NCBI GenBank assembly: GCA_002269645.1
Contig: NIVC01001475.1
Coordinates: 1-64,000 of the forward strand
DNA length: 64,000 bases
Direction of reading: 5' to 3'
DNA from: Macrostomum lignano
Taxonomy: Eukaryota
A program made the position numbers and the translations under genes. Positions within the stretch are counted from its first letter, which is position 1. Each line of letters opens with the position of its first letter. Below are positions 1 through 64,000 of the stretch, one piece after another. The notes under the pieces are model-generated. The model searched no databases. It was not told the origin of the DNA and worked only from the letters and a program-made list of their open reading frames with translations.

Positions 1-67
1 CATAAACGGAGCGATGTACTGCGGATGGGTCCGGGCTCGTGGCCGTCCTCCCAGATTGTCATGAAGC
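1..67 (-). CDS. Possible exon of a neighbouring minus-strand gene running out of the window
   Basis: GC-rich segment preceded on the minus strand by gttttctgtaaattttatag|; open in two frames (FMTIWEDGHEPGPIRSTSLRL or LHDNLGGRPRARTHPQYIAPFM); a consensus minus-strand donor ccacg|gtaagtg lies at 1180. Confidence 0.3.
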
Positions 68-184
68 CTATAAAATTTACAGAAAACAGTCGTGTTCACA
101 CTTTCAAGTTTTTTGGATCCACTTGTCTAAAGTGTGCGCAAATCTCGCTCCAGGAACTCTCATGACACTCTGAACTGATAAAAA

Positions 185-294
185 CACTTCTGTTCTCCGA
201 GTGTCTCTATGCTGACACACTTCTGTCTCCGAGTGTCTCTATGCTGACACACTTCTGTCTCCCGAGTGTCTCTATGCTGACACACTTCTGTCTC
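185..294. repeat. About 33-bp tandem repeat, about 3 copies
   Basis: gagtgtctctatgctgacacacttctgtctcc repeated. Confidence 0.9.
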
Positions 295-2508
295 ATATCT
301 GACACCCAACTTCTCATACTGCTGCTCAATTGCAGTCTGCAATGACACTCCACTGTCCTTCTAGTCGAGTTATGGTGTGCTTAAACAATTATCAGTGTTA
401 TTATTGCACGAGTCTCACTCGTGGCAGAGATGAAACTTCTCTCTCACACTTCTAGACAACAATTCAGCTGTTTCTCAACCTCCCACTCTTGAGCCAGCTT
501 GTCATTGTCATCTCAATTCAAGCTGCACACGCGATTGCATATTTTTAGATCCGAAGACTATGACTAAGCCCATGCATCTTTTATCTTTCTCTCTTCATCG
601 CTAAAAACTACTGTAAGAGCAATTTCTGAGTCCAAAAGAATCTTCACGTCTCTTTATTGCCGAGTCTCGCCATACGTGTACATTGCTGTACAGTTTCTGC
701 CATCGTGCATTTCTATCCTCCTAATACAGCTTTCAGTGCAGCTTTTTAATCAAGCCGAACTATTTTCTATAAAGCAATGCTTCTTGCATCTTAAGTCTTA
801 ATTCTCTCTGTCTTCTCTGCTGTGCAAACTCAGATAGCTGAGCTCAGTGCTAGCCTGCTGTTGGATGAATAGAAACTCAAGTCAAAATGTACAAAAAACA
901 ACCCGCGCCAGCGGCATACACAGAAAATTGCACATACCATTCGTTGATATGGAAATACGGCTGACTCGATGACCATAGAAATAGAATGAAAACTTCAACT
1001 GAACTCTCTGCAATAATAAGAAAAACGTTATGCAGTTCATGTATTGTAATTGTACGTTACAGCTAGTTTTCGGATGTACAAACACATACATGTAAAAAAG
1101 AAAGCAAATTGACATGCTCGATATGAAATTCATGTATGACGCATGTACACGCGCGCGCAATATTTAATCGAACACTTACCGTGGACACATTCCATGAGCT
1201 GATGTTTGTTTTCGACACGACATTTGGCAAAGCAAATGCAAGATCGAACTCCTTAATTAAATTGTTGTATCGATTTAAATCGTGATGAACAGTGATCTGG
1301 TAGTATTGCTCGTTGTCCTGGAATTAGGAATTTTCCGGAAGATTTATGTACATGTAATTAAATTGGCAGAGAGGTGCAGATAATGTACATCATGCTCAAA
1401 TGTACACACCATGCAGTTTCATTTTTTGCATATTTATTTAAATGATCTACGTGTGTGCATGATACATGTATGGACTTTCATGTACAAGTAATAGTTGATA
1501 AACTTACATGCGTAGTCACTGGGACTACTGATGTTTCCCTTTTGACTAATCTCACTAGATTTGCGGATGCCGAATAATGAGAAGAAGCCTCCGCTGGAAA
1601 TCCAAATTATAATGCGTGAGACAATACAAAATATAGGCGCTTTTACATGTACGTACGATGCTTTGTCTGAACGAATATATGCGAAATTATAAAAATCAAG
1701 CAAACCTGCACATTTAGCATAAGCTGATAACCATGTACAGAATATGCAGTATGTACAAGTATAAACTTACCCGCAAAGCATTTTTCGGACTGTTGCAACA
1801 GAAAGCATGCTGTGATAGCTAGTAAAAATCGGTTCATGATAGCGAAGTAACTATTCAAAAGTTTTTTTGGGCCGCAAAACTGTAAAAATTTGCTCAGATT
1901 TCGCTAAAACAACAATTAAAAAACAATTAAATAATATAAGTACGATTTATTAACGAAATTTACTTGGTAAAACAAAAAACAAAATTTTGTTTTGACCATT
2001 TTTTGCTAAAAATAAAAACACTATAAATCTGTGCAATTTCAGATTTCAGTGGCTTAGAAAGATAAGTTGTACCAAACAATGTAAAAAGCTTTTTCTGCTT
2101 ATAGTATTTGACTTTACAAAAATCTAAGAAATCGTAACGTGAGCAACAAACTAAAAACGGCTAGAGGTGATTGATAAGGGCTCAAGCTTGAGCTATAATA
2201 CTTCTATGCACATTGTATTTCTGATTAAGCTTTGAAGAGGAAGGATAATTAGTCGACGAGTTAAATAATTCAGTGAAATGATAGACGTGTAGCTATAATC
2301 TACTCAGATTTTTTCGTTTTTCCTGATCTCGGTTTTAGTTTTTTAGTCAAATTTATTACTTTTAGCAGATTTTTCCTCACTGTCGACTGTCCTTTATGTA
2401 CACAACATTTTAACTTAGCCAAGGTTTTAGCGGTTCGCTGTGCCGCAGGAAGGAAACAATTTCTGTGTATTATCTATGTAAAGAACTAACACCAGCGTTA
2501 TGGTACAG

Positions 2509-2946
2509 GACCAAGACTGCCACACACCAAGACCGCCACAGCTCTTACTGGCTACTGGAATTTAGGGGGAGCTACCAATCTTCCAGCATTGCTATTGGTT
2601 GTGATGGGTTATGAAGTTAGATGAGGTCAAGGAGGAAGCATCCCAAGATTGGTCACTAATAAGACAAATAAGTGGTCCAAAATGATGGCAAGACAACAAG
2701 GACAATTTTAACAATATCTTATAGTTCCTTTACAATTCAAATTGAATGAAAAAACAAGGAGCCTGGCTCACTCACCCACCCAGCCTGCTCACTGGTTCCT
2801 CTTTTGCGGCCTTGTCCTGCTGGCTCTCCCTATCTTACCCCTCCTCAGCACTAGGCCTATCCAATAACATGGCAAGCCAAATTCTGCCCCCCCCCTAGCT
2901 CCCCAACACCCAAGTGTGGCAGTCTTGGTGTGTGGCGGTCTTGGTC
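2509..2946. mobile_element. MITE-like element with 32-bp terminal inverted repeats
   Basis: gaccaagactgccacacaccaagaccgccaca (2509-2540) versus reverse complement of 2915-2946: 30/32 identical; no coding capacity; no clear TSD. Confidence 0.7.
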
Positions 2947-3517
2947 TTACACCAGCATTATAAATAATCAATTAATTGTAGGCCTACGTCTAAACTCCAA
3001 AATAACTATTTTTTCAGGGTCCAGAATAAAGGGCCAAATATTTGTATTATTATTAGGCATAGCTTTTTGATAATTTTGGACTTGTAGTAGGGCCTATAAT
3101 GTCAATGATTTTGCAAATGCTTAGGGCGTAGGGCCTAATATCCTATTAGTATTATAATAATAAGTTGTCCTATTCTGTACTCTGTAGTCCATTACCATGG
3201 TCAGGAAGGTGCACCATGTGCACCACAACAAATCCCCAGTAAAATTTTTAACTGTGCAGCGTGCGCCAAGTAAAAAAGTGCATGTGTGCCTGAAAAAGAA
3301 ATGTGCACCTTGTATTAGGCAACTTTGTAATATAAAACTTGAAAAAAAATGAAAGAAAGTCTTAATTTTTGAATCTTATTTTGAAATTTAAGTTTTATGC
3401 ATTTATTTATTTTTTATTTAACATTAACGAAATAATGATGTTTATTAAACTTTAATTTTTTCAAAACAAATATATAATTTGTAAATTCCAAAAAACTTTT
3501 TTGTATTATTTGAATTT

Positions 3518-3899
3518 GAGCCTCTTCATGGCAATCAGTTCTAGAACCAGAATAAATTCGAGTTCTAGAACCAGAACCAGTGTGAAATGAGGAGCTTCAA
3601 ACCCATGTTATGTTTGACAGTCTTTACAATTTAATTTTGTTGTTTTTTGAATTTGTTTTTTTTTTGGATATGACAAAAAAAGAATAATTATATAACAATA
3701 ATAAAAAAATTGACGATTTCAAATATATTTTACTGTTAAAGTGTAAACATGACAACGGTTTGAGAAAATTTCTCGAACCATATTCTAGAACCAGAACCAT
3801 GTTCCAGAACTGATTTTATTTTTCGAACCATTGATATGAAGAGCGTCAAACTGGTTCGGAACCGGTTCCATTTTTCGAACTGGCAATATGAAGAGGCTC
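3518..3899. mobile_element. MITE-like element with GAGCCTCTTCAT termini
   Basis: Perfect 12-bp inverted termini extending imperfectly to cagttc; flanks tttgaattt / tttgaattg (8/9, candidate 9-bp TSD); internal GTTCTAGAACC/GGTTC motifs. Confidence 0.7.
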
Positions 3900-5576
3900 T
3901 TTGAATTGAATTGAATATTTAAAAAATGAGCAAGTATACATTTATATGTCACACTTTACATATGGATATGAACTAAGAAGATTTTACTATAGACTTTATG
4001 CTGAGTGTGGCTTACCATGTGCCATGTGCACCAGAAAATTCCTTGTATATACCACAAATTTGCGCAAAATCTACTAGGCCTACTTGTATAACAAAGCTTT
4101 TTACAATAGTTTTAAGGAAATATTTATTTGTTTTTATAATCATTCACAACTTTCATAAATAACAAAATTAAGGCATATGACCATATTATTATGCTTTTGT
4201 ATTTTTATTATGTTTATAGCAAGGCAAAATTAGGCCCCAATAAGGCCAGCTTTACAAAACTATATTCTCCATTTGATATTTTTTAGAATAAAGATCAAAA
4301 TCAGAATTCAGCCAATCAGTTTTGTCTCTAGCATTCTTATAATGCATTTCAGGTCAAAAGAGCTGCTTGACCTTTCCAAAAAGTATGTTTTTGGAATATT
4401 TAATCCCTTTAACATTGAGCAATTTCTTAGCTAAGATGCATGTACCATCCCAGGAAAATTTCTAATCGAATGGTGCATGTTTGAAGAAAATTGGTTGAGC
4501 TTTTTTTTCTGAAATCAATTGCATAGCTACATAGCTCAAGTTAAGTGAAGGTTCCTATAGGTACATAGTTTTGATTTTTTTAGTATATTGGATTCTAGGC
4601 ATCATTCTAGGTATAATTTGGCATGAAGTATCACAGAGCCATTGTTTTCTTTAGTATAATTTGGTATAAAACCTTAGGCCATTTTTCTACTTGGTATAAT
4701 TTGGCATAAAATGAAGTGCATGCCAAATGCCTTATATTGTATAGCCAGCATGATCTAGACTATGGGGCCTATTGGAGGTTTCAACAAAAATATAATAATA
4801 TAATAGGACAATGTTAAAAACAATATTTTTTATAAATTCGCCTATATATATTCTTGCTTTGCCTTAGGCCTAGCTAGGCCTATATTTATTGCTATAACTA
4901 AGCATATATAACCTAGAAAGCTCTAGAAAGCAAATATTGCTATAGAAACAAAATGAAACTTGAAAAAATACTATGTTCATTATAATTTAGATTGGTATAA
5001 TAATATAGTTGAATATATAAATTCTCAAAGATATCAGATATATGCTGAATAAAAATATTTTCAGAAAATTATATATTTGGGGCCTAGTATATGCAAAATA
5101 TTTTGCTAGAAATGTTTACTATATGAAAAGTTACAAAAACAATAAGCAAATTGAAAAAAACATGTCACTTATTGCCTGAAGTTTATACTATTATAATATA
5201 AGAAGTATTAAACATTTTATATTAAATAGCATTTTGATATTTTGAACAACTTTTAACAAACAAAATTTTTTTAACAGTAATGGTAATAGTATGCCATACT
5301 TATTTTTATATAATGTGTTATATTTATGATTTGAAAATTAAATTTGTTTTTCTATGCTTGTTTTTTCTAAATTAAAGCTCCAAATGGTGAAATACTTCAT
5401 TTAAGATCTAGAATACCAATTAGTATTAGTCAGAAAATACAAAAATTCAAAATATAATATACCACTATGACTAATATCTCTATCTTACCTTTTATAATGC
5501 TAAGTCTCTTTGACCTAAAAAGGTGTAAGAGTCTATAGACTTTATGTTATTTGCATTTATTATGAGCATAGATTAG

Positions 5577-8335
5577 CCCTGAGCGCGCCGAGTCCAGCTG
5601 CCGCTCCAACGTAGCCGTCAGCGTCCACGTCTCGGCGTTGTAGAGCAGGACGTTTCGAACACCGCCTGCCACAGCCGAGCCCTCTGGCGGTCGGCAGCGC
5701 TTCGGAATGGAGGATGGCCCTGATTGAACGGAAGGCCGCGCAGGCAAGTCCTCAGCGCCGCCGGAAGTCCTCGTCCACGTGAGGCACCAGAACGCCGAGG
5801 TAGGTGAACCGCTCGCAGCGTGCGAGCCTGGTCGTCTGCCTGTCTGCGCTGCGGCACGTCAGGTCCGCTGGGATGTCGGCCGGCACAGTCAGCACCTCCG
5901 TCTTCAGCGTGTTGACAATCAGACCGACGCTCGATGCGACTTCGACCAACCTGTCGATCTGGCGCTGGGCGCCTTCAACGGACGAGGACAGGAGGGCGAG
6001 GTCGTCGTCGTAGCCAAGCACGCTCATGCGCAGCAGGGAGCCGTCGTCAGCCGAGGGGAGTGCGGTCCGAAGCACCCAGTCCAGGAGCAGCACAAAGAGA
6101 AACGGCAGCGTGTCGCTGTCGCCCTGCAGAACTCCTGATGAAGTATCGAACAGGTCAGACAGGCCGTCCGCCGTCACCACAGCAGCTCGAGTATCGCAGT
6201 ACAGCGCCATGACAGCGTCGATTAGCTGCTGCGGGACTCGGTAGGCTCGAAGGACGAAGGAAAGAGCGGATCTCAACTCCGAGTCAAACGCCTTTCGAAA
6301 GTCAACGAAGACAATGATCAGCGTAGACTGGCGGATGCGCGCCTCCTCGATGGCACGGCGGAGTGCGAGGATCTGTGTCACTGTACCGCGTTGCGGCCGG
6401 AATCTGTTCTGCTCGTACCGCAGGTACGGGTCCAGCATCATCGACTGCAGACGATCGAGCAGCAGCCGGTTGAAGAGCTTCGCGGTGCAGGACATCAGCG
6501 AGATCCCGCGGTGGTTTTCGTTCCGCGTTGTCGCTGCCTTCTTCGGGATCGGCACGATGTGCGCGACGGTCCACTCGGTGGGCGCAGGAGCGCCTGGGAG
6601 GCCACACAGCGGAGCCGCAGCGCTTCGACCGGGACTTCCTCAGGGCCGAGCGCCTTTCCGCCTGATGTTTTCCGAGCGAACAGCACAACGTCCTCCGTGG
6701 TGACTGGTCTGGTGCAGAAGTCCTCCTCAGCTGGGAGCGGCGTGTCCAGTGAGATCGCAAAGCTGGCGGGCAGCGGCGACGCAGGCGCGTTCACGATGCC
6801 GGCGAAGAAGTCGCGCAATTCACTCCTGCGCTCCTCCGGGATGTCGCCGGCCAGGTTCAGCGCCACGCGCTTTCTGCGCCCCGTCAGAGTCCGGACGGCC
6901 GTCCACACTGCGCGGCTCTTCACGTCGGGGCCAGCTGCAGTGATGGACCTAATGGCGTCATCGACAGCGGCCTGTGCCGCTCGTCAAGAAGGCGCTCAAA
7001 CGCGTCTTCAGCGTCGCCCGTGGGCCGCCGGTTTCTGCGGAGTCGCTCGATGTTGAGCCGCGCCTGCCTGATGATGGGGTCGCTCAGCTAGACAGGCAGC
7101 GATTTTTGCGCTGGCCGCATCAGCGGGACCGTCTGCTCTGCAGCGGCTCTAACGGCGGGGCTGATGTCGGAATACTCCGCCTCGCGCTGGTCTCCAAGCG
7201 CACCGACGAAGGCACCGCGAAATGACGCTTCACGCGGGTGTCAACAGTGCGCGATAGTAGCGCCGTGGCCGCTGCTTTGGCGGTCGGTAGAGCTGGTCGC
7301 GGAGACGCAAGTCGCAGATCAGGAGTCGATGGTCTGACCGGAGAGCCAGTGGAGCCATGGTGTCGCAGTTGGTGACGGGGCGGCGCTCGCGAGTGCGAAC
7401 CAGCGCATGATCGAGTTGCGCCAGTCTCCTCGTGGCGATCCGTCCTCGTGGCGTTCCGCCGCCTTCTCTTGCAGCCCGCAAAGGTGACCAGGCGGGCAGG
7501 GGGCTTGCGGAACTGGTTGTTCGCGGACACCAGATCCAGCCGGTCAAGCAGGTCCTCCAGCGCATCGGTGTTGGCGTTCTCGCGTCCCGCGACACAGAGC
7601 GAGTGCTCGGACCAGCGTGTCGCGGTTTGGCACCTCTTCCAGCTGCCCAGCCAGGAAGTCGGAGAAGGCACGAGCCTCCTCGGGGTGAGCAGCGGTGGGT
7701 GCATACGCGCAGAACAGCCGGATGCAGCGGGCGCGCAGTCGCAGGTCGACCCGAATCAGTCGCGGGGACAGCGAGATGCAGTGCACGCTCTCCGGGATGC
7801 GCGGTCCGATCAGTACGCCGACACCGCCCCGGCCGCGGTTGTCTGCCGACGTGTACAGGAGGCTCCAGCCGGCTCCGAGGTCCTCAGAGTGGAGCCCCGG
7901 CTCAGCCACGATAGAAACCTCCTGCAGCGAGACGAGGTCCAGCTGTAGGTCGTGGGCCAGCTGGACAAGGATGGTGCGACGCCAGGGGGCCTTCAGAGTT
8001 CGGCAGTTCATCGTGCGAGCCTGAGGCGGCCACCTGGTACAGCTGGGGACAGATGGAGGTTGGCCTCGTGGTCCCCGGCGCCACCCGGCGGATCCATAGT
8101 TGAAGTAGCAGGGACTGGAGACAACAGGCGCCTGGCCGCGCCGCGGAGTCGCCCTCGCCGCTTGCGCTCGCGCCGCCGCTCAGTGCGACGCTGCGCCGAC
8201 CTCTGCGAGTCCCTGCTGTGCTGAGCTTTTCTGCCGCAGCCGAAGCGCGGCCGTCCGAACCAACCGTAGTCATCCGCGGCCTGGTGATCTTGCCGCGATG
8301 CCAGGAGGTGTCAGCACTTTTTGCACGGGTGTGGC
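5577..8335 (-). mobile_element. Degenerate RTE-type non-LTR retrotransposon (APE endonuclease + reverse transcriptase), 3'-truncated
   Basis: GC-rich island in AT-rich DNA. APE motifs LATMNCRTL, LQEV, GGVG, YAPT, LDH, SDH; RT motifs RGISL, EQNRFR, VDFRKAFDS, GVLQGD, GYDDD, FTYLG, LLYNAETW. Spread over several frames with frameshifts and deletions. Confidence 0.93.
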
Positions 8336-8608
8336 ATGCCTAAAATCTGTAAAAGTGTCTAGTCTACATCCATGGGTTTTTGAAAGCTTCGAACCTACCA
8401 TCCTGACAGTGTAGATTTAACAGTATTCAAATCTGGCAAATCAAGACCCCCCCTGGAAATTAAAAAGTTTGAAAGTTATATTTTTATATTAATATATGTT
8501 TTAAATTATTTCCTTATAACTAATTTAATTCTTGTGGTAAAATTTCTGCTTCTAATCAATTGTGATGTAGTTTGTTCAGTTTAGGAGTTCTTACACTTGT
8601 GTGCCACA

Positions 8609-8633
8609 ATGCAACTACAGATAAGTCCGAGAG
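8609..8633 (+). CDS. Exon 1 coding part (MQLQISPR-G), start of signal peptide
   Basis: ATG 8609; donor G|GTAAGG at 8634; phase 1 joins exon 2 to give MQLQISPRGICSAIALLTFVCVSA, a typical signal peptide. Confidence 0.75.
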
Positions 8634-8720
8634 GTAAGGATTTTTCTTCTTTTGAAGTTTTTGAAACTTACCTAGACCATTAATATATTGAAACGCTGGT
8701 ATTCTTTTCTGCTCCTATAG

Positions 8721-8907
8721 GAATTTGTTCTGCAATAGCTCTGCTAACTTTTGTCTGTGTATCTGCTGCCACTGCACCCAATGGCTATCTTGGCTGCATC
8801 GAGTTGTCAAGTTTGTCTTCAGCTGTCACTGCTGGAGCAGTCAGCATATCAAATTGGCAGGAGTTGCCCACTCCAGCAGCCTGCTTTTATCGCTGCTCCG
8901 CTTTGGG
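8721..8907 (+). CDS. Exon 2: signal peptide h-region and WSC N-terminal part
   Basis: Acceptor ctcctatag|; reads ICSAIALLTFVCVSAATAPNGYLGCIELSS...PTPAACFYRCSALG; donor GG|GTGAGT. This frame is not in the ORF track. Confidence 0.9.
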
Positions 8908-8924
8908 GTGAGTAACTTAGGAAT

Positions 8925-9660
8925 CGCTCGCTTGCTCACTCACTCACTCACTCACTCCCTCACTCACTCACTCACTCACTCACTCCCTCACTCACTCACT
9001 CACTCACTCACTCACTCACTCACTCACTCACTCACTCACTCACTCACTCACTCACTCATTCACTCACTCACTCACTCGCTCACTCGCTCACTCACTAACT
9101 CACTCACTCACTCACTCACTCACTCCCTCACTCACTCGCTCACTCACTCATTCACTCACTCACTCACTCATTCACTCACTCACTCACTCGCTCACTCACT
9201 CACTCACTAACTAACTCACTCACTCACTCACTCACTCACTCACTCACTCACTCACTCACTCACTTACTCACTCACTCGCTCACTCACTTACTCACTCACT
9301 CGCTCACTCACTCATTCACTCACTCACTCATTCACTCACTCACTCGCTCACTCACTCACTCACTAACTCACTCACTCACTCACTCACTCACTCACTCACT
9401 TACTCACTCACTCACTCACTCACTCACTCACTCACTCACTCACTCACTCACTCACTCACTTACTAGCTTACTCACTCACTCACTCACTCACTCACTCACT
9501 TACTCAGCCACTCACTCATTCACTCACTCGCTCACTCACTCATTCACTCACTCGCTCACTCACTCATTCACTCTCTTACTTAACCACTCAATCACTCACT
9601 CACTCTTTCACTCGGTCACTCACCTAATTACTCAATTACTCACCTTTTCAGTCACTCAAT
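8925..9660. repeat. (TCAC)n microsatellite, intron 2
   Basis: Direct reading. Confidence 0.97.
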
Positions 9661-9836
9661 CACAGAAAAATCAGTCACTTACCCGCTTACTTACCCCCTT
9701 ACAATCTCGCTAAAATTCTCACAATATTCTCAGCTCAAGCTCGCATAAGAGCATGCAAATAGTACTGATATCTTTGTTACAACTGACTCGCACTACCAAC
9801 TGTAGAATTCTAAAACAAAATCGCTCCCATTCGCAG

Positions 9837-9962
9837 ACAAGCGCGGCCTCTGCTGGGCAGAAACGGGTCCTGCAGCTGTGCTAAAATTAAAGCCGGAAAA
9901 TCCTGGCCCGCCGAACCTGGCGACCCCATTCTGTCCGCTATCGGGGCCGGCCGCTGCGAACC
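9837..9962 (+). CDS. Exon 3: WSC middle part
   Basis: Acceptor cccattcgcag|; QARPLLGRNGSCSCAKIKAGKSWPAEPGDPILSAIGAGRCE(P); donor CC|GTAAGC; phase 2 at both ends. Confidence 0.85.
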
Positions 9963-10030
9963 GTAAGCCACTTTCGATGCCTTCTTGATATTGTGGTATG
10001 AGTATCACTTGGTCAGGGAGTTCTGAACGA

Positions 10031-10550
10031 GATTATTGATCCCTATTGAAGCTGGACTGTGGGGATTAATTATTCCTATTGAAGCTGGACTGTGGGGATT
10101 AATTATTCCTAATGAAGCTGGACTGTAGGGATAAATGATCCCTATTGATGATGGACAGGTAGGGATTATTGATCCCTATTGAGGATGAACAGGTATGGAT
10201 TATTGATCCCTATTGATGATTGACAGATAGGGATTATTGATTCCTAATGAAGCTGGACTGTAGGGATTAATGATCCCTATTGAGGATGGACAGGTAGGAA
10301 TTATTGATCCCCATTGATGATGGACAGGTAGGGATTATTGATCCCTATTGATGATGGACAGGTAGGGGCTATTGATCCCTATTGAGGATGGACAGGTAGG
10401 AATTATTGATCCCCATTGATGATGGACAGGTAGGAATTATTGATCCCCATTGATGATGGACAGGTAGGGGCTATTGATCCCTATTGATGATGGACAGGTA
10501 GGGGCTATTGATCCCTATTGATGATGGACAGGTAGGGGTTATTGATCCCA
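10031..10550. repeat. About 34-bp minisatellite, intron 3
   Basis: ggacaggtagggattattgatccctattgatgat and variants. Confidence 0.93.
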
Positions 10551-11086
10551 ATCGAGTACTAGACAGAAAGCAAAGCACACAACTTTGGCCATTTCACTTC
10601 CAAGTTTGCTTCTTCAAATAGCGAAGAATAGCAGTCGTCTAATTTTTATATATCATACCTGCGTGCGGCCCAAGGCTAAGGTGATTTGTCCTTGTTCCAG
10701 AATGATACTTTGTGCCCCTCTACCACAGCCTCGCTCGCTTACTTCTTCTGACTTGATTCTGCATCTCGATTTCGGCTTATTCGAAATTGCGCACAAATAA
10801 TAATCATAAAATGGCGAACGCAGTAAACAGCGTTTTCTGTCTTTCATGCCCTATAGCTGACTTGGGGGCGTGCGCAGTTCCATTTTTATATTGCATAGCT
10901 TTGGCTGAGGGTGGGCTAGGGTGCATTGTGGGTACATGGCGCTGTAGTATCACATATAGTAGTGCAATATATTTGGAATAGTAAAATATTTTTTATGAAC
11001 TTTTTGTTTGCAAGCGAGGACCTCACCCTCTACTTTAGTGTCCGTGAAACTCTGTCTATACGTGTACTATATTGGCCGTGAAATTT

Positions 11087-12571
11087 GGGCTCTTGTGACC
11101 GTGCAGCCCTCTCCCTTGAGCTCTTGTGACCGTGCAGCCCTCTCCCTTGGGCTCTTGTGACCGTGCAACCCTCTCCCTTGGGCTCTTGTGACCGTGCAGC
11201 CCTCTCCCTTGGGCTCTTGTGACCGTGCAGCCCTCTCCCTTGGGCTCTTGTGACCGTGCAACCCTCTCCCTTGGGCTCTTGTGACCGTGCAGCCCTCTCC
11301 CTTGGGCTCTTGTGACCGTGCAGCCCTCTCCCTTTTTTATTAGAGGCAGGGGGGTTGTGTGCACCCTGGCGCACTTTAAGCGACATAGACACACAACCGG
11401 CGAGAGGCATTACTGCCCATTCCGCCGACTCCCCTGAGCAGGCATACAAGCGCGCGGATACGTACGCAGGCACACACACACAGGAGTGTACAGCGGCCCT
11501 AACTTTATATTATCGTTAGGCATGTACACTTCACTGCGCCTTGGGGGGTTGGCTCTCAAGGCCGTTAATTGCACGAGCAGAGCCAAGCCGAGATTCCAAT
11601 TTAGCCCCAAATTAATGTGACTGCACTTGGAATCGAGCCTGGGTCGCTGGCACACCAGAGCAGCCGCGCTACCGCTGGGCTACGGCCCCCCCCTAGCCCT
11701 CTCCCTTGGGCTCTTGTGACCGTGCAGCCCTCTCCCTTGTTCATTTGTCACCGTACAGTCCTCTCCCTTGTTCATTTGTGACTGTGCAGCCCTCTCCCTT
11801 GTTCATTTGTGACTGTGCAGCCCTCTCCCTTGTTCATTTGTGACCGCGCAGCCTCTCCCTTGTTCATTTGTGACCGTGCAGCCCTCTCCCTTGTTCATTT
11901 GTGACTGTGCAGCCCTCTCCCTTGTTCATTTGTGACTGTGCAGCCTCTCCCTTGTTCATTTGTGACCGCGCAGCCCTCTCTCTTGTTCATTTGTGACTGT
12001 GCAGTCCTCTCCCTTGTTCATTTGTGACTGTGCAGCCCTCTCCCTTGTTCATTTGTGACCGTGCAGCCCTCTCCCTTGTTCATTTGTGACTGTGCAGCCC
12101 TCTCCCTTGTTCATTTGTGACTGTGCAGCCCTCTCCCTTGTTCATTTGTGACTGTGCAGCCCTCTCCCTTGTTCATTTGTGACTGTGCAGCCCTCTCCCT
12201 TGTTCATTTGTGACCGTGCAGCCCTCTCCCTTGTTCATTTGTGACTGTGCAGCCCTCTCCCTTGTTCATTTGTGACCGTGCAGCCCTCTCCCTTGTTCAT
12301 TTGTGACCGTGCAGCCCTCTCCCTTGTTCATTTGTGACTGTGCAGCCCTCTCCCTTGTTCATTTGTGACTGTGCAGCCCTCTCCCTTGTTCATTTGTGAC
12401 CGTGCAGCCCTCTCCCTTGTTCATTTGTGACTGTGCAGCCCTCTCCCTTGTTCATTTGTGACCGTGCAGCCCTCTCCCTTGTTCATTTGTGACTGTGCAG
12501 CCCTCTCCCTTGTTCATTTGTGACTGTGCAGCCCTCTCCCTTGTTCATTTGTGACCGTGCAGCCCTCTCCC
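11087..12571. repeat. 31-bp minisatellite in two variant blocks, interrupted by a SINE
   Basis: gggctcttgtgaccgtgcagccctctccctt then gttcatttgtgactgtgcagccctctccctt. Confidence 0.95.
11335..11694 (-). mobile_element. tRNA-derived SINE
   Basis: Minus-strand A box TAGCCCAGCGG (11672-11682) and B box GGCTCGATTCC (11629-11639) at tRNA spacing; A-rich tail; agccctctccctt repeated on both flanks (11322-11334, 11695-11707). Confidence 0.82.
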
Positions 12572-12708
12572 GTTCGATTGCTGCATTGATGTGTGACGTT
12601 TTTTCGAATTTCGAATTTTCGTTGACAATTTTTATGCAAGTAAAACTAAAATTTACTTTTATTGCAAAATGTACTTTTGTGCTTTCTTCTTTCCTAATTT
12701 CAAATCAG

Positions 12709-12890
12709 CTGTCCGAACCGGCCTCAGCTGATGTGCGGGTCCGTCGCCTCTACCGCTGCTATGTACTCCGCCAACCGTTTGCTTCCTAGCGGCAAAATAT
12801 TTGTTAATCTAACTAACAGAGCGCGCCAATTCGAACGAGCTAATCTAAGCTTGGCTATTGCAATGATTGGCGACTTCGACAACAATATCT
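12709..12890 (+). CDS. Exon 4: WSC C-terminal part and linker
   Basis: Acceptor tttcaaatcag|; CPNRPQLMCGSVASTAAMYSANR...DFDNNI completes the WSC C..C.....CG......Y motif; donor T|GTAAGT. Confidence 0.88.
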
Positions 12891-12995
12891 GTAAGTTTAT
12901 CTTTTTTACATAGCAGCCAAGTTATTTACATTGGATACCGAAAATTAAAGGTATCATTTTTATTTAAATAAGACACTATTATTTTATTATTTCAG

Positions 12996-13178
12996 CTGAA
13001 TTTAATGTCAGTCTAAAAATCACTGGCCAACCAAATTTGGTAATCCAGCAGCCGCTGTTACGTCATCAACAATTATCGTCATCAACTGAGCAGCCGTTTT
13101 TGCCAGTCGGATTTTCAAATCATTCTTTAATAGCGACTCTTCAACCGGTGTTTGTTTTTGCTGGCCCGCTAAATTTTA
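12996..13178 (+). CDS. Exon 5
   Basis: Acceptor ttattatttcag|; EFNVSLKITGQPNLVIQQ...FAGPLNF; donor A|GTGAGT; phase 1/1. Confidence 0.8.
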
Positions 13179-13283
13179 GTGAGTTTTTTCGATGGATGTC
13201 TACTTCAAGTAGCGTAGTTTGCAAATTATAGAATATTTTTTTATTTTGTTTTATTCCAATGGTGCATAAAATCAGTGAATAAT

Positions 13284-14605
13284 GATTGAAATTATAAGGA
13301 TCAGAGTTAGAAAATGGCACATTCCCATCTCTGAAGGAGGATTGAAATTATAAGGATCAGAGTTAGAAAATGGCACATTCCCATCTCTGAAGGAGGATTG
13401 AAATTATAAGGATCAGAGTTAGAAAATGGCACATTCCAATCTCTGAAGGAGGATTGAAATTATAAGGATCAGAGTTAGAAAATGGCACATTCCCATCTCT
13501 GAAGGAGGATTGAAATTATAAGGATCAGAGTTAGAAAATGGCACATTCCCATCTCTGAAGGAGGATTGACATTATAAGGATCAGAGTTAGAAAATGGCAC
13601 ATTCCAATCTCTGAATGAAGATTGAAATTATAAGGATCAGAGTTAGAAAATGGCACATTCCCATCTCTGAAGGAGGATTGACATTATAAGGATCAGAGTT
13701 AGAAAATGGCACATTCCCATCTCTGAATGAAGATTGGCATTATAAGGATCAGAGTTAGAAAATGGCACATTCCCATCTCTGAAGGAGGATTGACATTATA
13801 AGGATCAGAGTTAGAAAATGGCACATTCCAATCTCTGAAGGAGGATTGACATTATAAGGATCAGAGTTAGAAAATGGCACATTCCCATCTCTGAAGGAGG
13901 ATTGAAATTATAAGGATCAGAGTTAGAAAATGGCACATTCCCATCTCTGAAGGAGGATTGAAATTATAAGGATCAGAGTTAGAAAATGGCACATTCCCAT
14001 CTCTGAAGGAGGATTGAAATTATAAGGATCAGAGTTAGAAAATGGCACATTCCCATCTCTGAATGAAGATTGGCATTATAAGGATCAGAGTTAGAAAATG
14101 GCACATTCCCATCTCTGAAGGAGGATTGACATTATAAGGATCAGAGTTAGAAAATGGCACATTTCAATCTCTGAAGGAGGATTGAAATTATAAGGATCAG
14201 AGTTAGAAAATGGCACATTCCCATCTCTGAAGGAGGATTGACATTATAAGGATCAGAGTTAGAAAATGGCACATTCCCATCTCTGAAGGAGGATTGAAAT
14301 TATAAGGATCAGAGTTAGAAAATGGCACATTTCAATCTCTGAAGGAGGATTGAAATTATAAGGATCAGAGTTAGAAAATGGCACATTCCCATCTCTGAAT
14401 GAAGATTGGCATTATAAGGATCAGAGTTAGAAAATGGCACATTTCAATCTCTGAAGGAGGATTGAAATTATAAGGATCAGAGTTAGAAAATGGCACATTC
14501 CCATCTCTGAAGGAGGATTGACATTATAAGGATCAGAGTTAGAAAATGGCACATTCCCATCTCTGAATGAAGATTGGCATTATAAGGATCAGAGTTAGAA
14601 AATGG
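13284..14605. repeat. 56-bp tandem array, about 23 copies, intron 5
   Basis: gattgaaattataaggatcagagttagaaaatggcacattcccatctctgaaggag. Confidence 0.97.
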
Positions 14606-15309
14606 GTATTAGAAGATCAGATAGAAGAAATTAGCTCAGACTGGGGTAGATATAAAAATATCACTAAAATAGAGTCACAATTCTTTAACTGAGGTCACGT
14701 GGATTGCAAGAAGTCACGTGAAAATTCTGGCATTTTTTGTTTCACTTGAATTTTTTTGTTGAAACAATGGATTATAGCAGAACTGAAACTGTTTGAGTGA
14801 GCTGATTGACAGATAGTTTTTGCCACCATGGCGCCCCCTTGCGCTAATCATCTCTATTGTTTTCATCCGCTGAATCCTTCCCTCACCTCATCCCTTAGCT
14901 TTGCAGCAGAACTTATTAACTGTTCTTATAGTGTCAGTTTAGAGCTGAATAATGATACTCATATATGGCATTTCAAGTTGCTGGTTTGAAGGTCTGTCAG
15001 TAATATGAGACAGAGAAGCGCATGCAGAGGCTGTTTTTCTGTTCTCGCGTTGAAGTGTGAAAACCAGCTGTAGATGGCTATTGTCATTTATCAATAATGT
15101 GTGACGCGTGTGCCTGTCTGTTGGTTCTTGTGAGGGTGCCCAACGCTGTGGGAGCAGTGCTGTGTTTCCATGCTGTTTGCTTTGGACAAGCGAGAGAGGG
15201 CTGACTCATGCCACTAATGCTTCAATATTGAGGGCGTTTTGACCTGATGTAGCTGTTAGATCCGATCAAATTTCCTTCTTTTAATAATGCAACAGCCTTC
15301 TTAATGTTT

Positions 15310-17565
15310 CTCTGTCCTTCTCCTGTCTCTCCCTTGCTTCCCTCCCTGTCTCTTCTCCTTCGCTTTTGTGCATGTCTCGCTTCTCTCCCTGTCTCTTCTC
15401 TTTCGCTTTTGTCCATGTCTCGTTTCTCTCCCTGTCTCTTCTCCTTCGCTTTTGTCCATGTCTCGCTTCTCTCCCTGTCTCTTCTCTTTCGCTTTTGTCC
15501 ATGTCTCGCTTCTCTCCCTGTCTCTTCTCCTTCGCTTTTGTGCATGTCTCGCTTCTCTCCCTGTCTCTTCTCCTTCGCTTTTGTCCATGTCTCGCTTCTA
15601 TCCCTGTCTCTTCTCCTTCGCTTTTGTCCATGTCTCGCTTCTCTCCCTGTCTCTTCTCCTTCGCTTTTGTGCATGTCTCGCTTCTCTCCCTGTCTCTTCT
15701 CTTTCGCTTTTGTCCATGTCTCGCTTCTCTCCCTGTCTCTCCCTCGCTTCTCTCCCTGTGTCTCCCTCTCTTCTCTCCCTGTGTCTCCCTCTCTTCTCTC
15801 CCTGTCTCTCCCTGTCTTCTCTCCCTGTCTCTCCCTGTCTTCTCTCCCTGTGTCTCCCTGTCTTTTCTCCCGTTCTTCCCCTCGCTTCTCTCCTTGTCTC
15901 TCCCTCGCTTCTCTCCCTGTCTCTCCCTGTCTTCTCTCCCTGTCTCTCCCTCTCTTCTCTCCCTGTCTCTCCCTGTCTCTTCTCTTTCGCTTTTGTCCAT
16001 GTCTCGCTTCTCTCCCTGTCTCTTCTCCTTCGCTTTTGTCCATGTCTCGCTTCTCTCCCTGTCTCTTCTCTTTCGCTTTTGTCCATGTCTCGCTTCTCTC
16101 CCTGTCTCTTCTCCTTCGCTTTTGTGCATGTCTCGCTTCTCTCCCTGTCTCTTCTCCTTCGCTTTTGTCCATGTCTCGCTTCTCTCCCTGTCTCTTCTCC
16201 TTCGCTTTTGTCCATGTCTCGCTTCTCTCCCTGTCTCTTCTCTTTCGCTTTTGTCCATGTCTCGCTTCTCTCCCTGTCTCTTCTCCTTCGCTTTTGTGCA
16301 TGTCTCGCTTCTCTCCCTGTCTCTTCTCCTTCGCTTTTGTCCATGTCTCGCTTCTCTCCCTGTCTCTTCTCCTTCGCTTTTGTCCATGTCTCGCTTCTCT
16401 CCCTGTCTCTCCCTCGCTTCTCTCCCTGTGTCTCCCTCTCTTCTCTCCCTGTGTCTCCCTCTCTTCTCTCCCTGTGTCTCCCTCGATTCTCTCCCTGTGT
16501 CTCCCTGTCTTCTCTCCCGTTCTTCCCCTCGCTTCTCTCCCTGTCTCTCCCTCGCTTCTCTCCCTGTGTCTCCCTCTCTTCTCTCCCTGTGTCTCCCTCT
16601 CTTCTCTCCCTGTGTCTCCCTCTCTTCTCTCCCTGTGTCTCCCTCTCTTCTCTCCCTGTGTCTCCCTCTCTTCTCTCCCTGTCTCTCCCTGTCTTGTCTC
16701 CCTGTGTCTCCCTCTCTTCTCTCCCTGTGTCTCCCTCTCTTCTCTCCCTGTGTCTCCCTCTCTTCTCTCCCTGTGTCTCCCTCTCTTCTCTCCCTGTGTC
16801 TCCCTCTCTTCTCTCCCTGTCTCTCCCTGTCTTCTCTCCCTGTCTCTCCCTGTCTTCTCTCCCTGTGTCTCCCTGTCTTTTCTCCCGTTCTTCCCCTCGC
16901 TTCTCTCCTTGTCTCTCCCTCGCTTCTCTCCCTGTCTCTCCCTGTCTCTCCCTGTCTCTCCCTCTCTTCTCTCCCTGTCTCTCCCTGTCTTCTCTCCCTG
17001 TGTCTCCCTGTCTTTTCTCCCGTTCTTCCCCTCTCTTCTCTCCCTGTCTCTCCCTCGCTTCTCTCCCTGTCTCTCCCTCGCTTCTCTCCCGTTCTTCCCC
17101 TCGCTTCTTTCCCTGTCTCTTCCTCGCTTCTCTCCCGTTCTTCCCCTCGCTTCTTTCCCTGTCTCTTCCTCGCTTTTCTCCCGTTCTTCCCCTCGCTTCT
17201 TTCCCTGTCTCTCCCTCGCTTCTCTCCCGTTCTTCCCCTCGCTTCTTTCCCTGTCTCTTCCTCGCTTTTCTCCCTGTCTCTCCCTCGCTTCTTTCCCTGT
17301 CTCTCCCTCGCTTCTCTCCCGTTCTTCCCCTCGCTTCTTTCCCTGTCTCTCCCTCGCTTCTCTCCCGTTCTTCCCCTCGCTTCTTTCCCTGTCTCTCCCT
17401 CGCTTCTCTCCCGTTCTTCCCCTCGCTTCTTTCCCTGTCTCTCCCTCGCTTCTCTCCCGTTCTTCCCCTCGCTTCTTTCCCTGTCTCTCCCTCGCTTCTC
17501 TCCCGTTCTTCCCCTCGCTTCTTTCCCTGTCTCTTCCTCGCTTTTCTCCATGTCTCTCTCTCGCC
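15310..17565. repeat. Composite pyrimidine-rich (CT) tandem array; 43-bp and shorter units
   Basis: gtctcgcttctctccctgtctcttctccttcgcttttgtccat and related units; source of the 700-870 aa low-complexity ORFs. Confidence 0.95.
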
Positions 17566-18310
17566 TTTTTATCGCAGCCGGTCATAATTGGATTTGTGCA
17601 TTTCAAAAAGGGCTCAACTATCAAATATCTTACATATTTGCTTTCTGTCTCTGCCTCTGCAAGGATTACATTTCTATTTCTAAACAATATGGCTTGTAAG
17701 AATTCAGAACAGGGAATACCAACGTAGTAAGGCCAGCTCATAGCACAGAGCATTATGGCCCTTATAAATTGGAGAAAAAGAACAGACTTATTGCTTTGCC
17801 AGATGCGGGACTCAAGGGGGAGGAGGTGAGTGGGTGGCAACCAGTCATACAGAGGGTCCCTCTCAGGCCGCGGGAAATGAAATCAGGATTTCGACTTCCT
17901 GTCCGTCCCCGCCCCCGGGCCTGTCCCCAGTCTTCACCCGTCTAATCCTCCGCCTCTCCCCTCTGCTTCTTATTGCGCCTTCTCTTCTTTCAGCATCTCG
18001 TCTGCTTTTTCGGCTGCGGGCCGCCCCCTCCCCCCTTGCTGCTGTTTTTTTTCTTCTACTCAATCTCTCGTCTGTCCTATTTTTGTGCAGTCGTCGCGCA
18101 GTTTGAGTAATAAATCATTAAAGGGTGGGGAGGGGGAGATTTTTGAGCTCGTACCGCCATCCGCCCCCAGCCCCACTGAACCAAATCTGCCTTGCTTGAA
18201 ACCGCTTTTTTGGCTTTCACAGTTATTATTATTTTTAATGCTTCTTTTTATCGAAAAATTAAAATTCAAAGAAGGCATAAAATCCAAAAGTCCAATAGTT
18301 CAAAAAGACA

Positions 18311-20541
18311 GGATTCTACCAGATTTACCAAATGGGATTTCATAATATTCCCCTAATGGGATTCTATCAGATTCACCAAATGGGATTCTATCAGATTCAC
18401 CAAATGGGATTCTATCAGATTCACCAAATGGGATTCTATCAGATTCACCAAATGGGATTCTATCAGATTCACCAAATGGGATTCTATCAGATTCACCAAA
18501 TGGGATTCTATCAGATTCACCAAATTGGATTCTATCAGATTCACCAAATGGGATTTCATAATATTCCCCAAATGGGATTCTATCAGATTCACCAAATGGG
18601 ATTCTATCAGATTCACCAAATGGGATTCTATCAGATTCACCAAATAGGATTCTATCAGATTCACCAAATGGGATTCTATCAGATTCCCCAAATGGGATTC
18701 TACCAGATTCACCAAATGGGATTTCATAATATTCCCCAAATGGGATTCTATCAGATTTACCAAATGGGATTCTATCAGATTCACCAAATTGGATTCTATC
18801 AGATTCACCAAATGGGATTTCATAATATTACCCAAATGGGATTTTATCAGATTCACCAAATGGGATTCTATCAGATTCACCAAATGGGATTCTATCAGAT
18901 TCACCAAATGGGATTCTATCAGATTCACCAAATTGGATTCTATCAGATTCACCAAATGGGATTTCATAAGATTCCCCAAATGGGATTCTATCAGATTCAC
19001 CAAATGGGATTCTATCAGATTTACCAAATGGGATTCTATCAGATTCCCCAAATGGGATTCTATCAGATTCACCAAATGGGATTCTATCAGATTCCCCAAA
19101 TGGGATTCTATCAGATTCACCAAATGGGATTCTATCAGATTCCCCAAATGGGATTCTATCAGATTCACCAAATGGGATTCTATCAGATTCACCAAATAGG
19201 ATTCTATCAGATTCACCAAATGGGATTCTATCAGATTCCCCAAATGGGATTCTATCAGATTCACCAAATGGGATTCTATCAGATTCACCAAATAGGATTC
19301 TATCAGATTCACCAAATGGGATTTCATAATATTCCCCAAATGGGATTCTACCAGATTCACCAAATGGGATTCTATCAGATTCACCAAATGGGATTCTATC
19401 AGATTCACCAAATTGGATTCTATCAGATTCACCAAATGGGATTTCATAATATTCCCCAAATGGGATTCTATCAGATTCACCAAATGGGATTATATCAGAT
19501 TCACCAAATGGGATTCTATCAGATTCACCAAATGGGATTCTATCAGATTCACCAAATAGGATTCTATCAGATTCACCAAATGGGATTCTATCAGATTCCC
19601 CAAATGGGATTCTACCAGATTCACCAAATGGGATTCTATCAGATTCACCAAATGGGATTTTATCAGATTCACCAAATAGGATTCTATCAGATTCACCAAA
19701 TGGGATTCTATCAGATTCCCCAAATGGGATTCTATCAGATTCACCAAATGGGATTCTATCAGATTCACCAAATAGGATTCTATCAGATTCACCAAATGGG
19801 ATTCTATCAGATTCCCCAAATGGGATTCTTCCAGATTCACCAAATGGGATTCTATCAGATTCACCAAATGGGATTCTATCAGATTCACCAAATTGGATTC
19901 TATCAGATTCACCAAATGGGATTTCATAATATTCCCCAAATGGGATTCTATCAGATTCACCAAATGGGATTATATCAGATTCACCAAATGGGATTCTATC
20001 AGATTCACCAAATGGGATTCTATCAGATTCACCAAATAGGATTCTATCAGATTCCCCAAATGGGATTCTATCAGATTCACCAAATGGGATTCTATCAGAT
20101 TCACCAAATTGGATTCTATCAGATTCACCAAATGGGATTCTATCAGATTCCCCAAATGGGATTCTATCAGATTCACCAAATGGGATTCTATCAGATTCAC
20201 CAAATAGGATTCTATCAGATTCACCAAATGGGATTCTATCAGATTCCCCAAATGGGATTCTACCAGATTTACCAAATGGGATTTCATAATATTCCCCAAA
20301 TGGGATTTTATCAGATTCACCAAATGGGATTTCATAATATTCCCCAAATGGGATTTTATCAGATTCACCAAATGGGATTCTACCAGATTCCCCAAATGGG
20401 ATTTTATCAGATTCACCAAATGGGATTCTATCAGATTCACCAAATGGGATTTCATAATATTCCCCAAGTGGGATTTCATAATATTCCCCAAATGGGATTC
20501 TATCAGATTCACCAAATGGGATTCTATCAGATTCACCAAAT
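18311..20541. repeat. 24-bp tandem array, about 93 copies, intron 5
   Basis: caaatgggattctatcagattcac; reads (QMGFYQIH)n. Confidence 0.97.
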
Positions 20542-20583
20542 TTGGGAGTATTTAGCGTTAAATTTTTATCTAATAAATTTCAG

Positions 20584-21023
20584 GTGTAGAAGTGGAATCA
20601 GCTGATCTTGGACCACTCGCAGTGGCTCGCACAGACCCTCTGCTACTCATGTCTGAGCCGTTTCAATCAGCATACCTACCGTTGTCAGTCACGCTACTCC
20701 AGCTTGGTTACCATAGCAACCAGACAGTGGAATCAGCGGTCCAAAAATCTTCGACTAAAATTTTAGTTAAAACGCCTGCCGACCAAAAACCTGTTGCTTC
20801 CTGCAGCAGACTCGATACGCCTCATCAATCACCTGTTGCGACTGTGTTGTTCACAAAAATTGTTAATCAATTTTCCGTTTGTTCAAATGACAATTTATCG
20901 ATTTTGTCTGCCCAATCAGTGCGTATCAATTATCGATTTATCGATTTGGAAGGTTTAGATAGCGGATCTGATGTTGAAGAATCATTGGATAGAAGCGTCT
21001 GCGATGGACATTGTTGTAACTTT
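20584..21023 (+). CDS. Exon 6
   Basis: Acceptor aaatttcag|; frame of ORF 20592-21044; ends DGHCCNF with donor TTT|GTGAGT. Confidence 0.85.
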
Positions 21024-21207
21024 GTGAGTATTCTGCAATTGTAGCCACTGAGGGCCAACCACCCCCCCCAAATGCACAGAGAATGTACATACCTGACGAT
21101 TAGAAAGTCCTGCTAATGAATTTTAAAGCGAAATAAATCAACTCCGAAATTTGGAATCTTCATAAACTTGATGTGGCGAAAACAATACCCCTGACTCAAA
21201 CTTGCAG

Positions 21208-22849
21208 ACCTACACGGCAACCAGACCAGGCTCGAAAGTCGTTCAAATGGAGTTTAACTATGGAAAAAATTCGGAATTTGCCAATCTAATTATTAACTTA
21301 GTCTCGCAATCGGTTGCTAATGTGACTATGCGGTTGCTAAGTGATCATGGTTCAAAATTTGCCTTCACTAACAACATAATTGTTTACAAATTGGACTTTG
21401 TTACGAATTTGGTCTTCAAGACAAACAATTCCAAATCGGTGTCAGTTGAGTTGACATTTTTGCCCGAATCTGTCAATCAAATGGTTTCTAAGAAATGGAC
21501 GGCCATTGATTACGATCGAATTGGCTGTCTGGCTTCTGCACAAGTTGCCGTGAATTTTACGGAAAAATTGGGCATTGCTGTCACGCCCATGCTGCTTGTG
21601 TCGGGTCACTCTGGTCTGTTGGCCAGATTTTTGGCCGATCCAATTAGCGTCCATAGCAACCTAGCTATTGCCATAGCAACCATTCAAGGACCGTCAATAG
21701 CAATGATTAATTCGCATCCGTCCGTTGTTGCCAACTATACTGTCGTTGCTAAGCTAGATGACGTCACTCGAATCGATTGGTCACTGCTAAGACTGTTGCC
21801 TAGCAACGATCAGTCGCTTAGCAACCCGATGTTTCGGCGTTCGATTGGCAACAATAAAAGTGCATCGATTGAACTGATTGCTAATCATGGCACTAGCGGC
21901 GGTCGCTTCCTCATCACCTGTCGTCTGTCTAATCCAGCTTCCGAGTTGATCTTGTCCAGTCGAATAATCCTAGTTGCCATGCCAACCGCCGTGTTGAAGC
22001 CTCAACTTGTCGGTTTCGAATCGAACTTCCGGCAATCTACTGTTGGAAACTGTCTGATGCAGACCGATCCCCGGTTGCCAGCCGGATGGTCAGGCCGGGC
22101 GCTGATTCATTTGGCAAAATCAGCCGATTGGCAGCCTGCGGATTTGCGTATACAAATAAAAGTACACATGTACTCTGTGAACTCTAACAGACTAGTTGAC
22201 ACTTTATTGGCTAATCGGCTGAATTCAACGCATTTTTCCGCTTTAATCAACATGTCCGACTACAATAGAGACGATTTTGAGTACAGCTTGAGTTTAACGG
22301 CCAGTTTTAGCGAAGCTGGAAGCTTCATCAGGGGTCAGTTTCTTGCCAATGTTACAATTGTGCCAACCTTTGCCAGTGCCGCAGCTCTCGACAGCATTGT
22401 GTCGAGTGTTGTAAAATCGCGCGATGCGGCTGGGTTGTACTCGCTGACTGTGACAGTTGCTGGGCTATTAAGGCATTATGCCTCTTATCTATCGATAATT
22501 TGTCAGCCTAAATGTCGCTCGACACTAGTTGCCCAGTATGCTTCTACAAGTTTGCCTAATAGTACGCAAAATCTAGTGTTCGACTTTGACTTTGTTGATA
22601 AAATTTTAACGGAATCAAATAGCGACAATAATAGCTATGGAATCGTGTCGATTGTGGCGAAAGGGCTTTTCGACTCCGTCATCGACTGTCGACGCGATGT
22701 CGAAATTAGTCGGGTTCTTAGAAATGTCTATGTAGATCGGCGACAACATTTTACTCGGGTTGAGTCGACTGCCGAAAATCTTCGGTTAAAGATGCTGTCA
22801 GTTGGCGATACTGATCCTGTTGTCATTGGTTACGAGCATAGCGACGGAG
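21208..22849 (+). CDS. Exon 7 (1,642 nt), beta-strand-rich glycosylated ectodomain
   Basis: Acceptor aacttgcag| phase 0 inside ORF 21202-22989; non-repetitive, sequon-rich; donor G|GTAAGG at 22850. Confidence 0.9.
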
Positions 22850-22889
22850 GTAAGGAGAGCAACTTCTGGGATACTATGAGAATTTATGA

Positions 22890-23392
22890 GGAATTAATTG
22901 AACATTTCCATGATCAAATCTGTGGGAAAGTCTATGATCAGGTCCATGAGCGAGTCTATGATCAGATCTATGAGCGATTTTGTATATGATCAGATCAGTG
23001 ACGAGTCTATGATCAGTTCTATGAGCGAGTCTATGATTAGATCTATGAGCGAGTCCATGATCAGATTTTTGAGCGAGTCCATGATCTATGAGCGAGTCTA
23101 TGATTAGATCTATTAGCGAGTCCATGATCAGATTTTTGAGCGAGTCCATGATCAGACTCGCTCAAAAATCTTGAGCGAGTCCATGATCAGATTTGAGCGA
23201 GTCCATGATCAGATTTTTGAGCGAGTCCATGATCAGATTTTTGAGCGAGTCCATGATCAGATTTTTGAGCGAGTCCATGATCAGATTTTTGAGCGAGTCT
23301 ATGATCAGATCTATGAGCGAGTTTGTATATGATCAGATCTATGAGCGAGTTTGTGTATGATCAGATCTGTGAGCGAGTCTATGATCAGATAC
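22890..23392. repeat. Degenerate about 24-bp tandem array, intron 7
   Basis: gagcgagtc(c/t)atgatcagat(ctat/tttt). Confidence 0.9.
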
Positions 23393-23424
23393 AATGTGTT
23401 TTCATAATTTCATAACTTTTTCAG

Positions 23425-23655
23425 ACTACGGTTCCTCATCAACCAGCAATCTAGTTGGACTATGGACCTGGAGTTGCTATAGCCGCAGCTCAACTAACTC
23501 TTCATCACATAACTCATCCTTAAGTTCCTCATCAACGGTACTACCTGGATCAGTTACATCTTTAGCAATTCCTCGGTCGCTCATTGTTGATAATTGTTGT
23601 CATGACAACTGCAGCTCGAGTATTTCTATGGTTGTAAATCTGACAATATCTACTT
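23425..23655 (+). CDS. Exon 8: Ser-rich segment
   Basis: Acceptor aactttttcag|; DYGSSSTSNLVGLWTWSC...VVNLTIST; donor T|GTAAGT; phase 1/1. Confidence 0.82.
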
Positions 23656-24176
23656 GTAAGTAATCTAGGAAAAAAATGTTTGTAAGGTCAGTTCTAGGGC
23701 TAATTAATGACTAAGTTAATTGAAGTACAACAATTTTTTGACCTAACTGTTTATTACAGGTGTTTGACTACTTGCTTAGGTTTGTATTCAACCCTTCCCC
23801 TATAACAGTTAAGATGTTTGTCTTATGTGACATCTGCCTCTCTATCTGCCATTTCTATCTGACCTCTCCTGCCTGCCTCTCAGTCTCCGCAGCTCTTATC
23901 TCTAAAGTAATCTGTGTGTTAAGGCCCAGATTGTCAGTTCCTGACGCTAAGGCTGGCGCTTTTAACATTGTTTACATCTATAAGTCTAGTTCCGCCTTCA
24001 AGGCTGGAGACAGATTCTTGCTTTTAACGTTTAGCGGCGACAAAAGCTTTCGCAATTGAATTCTGAACGAAGGAATGACAATTGCTTTTTGCCCAATATC
24101 TGGCGAGATCATCGATTTGGAGTTTGGATTCCCTGTGTTGGCAATGCTGCTGATTGAACTGGCCTGACTGGTATTT

Positions 24177-24213
<37 letters not shown>

Positions 24214-24230
24214 GTGTCTGTGTGTCTGTG

Positions 24231-24325
<95 letters not shown>

Positions 24326-24400
24326 GTCTGTGTGTCTGTGTGTCTGTCTGTCTGTCTGTCTATCTGTCTGTGTGTCTGTGTGTCTGTCTGTGTGTCTGTG

Positions 24401-24443
<43 letters not shown>

Positions 24444-24520
24444 GTCTGTCTGTCCTTCTGTCTGTCTGTCTGTCTGTCTTTCTGTCTTTCTGTCGGTCTG
24501 TCTGTCTGTCTGTCTGTCTA
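24177..24520. repeat. (TCTG)n microsatellite, intron 8
   Basis: Direct reading. Confidence 0.97.
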
Positions 24521-24831
24521 TCTTAGTATCTTAGGGTTTGTCTTCCTATCTTCCTCTCCGTCTTTCTGTCTTCGAACCCCCATGTTTTAGTTTTCGTTTT
24601 AATAAAATTTAATATTTTAGTTTTTACATAGCTATCTGTATTATAGTAGTCTGTCTACTGCACAACAAGCACTATGAGAGTTGAGACTTTATTTTTGCAA
24701 GTTCCCTTTCTTCTGGCTCTAGAAACCTCAGTTTTACTATACATTTTATGCTCTATTTTTAGTTACAAATGACTCACGCAGAGTCTCAATACTTGATTGA
24801 GTCGGTTCCAATTCCTATTTGCATTTCGCAG

Positions 24832-25168
24832 CCGCAGTGCAAGCTCTACCAACTAATAATGACGGTGCTTATCTATTCACCGGCTCCGAGGCGGCGGCAT
24901 CCTTTGCGTCGGGTCGCTTTGATCTTTCTGTCATCGGTGCCGACGCCGGCAGTTCTATTATTGGCAGTAAAATTTGGCCCAGCCTTAGCCTAGTCAGCAT
25001 TGCCCAATTAACGGGCGAACCGGCTGCCGCCAACCTAACCTGGGAGGCGGCTTGCTCAGCTACAGCCGACTGTCGAGTTGATTGCAGCTTAACTAGCGGC
25101 GGAGTTGCCATGGCAACTGGGATTTTTTCGACTAGAAGAACCATTACTAAGGAGGCGAAGTTTTTTAG
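24832..25168 (+). CDS. Exon 9
   Basis: Acceptor tttgcatttcgcag|; frame of ORF 24819-25178; donor AG|GTGCGA, phase 2 matches exon 10. Confidence 0.8.
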
Positions 25169-25409
25169 GTGCGACTAATTGCAGATTCAAGATGATTGGC
25201 TTGAATTGGGACTCTAGTTGGCTGATGAAGAATTAACTTTTTCCCTCAGAGAATTTTTTTATATATTTGAGAATTCGCATATTTGACTGGAGTAAATTTC
25301 CGGTGAAATCTGGGAATATATCATGAGCTGGCAGTATTCTGGCACAAGAGTTTCAGTCTGGCTTTTGAGGTTAAATTTGAAAAAAAAACTTTTTTTAGGT
25401 ATTAGATAG

Positions 25410-25725
25410 CGAGAGAAACGAAAATAGACAGACAGTAAATAGGTAGACAGTGAGATGAGACAAAGTTTGAGATAGGAAAAAGAAGAGAGACTGAGATAGG
25501 AGATGAAAGAGAGTGAGATGAGAGAGGAGAGAGAGAGATAAGAGGAGAGGAAGAGAGAGATAAAAAAGGTGGGAGTGAGACGAGAGAAGGAAAAGAGTTC
25601 AGATGAGAGAAATGAGAGAAGTAGAGTTCTGTAGTGTTATGAGAGAAAGAGAGAAATGAAGAGAAACTTAGATAAGAGATGTTAGAGAGTGAGATGAGAG
25701 AAGACATCAGTAATAGAGATGACAG
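25410..25725. repeat. GA-rich low-complexity tract, intron 9
   Basis: Direct reading. Confidence 0.8.
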
Positions 25726-25925
25726 ACAGCATACGGCTTTAAATTCAAAAAAAGCCAGTCGAGCGCAAATCAAAATCTATATTGCCTGCTTGACATGATA
25801 ATAATTAAATTAGAAAGGACAGGAAATTACATTCTGACTAGAATACCCTGAATTTATTATTCAATATATTTTCTTCCAAAGATATTCGTAGAAAGTGCTC
25901 AACCAACTGTTTATTTCTATTCTAG

Positions 25926-26177
25926 GATGTCTTCAATTTGGCAAAATATAAGCGATTCGTCTGTCGCCATTGAATGCCTAGTTGCTATGGAAACCGGTAC
26001 ACGCGTCGCCAGACTGCCTTTGTCAACAGCCGTGTTAAAATCGCCTTGGTTAGCGCTTGCCGCGAAAAATTGCAGTTCGATACATGATAAGCATCGAAAG
26101 TTGGCGTTGATTTGCGATCAGTTTCTCAATTATTCGACTGCCGAATATGCGGATGGCGGAGCTAACAACTACCTTGT
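25926..26177 (+). CDS. Exon 10
   Basis: Acceptor tttctattctag|; frame of ORF 25927-26181; donor GT|GTAGGT just before the in-frame stop, phase 2 matches exon 11. Confidence 0.75.
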
Positions 26178-26204
26178 GTAGGTGGAAAGTATCTGTGTTT
26201 TTGT

Positions 26205-26850
26205 ATTTACTCTGTTGGTTTAGAATAGTCAGATTGAATCTAATCTAATCTCTGTTGGTTAGAATAGACCTCAGATTGAATCTAATCTCATCTCGGTTGG
26301 TTTAGAATAGACCTCAGATTGAATCTAATCTCATCTGTGTTGATTTAGAATAGACCTCAGATTGAATCTAATCTCATCTCCGTTGGTTTAGAATAGACTC
26401 CAGATTGAATCTAATCTCATCTTAGAATTTAGAATTTAGAATTCTTAGAATTTAGAATTCTTAGAATTTAGGTTTAGAATAGACCTCAGATTGAATCTAA
26501 CCTCATCTCGGTTGGTTAGAATAGACCTCAGATTGAATCTAATCTCACATCTGTTGGTTTAGAATAGACCTCAGATTGAATCTAATCTCATCTGTGTTGA
26601 TTTAGAATAGACCTCAGATTGAATCTAATCTCACATCTGTTGGTTTAGAATAGACCTCAGATTGAATCTAATCTCATCTGTGTTGATTTAGAATAGACCT
26701 CAGATTGAATCTAGTCTCATCTCGGTTGGTTAAAATAGACCTCAGATTGAATCTAATCTCATCTCCGTTGGTTTAGAATAGACTCCATATTGAATCTAAT
26801 CTAATCTCTGTTGCTTTGGAATAGACCTTAGATTGAATTTAATCTCTTGT
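26205..26850. repeat. About 43-bp tandem array, intron 10
   Basis: tttagaatagacctcagattgaatctaatctcatctcggttgg, interrupted by short ttagaat repeats near 26420-26470. Confidence 0.92.
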
Positions 26851-27309
26851 CTCTATTGGATTAGGCTAGCTCATAGATAAGTTATAATCCCTCATCTTCA
26901 AACGACTGTAAATTATTTTTAATCACTGTGTTCGACCTAGTTAGTGAATACTTTTTCAACGGAACCTCATCATTCCATTGTCAAAACCTTTTTATGGTTA
27001 TAGTTTCCTGTTTCCTGTAAAACTGAATGTAGCAGCAACGCAAAGCATTTCTCCAGATCCGAAGATAATGGAGCTTAACAAAATGTTTTTGTTTTTATCT
27101 TTTGTGTCAATTTTAGCTTGGTGCAGGTATACATCTCACCGGAGAAAAACCTACACAGGAAAGCTGACTTAGTCACTGCATCATGGTGCTTGGGATGAAT
27201 GACTGACATGTGCTAGGGCTCTCAACAAACTAGAGCCGTGTTTTCACTGTCTGAGCCTGCTTTTATTTGCTCAGAAATATATCTCTATTTCCCTTTTAGA
27301 TTTAGCCTA

Positions 27310-28285
27310 TCCTCATTGTGTCCTTCAGTAGACAGTGGCTACCCTCCTTGTGTCCTTCAGTAGACAGTGGCTACCCTCCTTGTGTCCTTCAGTAGACAGT
27401 GGCTACCCTCCTTGTGTCCTTCAGTAGACAGTGGCTACCCTCCTTGTGTCCTTGAGTAGACAGTGGCTACCCTCCTTGTGTCCTTCAGTAGACAGTGTCT
27501 ACCCTCTCTGTGTCCTTCAGTAGACAGTGTCTACCCTCCTTGTGTCCTTCAGTAGACAGTGGCTACCCTCCTTGTGTCCTTCAGTAGACAGTGGCTACCC
27601 TCCTTGTGTCCTTGAGTAGACAGTGGCTACCCTCCTTGTGTCCTTCAGTAGACAGTGGCTACCCTCCTTGTGTCCTTCAGTAGACAGTGGCTACCCTCCT
27701 TGTGTCCCTCAGTAGACAGTGTCTACCCTCTCTGTGTCCTTCAGTAGACAGTGTCTACCCTCCTTGTGTCCTTCAGTAGACAGTGGCTACCCTCCTTGTG
27801 TCCTTCAGTAGACAGTGGCTACCCTCCGTGTGTCCTTCAGAAGACAGTGGCTACCCTCCTTGTGTCCTTCAGTAGACAGTGGCTACCCTCCGTGTGTCCT
27901 TCAGTAGACAGTGGCTAGCCTCCGTGTGTCCTTCAGTAGACAGTGGCTACCCTCCGTGTGTCCTTCAGTAGACAGTGGCTACCCTCTGTGTCCTTCAGTA
28001 GACAGTGGCTACCCTCCGTGTGTCCTTCAGTAGACAGTGGCTACCCTCTGTGTCCTTCAGAAGACAGTGGCTACCCTCCGTGTGTCCTTCAGTAGACAGT
28101 GGCTACCCTCCGTGTGTCCTTCAGTAGACAGTGGCTACCCTCCGTGTGTCCTTCAGTAGACAGTGGCTACTCTCCTTGTTTACTTCAGTAGACAGTGGCA
28201 GTAAACAGTAAACAGTAAACAGTAAACTTCAGTAAACAGTATTTCAAGGACCCTCCTTGTGTCCTTCAGTAGACAGTGGGTACCC
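27310..28285. repeat. 32-bp tandem array, intron 10
   Basis: cttcagtagacagtggctaccctccttgtgtc. Confidence 0.96.
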
Positions 28286-28391
28286 TCTTCAAATCTAAAA
28301 AATAAATATTTTTATTTATAAATCTTTGCATCAAAACAACAATTTACTTAGAGTTAATGCTTTTATCAACTTTCATATAAAACCATTGCAG

Positions 28392-28587
28392 GACGCCATT
28401 TACAATTGCTGATATGCAGTGGACCGATGTGACCGACAGTGACAAGCGGTCATTGCTAGATGATACTGACCCAATCTGCACTACTGGACCGTATCATAGG
28501 CTGTGGCAATTGGAACTCATTAGAACTGGTTCCAGTTTGAATGAAACACAGATCAATAACACGATAATCGTTGCCTTTTCTCAGTCT
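28392..28587 (+). CDS. Exon 11
   Basis: Acceptor accattgcag|; TPFTIADMQWTDV...IIVAFSQS; donor TCT|GTAAGT phase 0. Confidence 0.82.
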
Positions 28588-28641
28588 GTAAGTACTTGAG
28601 GGTTGCAGTCTTTTCTTTTTTAAAAATAGATTTTCCGAGTA

Positions 28642-28870
28642 GAGTGAGTGAGTGAGTAAGTGAGTGAGTGAGTGAGTGAGTGAGTGAGTGAGTGAGTGAG
28701 TGAGTGAGTGAGTGAGTGAGTGAGTAACTGGGGAGAGTGAGTGAGTAAGTGAGCGAGTGAGTGACTGGGTGAGTGAGTGAGTAAGTGAGCGAGTGACTGA
28801 CTGGGTGAGTAAGTGAGTGAGTAAGTGAGGGAGTGGGTGACAGAGTGACTGAGTGAGTAAATGAGGGAGT
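28642..28870. repeat. (GAGT)n microsatellite, intron 11
   Basis: Direct reading. Confidence 0.95.
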
Positions 28871-29324
28871 GGGCTATTTTATGAACCGTTAAATGCTTGG
28901 TTGAGGGAATGAGTCATTTCAGGGAAGGAGGTGAGTCACAGAGTGAATAAGTAAATCAGTGAATGAACTGATTAGTCAAAGTGAACTGCCAGAAAAGCTA
29001 GATAGATGGAACTTATAATTTGGGAAAAAGTGTAGCCATTAAATATGAGTAATCGCGATGGGATTACAGTAAGAGCAGCTCCCGTGTCCCAGAGCCTTCT
29101 CAAGCGCGCATTTCTCCTCTGATTTTATTTGCCCATCATCAATGCTTTTTTGACCACTTCCGGCGACTCACAAAAGCTTCAATACTGGCTGATAGTGCTT
29201 GCTGTTCTGCTTTCTGTAGTGTGCACAGGCTTGGGAAAGGATGGCTAAATATAGATGGATCGTAGAGTCTAGAGTGGTTAACTATATTTTTCTTTTAAAG
29301 CCTTGCGTTTTTAGAGTAGCGGGT

Positions 29325-29797
29325 GTCCAACAGAAAGACACAAGGAGGGTAGCGTGTCTCCACGTGAGGGACACAAGGAGGGTAGCGGGTCTCCACGTGA
29401 GGGACACAAGGAGGGTAGCGGGTCTCCACCTGAGGGACACAAGGAGGGTAGCGTGTCTCCACGTGAGGGACACAAGGAGGGTAGCGGGTCTCCACGTGAG
29501 GGACACAAGGAGGGTAGCGGGTCTCCACCTGAGGGACACAATGAGGGTAGCGGGTCTCCACCTGAGGAACACAAGGAGGGTAGCGGGTCTCCACCTGAGG
29601 GACACAAGGAGGGTAACGGGTGTCCATCTGAGGAACACAAGGAGGGTAGCGGGTCTCCACCTGAGGGACACAAGGAGGGTAACGGGTGTCCATCTGAGGG
29701 ACACAAGGAGGGTAGCGGGTGTCCATCTGAGGGACACACGGAGGGTAACGGGTGTCCATCTGAGGGACACACGGAGGGTAGCAGCTGTCCATCTGAA
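29325..29797. repeat. 33-bp tandem array, intron 11
   Basis: gagggacacaaggagggtagcgggtctccacct; shares a core with the reverse complement of the 32-bp array. Confidence 0.95.
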
Positions 29798-30111
29798 GAC
29801 TCGTGAGGCCTGCTTCGTATCCCTTACTCAAGGGGGTTGTAATTTGCTACTACACATTGTGACTGAAGTTGTCCTTGGCTCAGGAAGCACTTTGAGCCGG
29901 GAAGCAGAGCAAGTGGAATGTTGAAGATGTTTTCTAAATTTCTAAAGGTAAACCGTGGTGAGGGTGGGGGGGGGGTTGGTTGCTCGGCCATCTGGGCTGA
30001 GTGGGCCGGATATCCCAGATTCTCTCGGATTTTGCCTTGCCAGTGTTTGCGGGAGATTATCGATATTTACACTATGGGATTGATTAATAAACTAACAATA
30101 AACTGGATTTG

Positions 30112-31120
30112 AGAGAGATTACTAGTAAATTAACGAGAGAGATTACTAGCAGGTTCACGAGAGAGATTACTAGTATATTAACGAGACAGATTACTAGTAC
30201 GCTCGTAGATTAACGAGAGCGATTACTAGTTTTTAACGAGAGAGATTACTAGTAGGTTAACGAGAGAGATAATATAGATAGTAGGTTAAGGAGAGAGATT
30301 ACTAGTAGGTTAACGAGAGAGATTTCTAGCAGATTACCAAGAGAGATTTCTAGCAGATTAACGAGAGAGATTACTACGAGCGTAGTAGGTTAACGAGAGA
30401 GATTACTAGTAAATTAACGAGAGAGATTACTAGTAGTATAACGAGAGAGATTACTAGCAGATTAACGAGAGAGATTACTAGTATATTAACGAGAGAGATT
30501 ACTAGTGGGTTAATGAGAGAGATTAATAGCAGATTAACGAGAGAGATTACTAGTATATTAACGAGAGAGATTACTAGTATATTAACGAGAGAGATTAATA
30601 GTACGCTCGTAGATTAACGAGAGAGATTACTAGTCTTTAACGAGAGAGATTACTAGTAGGTTAACGAGAGAGATTACTAGTAGGTTAACGAGAGAGATTA
30701 CTAGTGGGTTAACGAGAGAGATTACTAGCAGATTAATGAGAGTGATTACTAGCAGATTAACGAGAGAGATTACTAGTAGGTTAACGAGAGAGAATACTAG
30801 TAGGTTAAAGAGAGAGATTACTAGCACATTAACGAGAGAGATTACTAGCAGATTAACGAAAGAGATTACTAGTATATTAATGAGAGAGATTACTAGCAGA
30901 TTCACAATGGTGACTACTAGTAGATTAACGAGAGAGATTACTAGCAGATTTAAGTGAGTGATTATTAGTAGATTAACAATAGATTACTAGCAGATTAACG
31001 AGAGAGAGTACTAGTGGGTTAACAAGAGAGATTACTAGCAGATTAAAGTGAGAGATTACTAGTAGATTAACAAGAGATTACTAGCAGATTAACGAGAGAG
31101 ACTACTAGTAGATTGAAAAG
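30112..31120. repeat. 24-bp tandem array, intron 11
   Basis: ttaacgagagagattactagtagg and variants. Confidence 0.94.
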
Positions 31121-31534
31121 ATTGATTGTACTAGTAGATAAGCGATGGTGAGATTACTCAAAAAAATTATTGCGAAACCATGTTGCATCTTGTACTGCCT
31201 ACATGTGGAGATGCTTATTGCCTTTGGCAGATTGCCAACCAGAACTTTTCCGCTTTCACGGGCTGTGGCATTGATTTTGCTTAAAACAGGAACTGTCAAT
31301 CATTGTTACATCTGTCTTTCACAGATGAGCATGAGAAATTTTAATATCGGAGCTAACATGGAGTTCTAATTAAATATAGAATCTGGAGATAGAACTGTAA
31401 ACTATGTTGGCCTTTGTTAATAACAAAAAGTTCGTTAATTATCTAGTAGACTTCTGTGTGCTCGTGGATTAGGGGTTGACACACTCTTGGTCTGCAGGGA
31501 CAGATGGAGAACCTAGCGCATTACTGCGGGCCAG

Positions 31535-31860
31535 AGGAGGGGAGAGAGGATATTGAATAGAAAAAGGAGGAGAGAAGAGAAGAGATAGGAAAGTGGAGAG
31601 GAGAGGAGAGAGAGGATAGAAGAGAGAGGAGTGGAGAGCGGAGAGGAGAGGAGAGAGAGGATGGAGAAGAGAAGAGAGAGAGAGGAGAGCGGAGTGGAGA
31701 GGAGGGAGAAGAGATTGAGGATTGAGGATAGAGGAGAGAGAGGAGAGAAGAGATGGGAGAGAGGATAGATAATAGAGGAGAAGAGAGCGGATAGGAGAGG
31801 AGAGGAGAGAGGAGAGAGGAGAGAAAAGAGGAGATTAGAGAAGAGAGCTGAGAAGAGACA
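31535..31860. repeat. GA-rich low-complexity tract
   Basis: Direct reading. Confidence 0.85.
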
Positions 31861-31937
31861 CAAAACTTGAGCTAGCCGTATTGCTATTGTGAAGTTTCAA
31901 AGGACCCGAGGGCCGGATAGAGAGGCTCGGCGTACAG

Positions 31938-32024
31938 CATGTGCTCAGGAGTCAGTGGAATGGGCAGAATATGTATGCATGCTTGCATGTGCTCAGGAGT
32001 CAGCGGAATGGGCAGAATTGCCTC
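31938..32024 (+). mobile_element. Fragment related to the body of the SINE at 11335-11694, internally duplicated
   Basis: gcttgcatgtgctcaggagtcagcggaatgggcagaattgcctc resembles the reverse complement of 11405-11452 (gcttgtatgcctgctcaggggagtcggcggaatgggcagtaatgcctc). Confidence 0.6.
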
Positions 32025-32594
32025 AGTGCTGCTTGGGGGGGGGGGGTGGCATGTTGCCAAAGGATAAAATAACACAAAAACCCGAGGCTACCAAATCCAC
32101 TGTGTTTCTACGAGTATCTCCAGTCCAGATATCTATAAAAGCGTATGGATGTCCATGGCGGCCTTGCGGCTTATGCCATGTTTAGTCAGTCTCTTCTGCC
32201 TCAAGCTTATATAAACAGGTATAAGCGCGTTCGTGACCCATTCCGTCTGTTGCTTAATATTGCGGCATGCATTTTTTTCATTTTTCTTCGCCGTTATAAT
32301 AACTGCAGATTAATAAGTGGGAATTGGGGTCTAGCTATACGTTGACCATGTTCAACATTCTTTTCCGAGATGAAGGTCTCTGTCCTTTGTTATAATTTCT
32401 CTTCATAGTTCTTTGCTTAGAGTGGTAGCGTGGCTTGGCATTCCTGCAACTATTTTGGCATCTTTGTATTTGTTGTCCTGCTTGTCCAATTTTTTCGGTT
32501 CATATCAATTGGTAGGTCTTGAATCCTGGAAATGTCCGGAATTAACTTCTCTGTGTCCGAAATGGTTTTGTCTATTCTAAATTGACTGTCTCTG

Positions 32595-33285
32595 TCCTGA
32601 AGTTATTGCGCCTGTCCTGAACTGACTATACCTGTCCTGAAGTTATTGCACAGCACCTGTCCTGAAGTGATTGCACCTGTCCTGAACTGACTATACCTGT
32701 CCTGAAGTTATTGCACAGCACCTGTCCTGAAGTGATTGCACCTGTCCTGAACTGACTATACCTGTCCTGAAGTTATTGTACCTGTCCTGAAGTGACTATG
32801 CCTGTCCTGAAGTTATTGTACCTGTCCTGAAGTTATTGAACCTGTCCTGAAGTTATTGTACCTGTCCTGAAGTGACTATGCCTGTCCTGAAGTTACTAAA
32901 CCTGTCCTGAAGTTATTGCACCTGTCCTTAAGTGATTAAACCTGTCCTGAAGTTAGTGCACCTGTCCTGAAGTTATTGTACCTGTCCTGAAGTTATTGAA
33001 CCTGTCCTGAAGTTATTGTACCTGTCCTGAAGTGACTATGCCTGTCCTGAAGTTACTATACCTGTCCTTAAGTTATTGCACCTGTCCTTAAGTGATTAAA
33101 CCTGTCCTGAAGTTAGTGCACCTGTCCTGAAGTTATTGTACCTGTCCTGAACTGACTATATCTGTTCTGAAGTTATTGTACCTGTCCTGTAGTGACTATA
33201 CCTGTCCTAAATTTATTGTACCTGTCCTGAAGTCATTGCACCTGTCCTGAAGTAATTGTACCTGTCCTGGAGTTAATACACCTGT
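32595..33285. repeat. 20-bp tandem array, intron 11
   Basis: cctgtcctgaagttattgta and variants. Confidence 0.95.
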
Positions 33286-33967
33286 ACATCCCATTCATGA
33301 AATGGAGGTCATAAATCCCAATAGTTCCGATGAAAAAAAATCCAGATTTTTCAATTGCAAATCCATTGTGATTAGCAATCTCATATTTATCTTGATTTTG
33401 TAGTTTGCTTCACTCCCTGTCAATCTTGTTCATCTTCAAGGTGAAGAATACTACGTATTTAAGCTTAAAGGCGTGCGTGTGTGCAGAAAGCAAAATCATG
33501 TTAACTGCTTGTTTTGATTGGTGCCTGTCATGACTTGAAATCGCAAGGGTAGAATCGCTAATTAACTGGTTGAAATCTGGCTTAGCAATCTCGTGGCTTT
33601 CCTAAGGGCCAGCTTTGAAATCGATTATTTCTGCTGTAATGTTCAACAGATTTCAATGCCATTCATTGCCAGTGCCAGTTTATATTACTTAATTTAGCAG
33701 TGATTGCTTTGATGTTTGAAAGCTTTTTGCTTTGATTAATGTGACCTGGCTATCAAAGGACTTGAATTTGGATGTCATACAATCATTTTCGTCAGTCGCT
33801 TAAGTGCTTTTAAAGTGTTTTTGTTTTTTTACCTGTCCTTATTTGTAATCATTTTCGCCACGATTCTCATCCATCTCATCTGGCTTGTAATTCTAGTATA
33901 TCTGACTTCAATTCTTATCAAATCGATTGAATTTGAAATCAAATCAAATGATTTGATTAAAAACGGT

Positions 33968-34590
33968 TGAATCTCGATTCTTATCGATCTAATCTCGATT
34001 CTTATCGATCTAATCTCGATTCTTATCGATCTAATCTCGATTCTTATCGATCTAATCTCGATTCTTATCGATCTAATCTCGATTCTTATCGATCTAATCT
34101 CGATTCTTATCGATCTAATCTCGATTCTTATCGATCTAATCTCGATTCTTATCGATCTAATCTCGATTCTTATCGATCTAATCTCGATTCTCATCAATCT
34201 AATCTCGCTTCTCATCTATCTAATATCGAGTCTCATCAGTCTAATCTCGATTCTCATCAATCTAATCTCGATTCTCATCAATCTAATCTCGATTCTCATC
34301 AATCTAATCTCGCTTCTCATCTATCTAATATCGAGTCTCATCAGTCTAATCTCGATTCTCATCAATCTAATCTCGATTCTCATCAGTCTAATCTCGATTC
34401 TCATCAATCTAATCTCGATTCTCATCAATCTAATCTCGATTCTCATCAATCTAATCTCGATTCTCATCAATCTAATCTCGCTTCTCATCAATCTAATCTC
34501 GATTCTCATCAATCTAATCTCGATTCTCATCAATCTAATCTCGATTCTCATCAATCTAATCTCGATTCTCATCAATCTAATCTCGATTCT
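33968..34590. repeat. 21-bp tandem array with two variant blocks, intron 11
   Basis: aatctcgattcttatcgatct then aatctcgattctcatcaatct. Confidence 0.96.
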
Positions 34591-34658
34591 CATTGCTATC
34601 ATTCTGATTCACGGGCCTCATCATACAATTGTTTAACTTTTCTTGACCCCGCCTACAG

Positions 34659-35023
34659 TCCAGCGGGTTGTACCTGCCTCTACCTGGCCCGGGAATCTAC
34701 ACAATGACCGTCGCCTCTAATCCGTTCGACGTCGCTGGTGAATCAGCTTCAGCCGCCCCCGCCGCCGCCACTTGTCAAATAGTTCGACAATTAAATACCG
34801 ATCGGAGGCCGAGTTTGAAAACCTCTCGTGATTGCCTAATCGATCAGTCGCGGCTTTCAATTGCAACCGCTCCGCCCGTGCCTCCAAACTCAACTGCTGT
34901 TGAATTGCTAATTGGCGAGTTGTTGAGTGTCTGGCTGCTCGCGGCTGGAGGCGACAGGCGCTGCGACTGGACTGAGCTGGTCTGGCATCTGGGCGACGGA
35001 AGCGGAGTTGATGAAGCTTTCGC
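34659..35023 (+). CDS. Exon 12: PKD-like C-terminal strand and start of next PKD domain (WHLGDGS)
   Basis: Acceptor ccgcctacag| phase 0; [15 protein letters not shown] and VWHLGDGS motifs; donor GC|GTGAGT. Confidence 0.9.
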
Positions 35024-35039
35024 GTGAGTCACCGGGGTC

Positions 35040-35690
35040 GCTGTCTCTTATCTGTGCCTCTTACCTGTGCCTCACCTGTGTCTCACCTGTGTCTCTTACC
35101 TGTCTCTCACCTGTGTCTCTTACCTGTCTCTCACTTGTGTCTCACCTGTATCTCACCTGTATCTCTCACCTGTCTCTCACCTGTCTCACCTGTGTCTCAC
35201 CTGTGTCTCACCTGTGTCTCTCACTTGTATCTCACCTGTCTCTCACCTGTGTCACCTGTGTCTCTGTTTGCATCTCACTTGTGTCTCAGTACCTTACCTG
35301 TGTCTCACCTGTCTCATTGTGTCTCACCTGTCTCTCATTTGTCCTTCACATGTCCTTCACCTGTCTCTCACCGGTGTCTCACCTGTCTCATTGTGTCTCA
35401 CTTGTATCTCATTTTGTCTCACCTGTCTCTCATTTGTCCTTCACATGTCCTTCACCTGTCTCTCACCGGTGTCTCACCTGTATCTCTCACCTGTCTCTCA
35501 TCTGTCTCACCTGTGTCTCACCTGTGTCTCTCACTTGTATCTCACCTGTATCTCACCTGTGTCACCTGTGTCTCTGTTTGCATCTCACTTGTGTCTCTGT
35601 ACCTTACCTGTGTCTCACCTGTCTCATTGTGTCTCACCTGTCTCTCATTTGTCCTTCACATGTCCCTCACCTGTCTTACACCTGTCTCTT
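35040..35690. repeat. Degenerate tctcacctgtg-based array, intron 12
   Basis: Direct reading. Confidence 0.88.
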
Positions 35691-36287
35691 CCCTGTCATT
35701 TATGTTTTTTCTTGTCTCTAACCTCCTCTGTCTTTTTTCTACAAAGCCAGTATCCTTCAATGAAATGTTTTGGAAAGTGCATTTATCTTTTATTTAACAA
35801 TTTTATCATTCCTTTCGCCGTGTCATCTCTCCCCAAATCCTAAATTATTTCATTTTTTCATTGTTCGGGATTTTTTCGTGCCTTTCGCCCTGAAGAGAAC
35901 GCAGGAAACTCTTTCTATCTGTTTTTAATTTTTTGTCTCCTCAGAATTCCTTTGAGTTGTTTCCGCTTTTTTGTTAGTAGAAGCCACGTCCTCTTTAACT
36001 CCTTTAGCACTGATTGTCTTGATTTGCAGTTGATTGAAAATGACAAAGGTTTTTTGTTGTGCATTTTTCAAAAGACAGAAAAAAACAATAAAAGCTTTTC
36101 TATAAATGAGTCAGCCAGTCAGTCAGTTTAGATTTCTGCTTTTGACTGATAAAATTTACCGATGCCTTTGAAAATTGCCGCCTAACAAACTCATAAAATC
36201 ATCCTTTGACTAGATCGGTAGGCTAGCATTGCGATTGCCTCTTGAGAGTCTTGTACGAGTGTGATTACTGCTTGTGTAATAATAGCC

Positions 36288-36680
36288 TTCTATGAGAATC
36301 TTCTATATGAGATTCGCCTATATGAGAATCGTCTATATAAGAATCGCCTATATGAGAATCGTAAAAATGAGAATCGCCCAAATGATAATCGCCCATATGA
36401 TAATTGCCCATATGAGAATCGCCTATATGAGAATCCTCTACATGAGAATGAGAATCGCCTATACGAGAATCGCCTATAAGAGAATCGCCCAAATAAGTAT
36501 CGCCCATATGAGAATCGCCCATATGAGAATCGCCTATAAGAGAATCGCCCATATAAGAATCGGCTCTATGAGAATCGCCCATATGAGAATCGCCCATATG
36601 AGAATCGCCTATATAAAAATCGTCTACATGATAATGGGAATCGCCCATATGATAATCCCCAATATGAGAATCGCCCATAT
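36288..36680. repeat. 15-bp tandem array
   Basis: tatgagaatcgccca and variants. Confidence 0.92.
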
Positions 36681-37059
36681 CTTTCTTGCTTAATAACTCG
36701 TTTCTCCCATTTTCGCTTGTCCTTGTGAAACTGGTAGCAGCATTGGTTATTGATGAGGAGCCAGTCATCTGCTAGCTGTACTGCGCCTTCTCCTTGCACT
36801 CATGGCAGCTCACACGTAACAGGTGTGTTCTACCAAGTCCGTCTCTCTCACCTTTGCCAAGCTATAATACTGGCTTAATTTAGCGGAACAGCTTTTCATA
36901 GGCTAAAAAATTGACTAGTTTTTGCTGTTGCAGCAGACAAGCTAGGAAACTTGGGCCTGGAGTCTCCGGTGACAACTCCTGTCCAAACTGAGGCTTTATT
37001 CACTCACTCACCCACTCTTCGTCCCATCGATTCAGGACTCGAGAATTATTAATCGAGAG

Positions 37060-37600
37060 AGTGGGTGATGAATGAGTAGTTTAGTGAGTGGGTGGGTGAA
37101 TGAATGATTAGGTGAGTGAGTGATTAAGTGAGTGAGTGAGTGACTGACTGACTGAATGAGTTAGTGAGTGAATGAGTGAGTTAGTAAGTGAGTTAGTGAG
37201 TGAATGAGTGAGTTAGTAAGTGAGTTAGTGAGTGAATGAGTGATTAGGTGAGTGAGTGAGTGAGTGAGTGAGTGAGTGAGTAAGTGAGTGAGTGAGTGTG
37301 TGATTGAGTGAGTGAGTAAGTGGGTGAGTGAGTGATTGAGTGAGTAAGTGAGTGAGTAAGTGAGTGAGTAAGTGAGTGATTGAGTGATTGAGTGAGTGAG
37401 TAAGTGGGTGAGTGAGTGATTGAGTGAGTGAGTGAGTGAGTAAGTGGGTGAGTGAGTGATTGAGTGAGTAAGTGAGTGATTGAGTGAGCGAGTGAGTGGG
37501 TGAGTGAGTGAATGATTGAGTGAGTGAGTGAGTGAGTGAGTAGGTGAGTAAATGAATGAATGAGTGACTGAGTGACTGAGTGAATGACCGCTTAAGTGAG
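37060..37600. repeat. (GAGT)n microsatellite
   Basis: Direct reading. Confidence 0.94.
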
Positions 37601-37902
37601 TGTCTTGGTTTGGTTTGTGGAGAATTTATTAACTCTAGGTTCTTATTCCGGGTCTCCTTGTTGAAGCCCTACCCTAGGTGAGTGAGTGCGTTTCTCAATG
37701 AATCGTGGCGAATGAAAAAACTTTAGTTGAGTTGTGGCGTCACTTTTTTGCCAATATTCGATCAATAATTCATTATTCTAGCTATGAAGCCGTATCCCGG
37801 AGGCTTGTTTTGACTATATAGTACAACATGAAATGGAATACAACTTATAACTTATTCTTCATAATTCCTGTTCTGTCTAGGCGTTTCGATACATAACGGT
37901 AA

Positions 37903-38165
37903 CTCACTCTCTCATTCACTCACTCGCTCACTCACTCACTCATTCACTCAATCACTCATTCGCTCACCACTCACTCACTCATTCACTCATTCACTCACTC
38001 GCTCACTCACTCACTCACTCACTCATTCACTCACTCGGTCACTCACTCACTCACTCGGTCACTCACTCACTCACTCACTCACTCACTCACTCACTCACTC
38101 ACTCACTCGCTCACTCACTCACAAACTCACTCTTCACTTTTTTACCCAGTCAGTCACTCACTGAG
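37903..38165. repeat. (TCAC)n microsatellite
   Basis: Direct reading. Confidence 0.94.
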
Positions 38166-38837
38166 TCAGTCACGGCAGCCTGGCTTGCACAGTTATAATT
38201 GCTACTCTACTGCTCTGTCAGCTCTAACGACTTCAATCTCTCTATCGCGTGCACCCCCGTCTCAATCTTTACTTTGCTCTGTACTCCAAAAATAAGACCA
38301 GGGCTTTGCTCGATCCAAGAGATTTTTGCTAAGAGGAAAAGTAAGTGGGAAGTTGACTCTCCTTTCTTCCTCTCCCTCTGTCTCTCTCTCTGTCTCTGGG
38401 AGATTTATTAGTTAGAGCAAAGTATTGAATTGGTGCGCAGGGCTTGCATGTTATTATATATTCTATTTTCCCCTATACAGTCAGTGACTAGCAGCAGTCT
38501 TCCCACTCCTGTGGCTTCTATACCTGGTTCTGCCCCCCCCCCCCCTACTGGCCACTCTATTTGTTTGGCTTCCTGTTACTCATTCGATTAATATTGCGAC
38601 ACACTGACTGTCAGTCAGGACCAGAATTTTTCACTGGCATATTTCTTATTTTTTAGCTTATATATACGCTCGGATGTTGATATGGAAAGCGGAGATACTG
38701 CTGCTTATGGCTGAATTATTGCGGCCTGTTGTGTTCGGGAACATTTTTTTCTTTTTCTGCGTGCTTGCGTGTGTGTGTGTGTGTGTGTTGTTTCTGGGAT
38801 GTCTGGGATGTTCAATCCTGTTTTATGCCGTCTGATC

Positions 38838-40297
38838 CCATCCAGTCCTCGTCCTATCCTATCCCATCCCATTCCATTCCATCCCATCATATCCTATCTG
38901 ATCCCATCCCATCCCATCTCATCATATCCTATGTGATCCCATCCCATCCCATTCCATCCCATCCCATCTGATCCCATCTCATCATATCCTATCTGATCCC
39001 ATCCCATCCCATCCCATCCTATCTGATCCCATCCCATCCCATCCCATCCTGTCTGATCCCATCCCATCCCATCCAATCCTGTCTGATCCCATCCCATCCC
39101 ATCTCATCATATTCTATGTGATCCCATCCCATCCCATCCCATCTGATCCCATCTCATCATATCCTATCTGATCCCATCCCATCCCATCCCATCCTATCTG
39201 ATCCCATCCCATCCCATCCCATCCTGTCTGATCCCATCCCATCCCATCCCATCCTGTCTGATCCCATCCCATCCCATCCCATCCTGTCTGATCCCATCCC
39301 ATCATATCCTATCTGATCCCATCTCATCATATCCCATCTGATCCCATCCCATCCCATCCTATCTGATCCCATCCCATCTTATCCCATCCTATCTGATCCC
39401 ATCCCATCCCATCCCATCCTGTCTGATCCCATCCCATCCCATCCCATCCTGTCTGATCCCATCCCATCATATCCTATCTGATCCCATTCAATCCCATCAT
39501 ATCCCAACCCATCCTATCCCATCCCATCCCATCATATCCTATCTGATCCCATCCCATCCCATCTCATCATATCCTATGTGATCCCATCCCATCCCATTCC
39601 ATCCCATCCCATCCCATCTGATCCCATCCCATCATATCCATCTGATCCCATCCCATCCCATCCAATCCTGTCTGATCCCATCCCATCCCATCTCATCATA
39701 TTCTATGTGATCCCATCCCATCCCATCCCATCTGATCCCATCTCATCATATCCTATCTGATCCCATCCCATCCCATCCCATCCTATCTGATCCCATCCCA
39801 TCCCATCCCATCCTGTCTGATCCCATCCCATCCCATCCCATCCTGTCTGATCCCATCCCATCCCATCCCATCCTATCTGATCCCATCCCATCATATCCTA
39901 TCTGATCCCATCTCATCATATCCCATCTGATCCCATCCCATCCCATCCTATCTGATCCCATCCCATCCCATCCCATCCTGTCTGATCCCATCCCATCCCA
40001 TCCCATCCTGTCTGATCCCATCCCATCATATCCTATCTGATCCCATCTCATCATATCCCATCTGATCCCATCCCATCCCATCCTATCTGATCCCATCCCA
40101 TCCTATCCCATCCTATCTGATCCCATCCCATCCCATCCCATCCTGTCTGATCCCATCCCATCCCATCCCATCCTGTCTGATCACATCCCATCATATCCTA
40201 TCTGATCCCATTCAATCCCATCATATCCCAACCCATCCTATCCCATTCCATTCCATCATATCCCAACTGATCCCACCCCATCCCATCCCATATGATC
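38838..40297. repeat. (CCCAT)n-derived array with 20-25 bp periodicity
   Basis: atcccatcccatcccatcct(g/a)tctg units. Confidence 0.95.
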
Positions 40298-41209
40298 CTA
40301 ACCTATGCGACATTATCGCAAGAAGAGGTAACTTCACAGAAAAGAGAGATTCGCCCCCATGGCTAGGTGATATTTTAATGAGGCGCATTGATTCTGTTAG
40401 AATTGCAGCCAGCATCAACAAGAGGCGGCAGCTGAGGCAACAAATTGATTTCCTATTCGTCGTCAATCTCATTTTTGCGCAGCGGATAGATCGGAAATGA
40501 AGCTTATTAAAAGCGGACAGAAAATCTCCGGGTTAATCCTAAGAACTGCAGATGGATCAGATTCCCTCCTGCACGCGTGGATTGAGTCTAGTTAGTTAGC
40601 TCGAGACCTATACTACATAAGCGACTTGACTTTCTTCTTAAGCTTTGTGTAGCAGAAACGTGCTCTTTCTTGTCTTGGGTGGGATTATTTCATCGAATCC
40701 TTATAATCCCCATTTTTACGAGTAGAATGATGCTGAGGAGACTGTGAGAGGAGAGAGACAGACCTTAAGCCCTATGATTAACATTCAGACCCTGTTGCTT
40801 CTGCAGCTCATGTTTTATAACTATGATTAATTGATTCTTTATTATACACGCGTATGTGCGCGTAGATAAGAAGATTTATTTGCATTTTGGTGTATTAATT
40901 ATTTAACAGCTATAATGGCTTGCGTCTTTAATGCTCTGTATAGCCTACAGGCTTTCCTTTTCAGCCTTCTCAAGAGAATCTCTTTGCTGATCTGCTCATC
41001 ATTTTAAAAGCTATTCAATGCTCACGGTTCTTTGCTTTCAACGTTTATACCTACCTGTACTGCACATTTCCATTAATTGGCATTCTTCGGTGCTACTCTC
41101 CAAAGCCAGTAAGGAGGCCAAGATTGAGAACAGAATTCAGATTGACTCTTCTGAGTGCTTTTCCCTGTCTGTCAGACTCTAACTGCCTCTGCTTGCCATT
41201 CCAATATTC

Positions 41210-41317
41210 TGTCTGTCTGCCTACCTGCCTGTCTGTCTGTCTGTCTGCCTACCTGCCTGTCTGTCTGTCTGTCTGCCTACCTGTCTGTCTGCCTGTCTGC
41301 CTGCCTGCCTGCCTGCC

Positions 41318-41406
<89 letters not shown>

Positions 41407-41417
41407 GTCTGTCTGTG

Positions 41418-41450
<33 letters not shown>

Positions 41451-41466
41451 GACTACCTGCCTTTCG

Positions 41467-41516
<50 letters not shown>
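41210..41516. repeat. (TCTG)n microsatellite, left flank of the TIR element
   Basis: Direct reading; embedded gactacctgcctttcg. Confidence 0.95.
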
Positions 41517-41519
41517 TCT

Positions 41520-44500
41520 ACTGTCTGTGTGTTTACGTGGACTTTTTGGAAGTTCAGTAGCCTCGTTAGCTGGACCAACCGGTGTAGGTAGACCACTTAG
41601 GTGGACCACCAAATAATTTTGTCTCTGGTGGGGTTAAGACGTTGATGAGGATCTCACATTAATGTCAGGCGGGTCAAGAAAGGCTTAAGCAATTTTGGGA
41701 TGTCTAGCATGGATTTTGCCAAAGTTATTTGCATTTCAGTTTAGCTGGACCTCCAGCCTGGTCTACCTAAACCGAGCGAGTCTGGTCCACGTAAACCGAA
41801 AAATTTCAGAAAATTTTTCGAAATCGTCTGTTTGTGTCTGTTTGTGTCTGTTTGTGTCTGTTTGTGTATAGCAGTTATTAAGCATAGATTCAATGCAAAA
41901 CTGAATTTTTTACAGATCATTACCTTACGAACAAAGGGCTATGTTGGCATCATATTATGACCGCTACTGGCTTTAAAACAATATGCGTTCAGTTCTTTGA
42001 CATTCAAGTAGGTGCGCAGGTTAATTAAAAATTCTGAAACCTCGTATGCGAAATGAATTTGATACAGTAAACTTTAAACTCCATTTAATTAGCTCAGTTC
42101 CAGCAATTCCGGTATCGTACTCTGAGCACAGACTCACAGAGTAAGACACCAACGTAAAGAAATCCAATTCGCTAACCAGATCAAACGATAAAGACTCCGA
42201 GACAAGAAAGATATTTAAGTGAAGCTTAAATAGTATTCTTCAATGACTTCTCAAGAACTCCCAGTGGTCCTTGATAGCCACACTGTGTAAATGCGAATTT
42301 CTGAGGCTCTACCATTACACAAGAATAAAATAGCAACTTCATGAATTAAGTGCTTGCCAATTCTATCCTAAACACTATGGGATATCCTGTTCTATCCTCC
42401 TCCAATGTTGGAAGAAGAAGATCCTAAGCTGCAGCCTTTCAAGTGCAAAGTTGAAGATGCAATTTACCTAATTGAAAAGGACAATTCATACATGTACATG
42501 CAAAAGATTTGATCAAGAGGACGCAATTAAGAAGGGCCTTTTAGCTAGCGATCGGGTCTCTGACTCTCTAGCAAAAGGTCGACTTGATTGCGGTCCCAGT
42601 AAAACTAAGAACGCATTAACAGTCAGCCTAACACTCACTGTCTGTTTGGTCCACGTAAACACATGTGCAGGAGTATAGGGTTGGAACAGACAGACAGACA
42701 GACCTCCCTTTCTATAATTGGCTGGTTAACACTTAGGAGGATAGATCCACCCCAACAATGGGACCGACCGCAGCCAATAGGAAACCCGCAAGCGTTCTGA
42801 AGGTAAGACAGTGGAGAGAGGGATATATAATGTCTAAGCGGGTGGTCCACGTAAACCATGGCGTAGTGAGACCAGACACAGACAGTTTAAAAGAAAGTAC
42901 TTATAATCCATACTATACAACTCTAAAGGATTGCAATTGTATAGATTAGAACGGTTTTTTATACTTAATAGGTCTAATGTTAATCCTTACTCCAAGTTTC
43001 ATCCACATATAAATTTATTGTGCCAAAAACTGTAATCTACAACCAAGATATGATAACCCACAAAAAAGGACGCCAAGCCTAATATAAAAACTAAAAAAAC
43101 ACCGTCGCAAAAAGCCACTGCGAAATCGAAGAAGCCGCATCGCCTGGTGAAAATCATCAGTCTGCTCGCAAATCCGTCGACACCGAGTCCAGAAAAGTGA
43201 GTTTCGTTTGATGATCTCAAAGTAGCTAGCTGCAGGGCCTGCAACTCAATTGCTGTAGAGAAGCTGGTCCACCTAACCTACAGACACAACTGAATCAGCT
43301 CTCTCAGTCTGTTTGAGGCTTTGGCTCTCAGAAGGTGGTCCACCTAACCTACAGACACAACTCGAACAGATTTCTCTGTCTGTTTGAGGCTCTGGCTCTC
43401 AGAGCCGCCGAGAAAGTTTAGTGCCGAGAATGCTTCAGTTTGTTAGAATGCAATCAGAACAGATTCCTAGAAAGTGAGCTAGTCCAGCATCGAGGTAGAA
43501 CATCTGGATGTGTAACGAGAGGCTCTCGGAGATTCCTGGCTCAGATTATCGCCTAGAAGTGCTGTAGAATAGCTGGTCCACCTAACCTACAGACACAACT
43601 CGAACAGATTTCTCTGTCTGTTTGAGGCTCTGGCTCTCAGAGCCGCCGAGAAAGTTTAGTGCCGAGAATGCTTCAGTTTGTTAGAATGCAATCAGAACAG
43701 ATTCCTAGAAAGTGAGCTAGTCCAGCATCAAGGCAGAACATCTGGATGTGTAACGAAAGTCTCTCGGAGACTCCTGGCTCAGATTATCGCCTAGAAGTGC
43801 TGTGGAGTAGCTGGTCCACCTAACCTACAGACACAACTCGAACAGATTTCTCTGTCTGTTTGAGGCTCTGGATCTCAGAGCCGCCGAGAAAGTTTAGTGC
43901 CGAGAATGCTTCAGTTTGTTAGAATGCAATCAGAACAGATTCCTAGAAAGTGAGCTAGTCCAGCATCAAGGCAGAACATCTGGATGTGTAACGAGAGGCT
44001 CTCGGAGATTCCTGGCTCAGATTATCGCCTAGAAGTGCTGTGGAGTAGCTGGTCCACCTAACCTACAGACACAACTCGAACAGATTTCTCTGTCTGTTTG
44101 AGGCTCTGGCTCTCAGAGCCGCCGAGAAAGTTTAGTGCCGAGAATGCTTCAGTTTGTTAGAATGCAATCAGAACATATTCCTAGAAAGTGAGCTAGTCCA
44201 GCATCGAGGTAGAACATCTGGATGTGTAACGAGAGGCTCTCGGAGATTCCTGGCTCAGATTATCGCCTAGAAGTGCTTTGGAGTAGCTGGTCCACCTAAC
44301 CTACAGACACAACTCGAACAGATTTCTCTGTCTGTTTAGGGCTCTGGCTCTTAGGTGGTCCACATAACCTACAGACACAACTGAAGCAGCTCTCTCAGTC
44401 TGTTTGAGGCTTTGGCTCTCAGTAGCTGGTCCACCTAACCTACAGACACAACTCGAACAGATTTCTCTGTCTGTTTAAGGCTCTGGCTCTCAGAGCCGCC

Positions 44501-47500
44501 GAGAAAGTTTAGTGCAGAAAATGCTTCAGTTTGTTAGAATGCAATCAGAACATATTCCTAGAAAGTGAGCTAGTCCAGCATCAAGGCAGAACATCTGGAT
44601 GTGTAACGAAAGTCTCTCGGAGACTCCTGGCTCAGATTATCGCCTAGAAGTGCTGTGGAGTAGCTGGTCCACCTAACCTACAGACACAACTCGAACAGAT
44701 TTCTCTGTCTGTTTAGGGCTCTGGCTCTTAGGTGGTCCACATAACCTACAGACACAACTGAATCAGCTCTCTCAGTCTGTTTGAGGCTTTGGCTCTCAGT
44801 AGCTGGTCCACCTGAACCTACAGACACAACTCGAACAGATTTCTCTGTCTGTTTAAGGCTCTGGCTCTCAGAGCCGCCGAGAAAGTTTAGTGCAGAAAAT
44901 GCTTCAGTTTGTTAGAATGCAATCAGAACATATTCCTAGAAAGTGAGCTAGTCCAGCATCAAGGCAGAACATCTGGATGTGTAACGAAAGTCTCTCGGAG
45001 ACTCCTGGCTCAGATTATCGCCTAGAAGTGCTGTAGAATAGCTGGTCCACCTAACCTACAGACACAACTCGAACAGATTTCTCTGTCTGTTTGAGGCTCT
45101 GGCTCTCAGAGCCGCCGAAAAAGTTTAGTGCCGAGAATGCTTCAGTTTGTTAGAATGCAATCATAACAGATTCCTAGAAAGTGAGCTAGTCCAGCATCAA
45201 GGCAGAACATCTGGATGTGTAACGAAAGTCTCTCGGAGACTCCTGGCTCAGATTATCGCCTAGAAGTGCTGTGGAGTAGCTGGTCCACCTAACCTACAGA
45301 CACAACTCGAACAGATTTCTCTGTCTGTTTGAGGCTCTGGCTCTCAGAGCCGCCGAGAAAGTTTAGTGCCGAGAATGCTTCAGTTTGTTAGAATGCAATC
45401 AGAACATATTCCTAGAAAGTGAGCTAGTCCAGCATCGAGGTAGAACATCTGGATGTGTAACGAGAGGCTCTCGGAGATTCCTGGCTCAGATTATCGCCTA
45501 GAAGTGCTTTGGAGTAGCTGGTCCACCTAACCTACAGACACAACTCGAACAGATTTCTCTGTCTGTTTAGGGCTCTGGCTCTTAGGTGGTCCACATAACC
45601 TACAGACACAACTGAAGCAGCTCTCTCAGTCTGTTTGAGGCTTTGGCTCTCAGTAGCTGGTCCACCTAACCTACAGACACAACTCGAACAGATTTCTCTG
45701 TCTGTTTAAGGCTCTGGCTCTCAGAGCCGCCGAGAAAGTTTAGTGCAGAAAATGCTTCAGTTTGTTAGAATGCAATCAGAACATATTCCTAGAAAGTGAG
45801 CTAGTCCAGCATCAAGGCAGAACATCTGGATGTGTAACGAGAGGCTCTCGGAGATTCCTGGCTCAGATTATCGCCTAGAAGTGCTGTGGAGTAGCTGGTC
45901 CACCTAACCTACAGACACAACTCGAACAGATTTCTCTGTCTGTTTAGGGCTCTGGCTCTTAGGTGGTCCACATAACCTACAGACACAACTGAAGCAGCTC
46001 TCTCAGTCTGTTTGAGGCTTTGGCTCTCAGTAGCTGGTCCACCTAACCTACAGACACAACTCGAACAGATTTCTCTGTCTGTTTAAGGCTCTGGCTCTCA
46101 GAGCCGCCGAGAAAGTTTAGTGCAGAAAATGCTTCAGTTTGTTAGAATGCAATCAGAACATATTCCTAGAAAGTGAGCTAGTCCAGCATCAAGGCAGAAC
46201 ATCTGGATGTGTAACGAAAGTCTCTCGGAGACTCCTGGCTCAGATTATCGCCTAGAAGTGCTGTGGAGTAGCTGGTCCACCTAACCTACAGACACAACTC
46301 GAACAGATTTCTCTGTCTGTTTAGGGCTCTGGCTCTTAGGTGGTCCACATAACCTACAGACACAACTGAATCAGCTCTCTCAGTCTGTTTGAGGCTTTGG
46401 CTCTCAGTAGCTGGTCCACCTGAACCTACAGACACAACTCGAACAGATTTCTCTGTCTGTTTAAGGCTCTGGCTCTCAGAGCCGCCGAGAAAGTTTAGTG
46501 CAGAAAATGCTTCAGTTTGTTAGAATGCAATCAGAACATATTCCTAGAAAGTGAGCTAGTCCAGCATCAAGGCAGAACATCTATATGTGTAACGAAAGTC
46601 TCTCGGAGACTCCTGGCTCAGATTATCGCCTAGAAGTGCTGTAGAATAGCTGGTCCACCTAACCTACAGACACAACTCGAACAGATTTCTCTGTCTGTTT
46701 GAGGCTCTGGCTCTCAGAGCCGCCGAGAAAGTTTAGTGCCGAGAATGCTTCAGTTTGTTAGAATGCAATCAGAACAGATTCCTAGAAAGTGAGCTAGTCC
46801 AGCATCAAGGCAGAACATCTGGATGTGTAACGAAAGTCTCTCGGAGACTCCTGGCTCAGATTATCGCCTAGAAGTGCTGTGGAGTAGCTGGTCCACCTAA
46901 CCTACAGACACAACTCGAACAGATTTCTCTGTCTGTTTGAGGCTCTGGCTCTCAGAGCCGCCGAGAAAGTTTAGTGCCGAGAATGCTTCAGTTTGTTAGA
47001 ATGCAATCAGAACATATTCCTAGAAAGTGAGCTAGTCCAGCATCGAGGTAGAACATCTGGATGTGTAACGAGAGGCTCTCGGAGATTCCTGGCTCAGATT
47101 ATCGCCTAGAAGTGCTTTGGAGTAGCTGGTCCACCTAACCTACAGACACAACTCGAACAGATTTCTCTGTCTGTTTAGGGCTCTGGCTCTTAGGTGGTCC
47201 ACATAACCTACAGACACAACTGAAGCAGCTCTCTCAGTCTGTTTGAGGCTTTGGCTCTCAGTAGCTGGTCCACCTAACCTACAGACACAACTCGAACAGA
47301 TTTCTCTGTCTGTTTAAGGCTCTGGCTCTCAGAGCCGCCGAGAAAGTTTAGTGCAGAAAATGCTTCAGTTTGTTAGAATGCAATCAGAACATATTCCTAG
47401 AAAGTGAGCTAGTCCAGCATCAAGGCAGAACATCTGGATGTGTAACGAGAGGCTCTCGGAGATTCCTGGCTCAGATTATCGCCTAGAAGTGCTGTGGAGT

Positions 47501-50500
47501 AGCTGGTCCACCTAACCTACAGACACAACTCGAACAGATTTCTCTGTCTGTTTAGGGCTCTGGCTCTTAGGTGGTCCACATAACCTACAGACACAACTGA
47601 AGCAGCTCTCTCAGTCTGTTTGAGGCTTTGGCTCTCAGTAGCTGGTCCACCTAACCTACAGACACAACTCGAACAGATTTCTCTGTCTGTTTGAGGCTCT
47701 GGCTCTCAGAGCCGCCGAGAAAGTTTAGTGCCGAGAATGCTTCAGTTTGTTAGAATGCAATCAGAACATATTCCTAGAAAGTGAGCTAGTCCAGCATCAA
47801 GGCAGAACATCTGGATGTGTAACGAGAGGCTCTCGGAGATTCCTGGCTCAGATTATCGCCTAGAAGTGCTGTAGAATAGCTGGTCCACCTAACCTACAGA
47901 CACAACTCGAACAGATTTCTCTGTCTGTTTGAGGCTCTGGCTCTCAGAGCCGCCGAGAAAGTTTAGTGCCGAGAATGCTTCAGTTTGTTAGAATGCAATC
48001 AGAACATATTCCTAGAAAGTGAGCTAGTCCAGCATCAAGGCAGAACATCTGGATGTGTAACGAAAGTCTCTCGGAGACTCCTGGCTCAGATTATCGCCTA
48101 GAAGTGCTGTGGAGTAGCTGGTCCACCTAACCTACAGACACAACTCGAACAGATTTCTCTGTCTGTTTAGGGCTCTGGCTCTTAGGTGGTCCACATAACC
48201 TACAGACACAACTGAATCAGCTCTCTCAGTCTGTTTGAGGCTTTGGCTCTCAGTAGCTGGTCCACCTGAACCTACAGACACAACTCGAACAGATTTCTCT
48301 GTCTGTTTAAGGCTCTGGCTCTCAGAGCCGCCGAGAAAGTTTAGTGCAGAAAATGCTTCAGTTTGTTAGAATGCAATCAGAACATATTCCTAGAAAGTGA
48401 GCTAGTCCAGCATCAAGGCAGAACATCTGGATGTGTAACGAAAGTCTCTCGGAGACTCCTGGCTCAGATTATCGCCTAGAAGTGCTGTAGAATAGCTGGT
48501 CCACCTAACCTACAGACACAACTCGAACAGATTTCTCTGTCTGTTTGAGGCTCTGGCTCTCAGAGCCGCCGAGAAAGTTTAGTGCCGAGAATGCTTCAGT
48601 TTGTTAGAATGCAATTAGAACAGATTCCTAGAAAGTGAGCTAGTCCAGCATCAAGGCAGAACATCTGGATGTGTAACGAAAGTCTCTCGGAGACTCCTGG
48701 CTCAGATTATCGCCTAGAATTGCTGTGGAGTAGCTGGTCCACCTAACCTACAGACACAACTCGAACAGATTTCTCTGTCTGTTTGAGGCTCTGGCTCTCA
48801 GAGCCGCCGAGAAAGTTTAGTGCCGAGAATGCTTCAGTTTGTTAGAATGCAATCAGAACATATTCCTAGAAAGTGAGCTAGTCCAGCATCGAGGTAGAAC
48901 ATCTGGATGTGTAACGAGAGGCTCTCGGAGATTCCTGGCTCAGATTATCGCCTAGAAGTGCTTTGGAGTAGCTGGTCCACCTAACCTACAGACACAACTC
49001 GAACAGATTTCTCTGTCTGTTTAGGGCTCTGGCTCTTAGGTGGTCCACATAACCTACAGACACAACTGAAGCAGCTCTCTCAGTCTGTTTGAGGCTTTGG
49101 CTCTCAGTAGCTGGTCCACCTAACCTACAGACACAACTCGAACAGATTTCTCTGTCTGTTTAAGGCTCTGGCTCTCAGAGCCGCCGAGAAAGTTTAGTGC
49201 AGAAAATGCTTCAGTTTGTTAGAATGCAATCAGAACATATTCCTAGAAAGTGAGCTAGTCCAGCATCAAGGCAGAACATCTGGATGTGTAACGAGAGGCT
49301 CTCGGAGATTCCTGGCTCAGATTATCGCCTAGAAGTGCTGTGGAGTAGCTGGTCCACCTAACCTACAGACACAACTCGAACAGATTTCTCTGTCTGTTTA
49401 GGGCTCTGGCTCTTAGGTGGTCCACATAACCTACAGACACAACTGAAGCAGCTCTCTCAGTCTGTTTGAGGCTTTGGCTCTCAGTAGCTGGTCCACCTAA
49501 CCTACAGACACAACTCGAACAGATTTCTCTGTCTGTTTAAGGCTCTGGCTCTCAGAGCCGCCGAGAAAGTTTAGTGCAGAAAATGCTTCAGTTTGTTAGA
49601 ATGCAATCAGAACATATTCCTAGAAAGTGAGCTAGTCCAGCATCAAGGCAGAACATCTGGATGTGTAACGAAAGTCTCTCGGAGACTCCTGGCTCAGATT
49701 ATCGCCTAGAAGTGCTGTGGAGTAGCTGGTCCACCTAACCTACAGACACAACTCGAACAGATTTCTCTGTCTGTTTAGGGCTCTGGCTCTTAGGTGGTCC
49801 ACATAACCTACAGACACAACTGAATCAGCTCTCTCAGTCTGTTTGAGGCTTTGGCTCTCAGTAGCTGGTCCACCTGAACCTACAGACACAACTCGAACAG
49901 ATTTCTCTGTCTGTTTAAGGCTCTGGCTCTCAGAGCCGCCGAGAAAGTTTAGTGCAGAAAATGCTTCAGTTTGTTAGAATGCAATCAGAACATATTCCTA
50001 GAAAGTGAGCTAGTCCAGCATCAAGGCAGAACATCTATATGTGTAACGAAAGTCTCTCGGAGACTCCTGGCTCAGATTATCGCCTAGAAGTGCTGTAGAA
50101 TAGCTGGTCCACCTAACCTACAGACACAACTCGAACAGATTTCTCTGTCTGTTTGAGGCTCTGGCTCTCAGAGCCGCCGAGAAAGTTTAGTGCCGAGAAT
50201 GCTTCAGTTTGTTAGAATGCAATCAGAACAGATTCCTAGAAAGTGAGCTAGTCCAGCATCAAGGCAGAACATCTGGATGTGTAACGAAAGTCTCTCGGAG
50301 ACTCCTGGCTCAGATTATCGCCTAGAAGTGCTGTGGAGTAGCTGGTCCACCTAACCTACAGACACAACTCGAACAGATTTCTCTGTCTGTTTGAGGCTCT
50401 GGCTCTCAGAGCCGCCGAGAAAGTTTAGTGCCGAGAATGCTTCAGTTTGTTAGAATGCAATCAGAACATATTCCTAGAAAGTGAGCTAGTCCAGCATCGA

Positions 50501-53500
50501 GGTAGAACATCTGGATGTGTAACGAGAGGCTCTCGGAGATTCCTGGCTCAGATTATCGCCTAGAAGTGCTTTGGAGTAGCTGGTCCACCTAACCTACAGA
50601 CACAACTCGAACAGATTTCTCTGTCTGTTTAGGGCTCTGGCTCTTAGGTGGTCCACATAACCTACAGACACAACTGAAGCAGCTCTCTCAGTCTGTTTGA
50701 GGCTTTGGCTCTCAGTAGCTGGTCCACCTAACCTACAGACACAACTCGAACAGATTTCTCTGTCTGTTTAAGGCTCTGGCTCTCAGAGCCGCCGAGAAAG
50801 TTTAGTGCAGAAAATGCTTCAGTTTGTTAGAATGCAATCAGAACATATTCCTAGAAAGTGAGCTAGTCCAGCATCAAGGCAGAACATCTGGATGTGTAAC
50901 GAGAGGCTCTCGGAGATTCCTGGCTCAGATTATCGCCTAGAAGTGCTGTGGAGTAGCTGGTCCACCTAACCTACAGACACAACTCGAACAGATTTCTCTG
51001 TCTGTTTAGGGCTCTGGCTCTTAGGTGGTCCACATAACCTACAGACACAACTGAAGCAGCTCTCTCAGTCTGTTTGAGGCTTTGGCTCTCAGTAGCTGGT
51101 CCACCTAACCTACAGACACAACTCGAACAGATTTCTCTGTCTGTTTGAGGCTCTGGCTCTCAGAGCCGCCGAGAAAGTTTAGTGCCGAGAATGCTTCAGT
51201 TTGTTAGAATGCAATCAGAACATATTCCTAGAAAGTGAGCTAGTCCAGCATCAAGGTAGAACATCTGGATGTGTAACGAGAGGCTCTCGGAGATTCCTGG
51301 CTCAGATTATCGCCTAGAAGTGCTTTGGAGTAGCTGGTCCACCTAACCTACAGACACAACTCGAACAGATTTCTCTGTCTGTTTGAGGCTCTGGATCTCA
51401 GAGCCGCCGAGAAAGTTTAGTGCAGAAAATGCTTCAGTTTGTTAGAATGCAATCAGAACAGATTCCTAGAAAGTGAGCTAGTCCAGCATCAAGGCAGAAC
51501 ATCTGGATGTGTAACGAGAGGCTCTCGGAGATTCCTGGCTCAGATTATCGCCTAGAAGTGCTGTAGAATAGCTGGTCCACCTAACCTACAGACACAACTC
51601 GAACAGATTTCTCTGTCTGTTTGAGGCTCTGGCTCTCAGAGCCGCCGAGAAAGTTTAGTGCCGAGAATGCTTCAGTTTGTTAGAATGCAATCAGAACAGA
51701 TTCCTAGAAAGTGAGCTAGTCCAGCATCAAGGCAGAACATCTGGATGTGTAACGAAAGTCTCTCGGAGACTCCTGGCTCAGATTATCGCCTAGAAGTGCT
51801 GTGGAGTAGCTGGTCCACCTAACCTACAGACACAACTCGAACAGATTTCTCTGTCTGTTTAGGGCTCTGGCTCTTAGGTGGTCCACATAACCTACAGACA
51901 CAACTGAATCAGCTCTCTCAGTCTGTTTGAGGCTTTGGCTCTCAGTAGCTGGTCCACCTGAACCTACAGACACAACTCGAACAGATTTCTCTGTCTGTTT
52001 AAGGCTCTGGCTCTCAGAGCCGCCGAGAAAGTTTAGTGCAGAAAATGCTTCAGTTTGTTAGAATGCAATCAGAACATATTCCTAGAAAGTGAGCTAGTCC
52101 AGCATCAAGGCAGAACATCTGGATGTGTAACGAAAGTCTCTCGGAGACTCCTGGCTCAGATTATCGCCTAGAAGTGCTGTAGAATAGCTGGTCCACCTAA
52201 CCTACAGACACAACTCGAACAGATTTCTCTGTCTGTTTGAGGCTCTGGCTCTCAGAGCCGCCGAGAAAGTTTAGTGCCGAGAATGCTTCAGTTTGTTAGA
52301 ATGCAATCAGAACAGATTCCTAGAAAGTGAGCTAGTCCAGCATCAAGGCAGAACATCTGGATGTGTAACGAAAGTCTCTCGGAGACTCCTGGCTCAGATT
52401 ATCGCCTAGAAGTGCTGTGGAGTAGCTGGTCCACCTAACCTACAGACACAACTCGAACAGATTTCTCTGTCTGTTTGAGGCTCTGGCTCTCAGAGCCGCC
52501 GAGAAAGTTTAGTGCCGAGAATGCTTCAGTTTGTTAGAATGCAATCAGAACATATTCCTAGAAAGTGAGCTAGTCCAGCATCGAGGTAGAACATCTGGAT
52601 GTGTAACGAGAGGCTCTCGGAGATTCCTGGCTCAGATTATCGCCTAGAAGTGCTTTGGAGTAGCTGGTCCACCTAACCTACAGACACAACTCGAACAGAT
52701 TTCTCTGTCTGTTTAGGGCTCTGGCTCTTAGGTGGTCCACATAACCTACAGACACAACTGAAGCAGCTCTCTCAGTCTGTTTGAGGCTTTGGCTCTCAGT
52801 AGCTGGTCCACCTAACCTACAGACACAACTCGAACAGATTTCTCTGTCTGTTTAAGGCTCTGGCTCTCAGAGCCGCCGAGAAAGTTTAGTGCAGAAAATG
52901 CTTCAGTTTGTTAGAATGCAATCAGAACATATTCCTAGAAAGTGAGCTAGTCCAGCATCAAGGCAGAACATCTGGATGTGTAACGAGAGGCTCTCGGAGA
53001 TTCCTGGCTCAGATTATCGCCTAGAAGTGCTGTGGAGTAGCTGGTCCACCTAACCTACAGACACAACTCGAACAGATTTCTCTGTCTGTTTAGGGCTCTG
53101 GCTCTTAGGTGGTCCACATAACCTACAGACACAACTGAAGCAGCTCTCTCAGTCTGTTTGAGGCTTTGGCTCTCAGTAGCTGGTCCACCTAACCTACAGA
53201 CACAACTCGAACAGATTTCTCTGTCTGTTTGAGGCTCTGGCTCTCAGAGCCGCCGAGAAAGTTTAGTGCCGAGAATGCTTCAGTTTGTTAGAATGCAATC
53301 AGAACATATTCCTAGAAAGTGAGCTAGTCCAGCATCAAGGTAGAACATCTGGATGTGTAACGAGAGGCTCTCGGAGATTCCTGGCTCAGATTATCGCCTA
53401 GAAGTGCTGTGGAGTAGCTGGTCCACCTAACCTACAGACACAACTCGAACAGATTTCTCTGTCTGTTTGAGGCTCTGGATCTCAGAGCCGCCGAGAAAGT

Positions 53501-56500
53501 TTAGTGCAGAAAATGCTTCAGTTTGTTAGAATGCAATCAGAACAGATTCCTAGAAAGTGAGCTAGTCCAGCATCAAGGCAGAACATCTGGATGTGTAACG
53601 AAAGTCTCTCGGAGACTCCTGGCTCAGATTATCGCCTAGAAGTGCTGTGGAGTAGCTGGTCCACCTAACCTACAGACACAACTCGAACAGATTTCTCTGT
53701 CTGTTTGAGGCTCTGGCTCTCAGAGCCGCCGAGAAAGTTTAGTGCCGAGAATGCTTCAGTTTGTTAGAATGCAATCAGAACATATTCCTAGAAAGTGAGC
53801 TAGTCCAGCATCGAGGTAGAACATCTGGATGTGTAACGAGAGGCTCTCGGAGATTCCTGGCTCAGATTATCGCCTAGAAGTGCTTTGGAGTAGCTGGTCC
53901 ACCTAACCTACAGACACAACTCGAACAGATTTCTCTGTCTGTTTAGGGCTCTGGCTCTTAGGTGGTCCACATAACCTACAGACACAACTGAAGCAGCTCT
54001 CTCAGTCTGTTTGAGGCTTTGGCTCTCAGTAGCTGGTCCACCTGAACCTACAGACACAACTCGAACAGATTTCTCTGTCTGTTTGAGGCTCTGGCTCTCA
54101 GAGCCGCCGAGAAAGTTTAGTGCAGAAAATGCTTCAGTTTGTTAGAATGCAATCAGAACATATTCCTAGAAAGTGAGCTAGTCCAGCATCAAGGCAGAAC
54201 ATCTGGATGTGTAACGAGAGGCTCTCGGAGATTCCTGGCTCAGATTATCGCCTAGAAGTGCTGTGGAGTAGCTGGTCCACCTAACCTACAGACACAACTC
54301 GAACAGATTTCTCTGTCTGTTTAGGGCTCTGGCTCTTAGGTGGTCCACATAACCTACAGACACAACTGAAGCAGCTCTCTCAGTCTGTTTGAGGCTTTGG
54401 CTCTCAGTAGCTGGTCCACCTAACCTACAGACACAACTCGAACAGATTTCTCTGTCTGTTTGAGGCTCTGGCTCTCAGAGCCGCCGAGAAAGTTTAGTGC
54501 CGAGAATGCTTCAGTTTGTTAGAATGCAATCAGAACATATTCCTAGAAAGTGAGCTAGTCCAGCATCAAGGTAGAACATCTGGATGTGTAACGAGAGGCT
54601 CTCGGAGATTCCTGGCTCAGATTATCGCCTAGAAGTGCTTTGGAGTAGCTGGTCCACCTAACCTACAGACACAACTCGAACAGATTTCTCTGTCTGTTTG
54701 AGGCTCTGGATCTCAGAGCCGCCGAGAAAGTTTAGTGCAGAAAATGCTTCAGTTTGTTAGAATGCAATCAGAACAGATTCCTAGAAAGTGAGCTAGTCCA
54801 GCATCAAGGCAGAACATCTGGATGTGTAACGAGAGGCTCTCGGAGATTCCTGGCTCAGATTATCGCCTAGAAGTGCTGTAGAATAGCTGGTCCACCTAAC
54901 CTACAGACACAACTCGAACAGATTTCTCTGTCTGTTTGAGGCTCTGGCTCTCAGAGCCGCCGAGAAAGTTTAGTGCCGAGAATGCTTCAGTTTGTTAGAA
55001 TGCAATCAGAACAGATTCCTAGAAAGTGAGCTAGTCCAGCATCAAGGCAGAACATCTGGATGTGTAACGAAAGTCTCTCGGAGACTCCTGGCTCAGATTA
55101 TCGCCTAGAAGTGCTGTGGAGTAGCTGGTCCACCTAACCTACAGACACAACTCGAACAGATTTCTCTGTCTGTTTGAGGCTCTGGCTCTTAGGTGGTCCA
55201 CCTAACCTACAGACACAACTCGAACAGATTTCTCTGTCTGTTTGAGGCTCTGGCTCTTAGGTGGTCCACATAACCTACAGACACAACTGAAGCAGCTCTC
55301 TCAGTCTGTTTGAGGCTTAGGCTCTCAGAAGGTGGTTCACCTCACCTACAGACACAACTCGAACAGATTTCTCTGTCTGTTTGAGGCTCTGGATCTGAGG
55401 TGGTCCACATAACCTACAGACACAACTGGAACAGATTTCTGTGTCTGTTTGATTGTCAGTTATTTTTATTTTCTACCTTTGTAGGAGCCTGTGGTTGATT
55501 TTGTTCGCCTGAGCTCGACGAGACTGACTGCGTTTCACCGAGATGAAGGTTAAAACGAACTGTAAAAGAAGATTTAAACCACTAATTGACGAGAAATATA
55601 GAAAGGTTCATCATAGAGCTGAGCTGACGAAAGTGGATTCGATGGCTGAGTAAGCTGAAATTCGTGAGAGAGGCAATGACAGATCAATAACAGAAGCGGT
55701 CCCGGACCACGGAGGCAGGGAAGGTCCAGGAGAATATTTCGTAGAAAAAATAAGAAGATAAGGCCATCATCTGCGTGAACGAAAAGATGAAAGTCGGTAA
55801 AATGATTGGCTTATCATATGATTGCTCACCAACTCATTCAGTATAATAGGACTGATGTAGTCAAAACAATTTAATTTCAGTTTTAGTAACTTTTGTCGTT
55901 ATTAAAAATGCCCTTCAACTTCTTGTAGGCTCGTACTCGGATGACCTTTTTAACTAATGGAATCTTACGTTTGTTAACATGTATTTGAAGCATACATTTT
56001 GACCTAAATTAGTTTTAATGAGTTTACAGTTAGTATTTGATATGATTCTGTATTTATTTTCAAAATGCTTTATTTTCATTCACCTTCTTGTATTCACGCG
56101 ACGCAACTAACTAATGCGATCGTACATTTGTTTAACCCGATTAACCCGATTAGTAATGCTAAATAAATTGGTTTGAACTTGGGATATTTTCATTAAATGA
56201 CGTCGTAACCCTTTTATCTGTTCTTTTTGAGAATTTCTGTTTTAATTAGTTCAAAAGAACAGTTTAAAGCAATAAATTTTCTACAACGAAAGAGGTCTAA
56301 CTAAACCAACTGTTTTTTTGCGGTCCACCTAACCCGGTCCCCAAAACGTAGTTAGTGAACCACCACAGTTTCCCCGAACTGGCTATTCCGTCAAGTTAAC
56401 AAAAAGATAACCCTAGCTAGCCTTTCGCGTTGTCAAAACAGACTCTATTTTTTAACCGGAATTGCGTGGTCCACGTAACGCATTAACATAACTCAGGTCC

Positions 56501-56519
56501 CGCTAAACACACAGACAGT
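41520..56519. mobile_element. Putative 15.0-kb non-autonomous TIR element containing a satellite array; family unassigned
   Basis: actgtctgtgtgtttacgtggac (41520-41542) versus reverse complement of 56497-56519 (actgtctgtgtgtttagcgggac): 20/23, outer 16 perfect. GGTCCAC(G/C)TAA(A/C)C motif recurs near both ends. No intact transposase and no TSD seen. Confidence 0.6.
43262..55450. repeat. Complex satellite: about 39 monomers of 238 bp interleaved with about 18 blocks of 139 bp, with higher-order repeats
   Basis: agctggtccacctaacc recurs at 43571, 43809, 44047, 44285 (238 spacing) then 44424 (139); rare variant ctatat at 46581 and 50035 (3,454 apart). Confidence 0.97.
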
Positions 56520-56526
56520 CGTAAGA

Positions 56527-57789
<1,263 letters not shown>

Positions 57790-57923
57790 AAGAAGAAGAA
57801 GGTGCTACGAGCGTATTAATCTTATCGCCTGTGCGGCAGTTTCTGTCCATCAGCGAGCCTTTCATGCAGCTGAGTGCAAAACCAAGCCCAATTAAGTCTT
57901 GCCAATTCCAAAATCCACCGCAG

Positions 57924-58223
57924 GCCGGTCAGCAATGCCAGCATTTTCCACGCCTACTTCCGGCCGGGTAATTACACTGTGCTGTTGGCTTTCGGCGCTT
58001 CTATTGCTTCCAGCAATTCGACTCCTTCCGGTGGGTCTGCAGCGGAGCGCCGGCTCGCAGTGAGGGTGTTGCCGGTTTCTACGGTGCGAAATCTGACTCT
58101 GTCCTGTCTGAGCTGTCAGACAGCTGCGTCTCCTGTTGCTGCCGCTGTGCAATCTGAGTTCGTGCACCTGCTGGGTTCCAATTCACCTGCTAATGGCGTT
58201 AATGAGGCCACGTTTCGACTCAG
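57924..58223 (+). CDS. Exon 13: completes PKD domain (HAYFRPGNYTVLL)
   Basis: Acceptor tccaccgcag| phase 2; joins exon 12 to read [35 protein letters not shown]; donor AG|GTAATG. Confidence 0.85.
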
Positions 58224-58264
58224 GTAATGAGAGATATAGAGAAGCATGTCGGGGTAGAGGTGAA

Positions 58265-59532
58265 TAGTGAGAGAGTTAGCTAATGAGAGAGGTAGACAGT
58301 GAGAGATAGGCAGTGAGAGAGGTAGACAGTGAGAGAGGTAGACAGTGAGAGAGAGGTAGACAGTGAGAGAGAGGTAGACACTGAGAGAGGTAGACAGTGA
58401 GAGAAATAGACAGTGAGAGAGGTAGACACTGAGAGAGATAGACAGTGAGAGAGGTAGATAGTGAGAGAGGTAGACAGTGAGAGAGGTAGATAGTGAGAGA
58501 GGTAGACAGTGAGAGAGGTAGACAGTGAGAGAGGTAGACAGTGAGAGAGGTAGATAGTGAGAGAGGTAGACAGTGAGAGAGGTAGACAGTGAGAGAGGTA
58601 GATAGTGAGAGAGGTAGACAGTGAGAGAGGTAGACAGTGAGAGAGGTAGATAGTGAGAGAGGTAGACAGTGAGAGAGGTAGATAGTGAGAGAGTTAGACA
58701 GTGAGAGAGAGGTAGACAGTGAGAGAGGTAGACAGTGAGAGAGGTAGATGGTGAGAGAGGTAGATAGTGAGAGAGGTAGACAGTGAGAGAGAGGTAGATA
58801 GTGAGAGAGGTAGACAGTGAGAGAGGTAGACAGTGAGAGAGAGGTAGACAGTGAGAGAGGTAGACAGTGAGAGAGAGGTAGACAGTGAGAGAGGTAGACA
58901 GTGAGAGAGGTAGACAGTGAGAGAGGTAGACAGTGAGAGAGGTAGACAGTGAGAGAGGTAGACAGTGAGAGAGGTAGACAGTGAGAGAGGTAGACACTGA
59001 GAGAGGTAGACAGTGAGAGAGGTAGACAGTGAGAGAGAGGTAGACAGTGAGAGAGGTAGATAGTGAGAGAGGTAGACAGTGAGAGAGGTAGATAGTGAGA
59101 GAGGTAGACAGTGAGAGAGGTAGATAGTGAGAGAGGTAGACAGTGAGAGAGGTAGACAGTGACAGAGGTAGACAGTGAGATAGGTAGACAGTGGGAGAGG
59201 TAGACAGTGGGAGAGGTAGACAGTGAGAGAGGTAGACAGTGAGAGAGGTAGACAGTGAGATAGGTAGACAGTGGGAGAGGTAGACAGTGAGAGAGGTAGA
59301 CAGTGAGATAGGTAGACAGTGGGAGAGGTAGACAGTGAGAGAGGTAGACAGTGAGAGAGGTAGACAGTGAGAGAGGTAGATAGTGAGAGAGGTAGACAGT
59401 GAGAGAGGTAGATAGTGGGAGAGGTAGACAGTGAGAGAGGTAGACAGTGAGAGAGGTAGACAGTGAGAGAGGTAGACAGTGAGAGAGGTAGATAGTGAGA
59501 GAGGTAGACAGTGAGAGAGGTAGACTGTGAGT
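58265..59532. repeat. 16-bp tandem array, intron 13
   Basis: gagaggtagacagtga. Confidence 0.96.
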
Positions 59533-59607
59533 GGTAAACAATAAAAGAGAAAAGCACTGAGATAGACAAGCAGACTGAAAACGGTTAATGGGACAAACAA
59601 GAAGCCA

Positions 59608-59712
59608 AACAGACAGACAGACGGACGGACAGACAGACAGACAGATACAGACAGACACACAGACAGACAGACAGACATACAGACAGACAGACAGAGAGAC
59701 AGAGACAGACAG
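59608..59712. repeat. (CAGA)n microsatellite, intron 13
   Basis: Direct reading. Confidence 0.92.
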
Positions 59713-59800
59713 ATTATTTATTTCCTTGCTCAAAGAAGCTATTAAAGTTTCCAAACAGGTAAAACCAGGTCGTAAAGCAACCCCATCCCGTCTGCTTCAG

Positions 59801-59958
59801 AACTGACGCCAAATTTCCGCTCATCGCTCTGGTGAACTTCGGCGATGGCCACTCAACCGACTTGACGCTTCCTGGGCCTGAAGCACCCATGGCGGCTGGG
59901 TCGGCCCCAGATGGCCGGTTTATGACTTCGTTGGAATTCGGCCACGCGTATACAGAGC
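59801..59958 (+). CDS. Exon 14: PKD domain core (VNFGDG...HAYTE)
   Basis: Acceptor tctgcttcag|; (R)TDAKFPLIALVNFGDGHST...EFGHAYTE; donor C|GTGAGT; not in ORF track. Confidence 0.92.
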
Positions 59959-60037
59959 GTGAGTTGAAGCGAATAGTACTGAAGTAGTTGACGGCGTGAC
60001 TTTTCTTTCACTGTGAAAAATCTTTTTAGTGGTTATT

Positions 60038-60040
60038 GGT

Positions 60041-60074
<34 letters not shown>

Positions 60075-60112
60075 CTGTCTGTCCGTCCGTCTGTCTGTCT
60101 GTCTGTCCGTCC

Positions 60113-60146
<34 letters not shown>

Positions 60147-60147
60147 G

Positions 60148-60188
<41 letters not shown>

Positions 60189-60207
60189 TAGTGTCCGTCT
60201 GTCTTAG

Positions 60208-60262
<55 letters not shown>

Positions 60263-60276
60263 CTGTCTGTCCGTCC

Positions 60277-60322
<46 letters not shown>

Positions 60323-60323
60323 G

Positions 60324-60354
<31 letters not shown>

Positions 60355-60355
60355 T
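60038..60355. repeat. (TCTG)n microsatellite, intron 14
   Basis: Direct reading. Confidence 0.95.
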
Positions 60356-61102
60356 TTTCTCTCCTAGTGCAGTTCTGTCTCATATTCCTTCATCAGTTGC
60401 GAATAAAGAATGCTGAGCACAGTAATTTGCAATAAAGTAATTACTTAGATTAGTTTCTAATTTTATTACTTTCTTTTTAACTGTCCTTGCAGTTGATTTC
60501 TTTTTCAAAGACGAACAAAGAAACTGTTTTTCAATAGGCGCATACGAGGCGCAGAAAAATTACATACTTAAGCTCGGCGCGGTGTTACCACTTTCCGAAC
60601 TTACAGATTTCTAAGCGTGATATATTCAGACTGAAGCTAAGGCTGTTTCCCACGCTGCTTATATACGCTCGTACATGTAATCTACTTACTCTATTCTATA
60701 TACTATATTAATTTTTGATTGGCAAGACAGGGACTCTGAAGTGAGAATGTGCTGCTATTACATTAAATTCCAATTGCAATTGTAATACTAGGGTTGCTTA
60801 GATACCATGACCCTCGATTTGAAAATGAGAAAGTGAAGAAGACGTGAGTCATGACTCACCCACGCCTCACACCCGATTCTCGCTTTCAATTCATTTCTTT
60901 CTCGTTCTTTCTCACCCCCCTCTCGCTCCGTTTTAGCGGTATTTGAAGCCCCGCATTTATTTGTTCACCAAGGACTTTTTTAAACTAGAATTTATAGCTC
61001 GCGTTGCGGCCCCTGTTTCGTCACTCCTATAGGCGGAGACCAAAAAAAATCAAAGTGGGACCAAGCGAATTTCCCCCAAATACAGAACCACCCCCTCCGC
61101 CC

Positions 61103-61625
61103 CCTCTGGTCTTTACCCTCCAGAATCTGCCCCCCTTGGGTCTTTACCCTCCAGAATCTGCCCCCCTTGGGTCTTTACCCTCCAGAATCCGTCTCCTTGG
61201 GTCTTTACCCTCCAGAATCTGCCCCCTTGGGTCTTTACCCTCCAAAATCCGTCTCCCCTTGGGTCTTTACCCTCCAGAATCTGCCCCCTTGGGTCTTTAC
61301 CCTCCAGAATCTGCCCCCCTTGGGTCTTTACCCTCCAGAATCTGCCCCCCTTGGGTCTTTACCCTCCAGAATCTGCCCCCCTTGGGTCTTTACCCTCCAG
61401 AATCTGCCCCCCTTGGGTCTTTACTCTTCAGAATCTGCCCCCCTTGGGTCTTTACCCTCCAGAATTTGCCCCCCTTGGGTCTTTACCCTCAAGAATCTGC
61501 CCCCCCGTGGGTCTTTACCCTCCAAAATCCGTCTCCTTGGGTCTTTACCCTCCAAAATCCGTCTCCTTGGGTCTTTACCCTCCAGAATCTGCCCCCCTTG
61601 GGTCTTTACTCTTCAGAATCCGCCC
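61103..61625. repeat. About 31-bp tandem array, intron 14
   Basis: ttgggtctttaccctccagaatctgcccccc. Confidence 0.94.
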
Positions 61626-62516
61626 CTTCCCCCTCAACAAATTTCTAGTTGCGCTATTCATTTTTGGGCAGAAAATACATGTAAGTAGGATATGAAATTA
61701 CCATAGAAGCTTAATTTTATAAACAAAAAGCTCCATGAATATCAATAGAGCTATTAGAAAGGCAATACACGTCCAAAGATGAGCATTGAGTCTGCCTCCT
61801 ATCAAAAGCAATAACAATTTCTGTGCTGAAAGAATGAAAAACTCTTATCTCTGTAATGTTTCTTTTCAGTAAAACCTGTCTCCTAAAATTTTCTAAGAAA
61901 GCGTTTTTATGAGGCTTTTAAATAAATTGGATTTTCCAATCATTTCTAGCGAATAGATATTTATTTTATTTTGAATTTGTTTTAATTGAATGACTGAATT
62001 CTTCATTTCCGGCATTGCTCAATAATTAATAAAATGTCTCTCAGCTTTCTAAGAAAGTGGCTTTAGGTACCATCGAGGCGTGCTCCGATGTTGTCTGCTC
62101 ATGTGTCTCTATGATTACCTTTTCTCTATATAAGCATTTCTCTTTCGTGCGCCATTGGAAACTTGAATTAAGAGCCGAGCGTATTTGCTTGATGTCTATT
62201 TTAATCAAATATATTGCAAGCCTGTCGCTTTTGCCGATGCTATGCAGTTGCTTGTTCTAGTTATTGTCAGTGTGTGCCTGTGTGGTCTCGGCTATTGTTC
62301 TGCTTCAAGTGTTCTCTCTTTCTCTTTCTTTCTCTCTCTCTCACCCCTGCTCGTTGAGTCTGTCTGGCTGTGTTGTGTTGTGTGCTTGAAATTATATAAG
62401 CATTAATGCATATATGTATGTATATATATATATTTGTGAATTAGCACAAGCCGAGAGAGCCCCTCCTTTCACACATTTTTCGTGCAGTTTTTTTCTCTTT
62501 CATTCTCTTCTCACAG

Positions 62517-62801
62517 CCGGACTCTATTCGGTAACCGTCAGCATCTTGACAGCATCATCGGGTGCCAGCAATCGAACTGTGGTGTCCGCTGGCCTGACAC
62601 TGAAAACGATTAGCCCGTCTATCAAGCTCGCTAATAGAACCCTAATTAGTCATGATTATTATAGTTATGATTTTGCCACTTCTGCTAAAGCCAGTTTTTG
62701 GGCCTATCTGTCTGGTCAGCTGCCCGAACTCGAGAGAAACGGGCTTGGCTTCTATGTCCTGTGGGATTTCGGCGACGGGATCAGTTTGGAGCAAACTGGG
62801 T
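62517..62801 (+). CDS. Exon 15: PKD end (PGLYSVTV) and next PKD (VLWDFGDG)
   Basis: Acceptor ctcttctcacag|; canonical WDFGDG; donor T|GTAAGT. Confidence 0.93.
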
Positions 62802-62889
62802 GTAAGTATGCAGTGATGCCTCACATGTGTCATTTATTTGTGCGTTTCATGATCCGCTGCGATCCCCCACCTCAGTGCATCCAGGGTCG

Positions 62890-63168
62890 GACTCACAACT
62901 TGAAGGTTGTGGGTTCGATTCCCGAACTCACTCGGAACAATTTGTGTCCTTGAGCAAGACACTTAACTCTGCATTGCTTCAGTTCACCCAGCTGTAAAAT
63001 GGGTGCCAGCATTAGCTGGGGTAATTGAGGGTGTGTGGCGACCCCTCAGTCCTTGGACTGAACAGCCGTACGCAGCCTTCAGATGCGCTTCGCAATAGCT
63101 GCGGCTGAGCTGTCGGTTGCACATCTGCCCATTAGAGCAGGTGTAATCAACTAATTATATTATTATTA
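62890..63168 (+). mobile_element. 5'-truncated tRNA-derived SINE with CORE-like central domain, intron 15
   Basis: B box GGTTCGATTCC 62912-62922; tgtgtccttgagcaagacacttaactctgcattgcttcagttcacccagctgtaaaatggg resembles the MIR/CORE consensus as recalled; (TAT)-rich tail; A box missing. Confidence 0.8.
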
Positions 63169-63401
63169 GGGCCAGATGCAACACTTCCCGATACATCCAG
63201 GGTCAGATGCGACCCGATGCATCCAGGGTCCGAGGCAACCCCCTCCCCATGCATCCAGGCCCCGATGCATCCAGGATCCAGGCCCTGATGCATCCAGGCC
63301 CCGATGCAATCAACATCGTCCATTCTGTTCAGCTATGCGCTATTTCTGAAATTTAATATTTTTGAAGTTATTTATATATTTTCCTATTTTTTTCTATTCA
63401 G

Positions 63402-63545
63402 ACGCAACTGTATTCAGCAGCAATCATGTATATAAGCAAGCCGGAGTTTACCGACTCACTGTTTCGCTTCTAAGTGTCGTCGCTTCTAAAAAGTCGGTGC
63501 TAACCTCTACCAGCGATTTGGTCAACGTTATTGATGCAATTGAAT
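63402..63545 (+). CDS. Exon 16: PKD end (HVYKQAGVYRLTV)
   Basis: Acceptor ttttctattcag|; donor T|GTAAGT; phase 1/1. Confidence 0.92.
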
Positions 63546-63634
63546 GTAAGTACACTAAACCCCTATATGTTTCATAGATTGAAAAAACGAGCTATTTATT
63601 AAAATGCATAAATAAATGATAAATTATCCTCTAG

Positions 63635-63839
63635 CTTGCAGCATTGTCAAGTCCTATTCGCACACGGCCGGGGATCTGGTCAGGCTCGAAGGATTTATTC
63701 AACCAGCCGGCGCCACCACCGCTGCTCACTGGTTGGTGTCCACTTATCACGTGAGCGGCGACCGGAGAACAGTGAGCACGGTGTGCCGACCAATTGGTAG
63801 CCTAGTGACTTGCGAGTATTCTGAGCGGCACAACTATGA
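63635..63839 (+). CDS. Exon 17 (3' boundary uncertain)
   Basis: Acceptor cctctag| phase 1; CSIVKSYSHTAGDLVRLEG...; best donor GA|GTGAGT at 63840, but GTGAGC donors at 63751 and 63772 are alternatives. Confidence 0.7.
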
Positions 63840-63914
63840 GTGAGTGAACTTCTGATTGTTGATCGTTGCGTTTCTTTGGCGTGACCTTTCACTCCATTTT
63901 TTCAGTCAATTATT

Positions 63915-64000
63915 CACTCAGTCACTCACCTAACCACTCACTCACTCACCCAATCACTCATTCACTCACCTAATCACTCACTCACTCACTCACTCACTCA
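63915..64000. repeat. (TCAC)n microsatellite running off the window
   Basis: Direct reading. Confidence 0.9.

What the first reader, a model, noticed from the sequence alone, without database searches (positions are those of the whole stretch)
8609..63839. Hidden 17-exon polycystin-1-like gene largely invisible in the ORF track
Seen: 5,258 coding nt over 55 kb with all intron phases compatible and domain motifs completed across junctions. Exons 1, 2, 3 and 14 are absent from the ORF track, so automated annotation would likely fragment the gene. Known: WSC plus PKD repeats occur in polycystin-1 family sensory/mechanosensory receptors. Inference: a divergent invertebrate PKD1-like receptor.
Basis: partly seen in the sequence, partly recalled or inferred. 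Interest (0 to 1): 0.72.

Follow-up and report, generated by a model that had tools for sequence, protein, structure and literature searches.

The report
Flatworm WSC–PKD-repeat gene, 5' part
The window holds the first 16 or so short exons of a real but largely unannotated Macrostomum (flatworm) gene, spread over 55 kb of repeat-filled introns, which encodes the extracellular part of a WSC-plus-PKD-repeat glycoprotein; it may be a polycystin-1/REJ-type receptor, but the part that would prove that lies beyond the window.

Summary
On the + strand, from ATG 8609 to a donor at 63839/63840, I rebuilt an open chain of 16 GT-AG exons. It is 4,646 nt (1,548 aa) with no stop and all phases compatible. 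Exons 1-6 match two Macrostomum lignano UniProt fragments at 88-100% identity, including an 11-nt microexon. Exons 7-16 have no protein match anywhere. They share the codon usage of exons 1-6, each scoring best in its chosen frame. Joining them creates PKD domains that the separate ORFs do not show: 55.4 bits, E=6e-15, against at most 19.9 bits. The product has a signal peptide, a weak but full-length WSC domain, about 550 aa specific to Macrostomum, a Ser/Cys-rich stretch, and three Pfam-detected PKD repeats plus two candidates. It has no transmembrane segment and twice the expected number of N-glycosylation sites. The polycystin-1-like reading is plausible but untested, because REJ, GPS, PLAT and the transmembrane domains would lie past the window end and Pfam REJ is absent inside it. 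I rate this a new member of a known kind, of modest interest.

The parts
8609..8633 (+). Exon 1 (25 nt): start codon and MQLQISPR(G); donor GAG|GTAAGG
   Evidence: ATG is preceded by an in-frame stop. P0001 and P0002 begin MQLQINPRG. Model.
8721..8907 (+). Exon 2 (187 nt): signal-peptide h-region (ICSAIALLTFVCVSA) and first half of the WSC domain
   Evidence: tblastn of P0001 aa 7-71, 98.5% identity. Hydrophobic peak at aa 5-23. Splice sites CTATAG| and |GTGAGT.
9837..9962 (+). Exon 3 (126 nt): middle of the WSC domain
   Evidence: tblastn of P0001 aa 72-113, 100% identity. Splice sites TCGCAG| and |GTAAGC.
12709..12890 (+). Exon 4 (182 nt): end of the WSC domain (CEPCPNRPQLMCGS) and linker
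   Evidence: tblastn of P0001 aa 114-180, 88% identity. Pfam WSC covers aa 31-123, profile 1-81/82, 17.9 bits.
12996..13006 (+). Exon 5: 11-nt microexon encoding (S)EFN. An alternative donor after 13039 would also keep the frame.
   Evidence: This is the only way to join the phase-1 donor of exon 4 to the phase-0 acceptor of exon 6. It reproduces NNISEFNTYTAT of P0001 and NNISEFKTYTAT of P0002.
20584..21023 (+). Candidate alternative exon X (440 nt). It is phase-compatible for exon 4 -> X -> exon 6, skipping the microexon. Unconfirmed.
   Evidence: Acceptor TTTCAG|, donor |GTGAGT, open frame. Codon score of 0.095 per codon for the surrounding stop-free segment 20577-21041, second highest of 57 intronic stop-free segments. 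Absent from both paralogue models. No Pfam hit.
21208..22849 (+). Exon 6 (1,642 nt, aa 178-724): beta-rich, N-glycosylated region specific to Macrostomum. UniRef calls the paralogue 'REJ domain-containing'.
   Evidence: tblastn of P0001 aa 174-705, 94% identity. No Pfam family. phmmer of P0001 against 1.84 billion representatives finds only P0002. AlphaFold2 pLDDT 27.7, not usable.
22450..22506 (+). 57-nt in-frame, stop-free candidate intron inside exon 6 (GTGACA...TGTCAG), encoding VTVAGLLRHYASYLSIICQ if retained
   Evidence: These 19 aa are missing from both P0001 and P0002 in alignment A2. GT and AG ends seen.
23425..23655 (+). Exon 7 (231 nt): Ser/Cys-rich stretch. P0002's model instead uses an acceptor at 23524 in another frame and stops at 23563-23565.
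   Evidence: Splice sites TTTTTCAG| and |GTAAGT, phase match with exon 6. Codon LLR +9.3 in frame against -15.1 and -37.4. P0002 tail maps to 23524-23562.
24832..25168 (+). Exon 8 (337 nt)
   Evidence: Best acceptor and only strong donor of its ORF, phase-compatible on both sides. Codon LLR +30.6.
25926..26177 (+). Exon 9 (252 nt); donor TGT|GTAGGT is the weakest of the set
   Evidence: Codon LLR +13.8.
28392..28587 (+). Exon 10 (196 nt): start of a degenerate PKD-like repeat (PKD-0)
   Evidence: Codon LLR +7.5. Aligns with the other repeats in A1. Not detected by Pfam.
34659..35023 (+). Exon 11 (365 nt): end of PKD-0 ([12 protein letters not shown]) and first half of PKD-A (VWHLGDGSG)
   Evidence: Codon LLR +37.0.
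57924..58223 (+). Exon 12 (300 nt): second half of PKD-A (HAYFRPGNYTVLL) and start of PKD-B. It follows a 22.9-kb intron.
   Evidence: Best PKD_4 stretch aa 1164-1207 spans the 1184/1185 junction. Neither exon alone gives a PKD hit.
59801..59958 (+). Exon 13 (158 nt): middle of PKD-B (VNFGDG ... HAYTE)
   Evidence: PKD 20.3 bits, PKD_4 22 bits for the joined repeat.
62517..62801 (+). Exon 14 (285 nt): end of PKD-B (PGLYSVTVS) and first half of PKD-C (WDFGDG)
   Evidence: Acceptor score 6.9, donor |GTAAGT. PKD 19.9 bits alone.
63402..63545 (+). Exon 15 (144 nt): second half of PKD-C (HVYKQAGVYRLTVS)
   Evidence: Joined with exon 14, PKD reaches 32.2 bits, E=1.1e-7, above Pfam's cut-off.
63635..63839 (+). 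Exon 16 (205 nt): start of a further repeat (PKD-D). It ends in phase 2 at donor TGA|GTGAGT, so the gene continues beyond the window.
   Evidence: Codon LLR +7.5. Alignment A1.

Best explanation
What it is. The window carries the 5' part of one long protein-coding gene of Macrostomum lignano or a very close relative. There are at least 16 exons and at least 1,548 codons. The exons are scattered over 55 kb, of which 59% is tandem repeat.

What is shown about the product. The encoded polypeptide is the N-terminal extracellular part of a large glycoprotein. In order it contains:
- a signal peptide;
- a divergent WSC (carbohydrate-binding type) domain with 8 cysteines;
- a lineage-specific region of about 550 aa;
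- a Ser/Cys-rich linker;
- about 260 aa of unknown fold;
- a tandem run of three Pfam-detected PKD (Ig-like) repeats, with two more degenerate repeat candidates flanking them. This run is still in progress where the window ends.

What is inferred. The combination of WSC and PKD repeats, together with a paralogue that UniRef names 'REJ domain-containing', is the combination known from polycystin-1 and from sea urchin SpREJ6/7/10. I therefore think the missing 3' part most likely encodes REJ-GAIN/GPS, PLAT and a polycystin-type membrane core. On that reading this ectodomain would act as a glycan- or matrix-binding, force-bearing tether. It would gate or localise a PKD2-like channel in ciliated sensory cells or sperm.
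For: Organism and 5' exons:
- 94% identity to UniRef A0A1I8HST6 ('REJ domain-containing') and 91% to A0A1I8HH91 ('WSC domain-containing'), both from M. lignano.
- tblastn places the exons at 88-100% identity.
- The microexon reproduces SEFN.

Chain:
- 16 GT-AG exons, no stop, all phases compatible.
- At about 8 of the 10 new junctions, the top-scoring acceptor and donor of neighbouring ORFs are the compatible pair. By my estimate the chance of that is about (1/3)^8.
- A codon model trained only on exons 1-6 scores every one of exons 7-16 positive and highest in the chosen frame: 0.10-0.30 per codon, against a mean of -0.13 (SD 0.13) for intronic ORFs.

Domains:
- PKD 55.4 bits, E=6.4e-15, three stretches, two of them spanning junctions.
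- WSC match over the full profile length, E=0.0037.

Extracellular character:
- N-terminal hydrophobic segment, no other TM-grade segment, and 31 NxS/T sequons against 15.8 expected.

Family logic:
- SpREJ6, 7 and 10 and human PKD1 carry WSC. The paper also states that PKD repeats together with REJ were known only in the PKD1/REJ family (PMC1934368).
Against: - No REJ, GPS, PLAT or polycystin-channel match occurs in the 1,548 aa. The defining C-terminal half lies outside the window.
- The order WSC, then the 'REJ'-named region, then the PKD repeats is not that of polycystin-1.
- The N-terminal 700 aa have no detectable relative outside Macrostomum.
- The PKD region's only database hit is a bacterial PKD protein at E=3e-3. 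Homology to polycystins is therefore not demonstrated at sequence level.
- Two of the three Pfam PKD repeats are individually below Pfam's cut-off.
- There is no transcript evidence for junctions 6 through 15.
- The paralogue model P0002 ends in a stop just after exon 6.
- A planarian study found that planarian PKD1-like proteins lack this complex N-terminus (PMC11448475).
Confidence: 0.5

Rival explanations
1. The gene structure is the same, but the full-length product is a secreted, GPI-anchored or single-pass adhesion or matrix glycoprotein. It would be built from WSC, a lineage-specific module and PKD repeats, with no polycystin membrane core. It would work as a glycan-binding adhesive or structural protein, not as a channel-associated receptor.
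For: - No TM segment and no REJ, GPS or PLAT in 1,548 aa.
- The domain order is unlike polycystin-1.
- PKD domains are widespread in unrelated extracellular proteins. The nearest database and PDB matches are a bacterial PKD protein, collagenase PKD domains and SorCS2.
- Even within the REJ family, SpREJ10 has no predicted TM helices (PMC1934368).
- The sequence is lineage-specific and apparently fast-evolving.
Against: - The gene is clearly not finished at the window end. The last exon ends in phase 2 at a good donor.
- WSC together with PKD repeats in one metazoan protein is characteristic of the PKD1/REJ family.
- UniRef names the paralogue REJ domain-containing.
Confidence: 0.32
2. There are two transcription units, or a short gene plus relic exons. 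Exons 1-6 would form a gene for a secreted WSC protein of about 740 aa that terminates at the stop at 23563, as in P0002. The PKD-repeat exons downstream would belong to a separate gene or would no longer be expressed.
For: - P0002 (602 aa) uses an acceptor at 23524 and ends at a stop. That 13-aa tail is 100% conserved in the window.
- P0001 stops exactly at the exon 6 donor.
- No annotated protein covers exons 8-16; exon 7 was not part of either query.
- A 55-kb gene with a 22.9-kb satellite-filled intron is hard to transcribe and to assemble.
Against: - Exon 7 read in my frame has a strong TTTTTCAG acceptor, matches the phase of exon 6, stays open for 231 nt and has codon LLR +9.3. The two other frames, one of which P0002's tail uses, score -15.1 and -37.4.
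- Exons 7-10 contain no start codon followed by a signal peptide that could begin a separate secreted protein.
- All ten downstream exons keep intact frames and host-like codon usage, which argues against decay.
Confidence: 0.14
3. The downstream chain is a chance assembly of open frames in repeat-rich non-coding DNA, and only exons 1-6 are real.
For: - The window is full of long spurious ORFs from mini- and microsatellites.
- There are no homologues for exons 8-16 (exon 7 was not queried), and I chose the splice sites by hand.
Against: - Pfam PKD at E=6e-15 appears only after joining.
- Three WxFGDG-type and three HxY...GxYxV-type motifs occur only on the + strand, in the order and pairing a PKD array requires.
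- Codon-usage and frame tests pass in 10 of 10 exons.
- None of the model's exons lies in a tandem-repeat array.
Confidence: 0.03

Closest known systems
Macrostomum lignano UniProt/UniRef fragments A0A1I8HST6 (705 aa, 'REJ domain-containing protein') and A0A1I8HH91 (602 aa, 'WSC domain-containing protein')
   Same: Near-identical paralogues or alleles of exons 1-6 (88-100% per exon), with the same signal peptide, WSC domain, SEFN/SEFK microexon and large exon.
   Different: - Both models stop at or just after exon 6 and contain none of the PKD-repeat exons.
- Both omit 19 aa that the window can encode (22450-22506).
- They differ from the window by about 6% in exon 6, so the window is another copy.
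Sea urchin SpREJ6, SpREJ7 and SpREJ10 (PKD1/REJ family; PMC1934368)
   Same: Invertebrate proteins with a signal peptide, a WSC domain and PKD repeats in a large glycosylated ectodomain. SpREJ10 shows that family members can lack TM helices.
   Different: - No sequence similarity was detectable here.
- REJ, GPS and PLAT were not seen in the window.
- In the SpREJ proteins the PKD repeats usually precede the REJ domain. Here the region named REJ precedes the PKD repeats.
Human polycystin-1 (PKD1)
   Same: WSC near the N-terminus, followed by a tandem array of PKD (Ig-like) repeats in the ectodomain. The motifs WDFGDG and HxYxxxGxYxVxV are present.
   Different: - No LRR, C-type lectin or LDL-A domain.
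- About 870 aa of unrelated sequence lies between WSC and the PKD array.
- Three Pfam-detected repeats (plus two candidates) are visible, against 16 in polycystin-1.
- REJ-GAIN-TM11-PLAT is not verifiable.
- There is no significant pairwise or profile hit to any polycystin.
Planarian (Schmidtea mediterranea) PKD1-like proteins, e.g. pkd1L-2 (PMC11448475)
   Same: Flatworm members of the polycystin family, used in ciliated mechanosensory neurons. They are the natural functional analogy if this gene has the membrane core.
   Different: According to that paper they carry REJ, PLAT and polycystin domains but not the complex WSC/PKD-repeat N-terminus, which the authors state is found only in chordate PKD1. 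The Macrostomum gene shows the opposite visible half.

Membership tests
Polycystin-1 / REJ (PKD1) family | Signal peptide and large glycosylated extracellular N-terminus | tested here: met
   Hydrophobic segment at aa 5-23 after Met1. No other TM-grade segment. 31 NxS/T sequons against 15.8 expected.
Polycystin-1 / REJ (PKD1) family | PKD (Ig-like) repeats in the ectodomain | tested here: met
   Pfam PF00801: 55.4 bits, E=6.4e-15, three stretches. PF18911: 49.9 bits. Individual repeats score 18.5, 20.3 and 32.2 bits.
Polycystin-1 / REJ (PKD1) family | WSC domain (present in PC1 and SpREJ6/7/10; not universal in the family) | tested here: inconclusive
   PF01822: 17.9 bits, E=0.0037, profile positions 1-81 of 82, below the 27.8-bit cut-off. 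8 Cys in aa 34-122. UniRef names the paralogue a WSC domain-containing protein.
Polycystin-1 / REJ (PKD1) family | REJ module between the PKD repeats and GPS | tested here: inconclusive
   No Pfam REJ match anywhere in the 1,548 aa at E up to 5. The canonical position lies beyond the window. The only positive hint is UniRef's name for A0A1I8HST6, which I could not reproduce.
Polycystin-1 / REJ (PKD1) family | GAIN/GPS autoproteolysis domain | not testable with these tools
   It would be encoded 3' of 63839. No contig extending the window could be retrieved.
Polycystin-1 / REJ (PKD1) family | PLAT/LH2 domain after TM1, and 11 TM with polycystin/TRP-like channel domain | not testable with these tools
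   No TM segment occurs in the part present. The remainder lies outside the window.
PKD-domain superfamily (Pfam PF00801 / PF18911) | Beta-sandwich repeat with WxFGDG and HxYxxxGxYxV motifs, scoring above the family threshold | tested here: met
   and alignment A1.

The most novel reading that the evidence does not exclude
This could be a Macrostomum-specific, fast-evolving member of the polycystin-1/REJ family with an unusual module order: WSC, then a REJ-like region, then PKD repeats, then presumably GPS, TM and PLAT. If so, the complex PC1-type ectodomain is not confined to deuterostomes. Its lack of detectable relatives would then fit a role like that of suREJ or PKDREJ in sperm-egg or sperm-female-tract recognition, in a hermaphrodite used as a sexual-selection model, more than a role in mechanosensation.
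Probability: 0.15. Interest if true: 0.6.

Novelty: new member of a known kind. Interest (0 to 1): 0.35.

Why it matters
- For annotation, this is a concrete case in which a repeat-rich flatworm genome hides a long gene. True exons make up 8% of the span. Minisatellite ORFs of up to 872 aa swamp any ORF-based view. Public protein models stop after exon 6. An 11-nt microexon is needed to keep the frame.
- For biology, if the 3' half carries the polycystin core, Macrostomum would have a PC1/SpREJ-style WSC+PKD-repeat ectodomain. A recent planarian study reports this to be absent from planarian PKD1-like proteins and restricted to chordate PKD1 (PMC11448475). That would bear on how the polycystin ectodomain evolved.
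- If the core is absent, this is one more lineage-specific extracellular PKD-repeat glycoprotein and of local interest only.

Tried and rejected
1. Pfam on single ORFs gave only a sub-threshold PKD hit. Joining the exons was necessary.
P0001 was used instead and found only its own cluster.
3. Two word-indexed protein searches with the downstream exons found nothing, or one bacterial PKD protein at E=3e-3.
4. phmmer of the full model against PDB gave no hit. A profile of the five repeats against PDB gave chance picornavirus VP3 matches, then weak collagenase and SorCS2 PKD domains, and no polycystin.
5. AlphaFold2 of exon 6 with a 3-sequence alignment gave pLDDT 27.7. I discarded it and ran no fold search.
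6. hhalign of the PKD-repeat profile against exon 6 matched only the 10-residue GLYSLT motif, probability 0.2%. Exon 6 is therefore not demonstrably made of PKD repeats.
7. Exact-product look-ups for P0001, P0002 and three window ORFs, made to obtain flanking or paralogous DNA, found nothing on record.
9. blastp of candidate exon X against the model showed no internal similarity.
10. Rfam on the window found no RNA family.
11. A literature search found no paper on polycystin, REJ or WSC genes in Macrostomum.

Full report
**Source and setting**

The window is eukaryotic and extremely rich in tandem repeats. The largest non-repetitive + strand ORF (21172-22986) is 94% identical to UniRef A0A1I8HST6 and 91% identical to A0A1I8HH91. 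Both are from the flatworm Macrostomum lignano and are named 'REJ domain-containing protein' and 'WSC domain-containing protein'. The window is therefore M. lignano or a very close relative. It is a copy that differs slightly from the two deposited models.

**Rebuilding the gene, exons 1-6**

tblastn of the two proteins places four blocks at 8714-8908, 9838-9963, 12710-12910 and 21196-22848. Reading the DNA shows the following.
- Exon 1 is 25 nt.
- Exon 4 has a phase-1 donor at 12890/12891 that cannot join the phase-0 acceptor of the large exon at 21208.
- The gap is bridged by an 11-nt microexon (12996-13006; TTATTTCAG|CTGAATTTAAT|GTCAGT). It encodes exactly the SEFN present in P0001 (SEFK in P0002).
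- Since two independent models contain it, I take the microexon as real.

**Rebuilding the gene, exons 7-16**

No protein evidence exists downstream. For every non-repetitive stop-free + strand segment I listed acceptors and donors with a simple consensus score and chained them by phase.
- At about eight of the ten junctions, the top-scoring sites of neighbouring segments were already the compatible pair.
- The result is 16 exons, all GT-AG, 4,646 nt and 1,548 codons without a stop.
The gene continues past the window.

**Are exons 7-16 coding?**

1. A codon log-odds model trained only on exons 1-6 scores all ten remaining exons positive, and each scores best in the chosen frame. Values are 0.10-0.30 per codon. 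The 57 intronic stop-free segments have a mean of -0.13, SD 0.13 and a maximum of 0.128.
2. Separate ORFs give Pfam nothing except one PKD hit of 19.9 bits. The joined protein gives PKD at 55.4 bits (E=6.4e-15) and PKD_4 at 49.9 bits.
3. The best stretches span the exon 14/15 and exon 11/12 junctions.
4. Cut into single repeats, they score 18.5, 20.3 and 32.2 bits.
5. Motif scanning finds the WxFGDG-type and HxY..GxYxV-type motifs only on the + strand and in alternating order.
6. The exon 11/12 junction bridges a 22.9-kb intron that contains a 12-kb satellite.

I regard exons 11-15 as well supported. Exons 7-10 and 16 are reasonably supported by splice sites, phase and codon usage only.

**Variants and discrepancies**

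- Both paralogue models lack 19 aa that correspond to 22450-22506, a 57-nt stop-free stretch beginning GT and ending AG. It is probably a short in-frame intron. Splicing it gives 17 exons and 4,589 nt.
- A 440-nt segment (20584-21023) has good splice sites and could replace the microexon in phase. The stop-free segment containing it (20577-21041) has the second-best codon score among intronic ORFs. It is absent from the paralogue models and has no similarity to anything.
- P0002 ends through an acceptor at 23524, inside my exon 7 in another frame, with a stop at 23563. Codon statistics favour my frame. A short isoform cannot be excluded.

**The protein**

Features in order along the 1,548 aa:
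- Met1, then a hydrophobic signal-type segment.
- aa 31-123: a WSC match over the whole profile (17.9 bits, E=0.0037, below the cut-off) with eight cysteines.
- aa 178-724 (exon 6): no Pfam family.
- A Ser/Cys-rich exon 7.
- About 260 aa without a match.
- From about aa 1000: a degenerate repeat, three Pfam-detectable PKD repeats, and the start of a further repeat.

There is no TM-grade segment. There are 31 N-glycosylation sequons against 15.8 expected. What is visible is therefore an extracellular, glycosylated ectodomain.

**Relatives**

- phmmer of P0001 against 1.84 billion cluster representatives finds only its sister P0002.
- The downstream exons find nothing in 5.8 billion proteins except a bacterial PKD protein at E=3e-3.
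- PDB searches are uninformative.
- AlphaFold2 on exon 6 failed, with pLDDT 27.7.
- The protein is therefore lineage-specific at sequence level. Only its domain types link it to known families.

**Comparison with known families**

WSC plus PKD repeats is the signature of the N-terminus of polycystin-1. In invertebrates it is found in sea urchin SpREJ6, 7 and 10. The same paper notes that PKD repeats together with REJ were known only in this family, and that SpREJ10 lacks TM helices (PMC1934368). A planarian study reports that planarian PKD1-like proteins have REJ, PLAT and polycystin domains but not this complex N-terminus (PMC11448475).

The defining features of the family (REJ in place, GAIN/GPS, PLAT, 11 TM) lie outside the window and could not be tested. 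Pfam REJ is not found inside it. I therefore do not file the gene as a polycystin-1 family member. I rate that reading the most likely single explanation, at about 0.5. A non-polycystin secreted or adhesion protein is at about 0.3, and a split or truncated gene at about 0.14.

**Verdict**

This is a new member of a known kind, mainly of annotation value unless the 3' half shows the polycystin core.

Noticed in passing
window 5550-8340, - strand: Degenerate non-LTR (LINE-type) retrotransposon just upstream of the gene. It has a reverse transcriptase (RVT_1, E=3.6e-24) and a weak AP-endonuclease match. The reading frame is broken across at least three frames. GC is about 65% in the 6001-8000 bin, against 35-48% around it.
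   Followed up: partly
window 43259-55452: A satellite array of about 12.2 kb lies inside the 22.9-kb intron 11. A 68-71-bp subunit is organised into 139-, 238- and 377-bp higher-order periods at 96-98% identity. Composition is flat (GC 0.47). The array contains no ORF of 80 aa or more on either strand.
   Followed up: partly
window 8609-63839: 59% of the gene span (32,560 of 55,231 nt) is mini- or microsatellite and only 8% is exon. Examples are 24 bp x93 (18311-20541), 46 bp x50 (15322-17564), 56 bp x24 (13284-14605), 16 bp x78 (58266-59531) and (TGTC)n of 1.2 kb (56528-57717). These arrays produce the longest ORFs in the window, up to 872 aa, on both strands.
   Followed up: partly
window 8935-9623, 24177-24523, 28637-28871, 37055-37587, 37902-38132, 41208-41532, 56528-57717, 60040-60354: Two tetranucleotide microsatellite families recur in many introns of the same gene: (TCTG/TGTC)n and (CTCA/ACTC)n with its complement (GAGT)n. 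They occur in both orientations.
   Followed up: no
window 22450-22506: A 57-nt in-frame, stop-free GT...AG stretch inside the large exon is absent from both M. lignano protein models. If retained it extends a PKD-like GLYSLTVTV motif. If spliced it breaks that motif.
   Followed up: partly
window 20584-21023: A stop-free 440-nt segment with consensus splice sites could serve as an alternative exon between exon 4 and exon 6. The stop-free segment containing it (20577-21041) has the second-best codon score among intronic ORFs. It is not present in the paralogue models.
   Followed up: partly
window 63147-63353: An intronic stop-free segment between exons 14 and 15 has the highest codon score of all non-exon ORFs (0.128 per codon). 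Its translation contains a short internal repeat (MHPGPDASR...). I did not examine it further.
   Followed up: no
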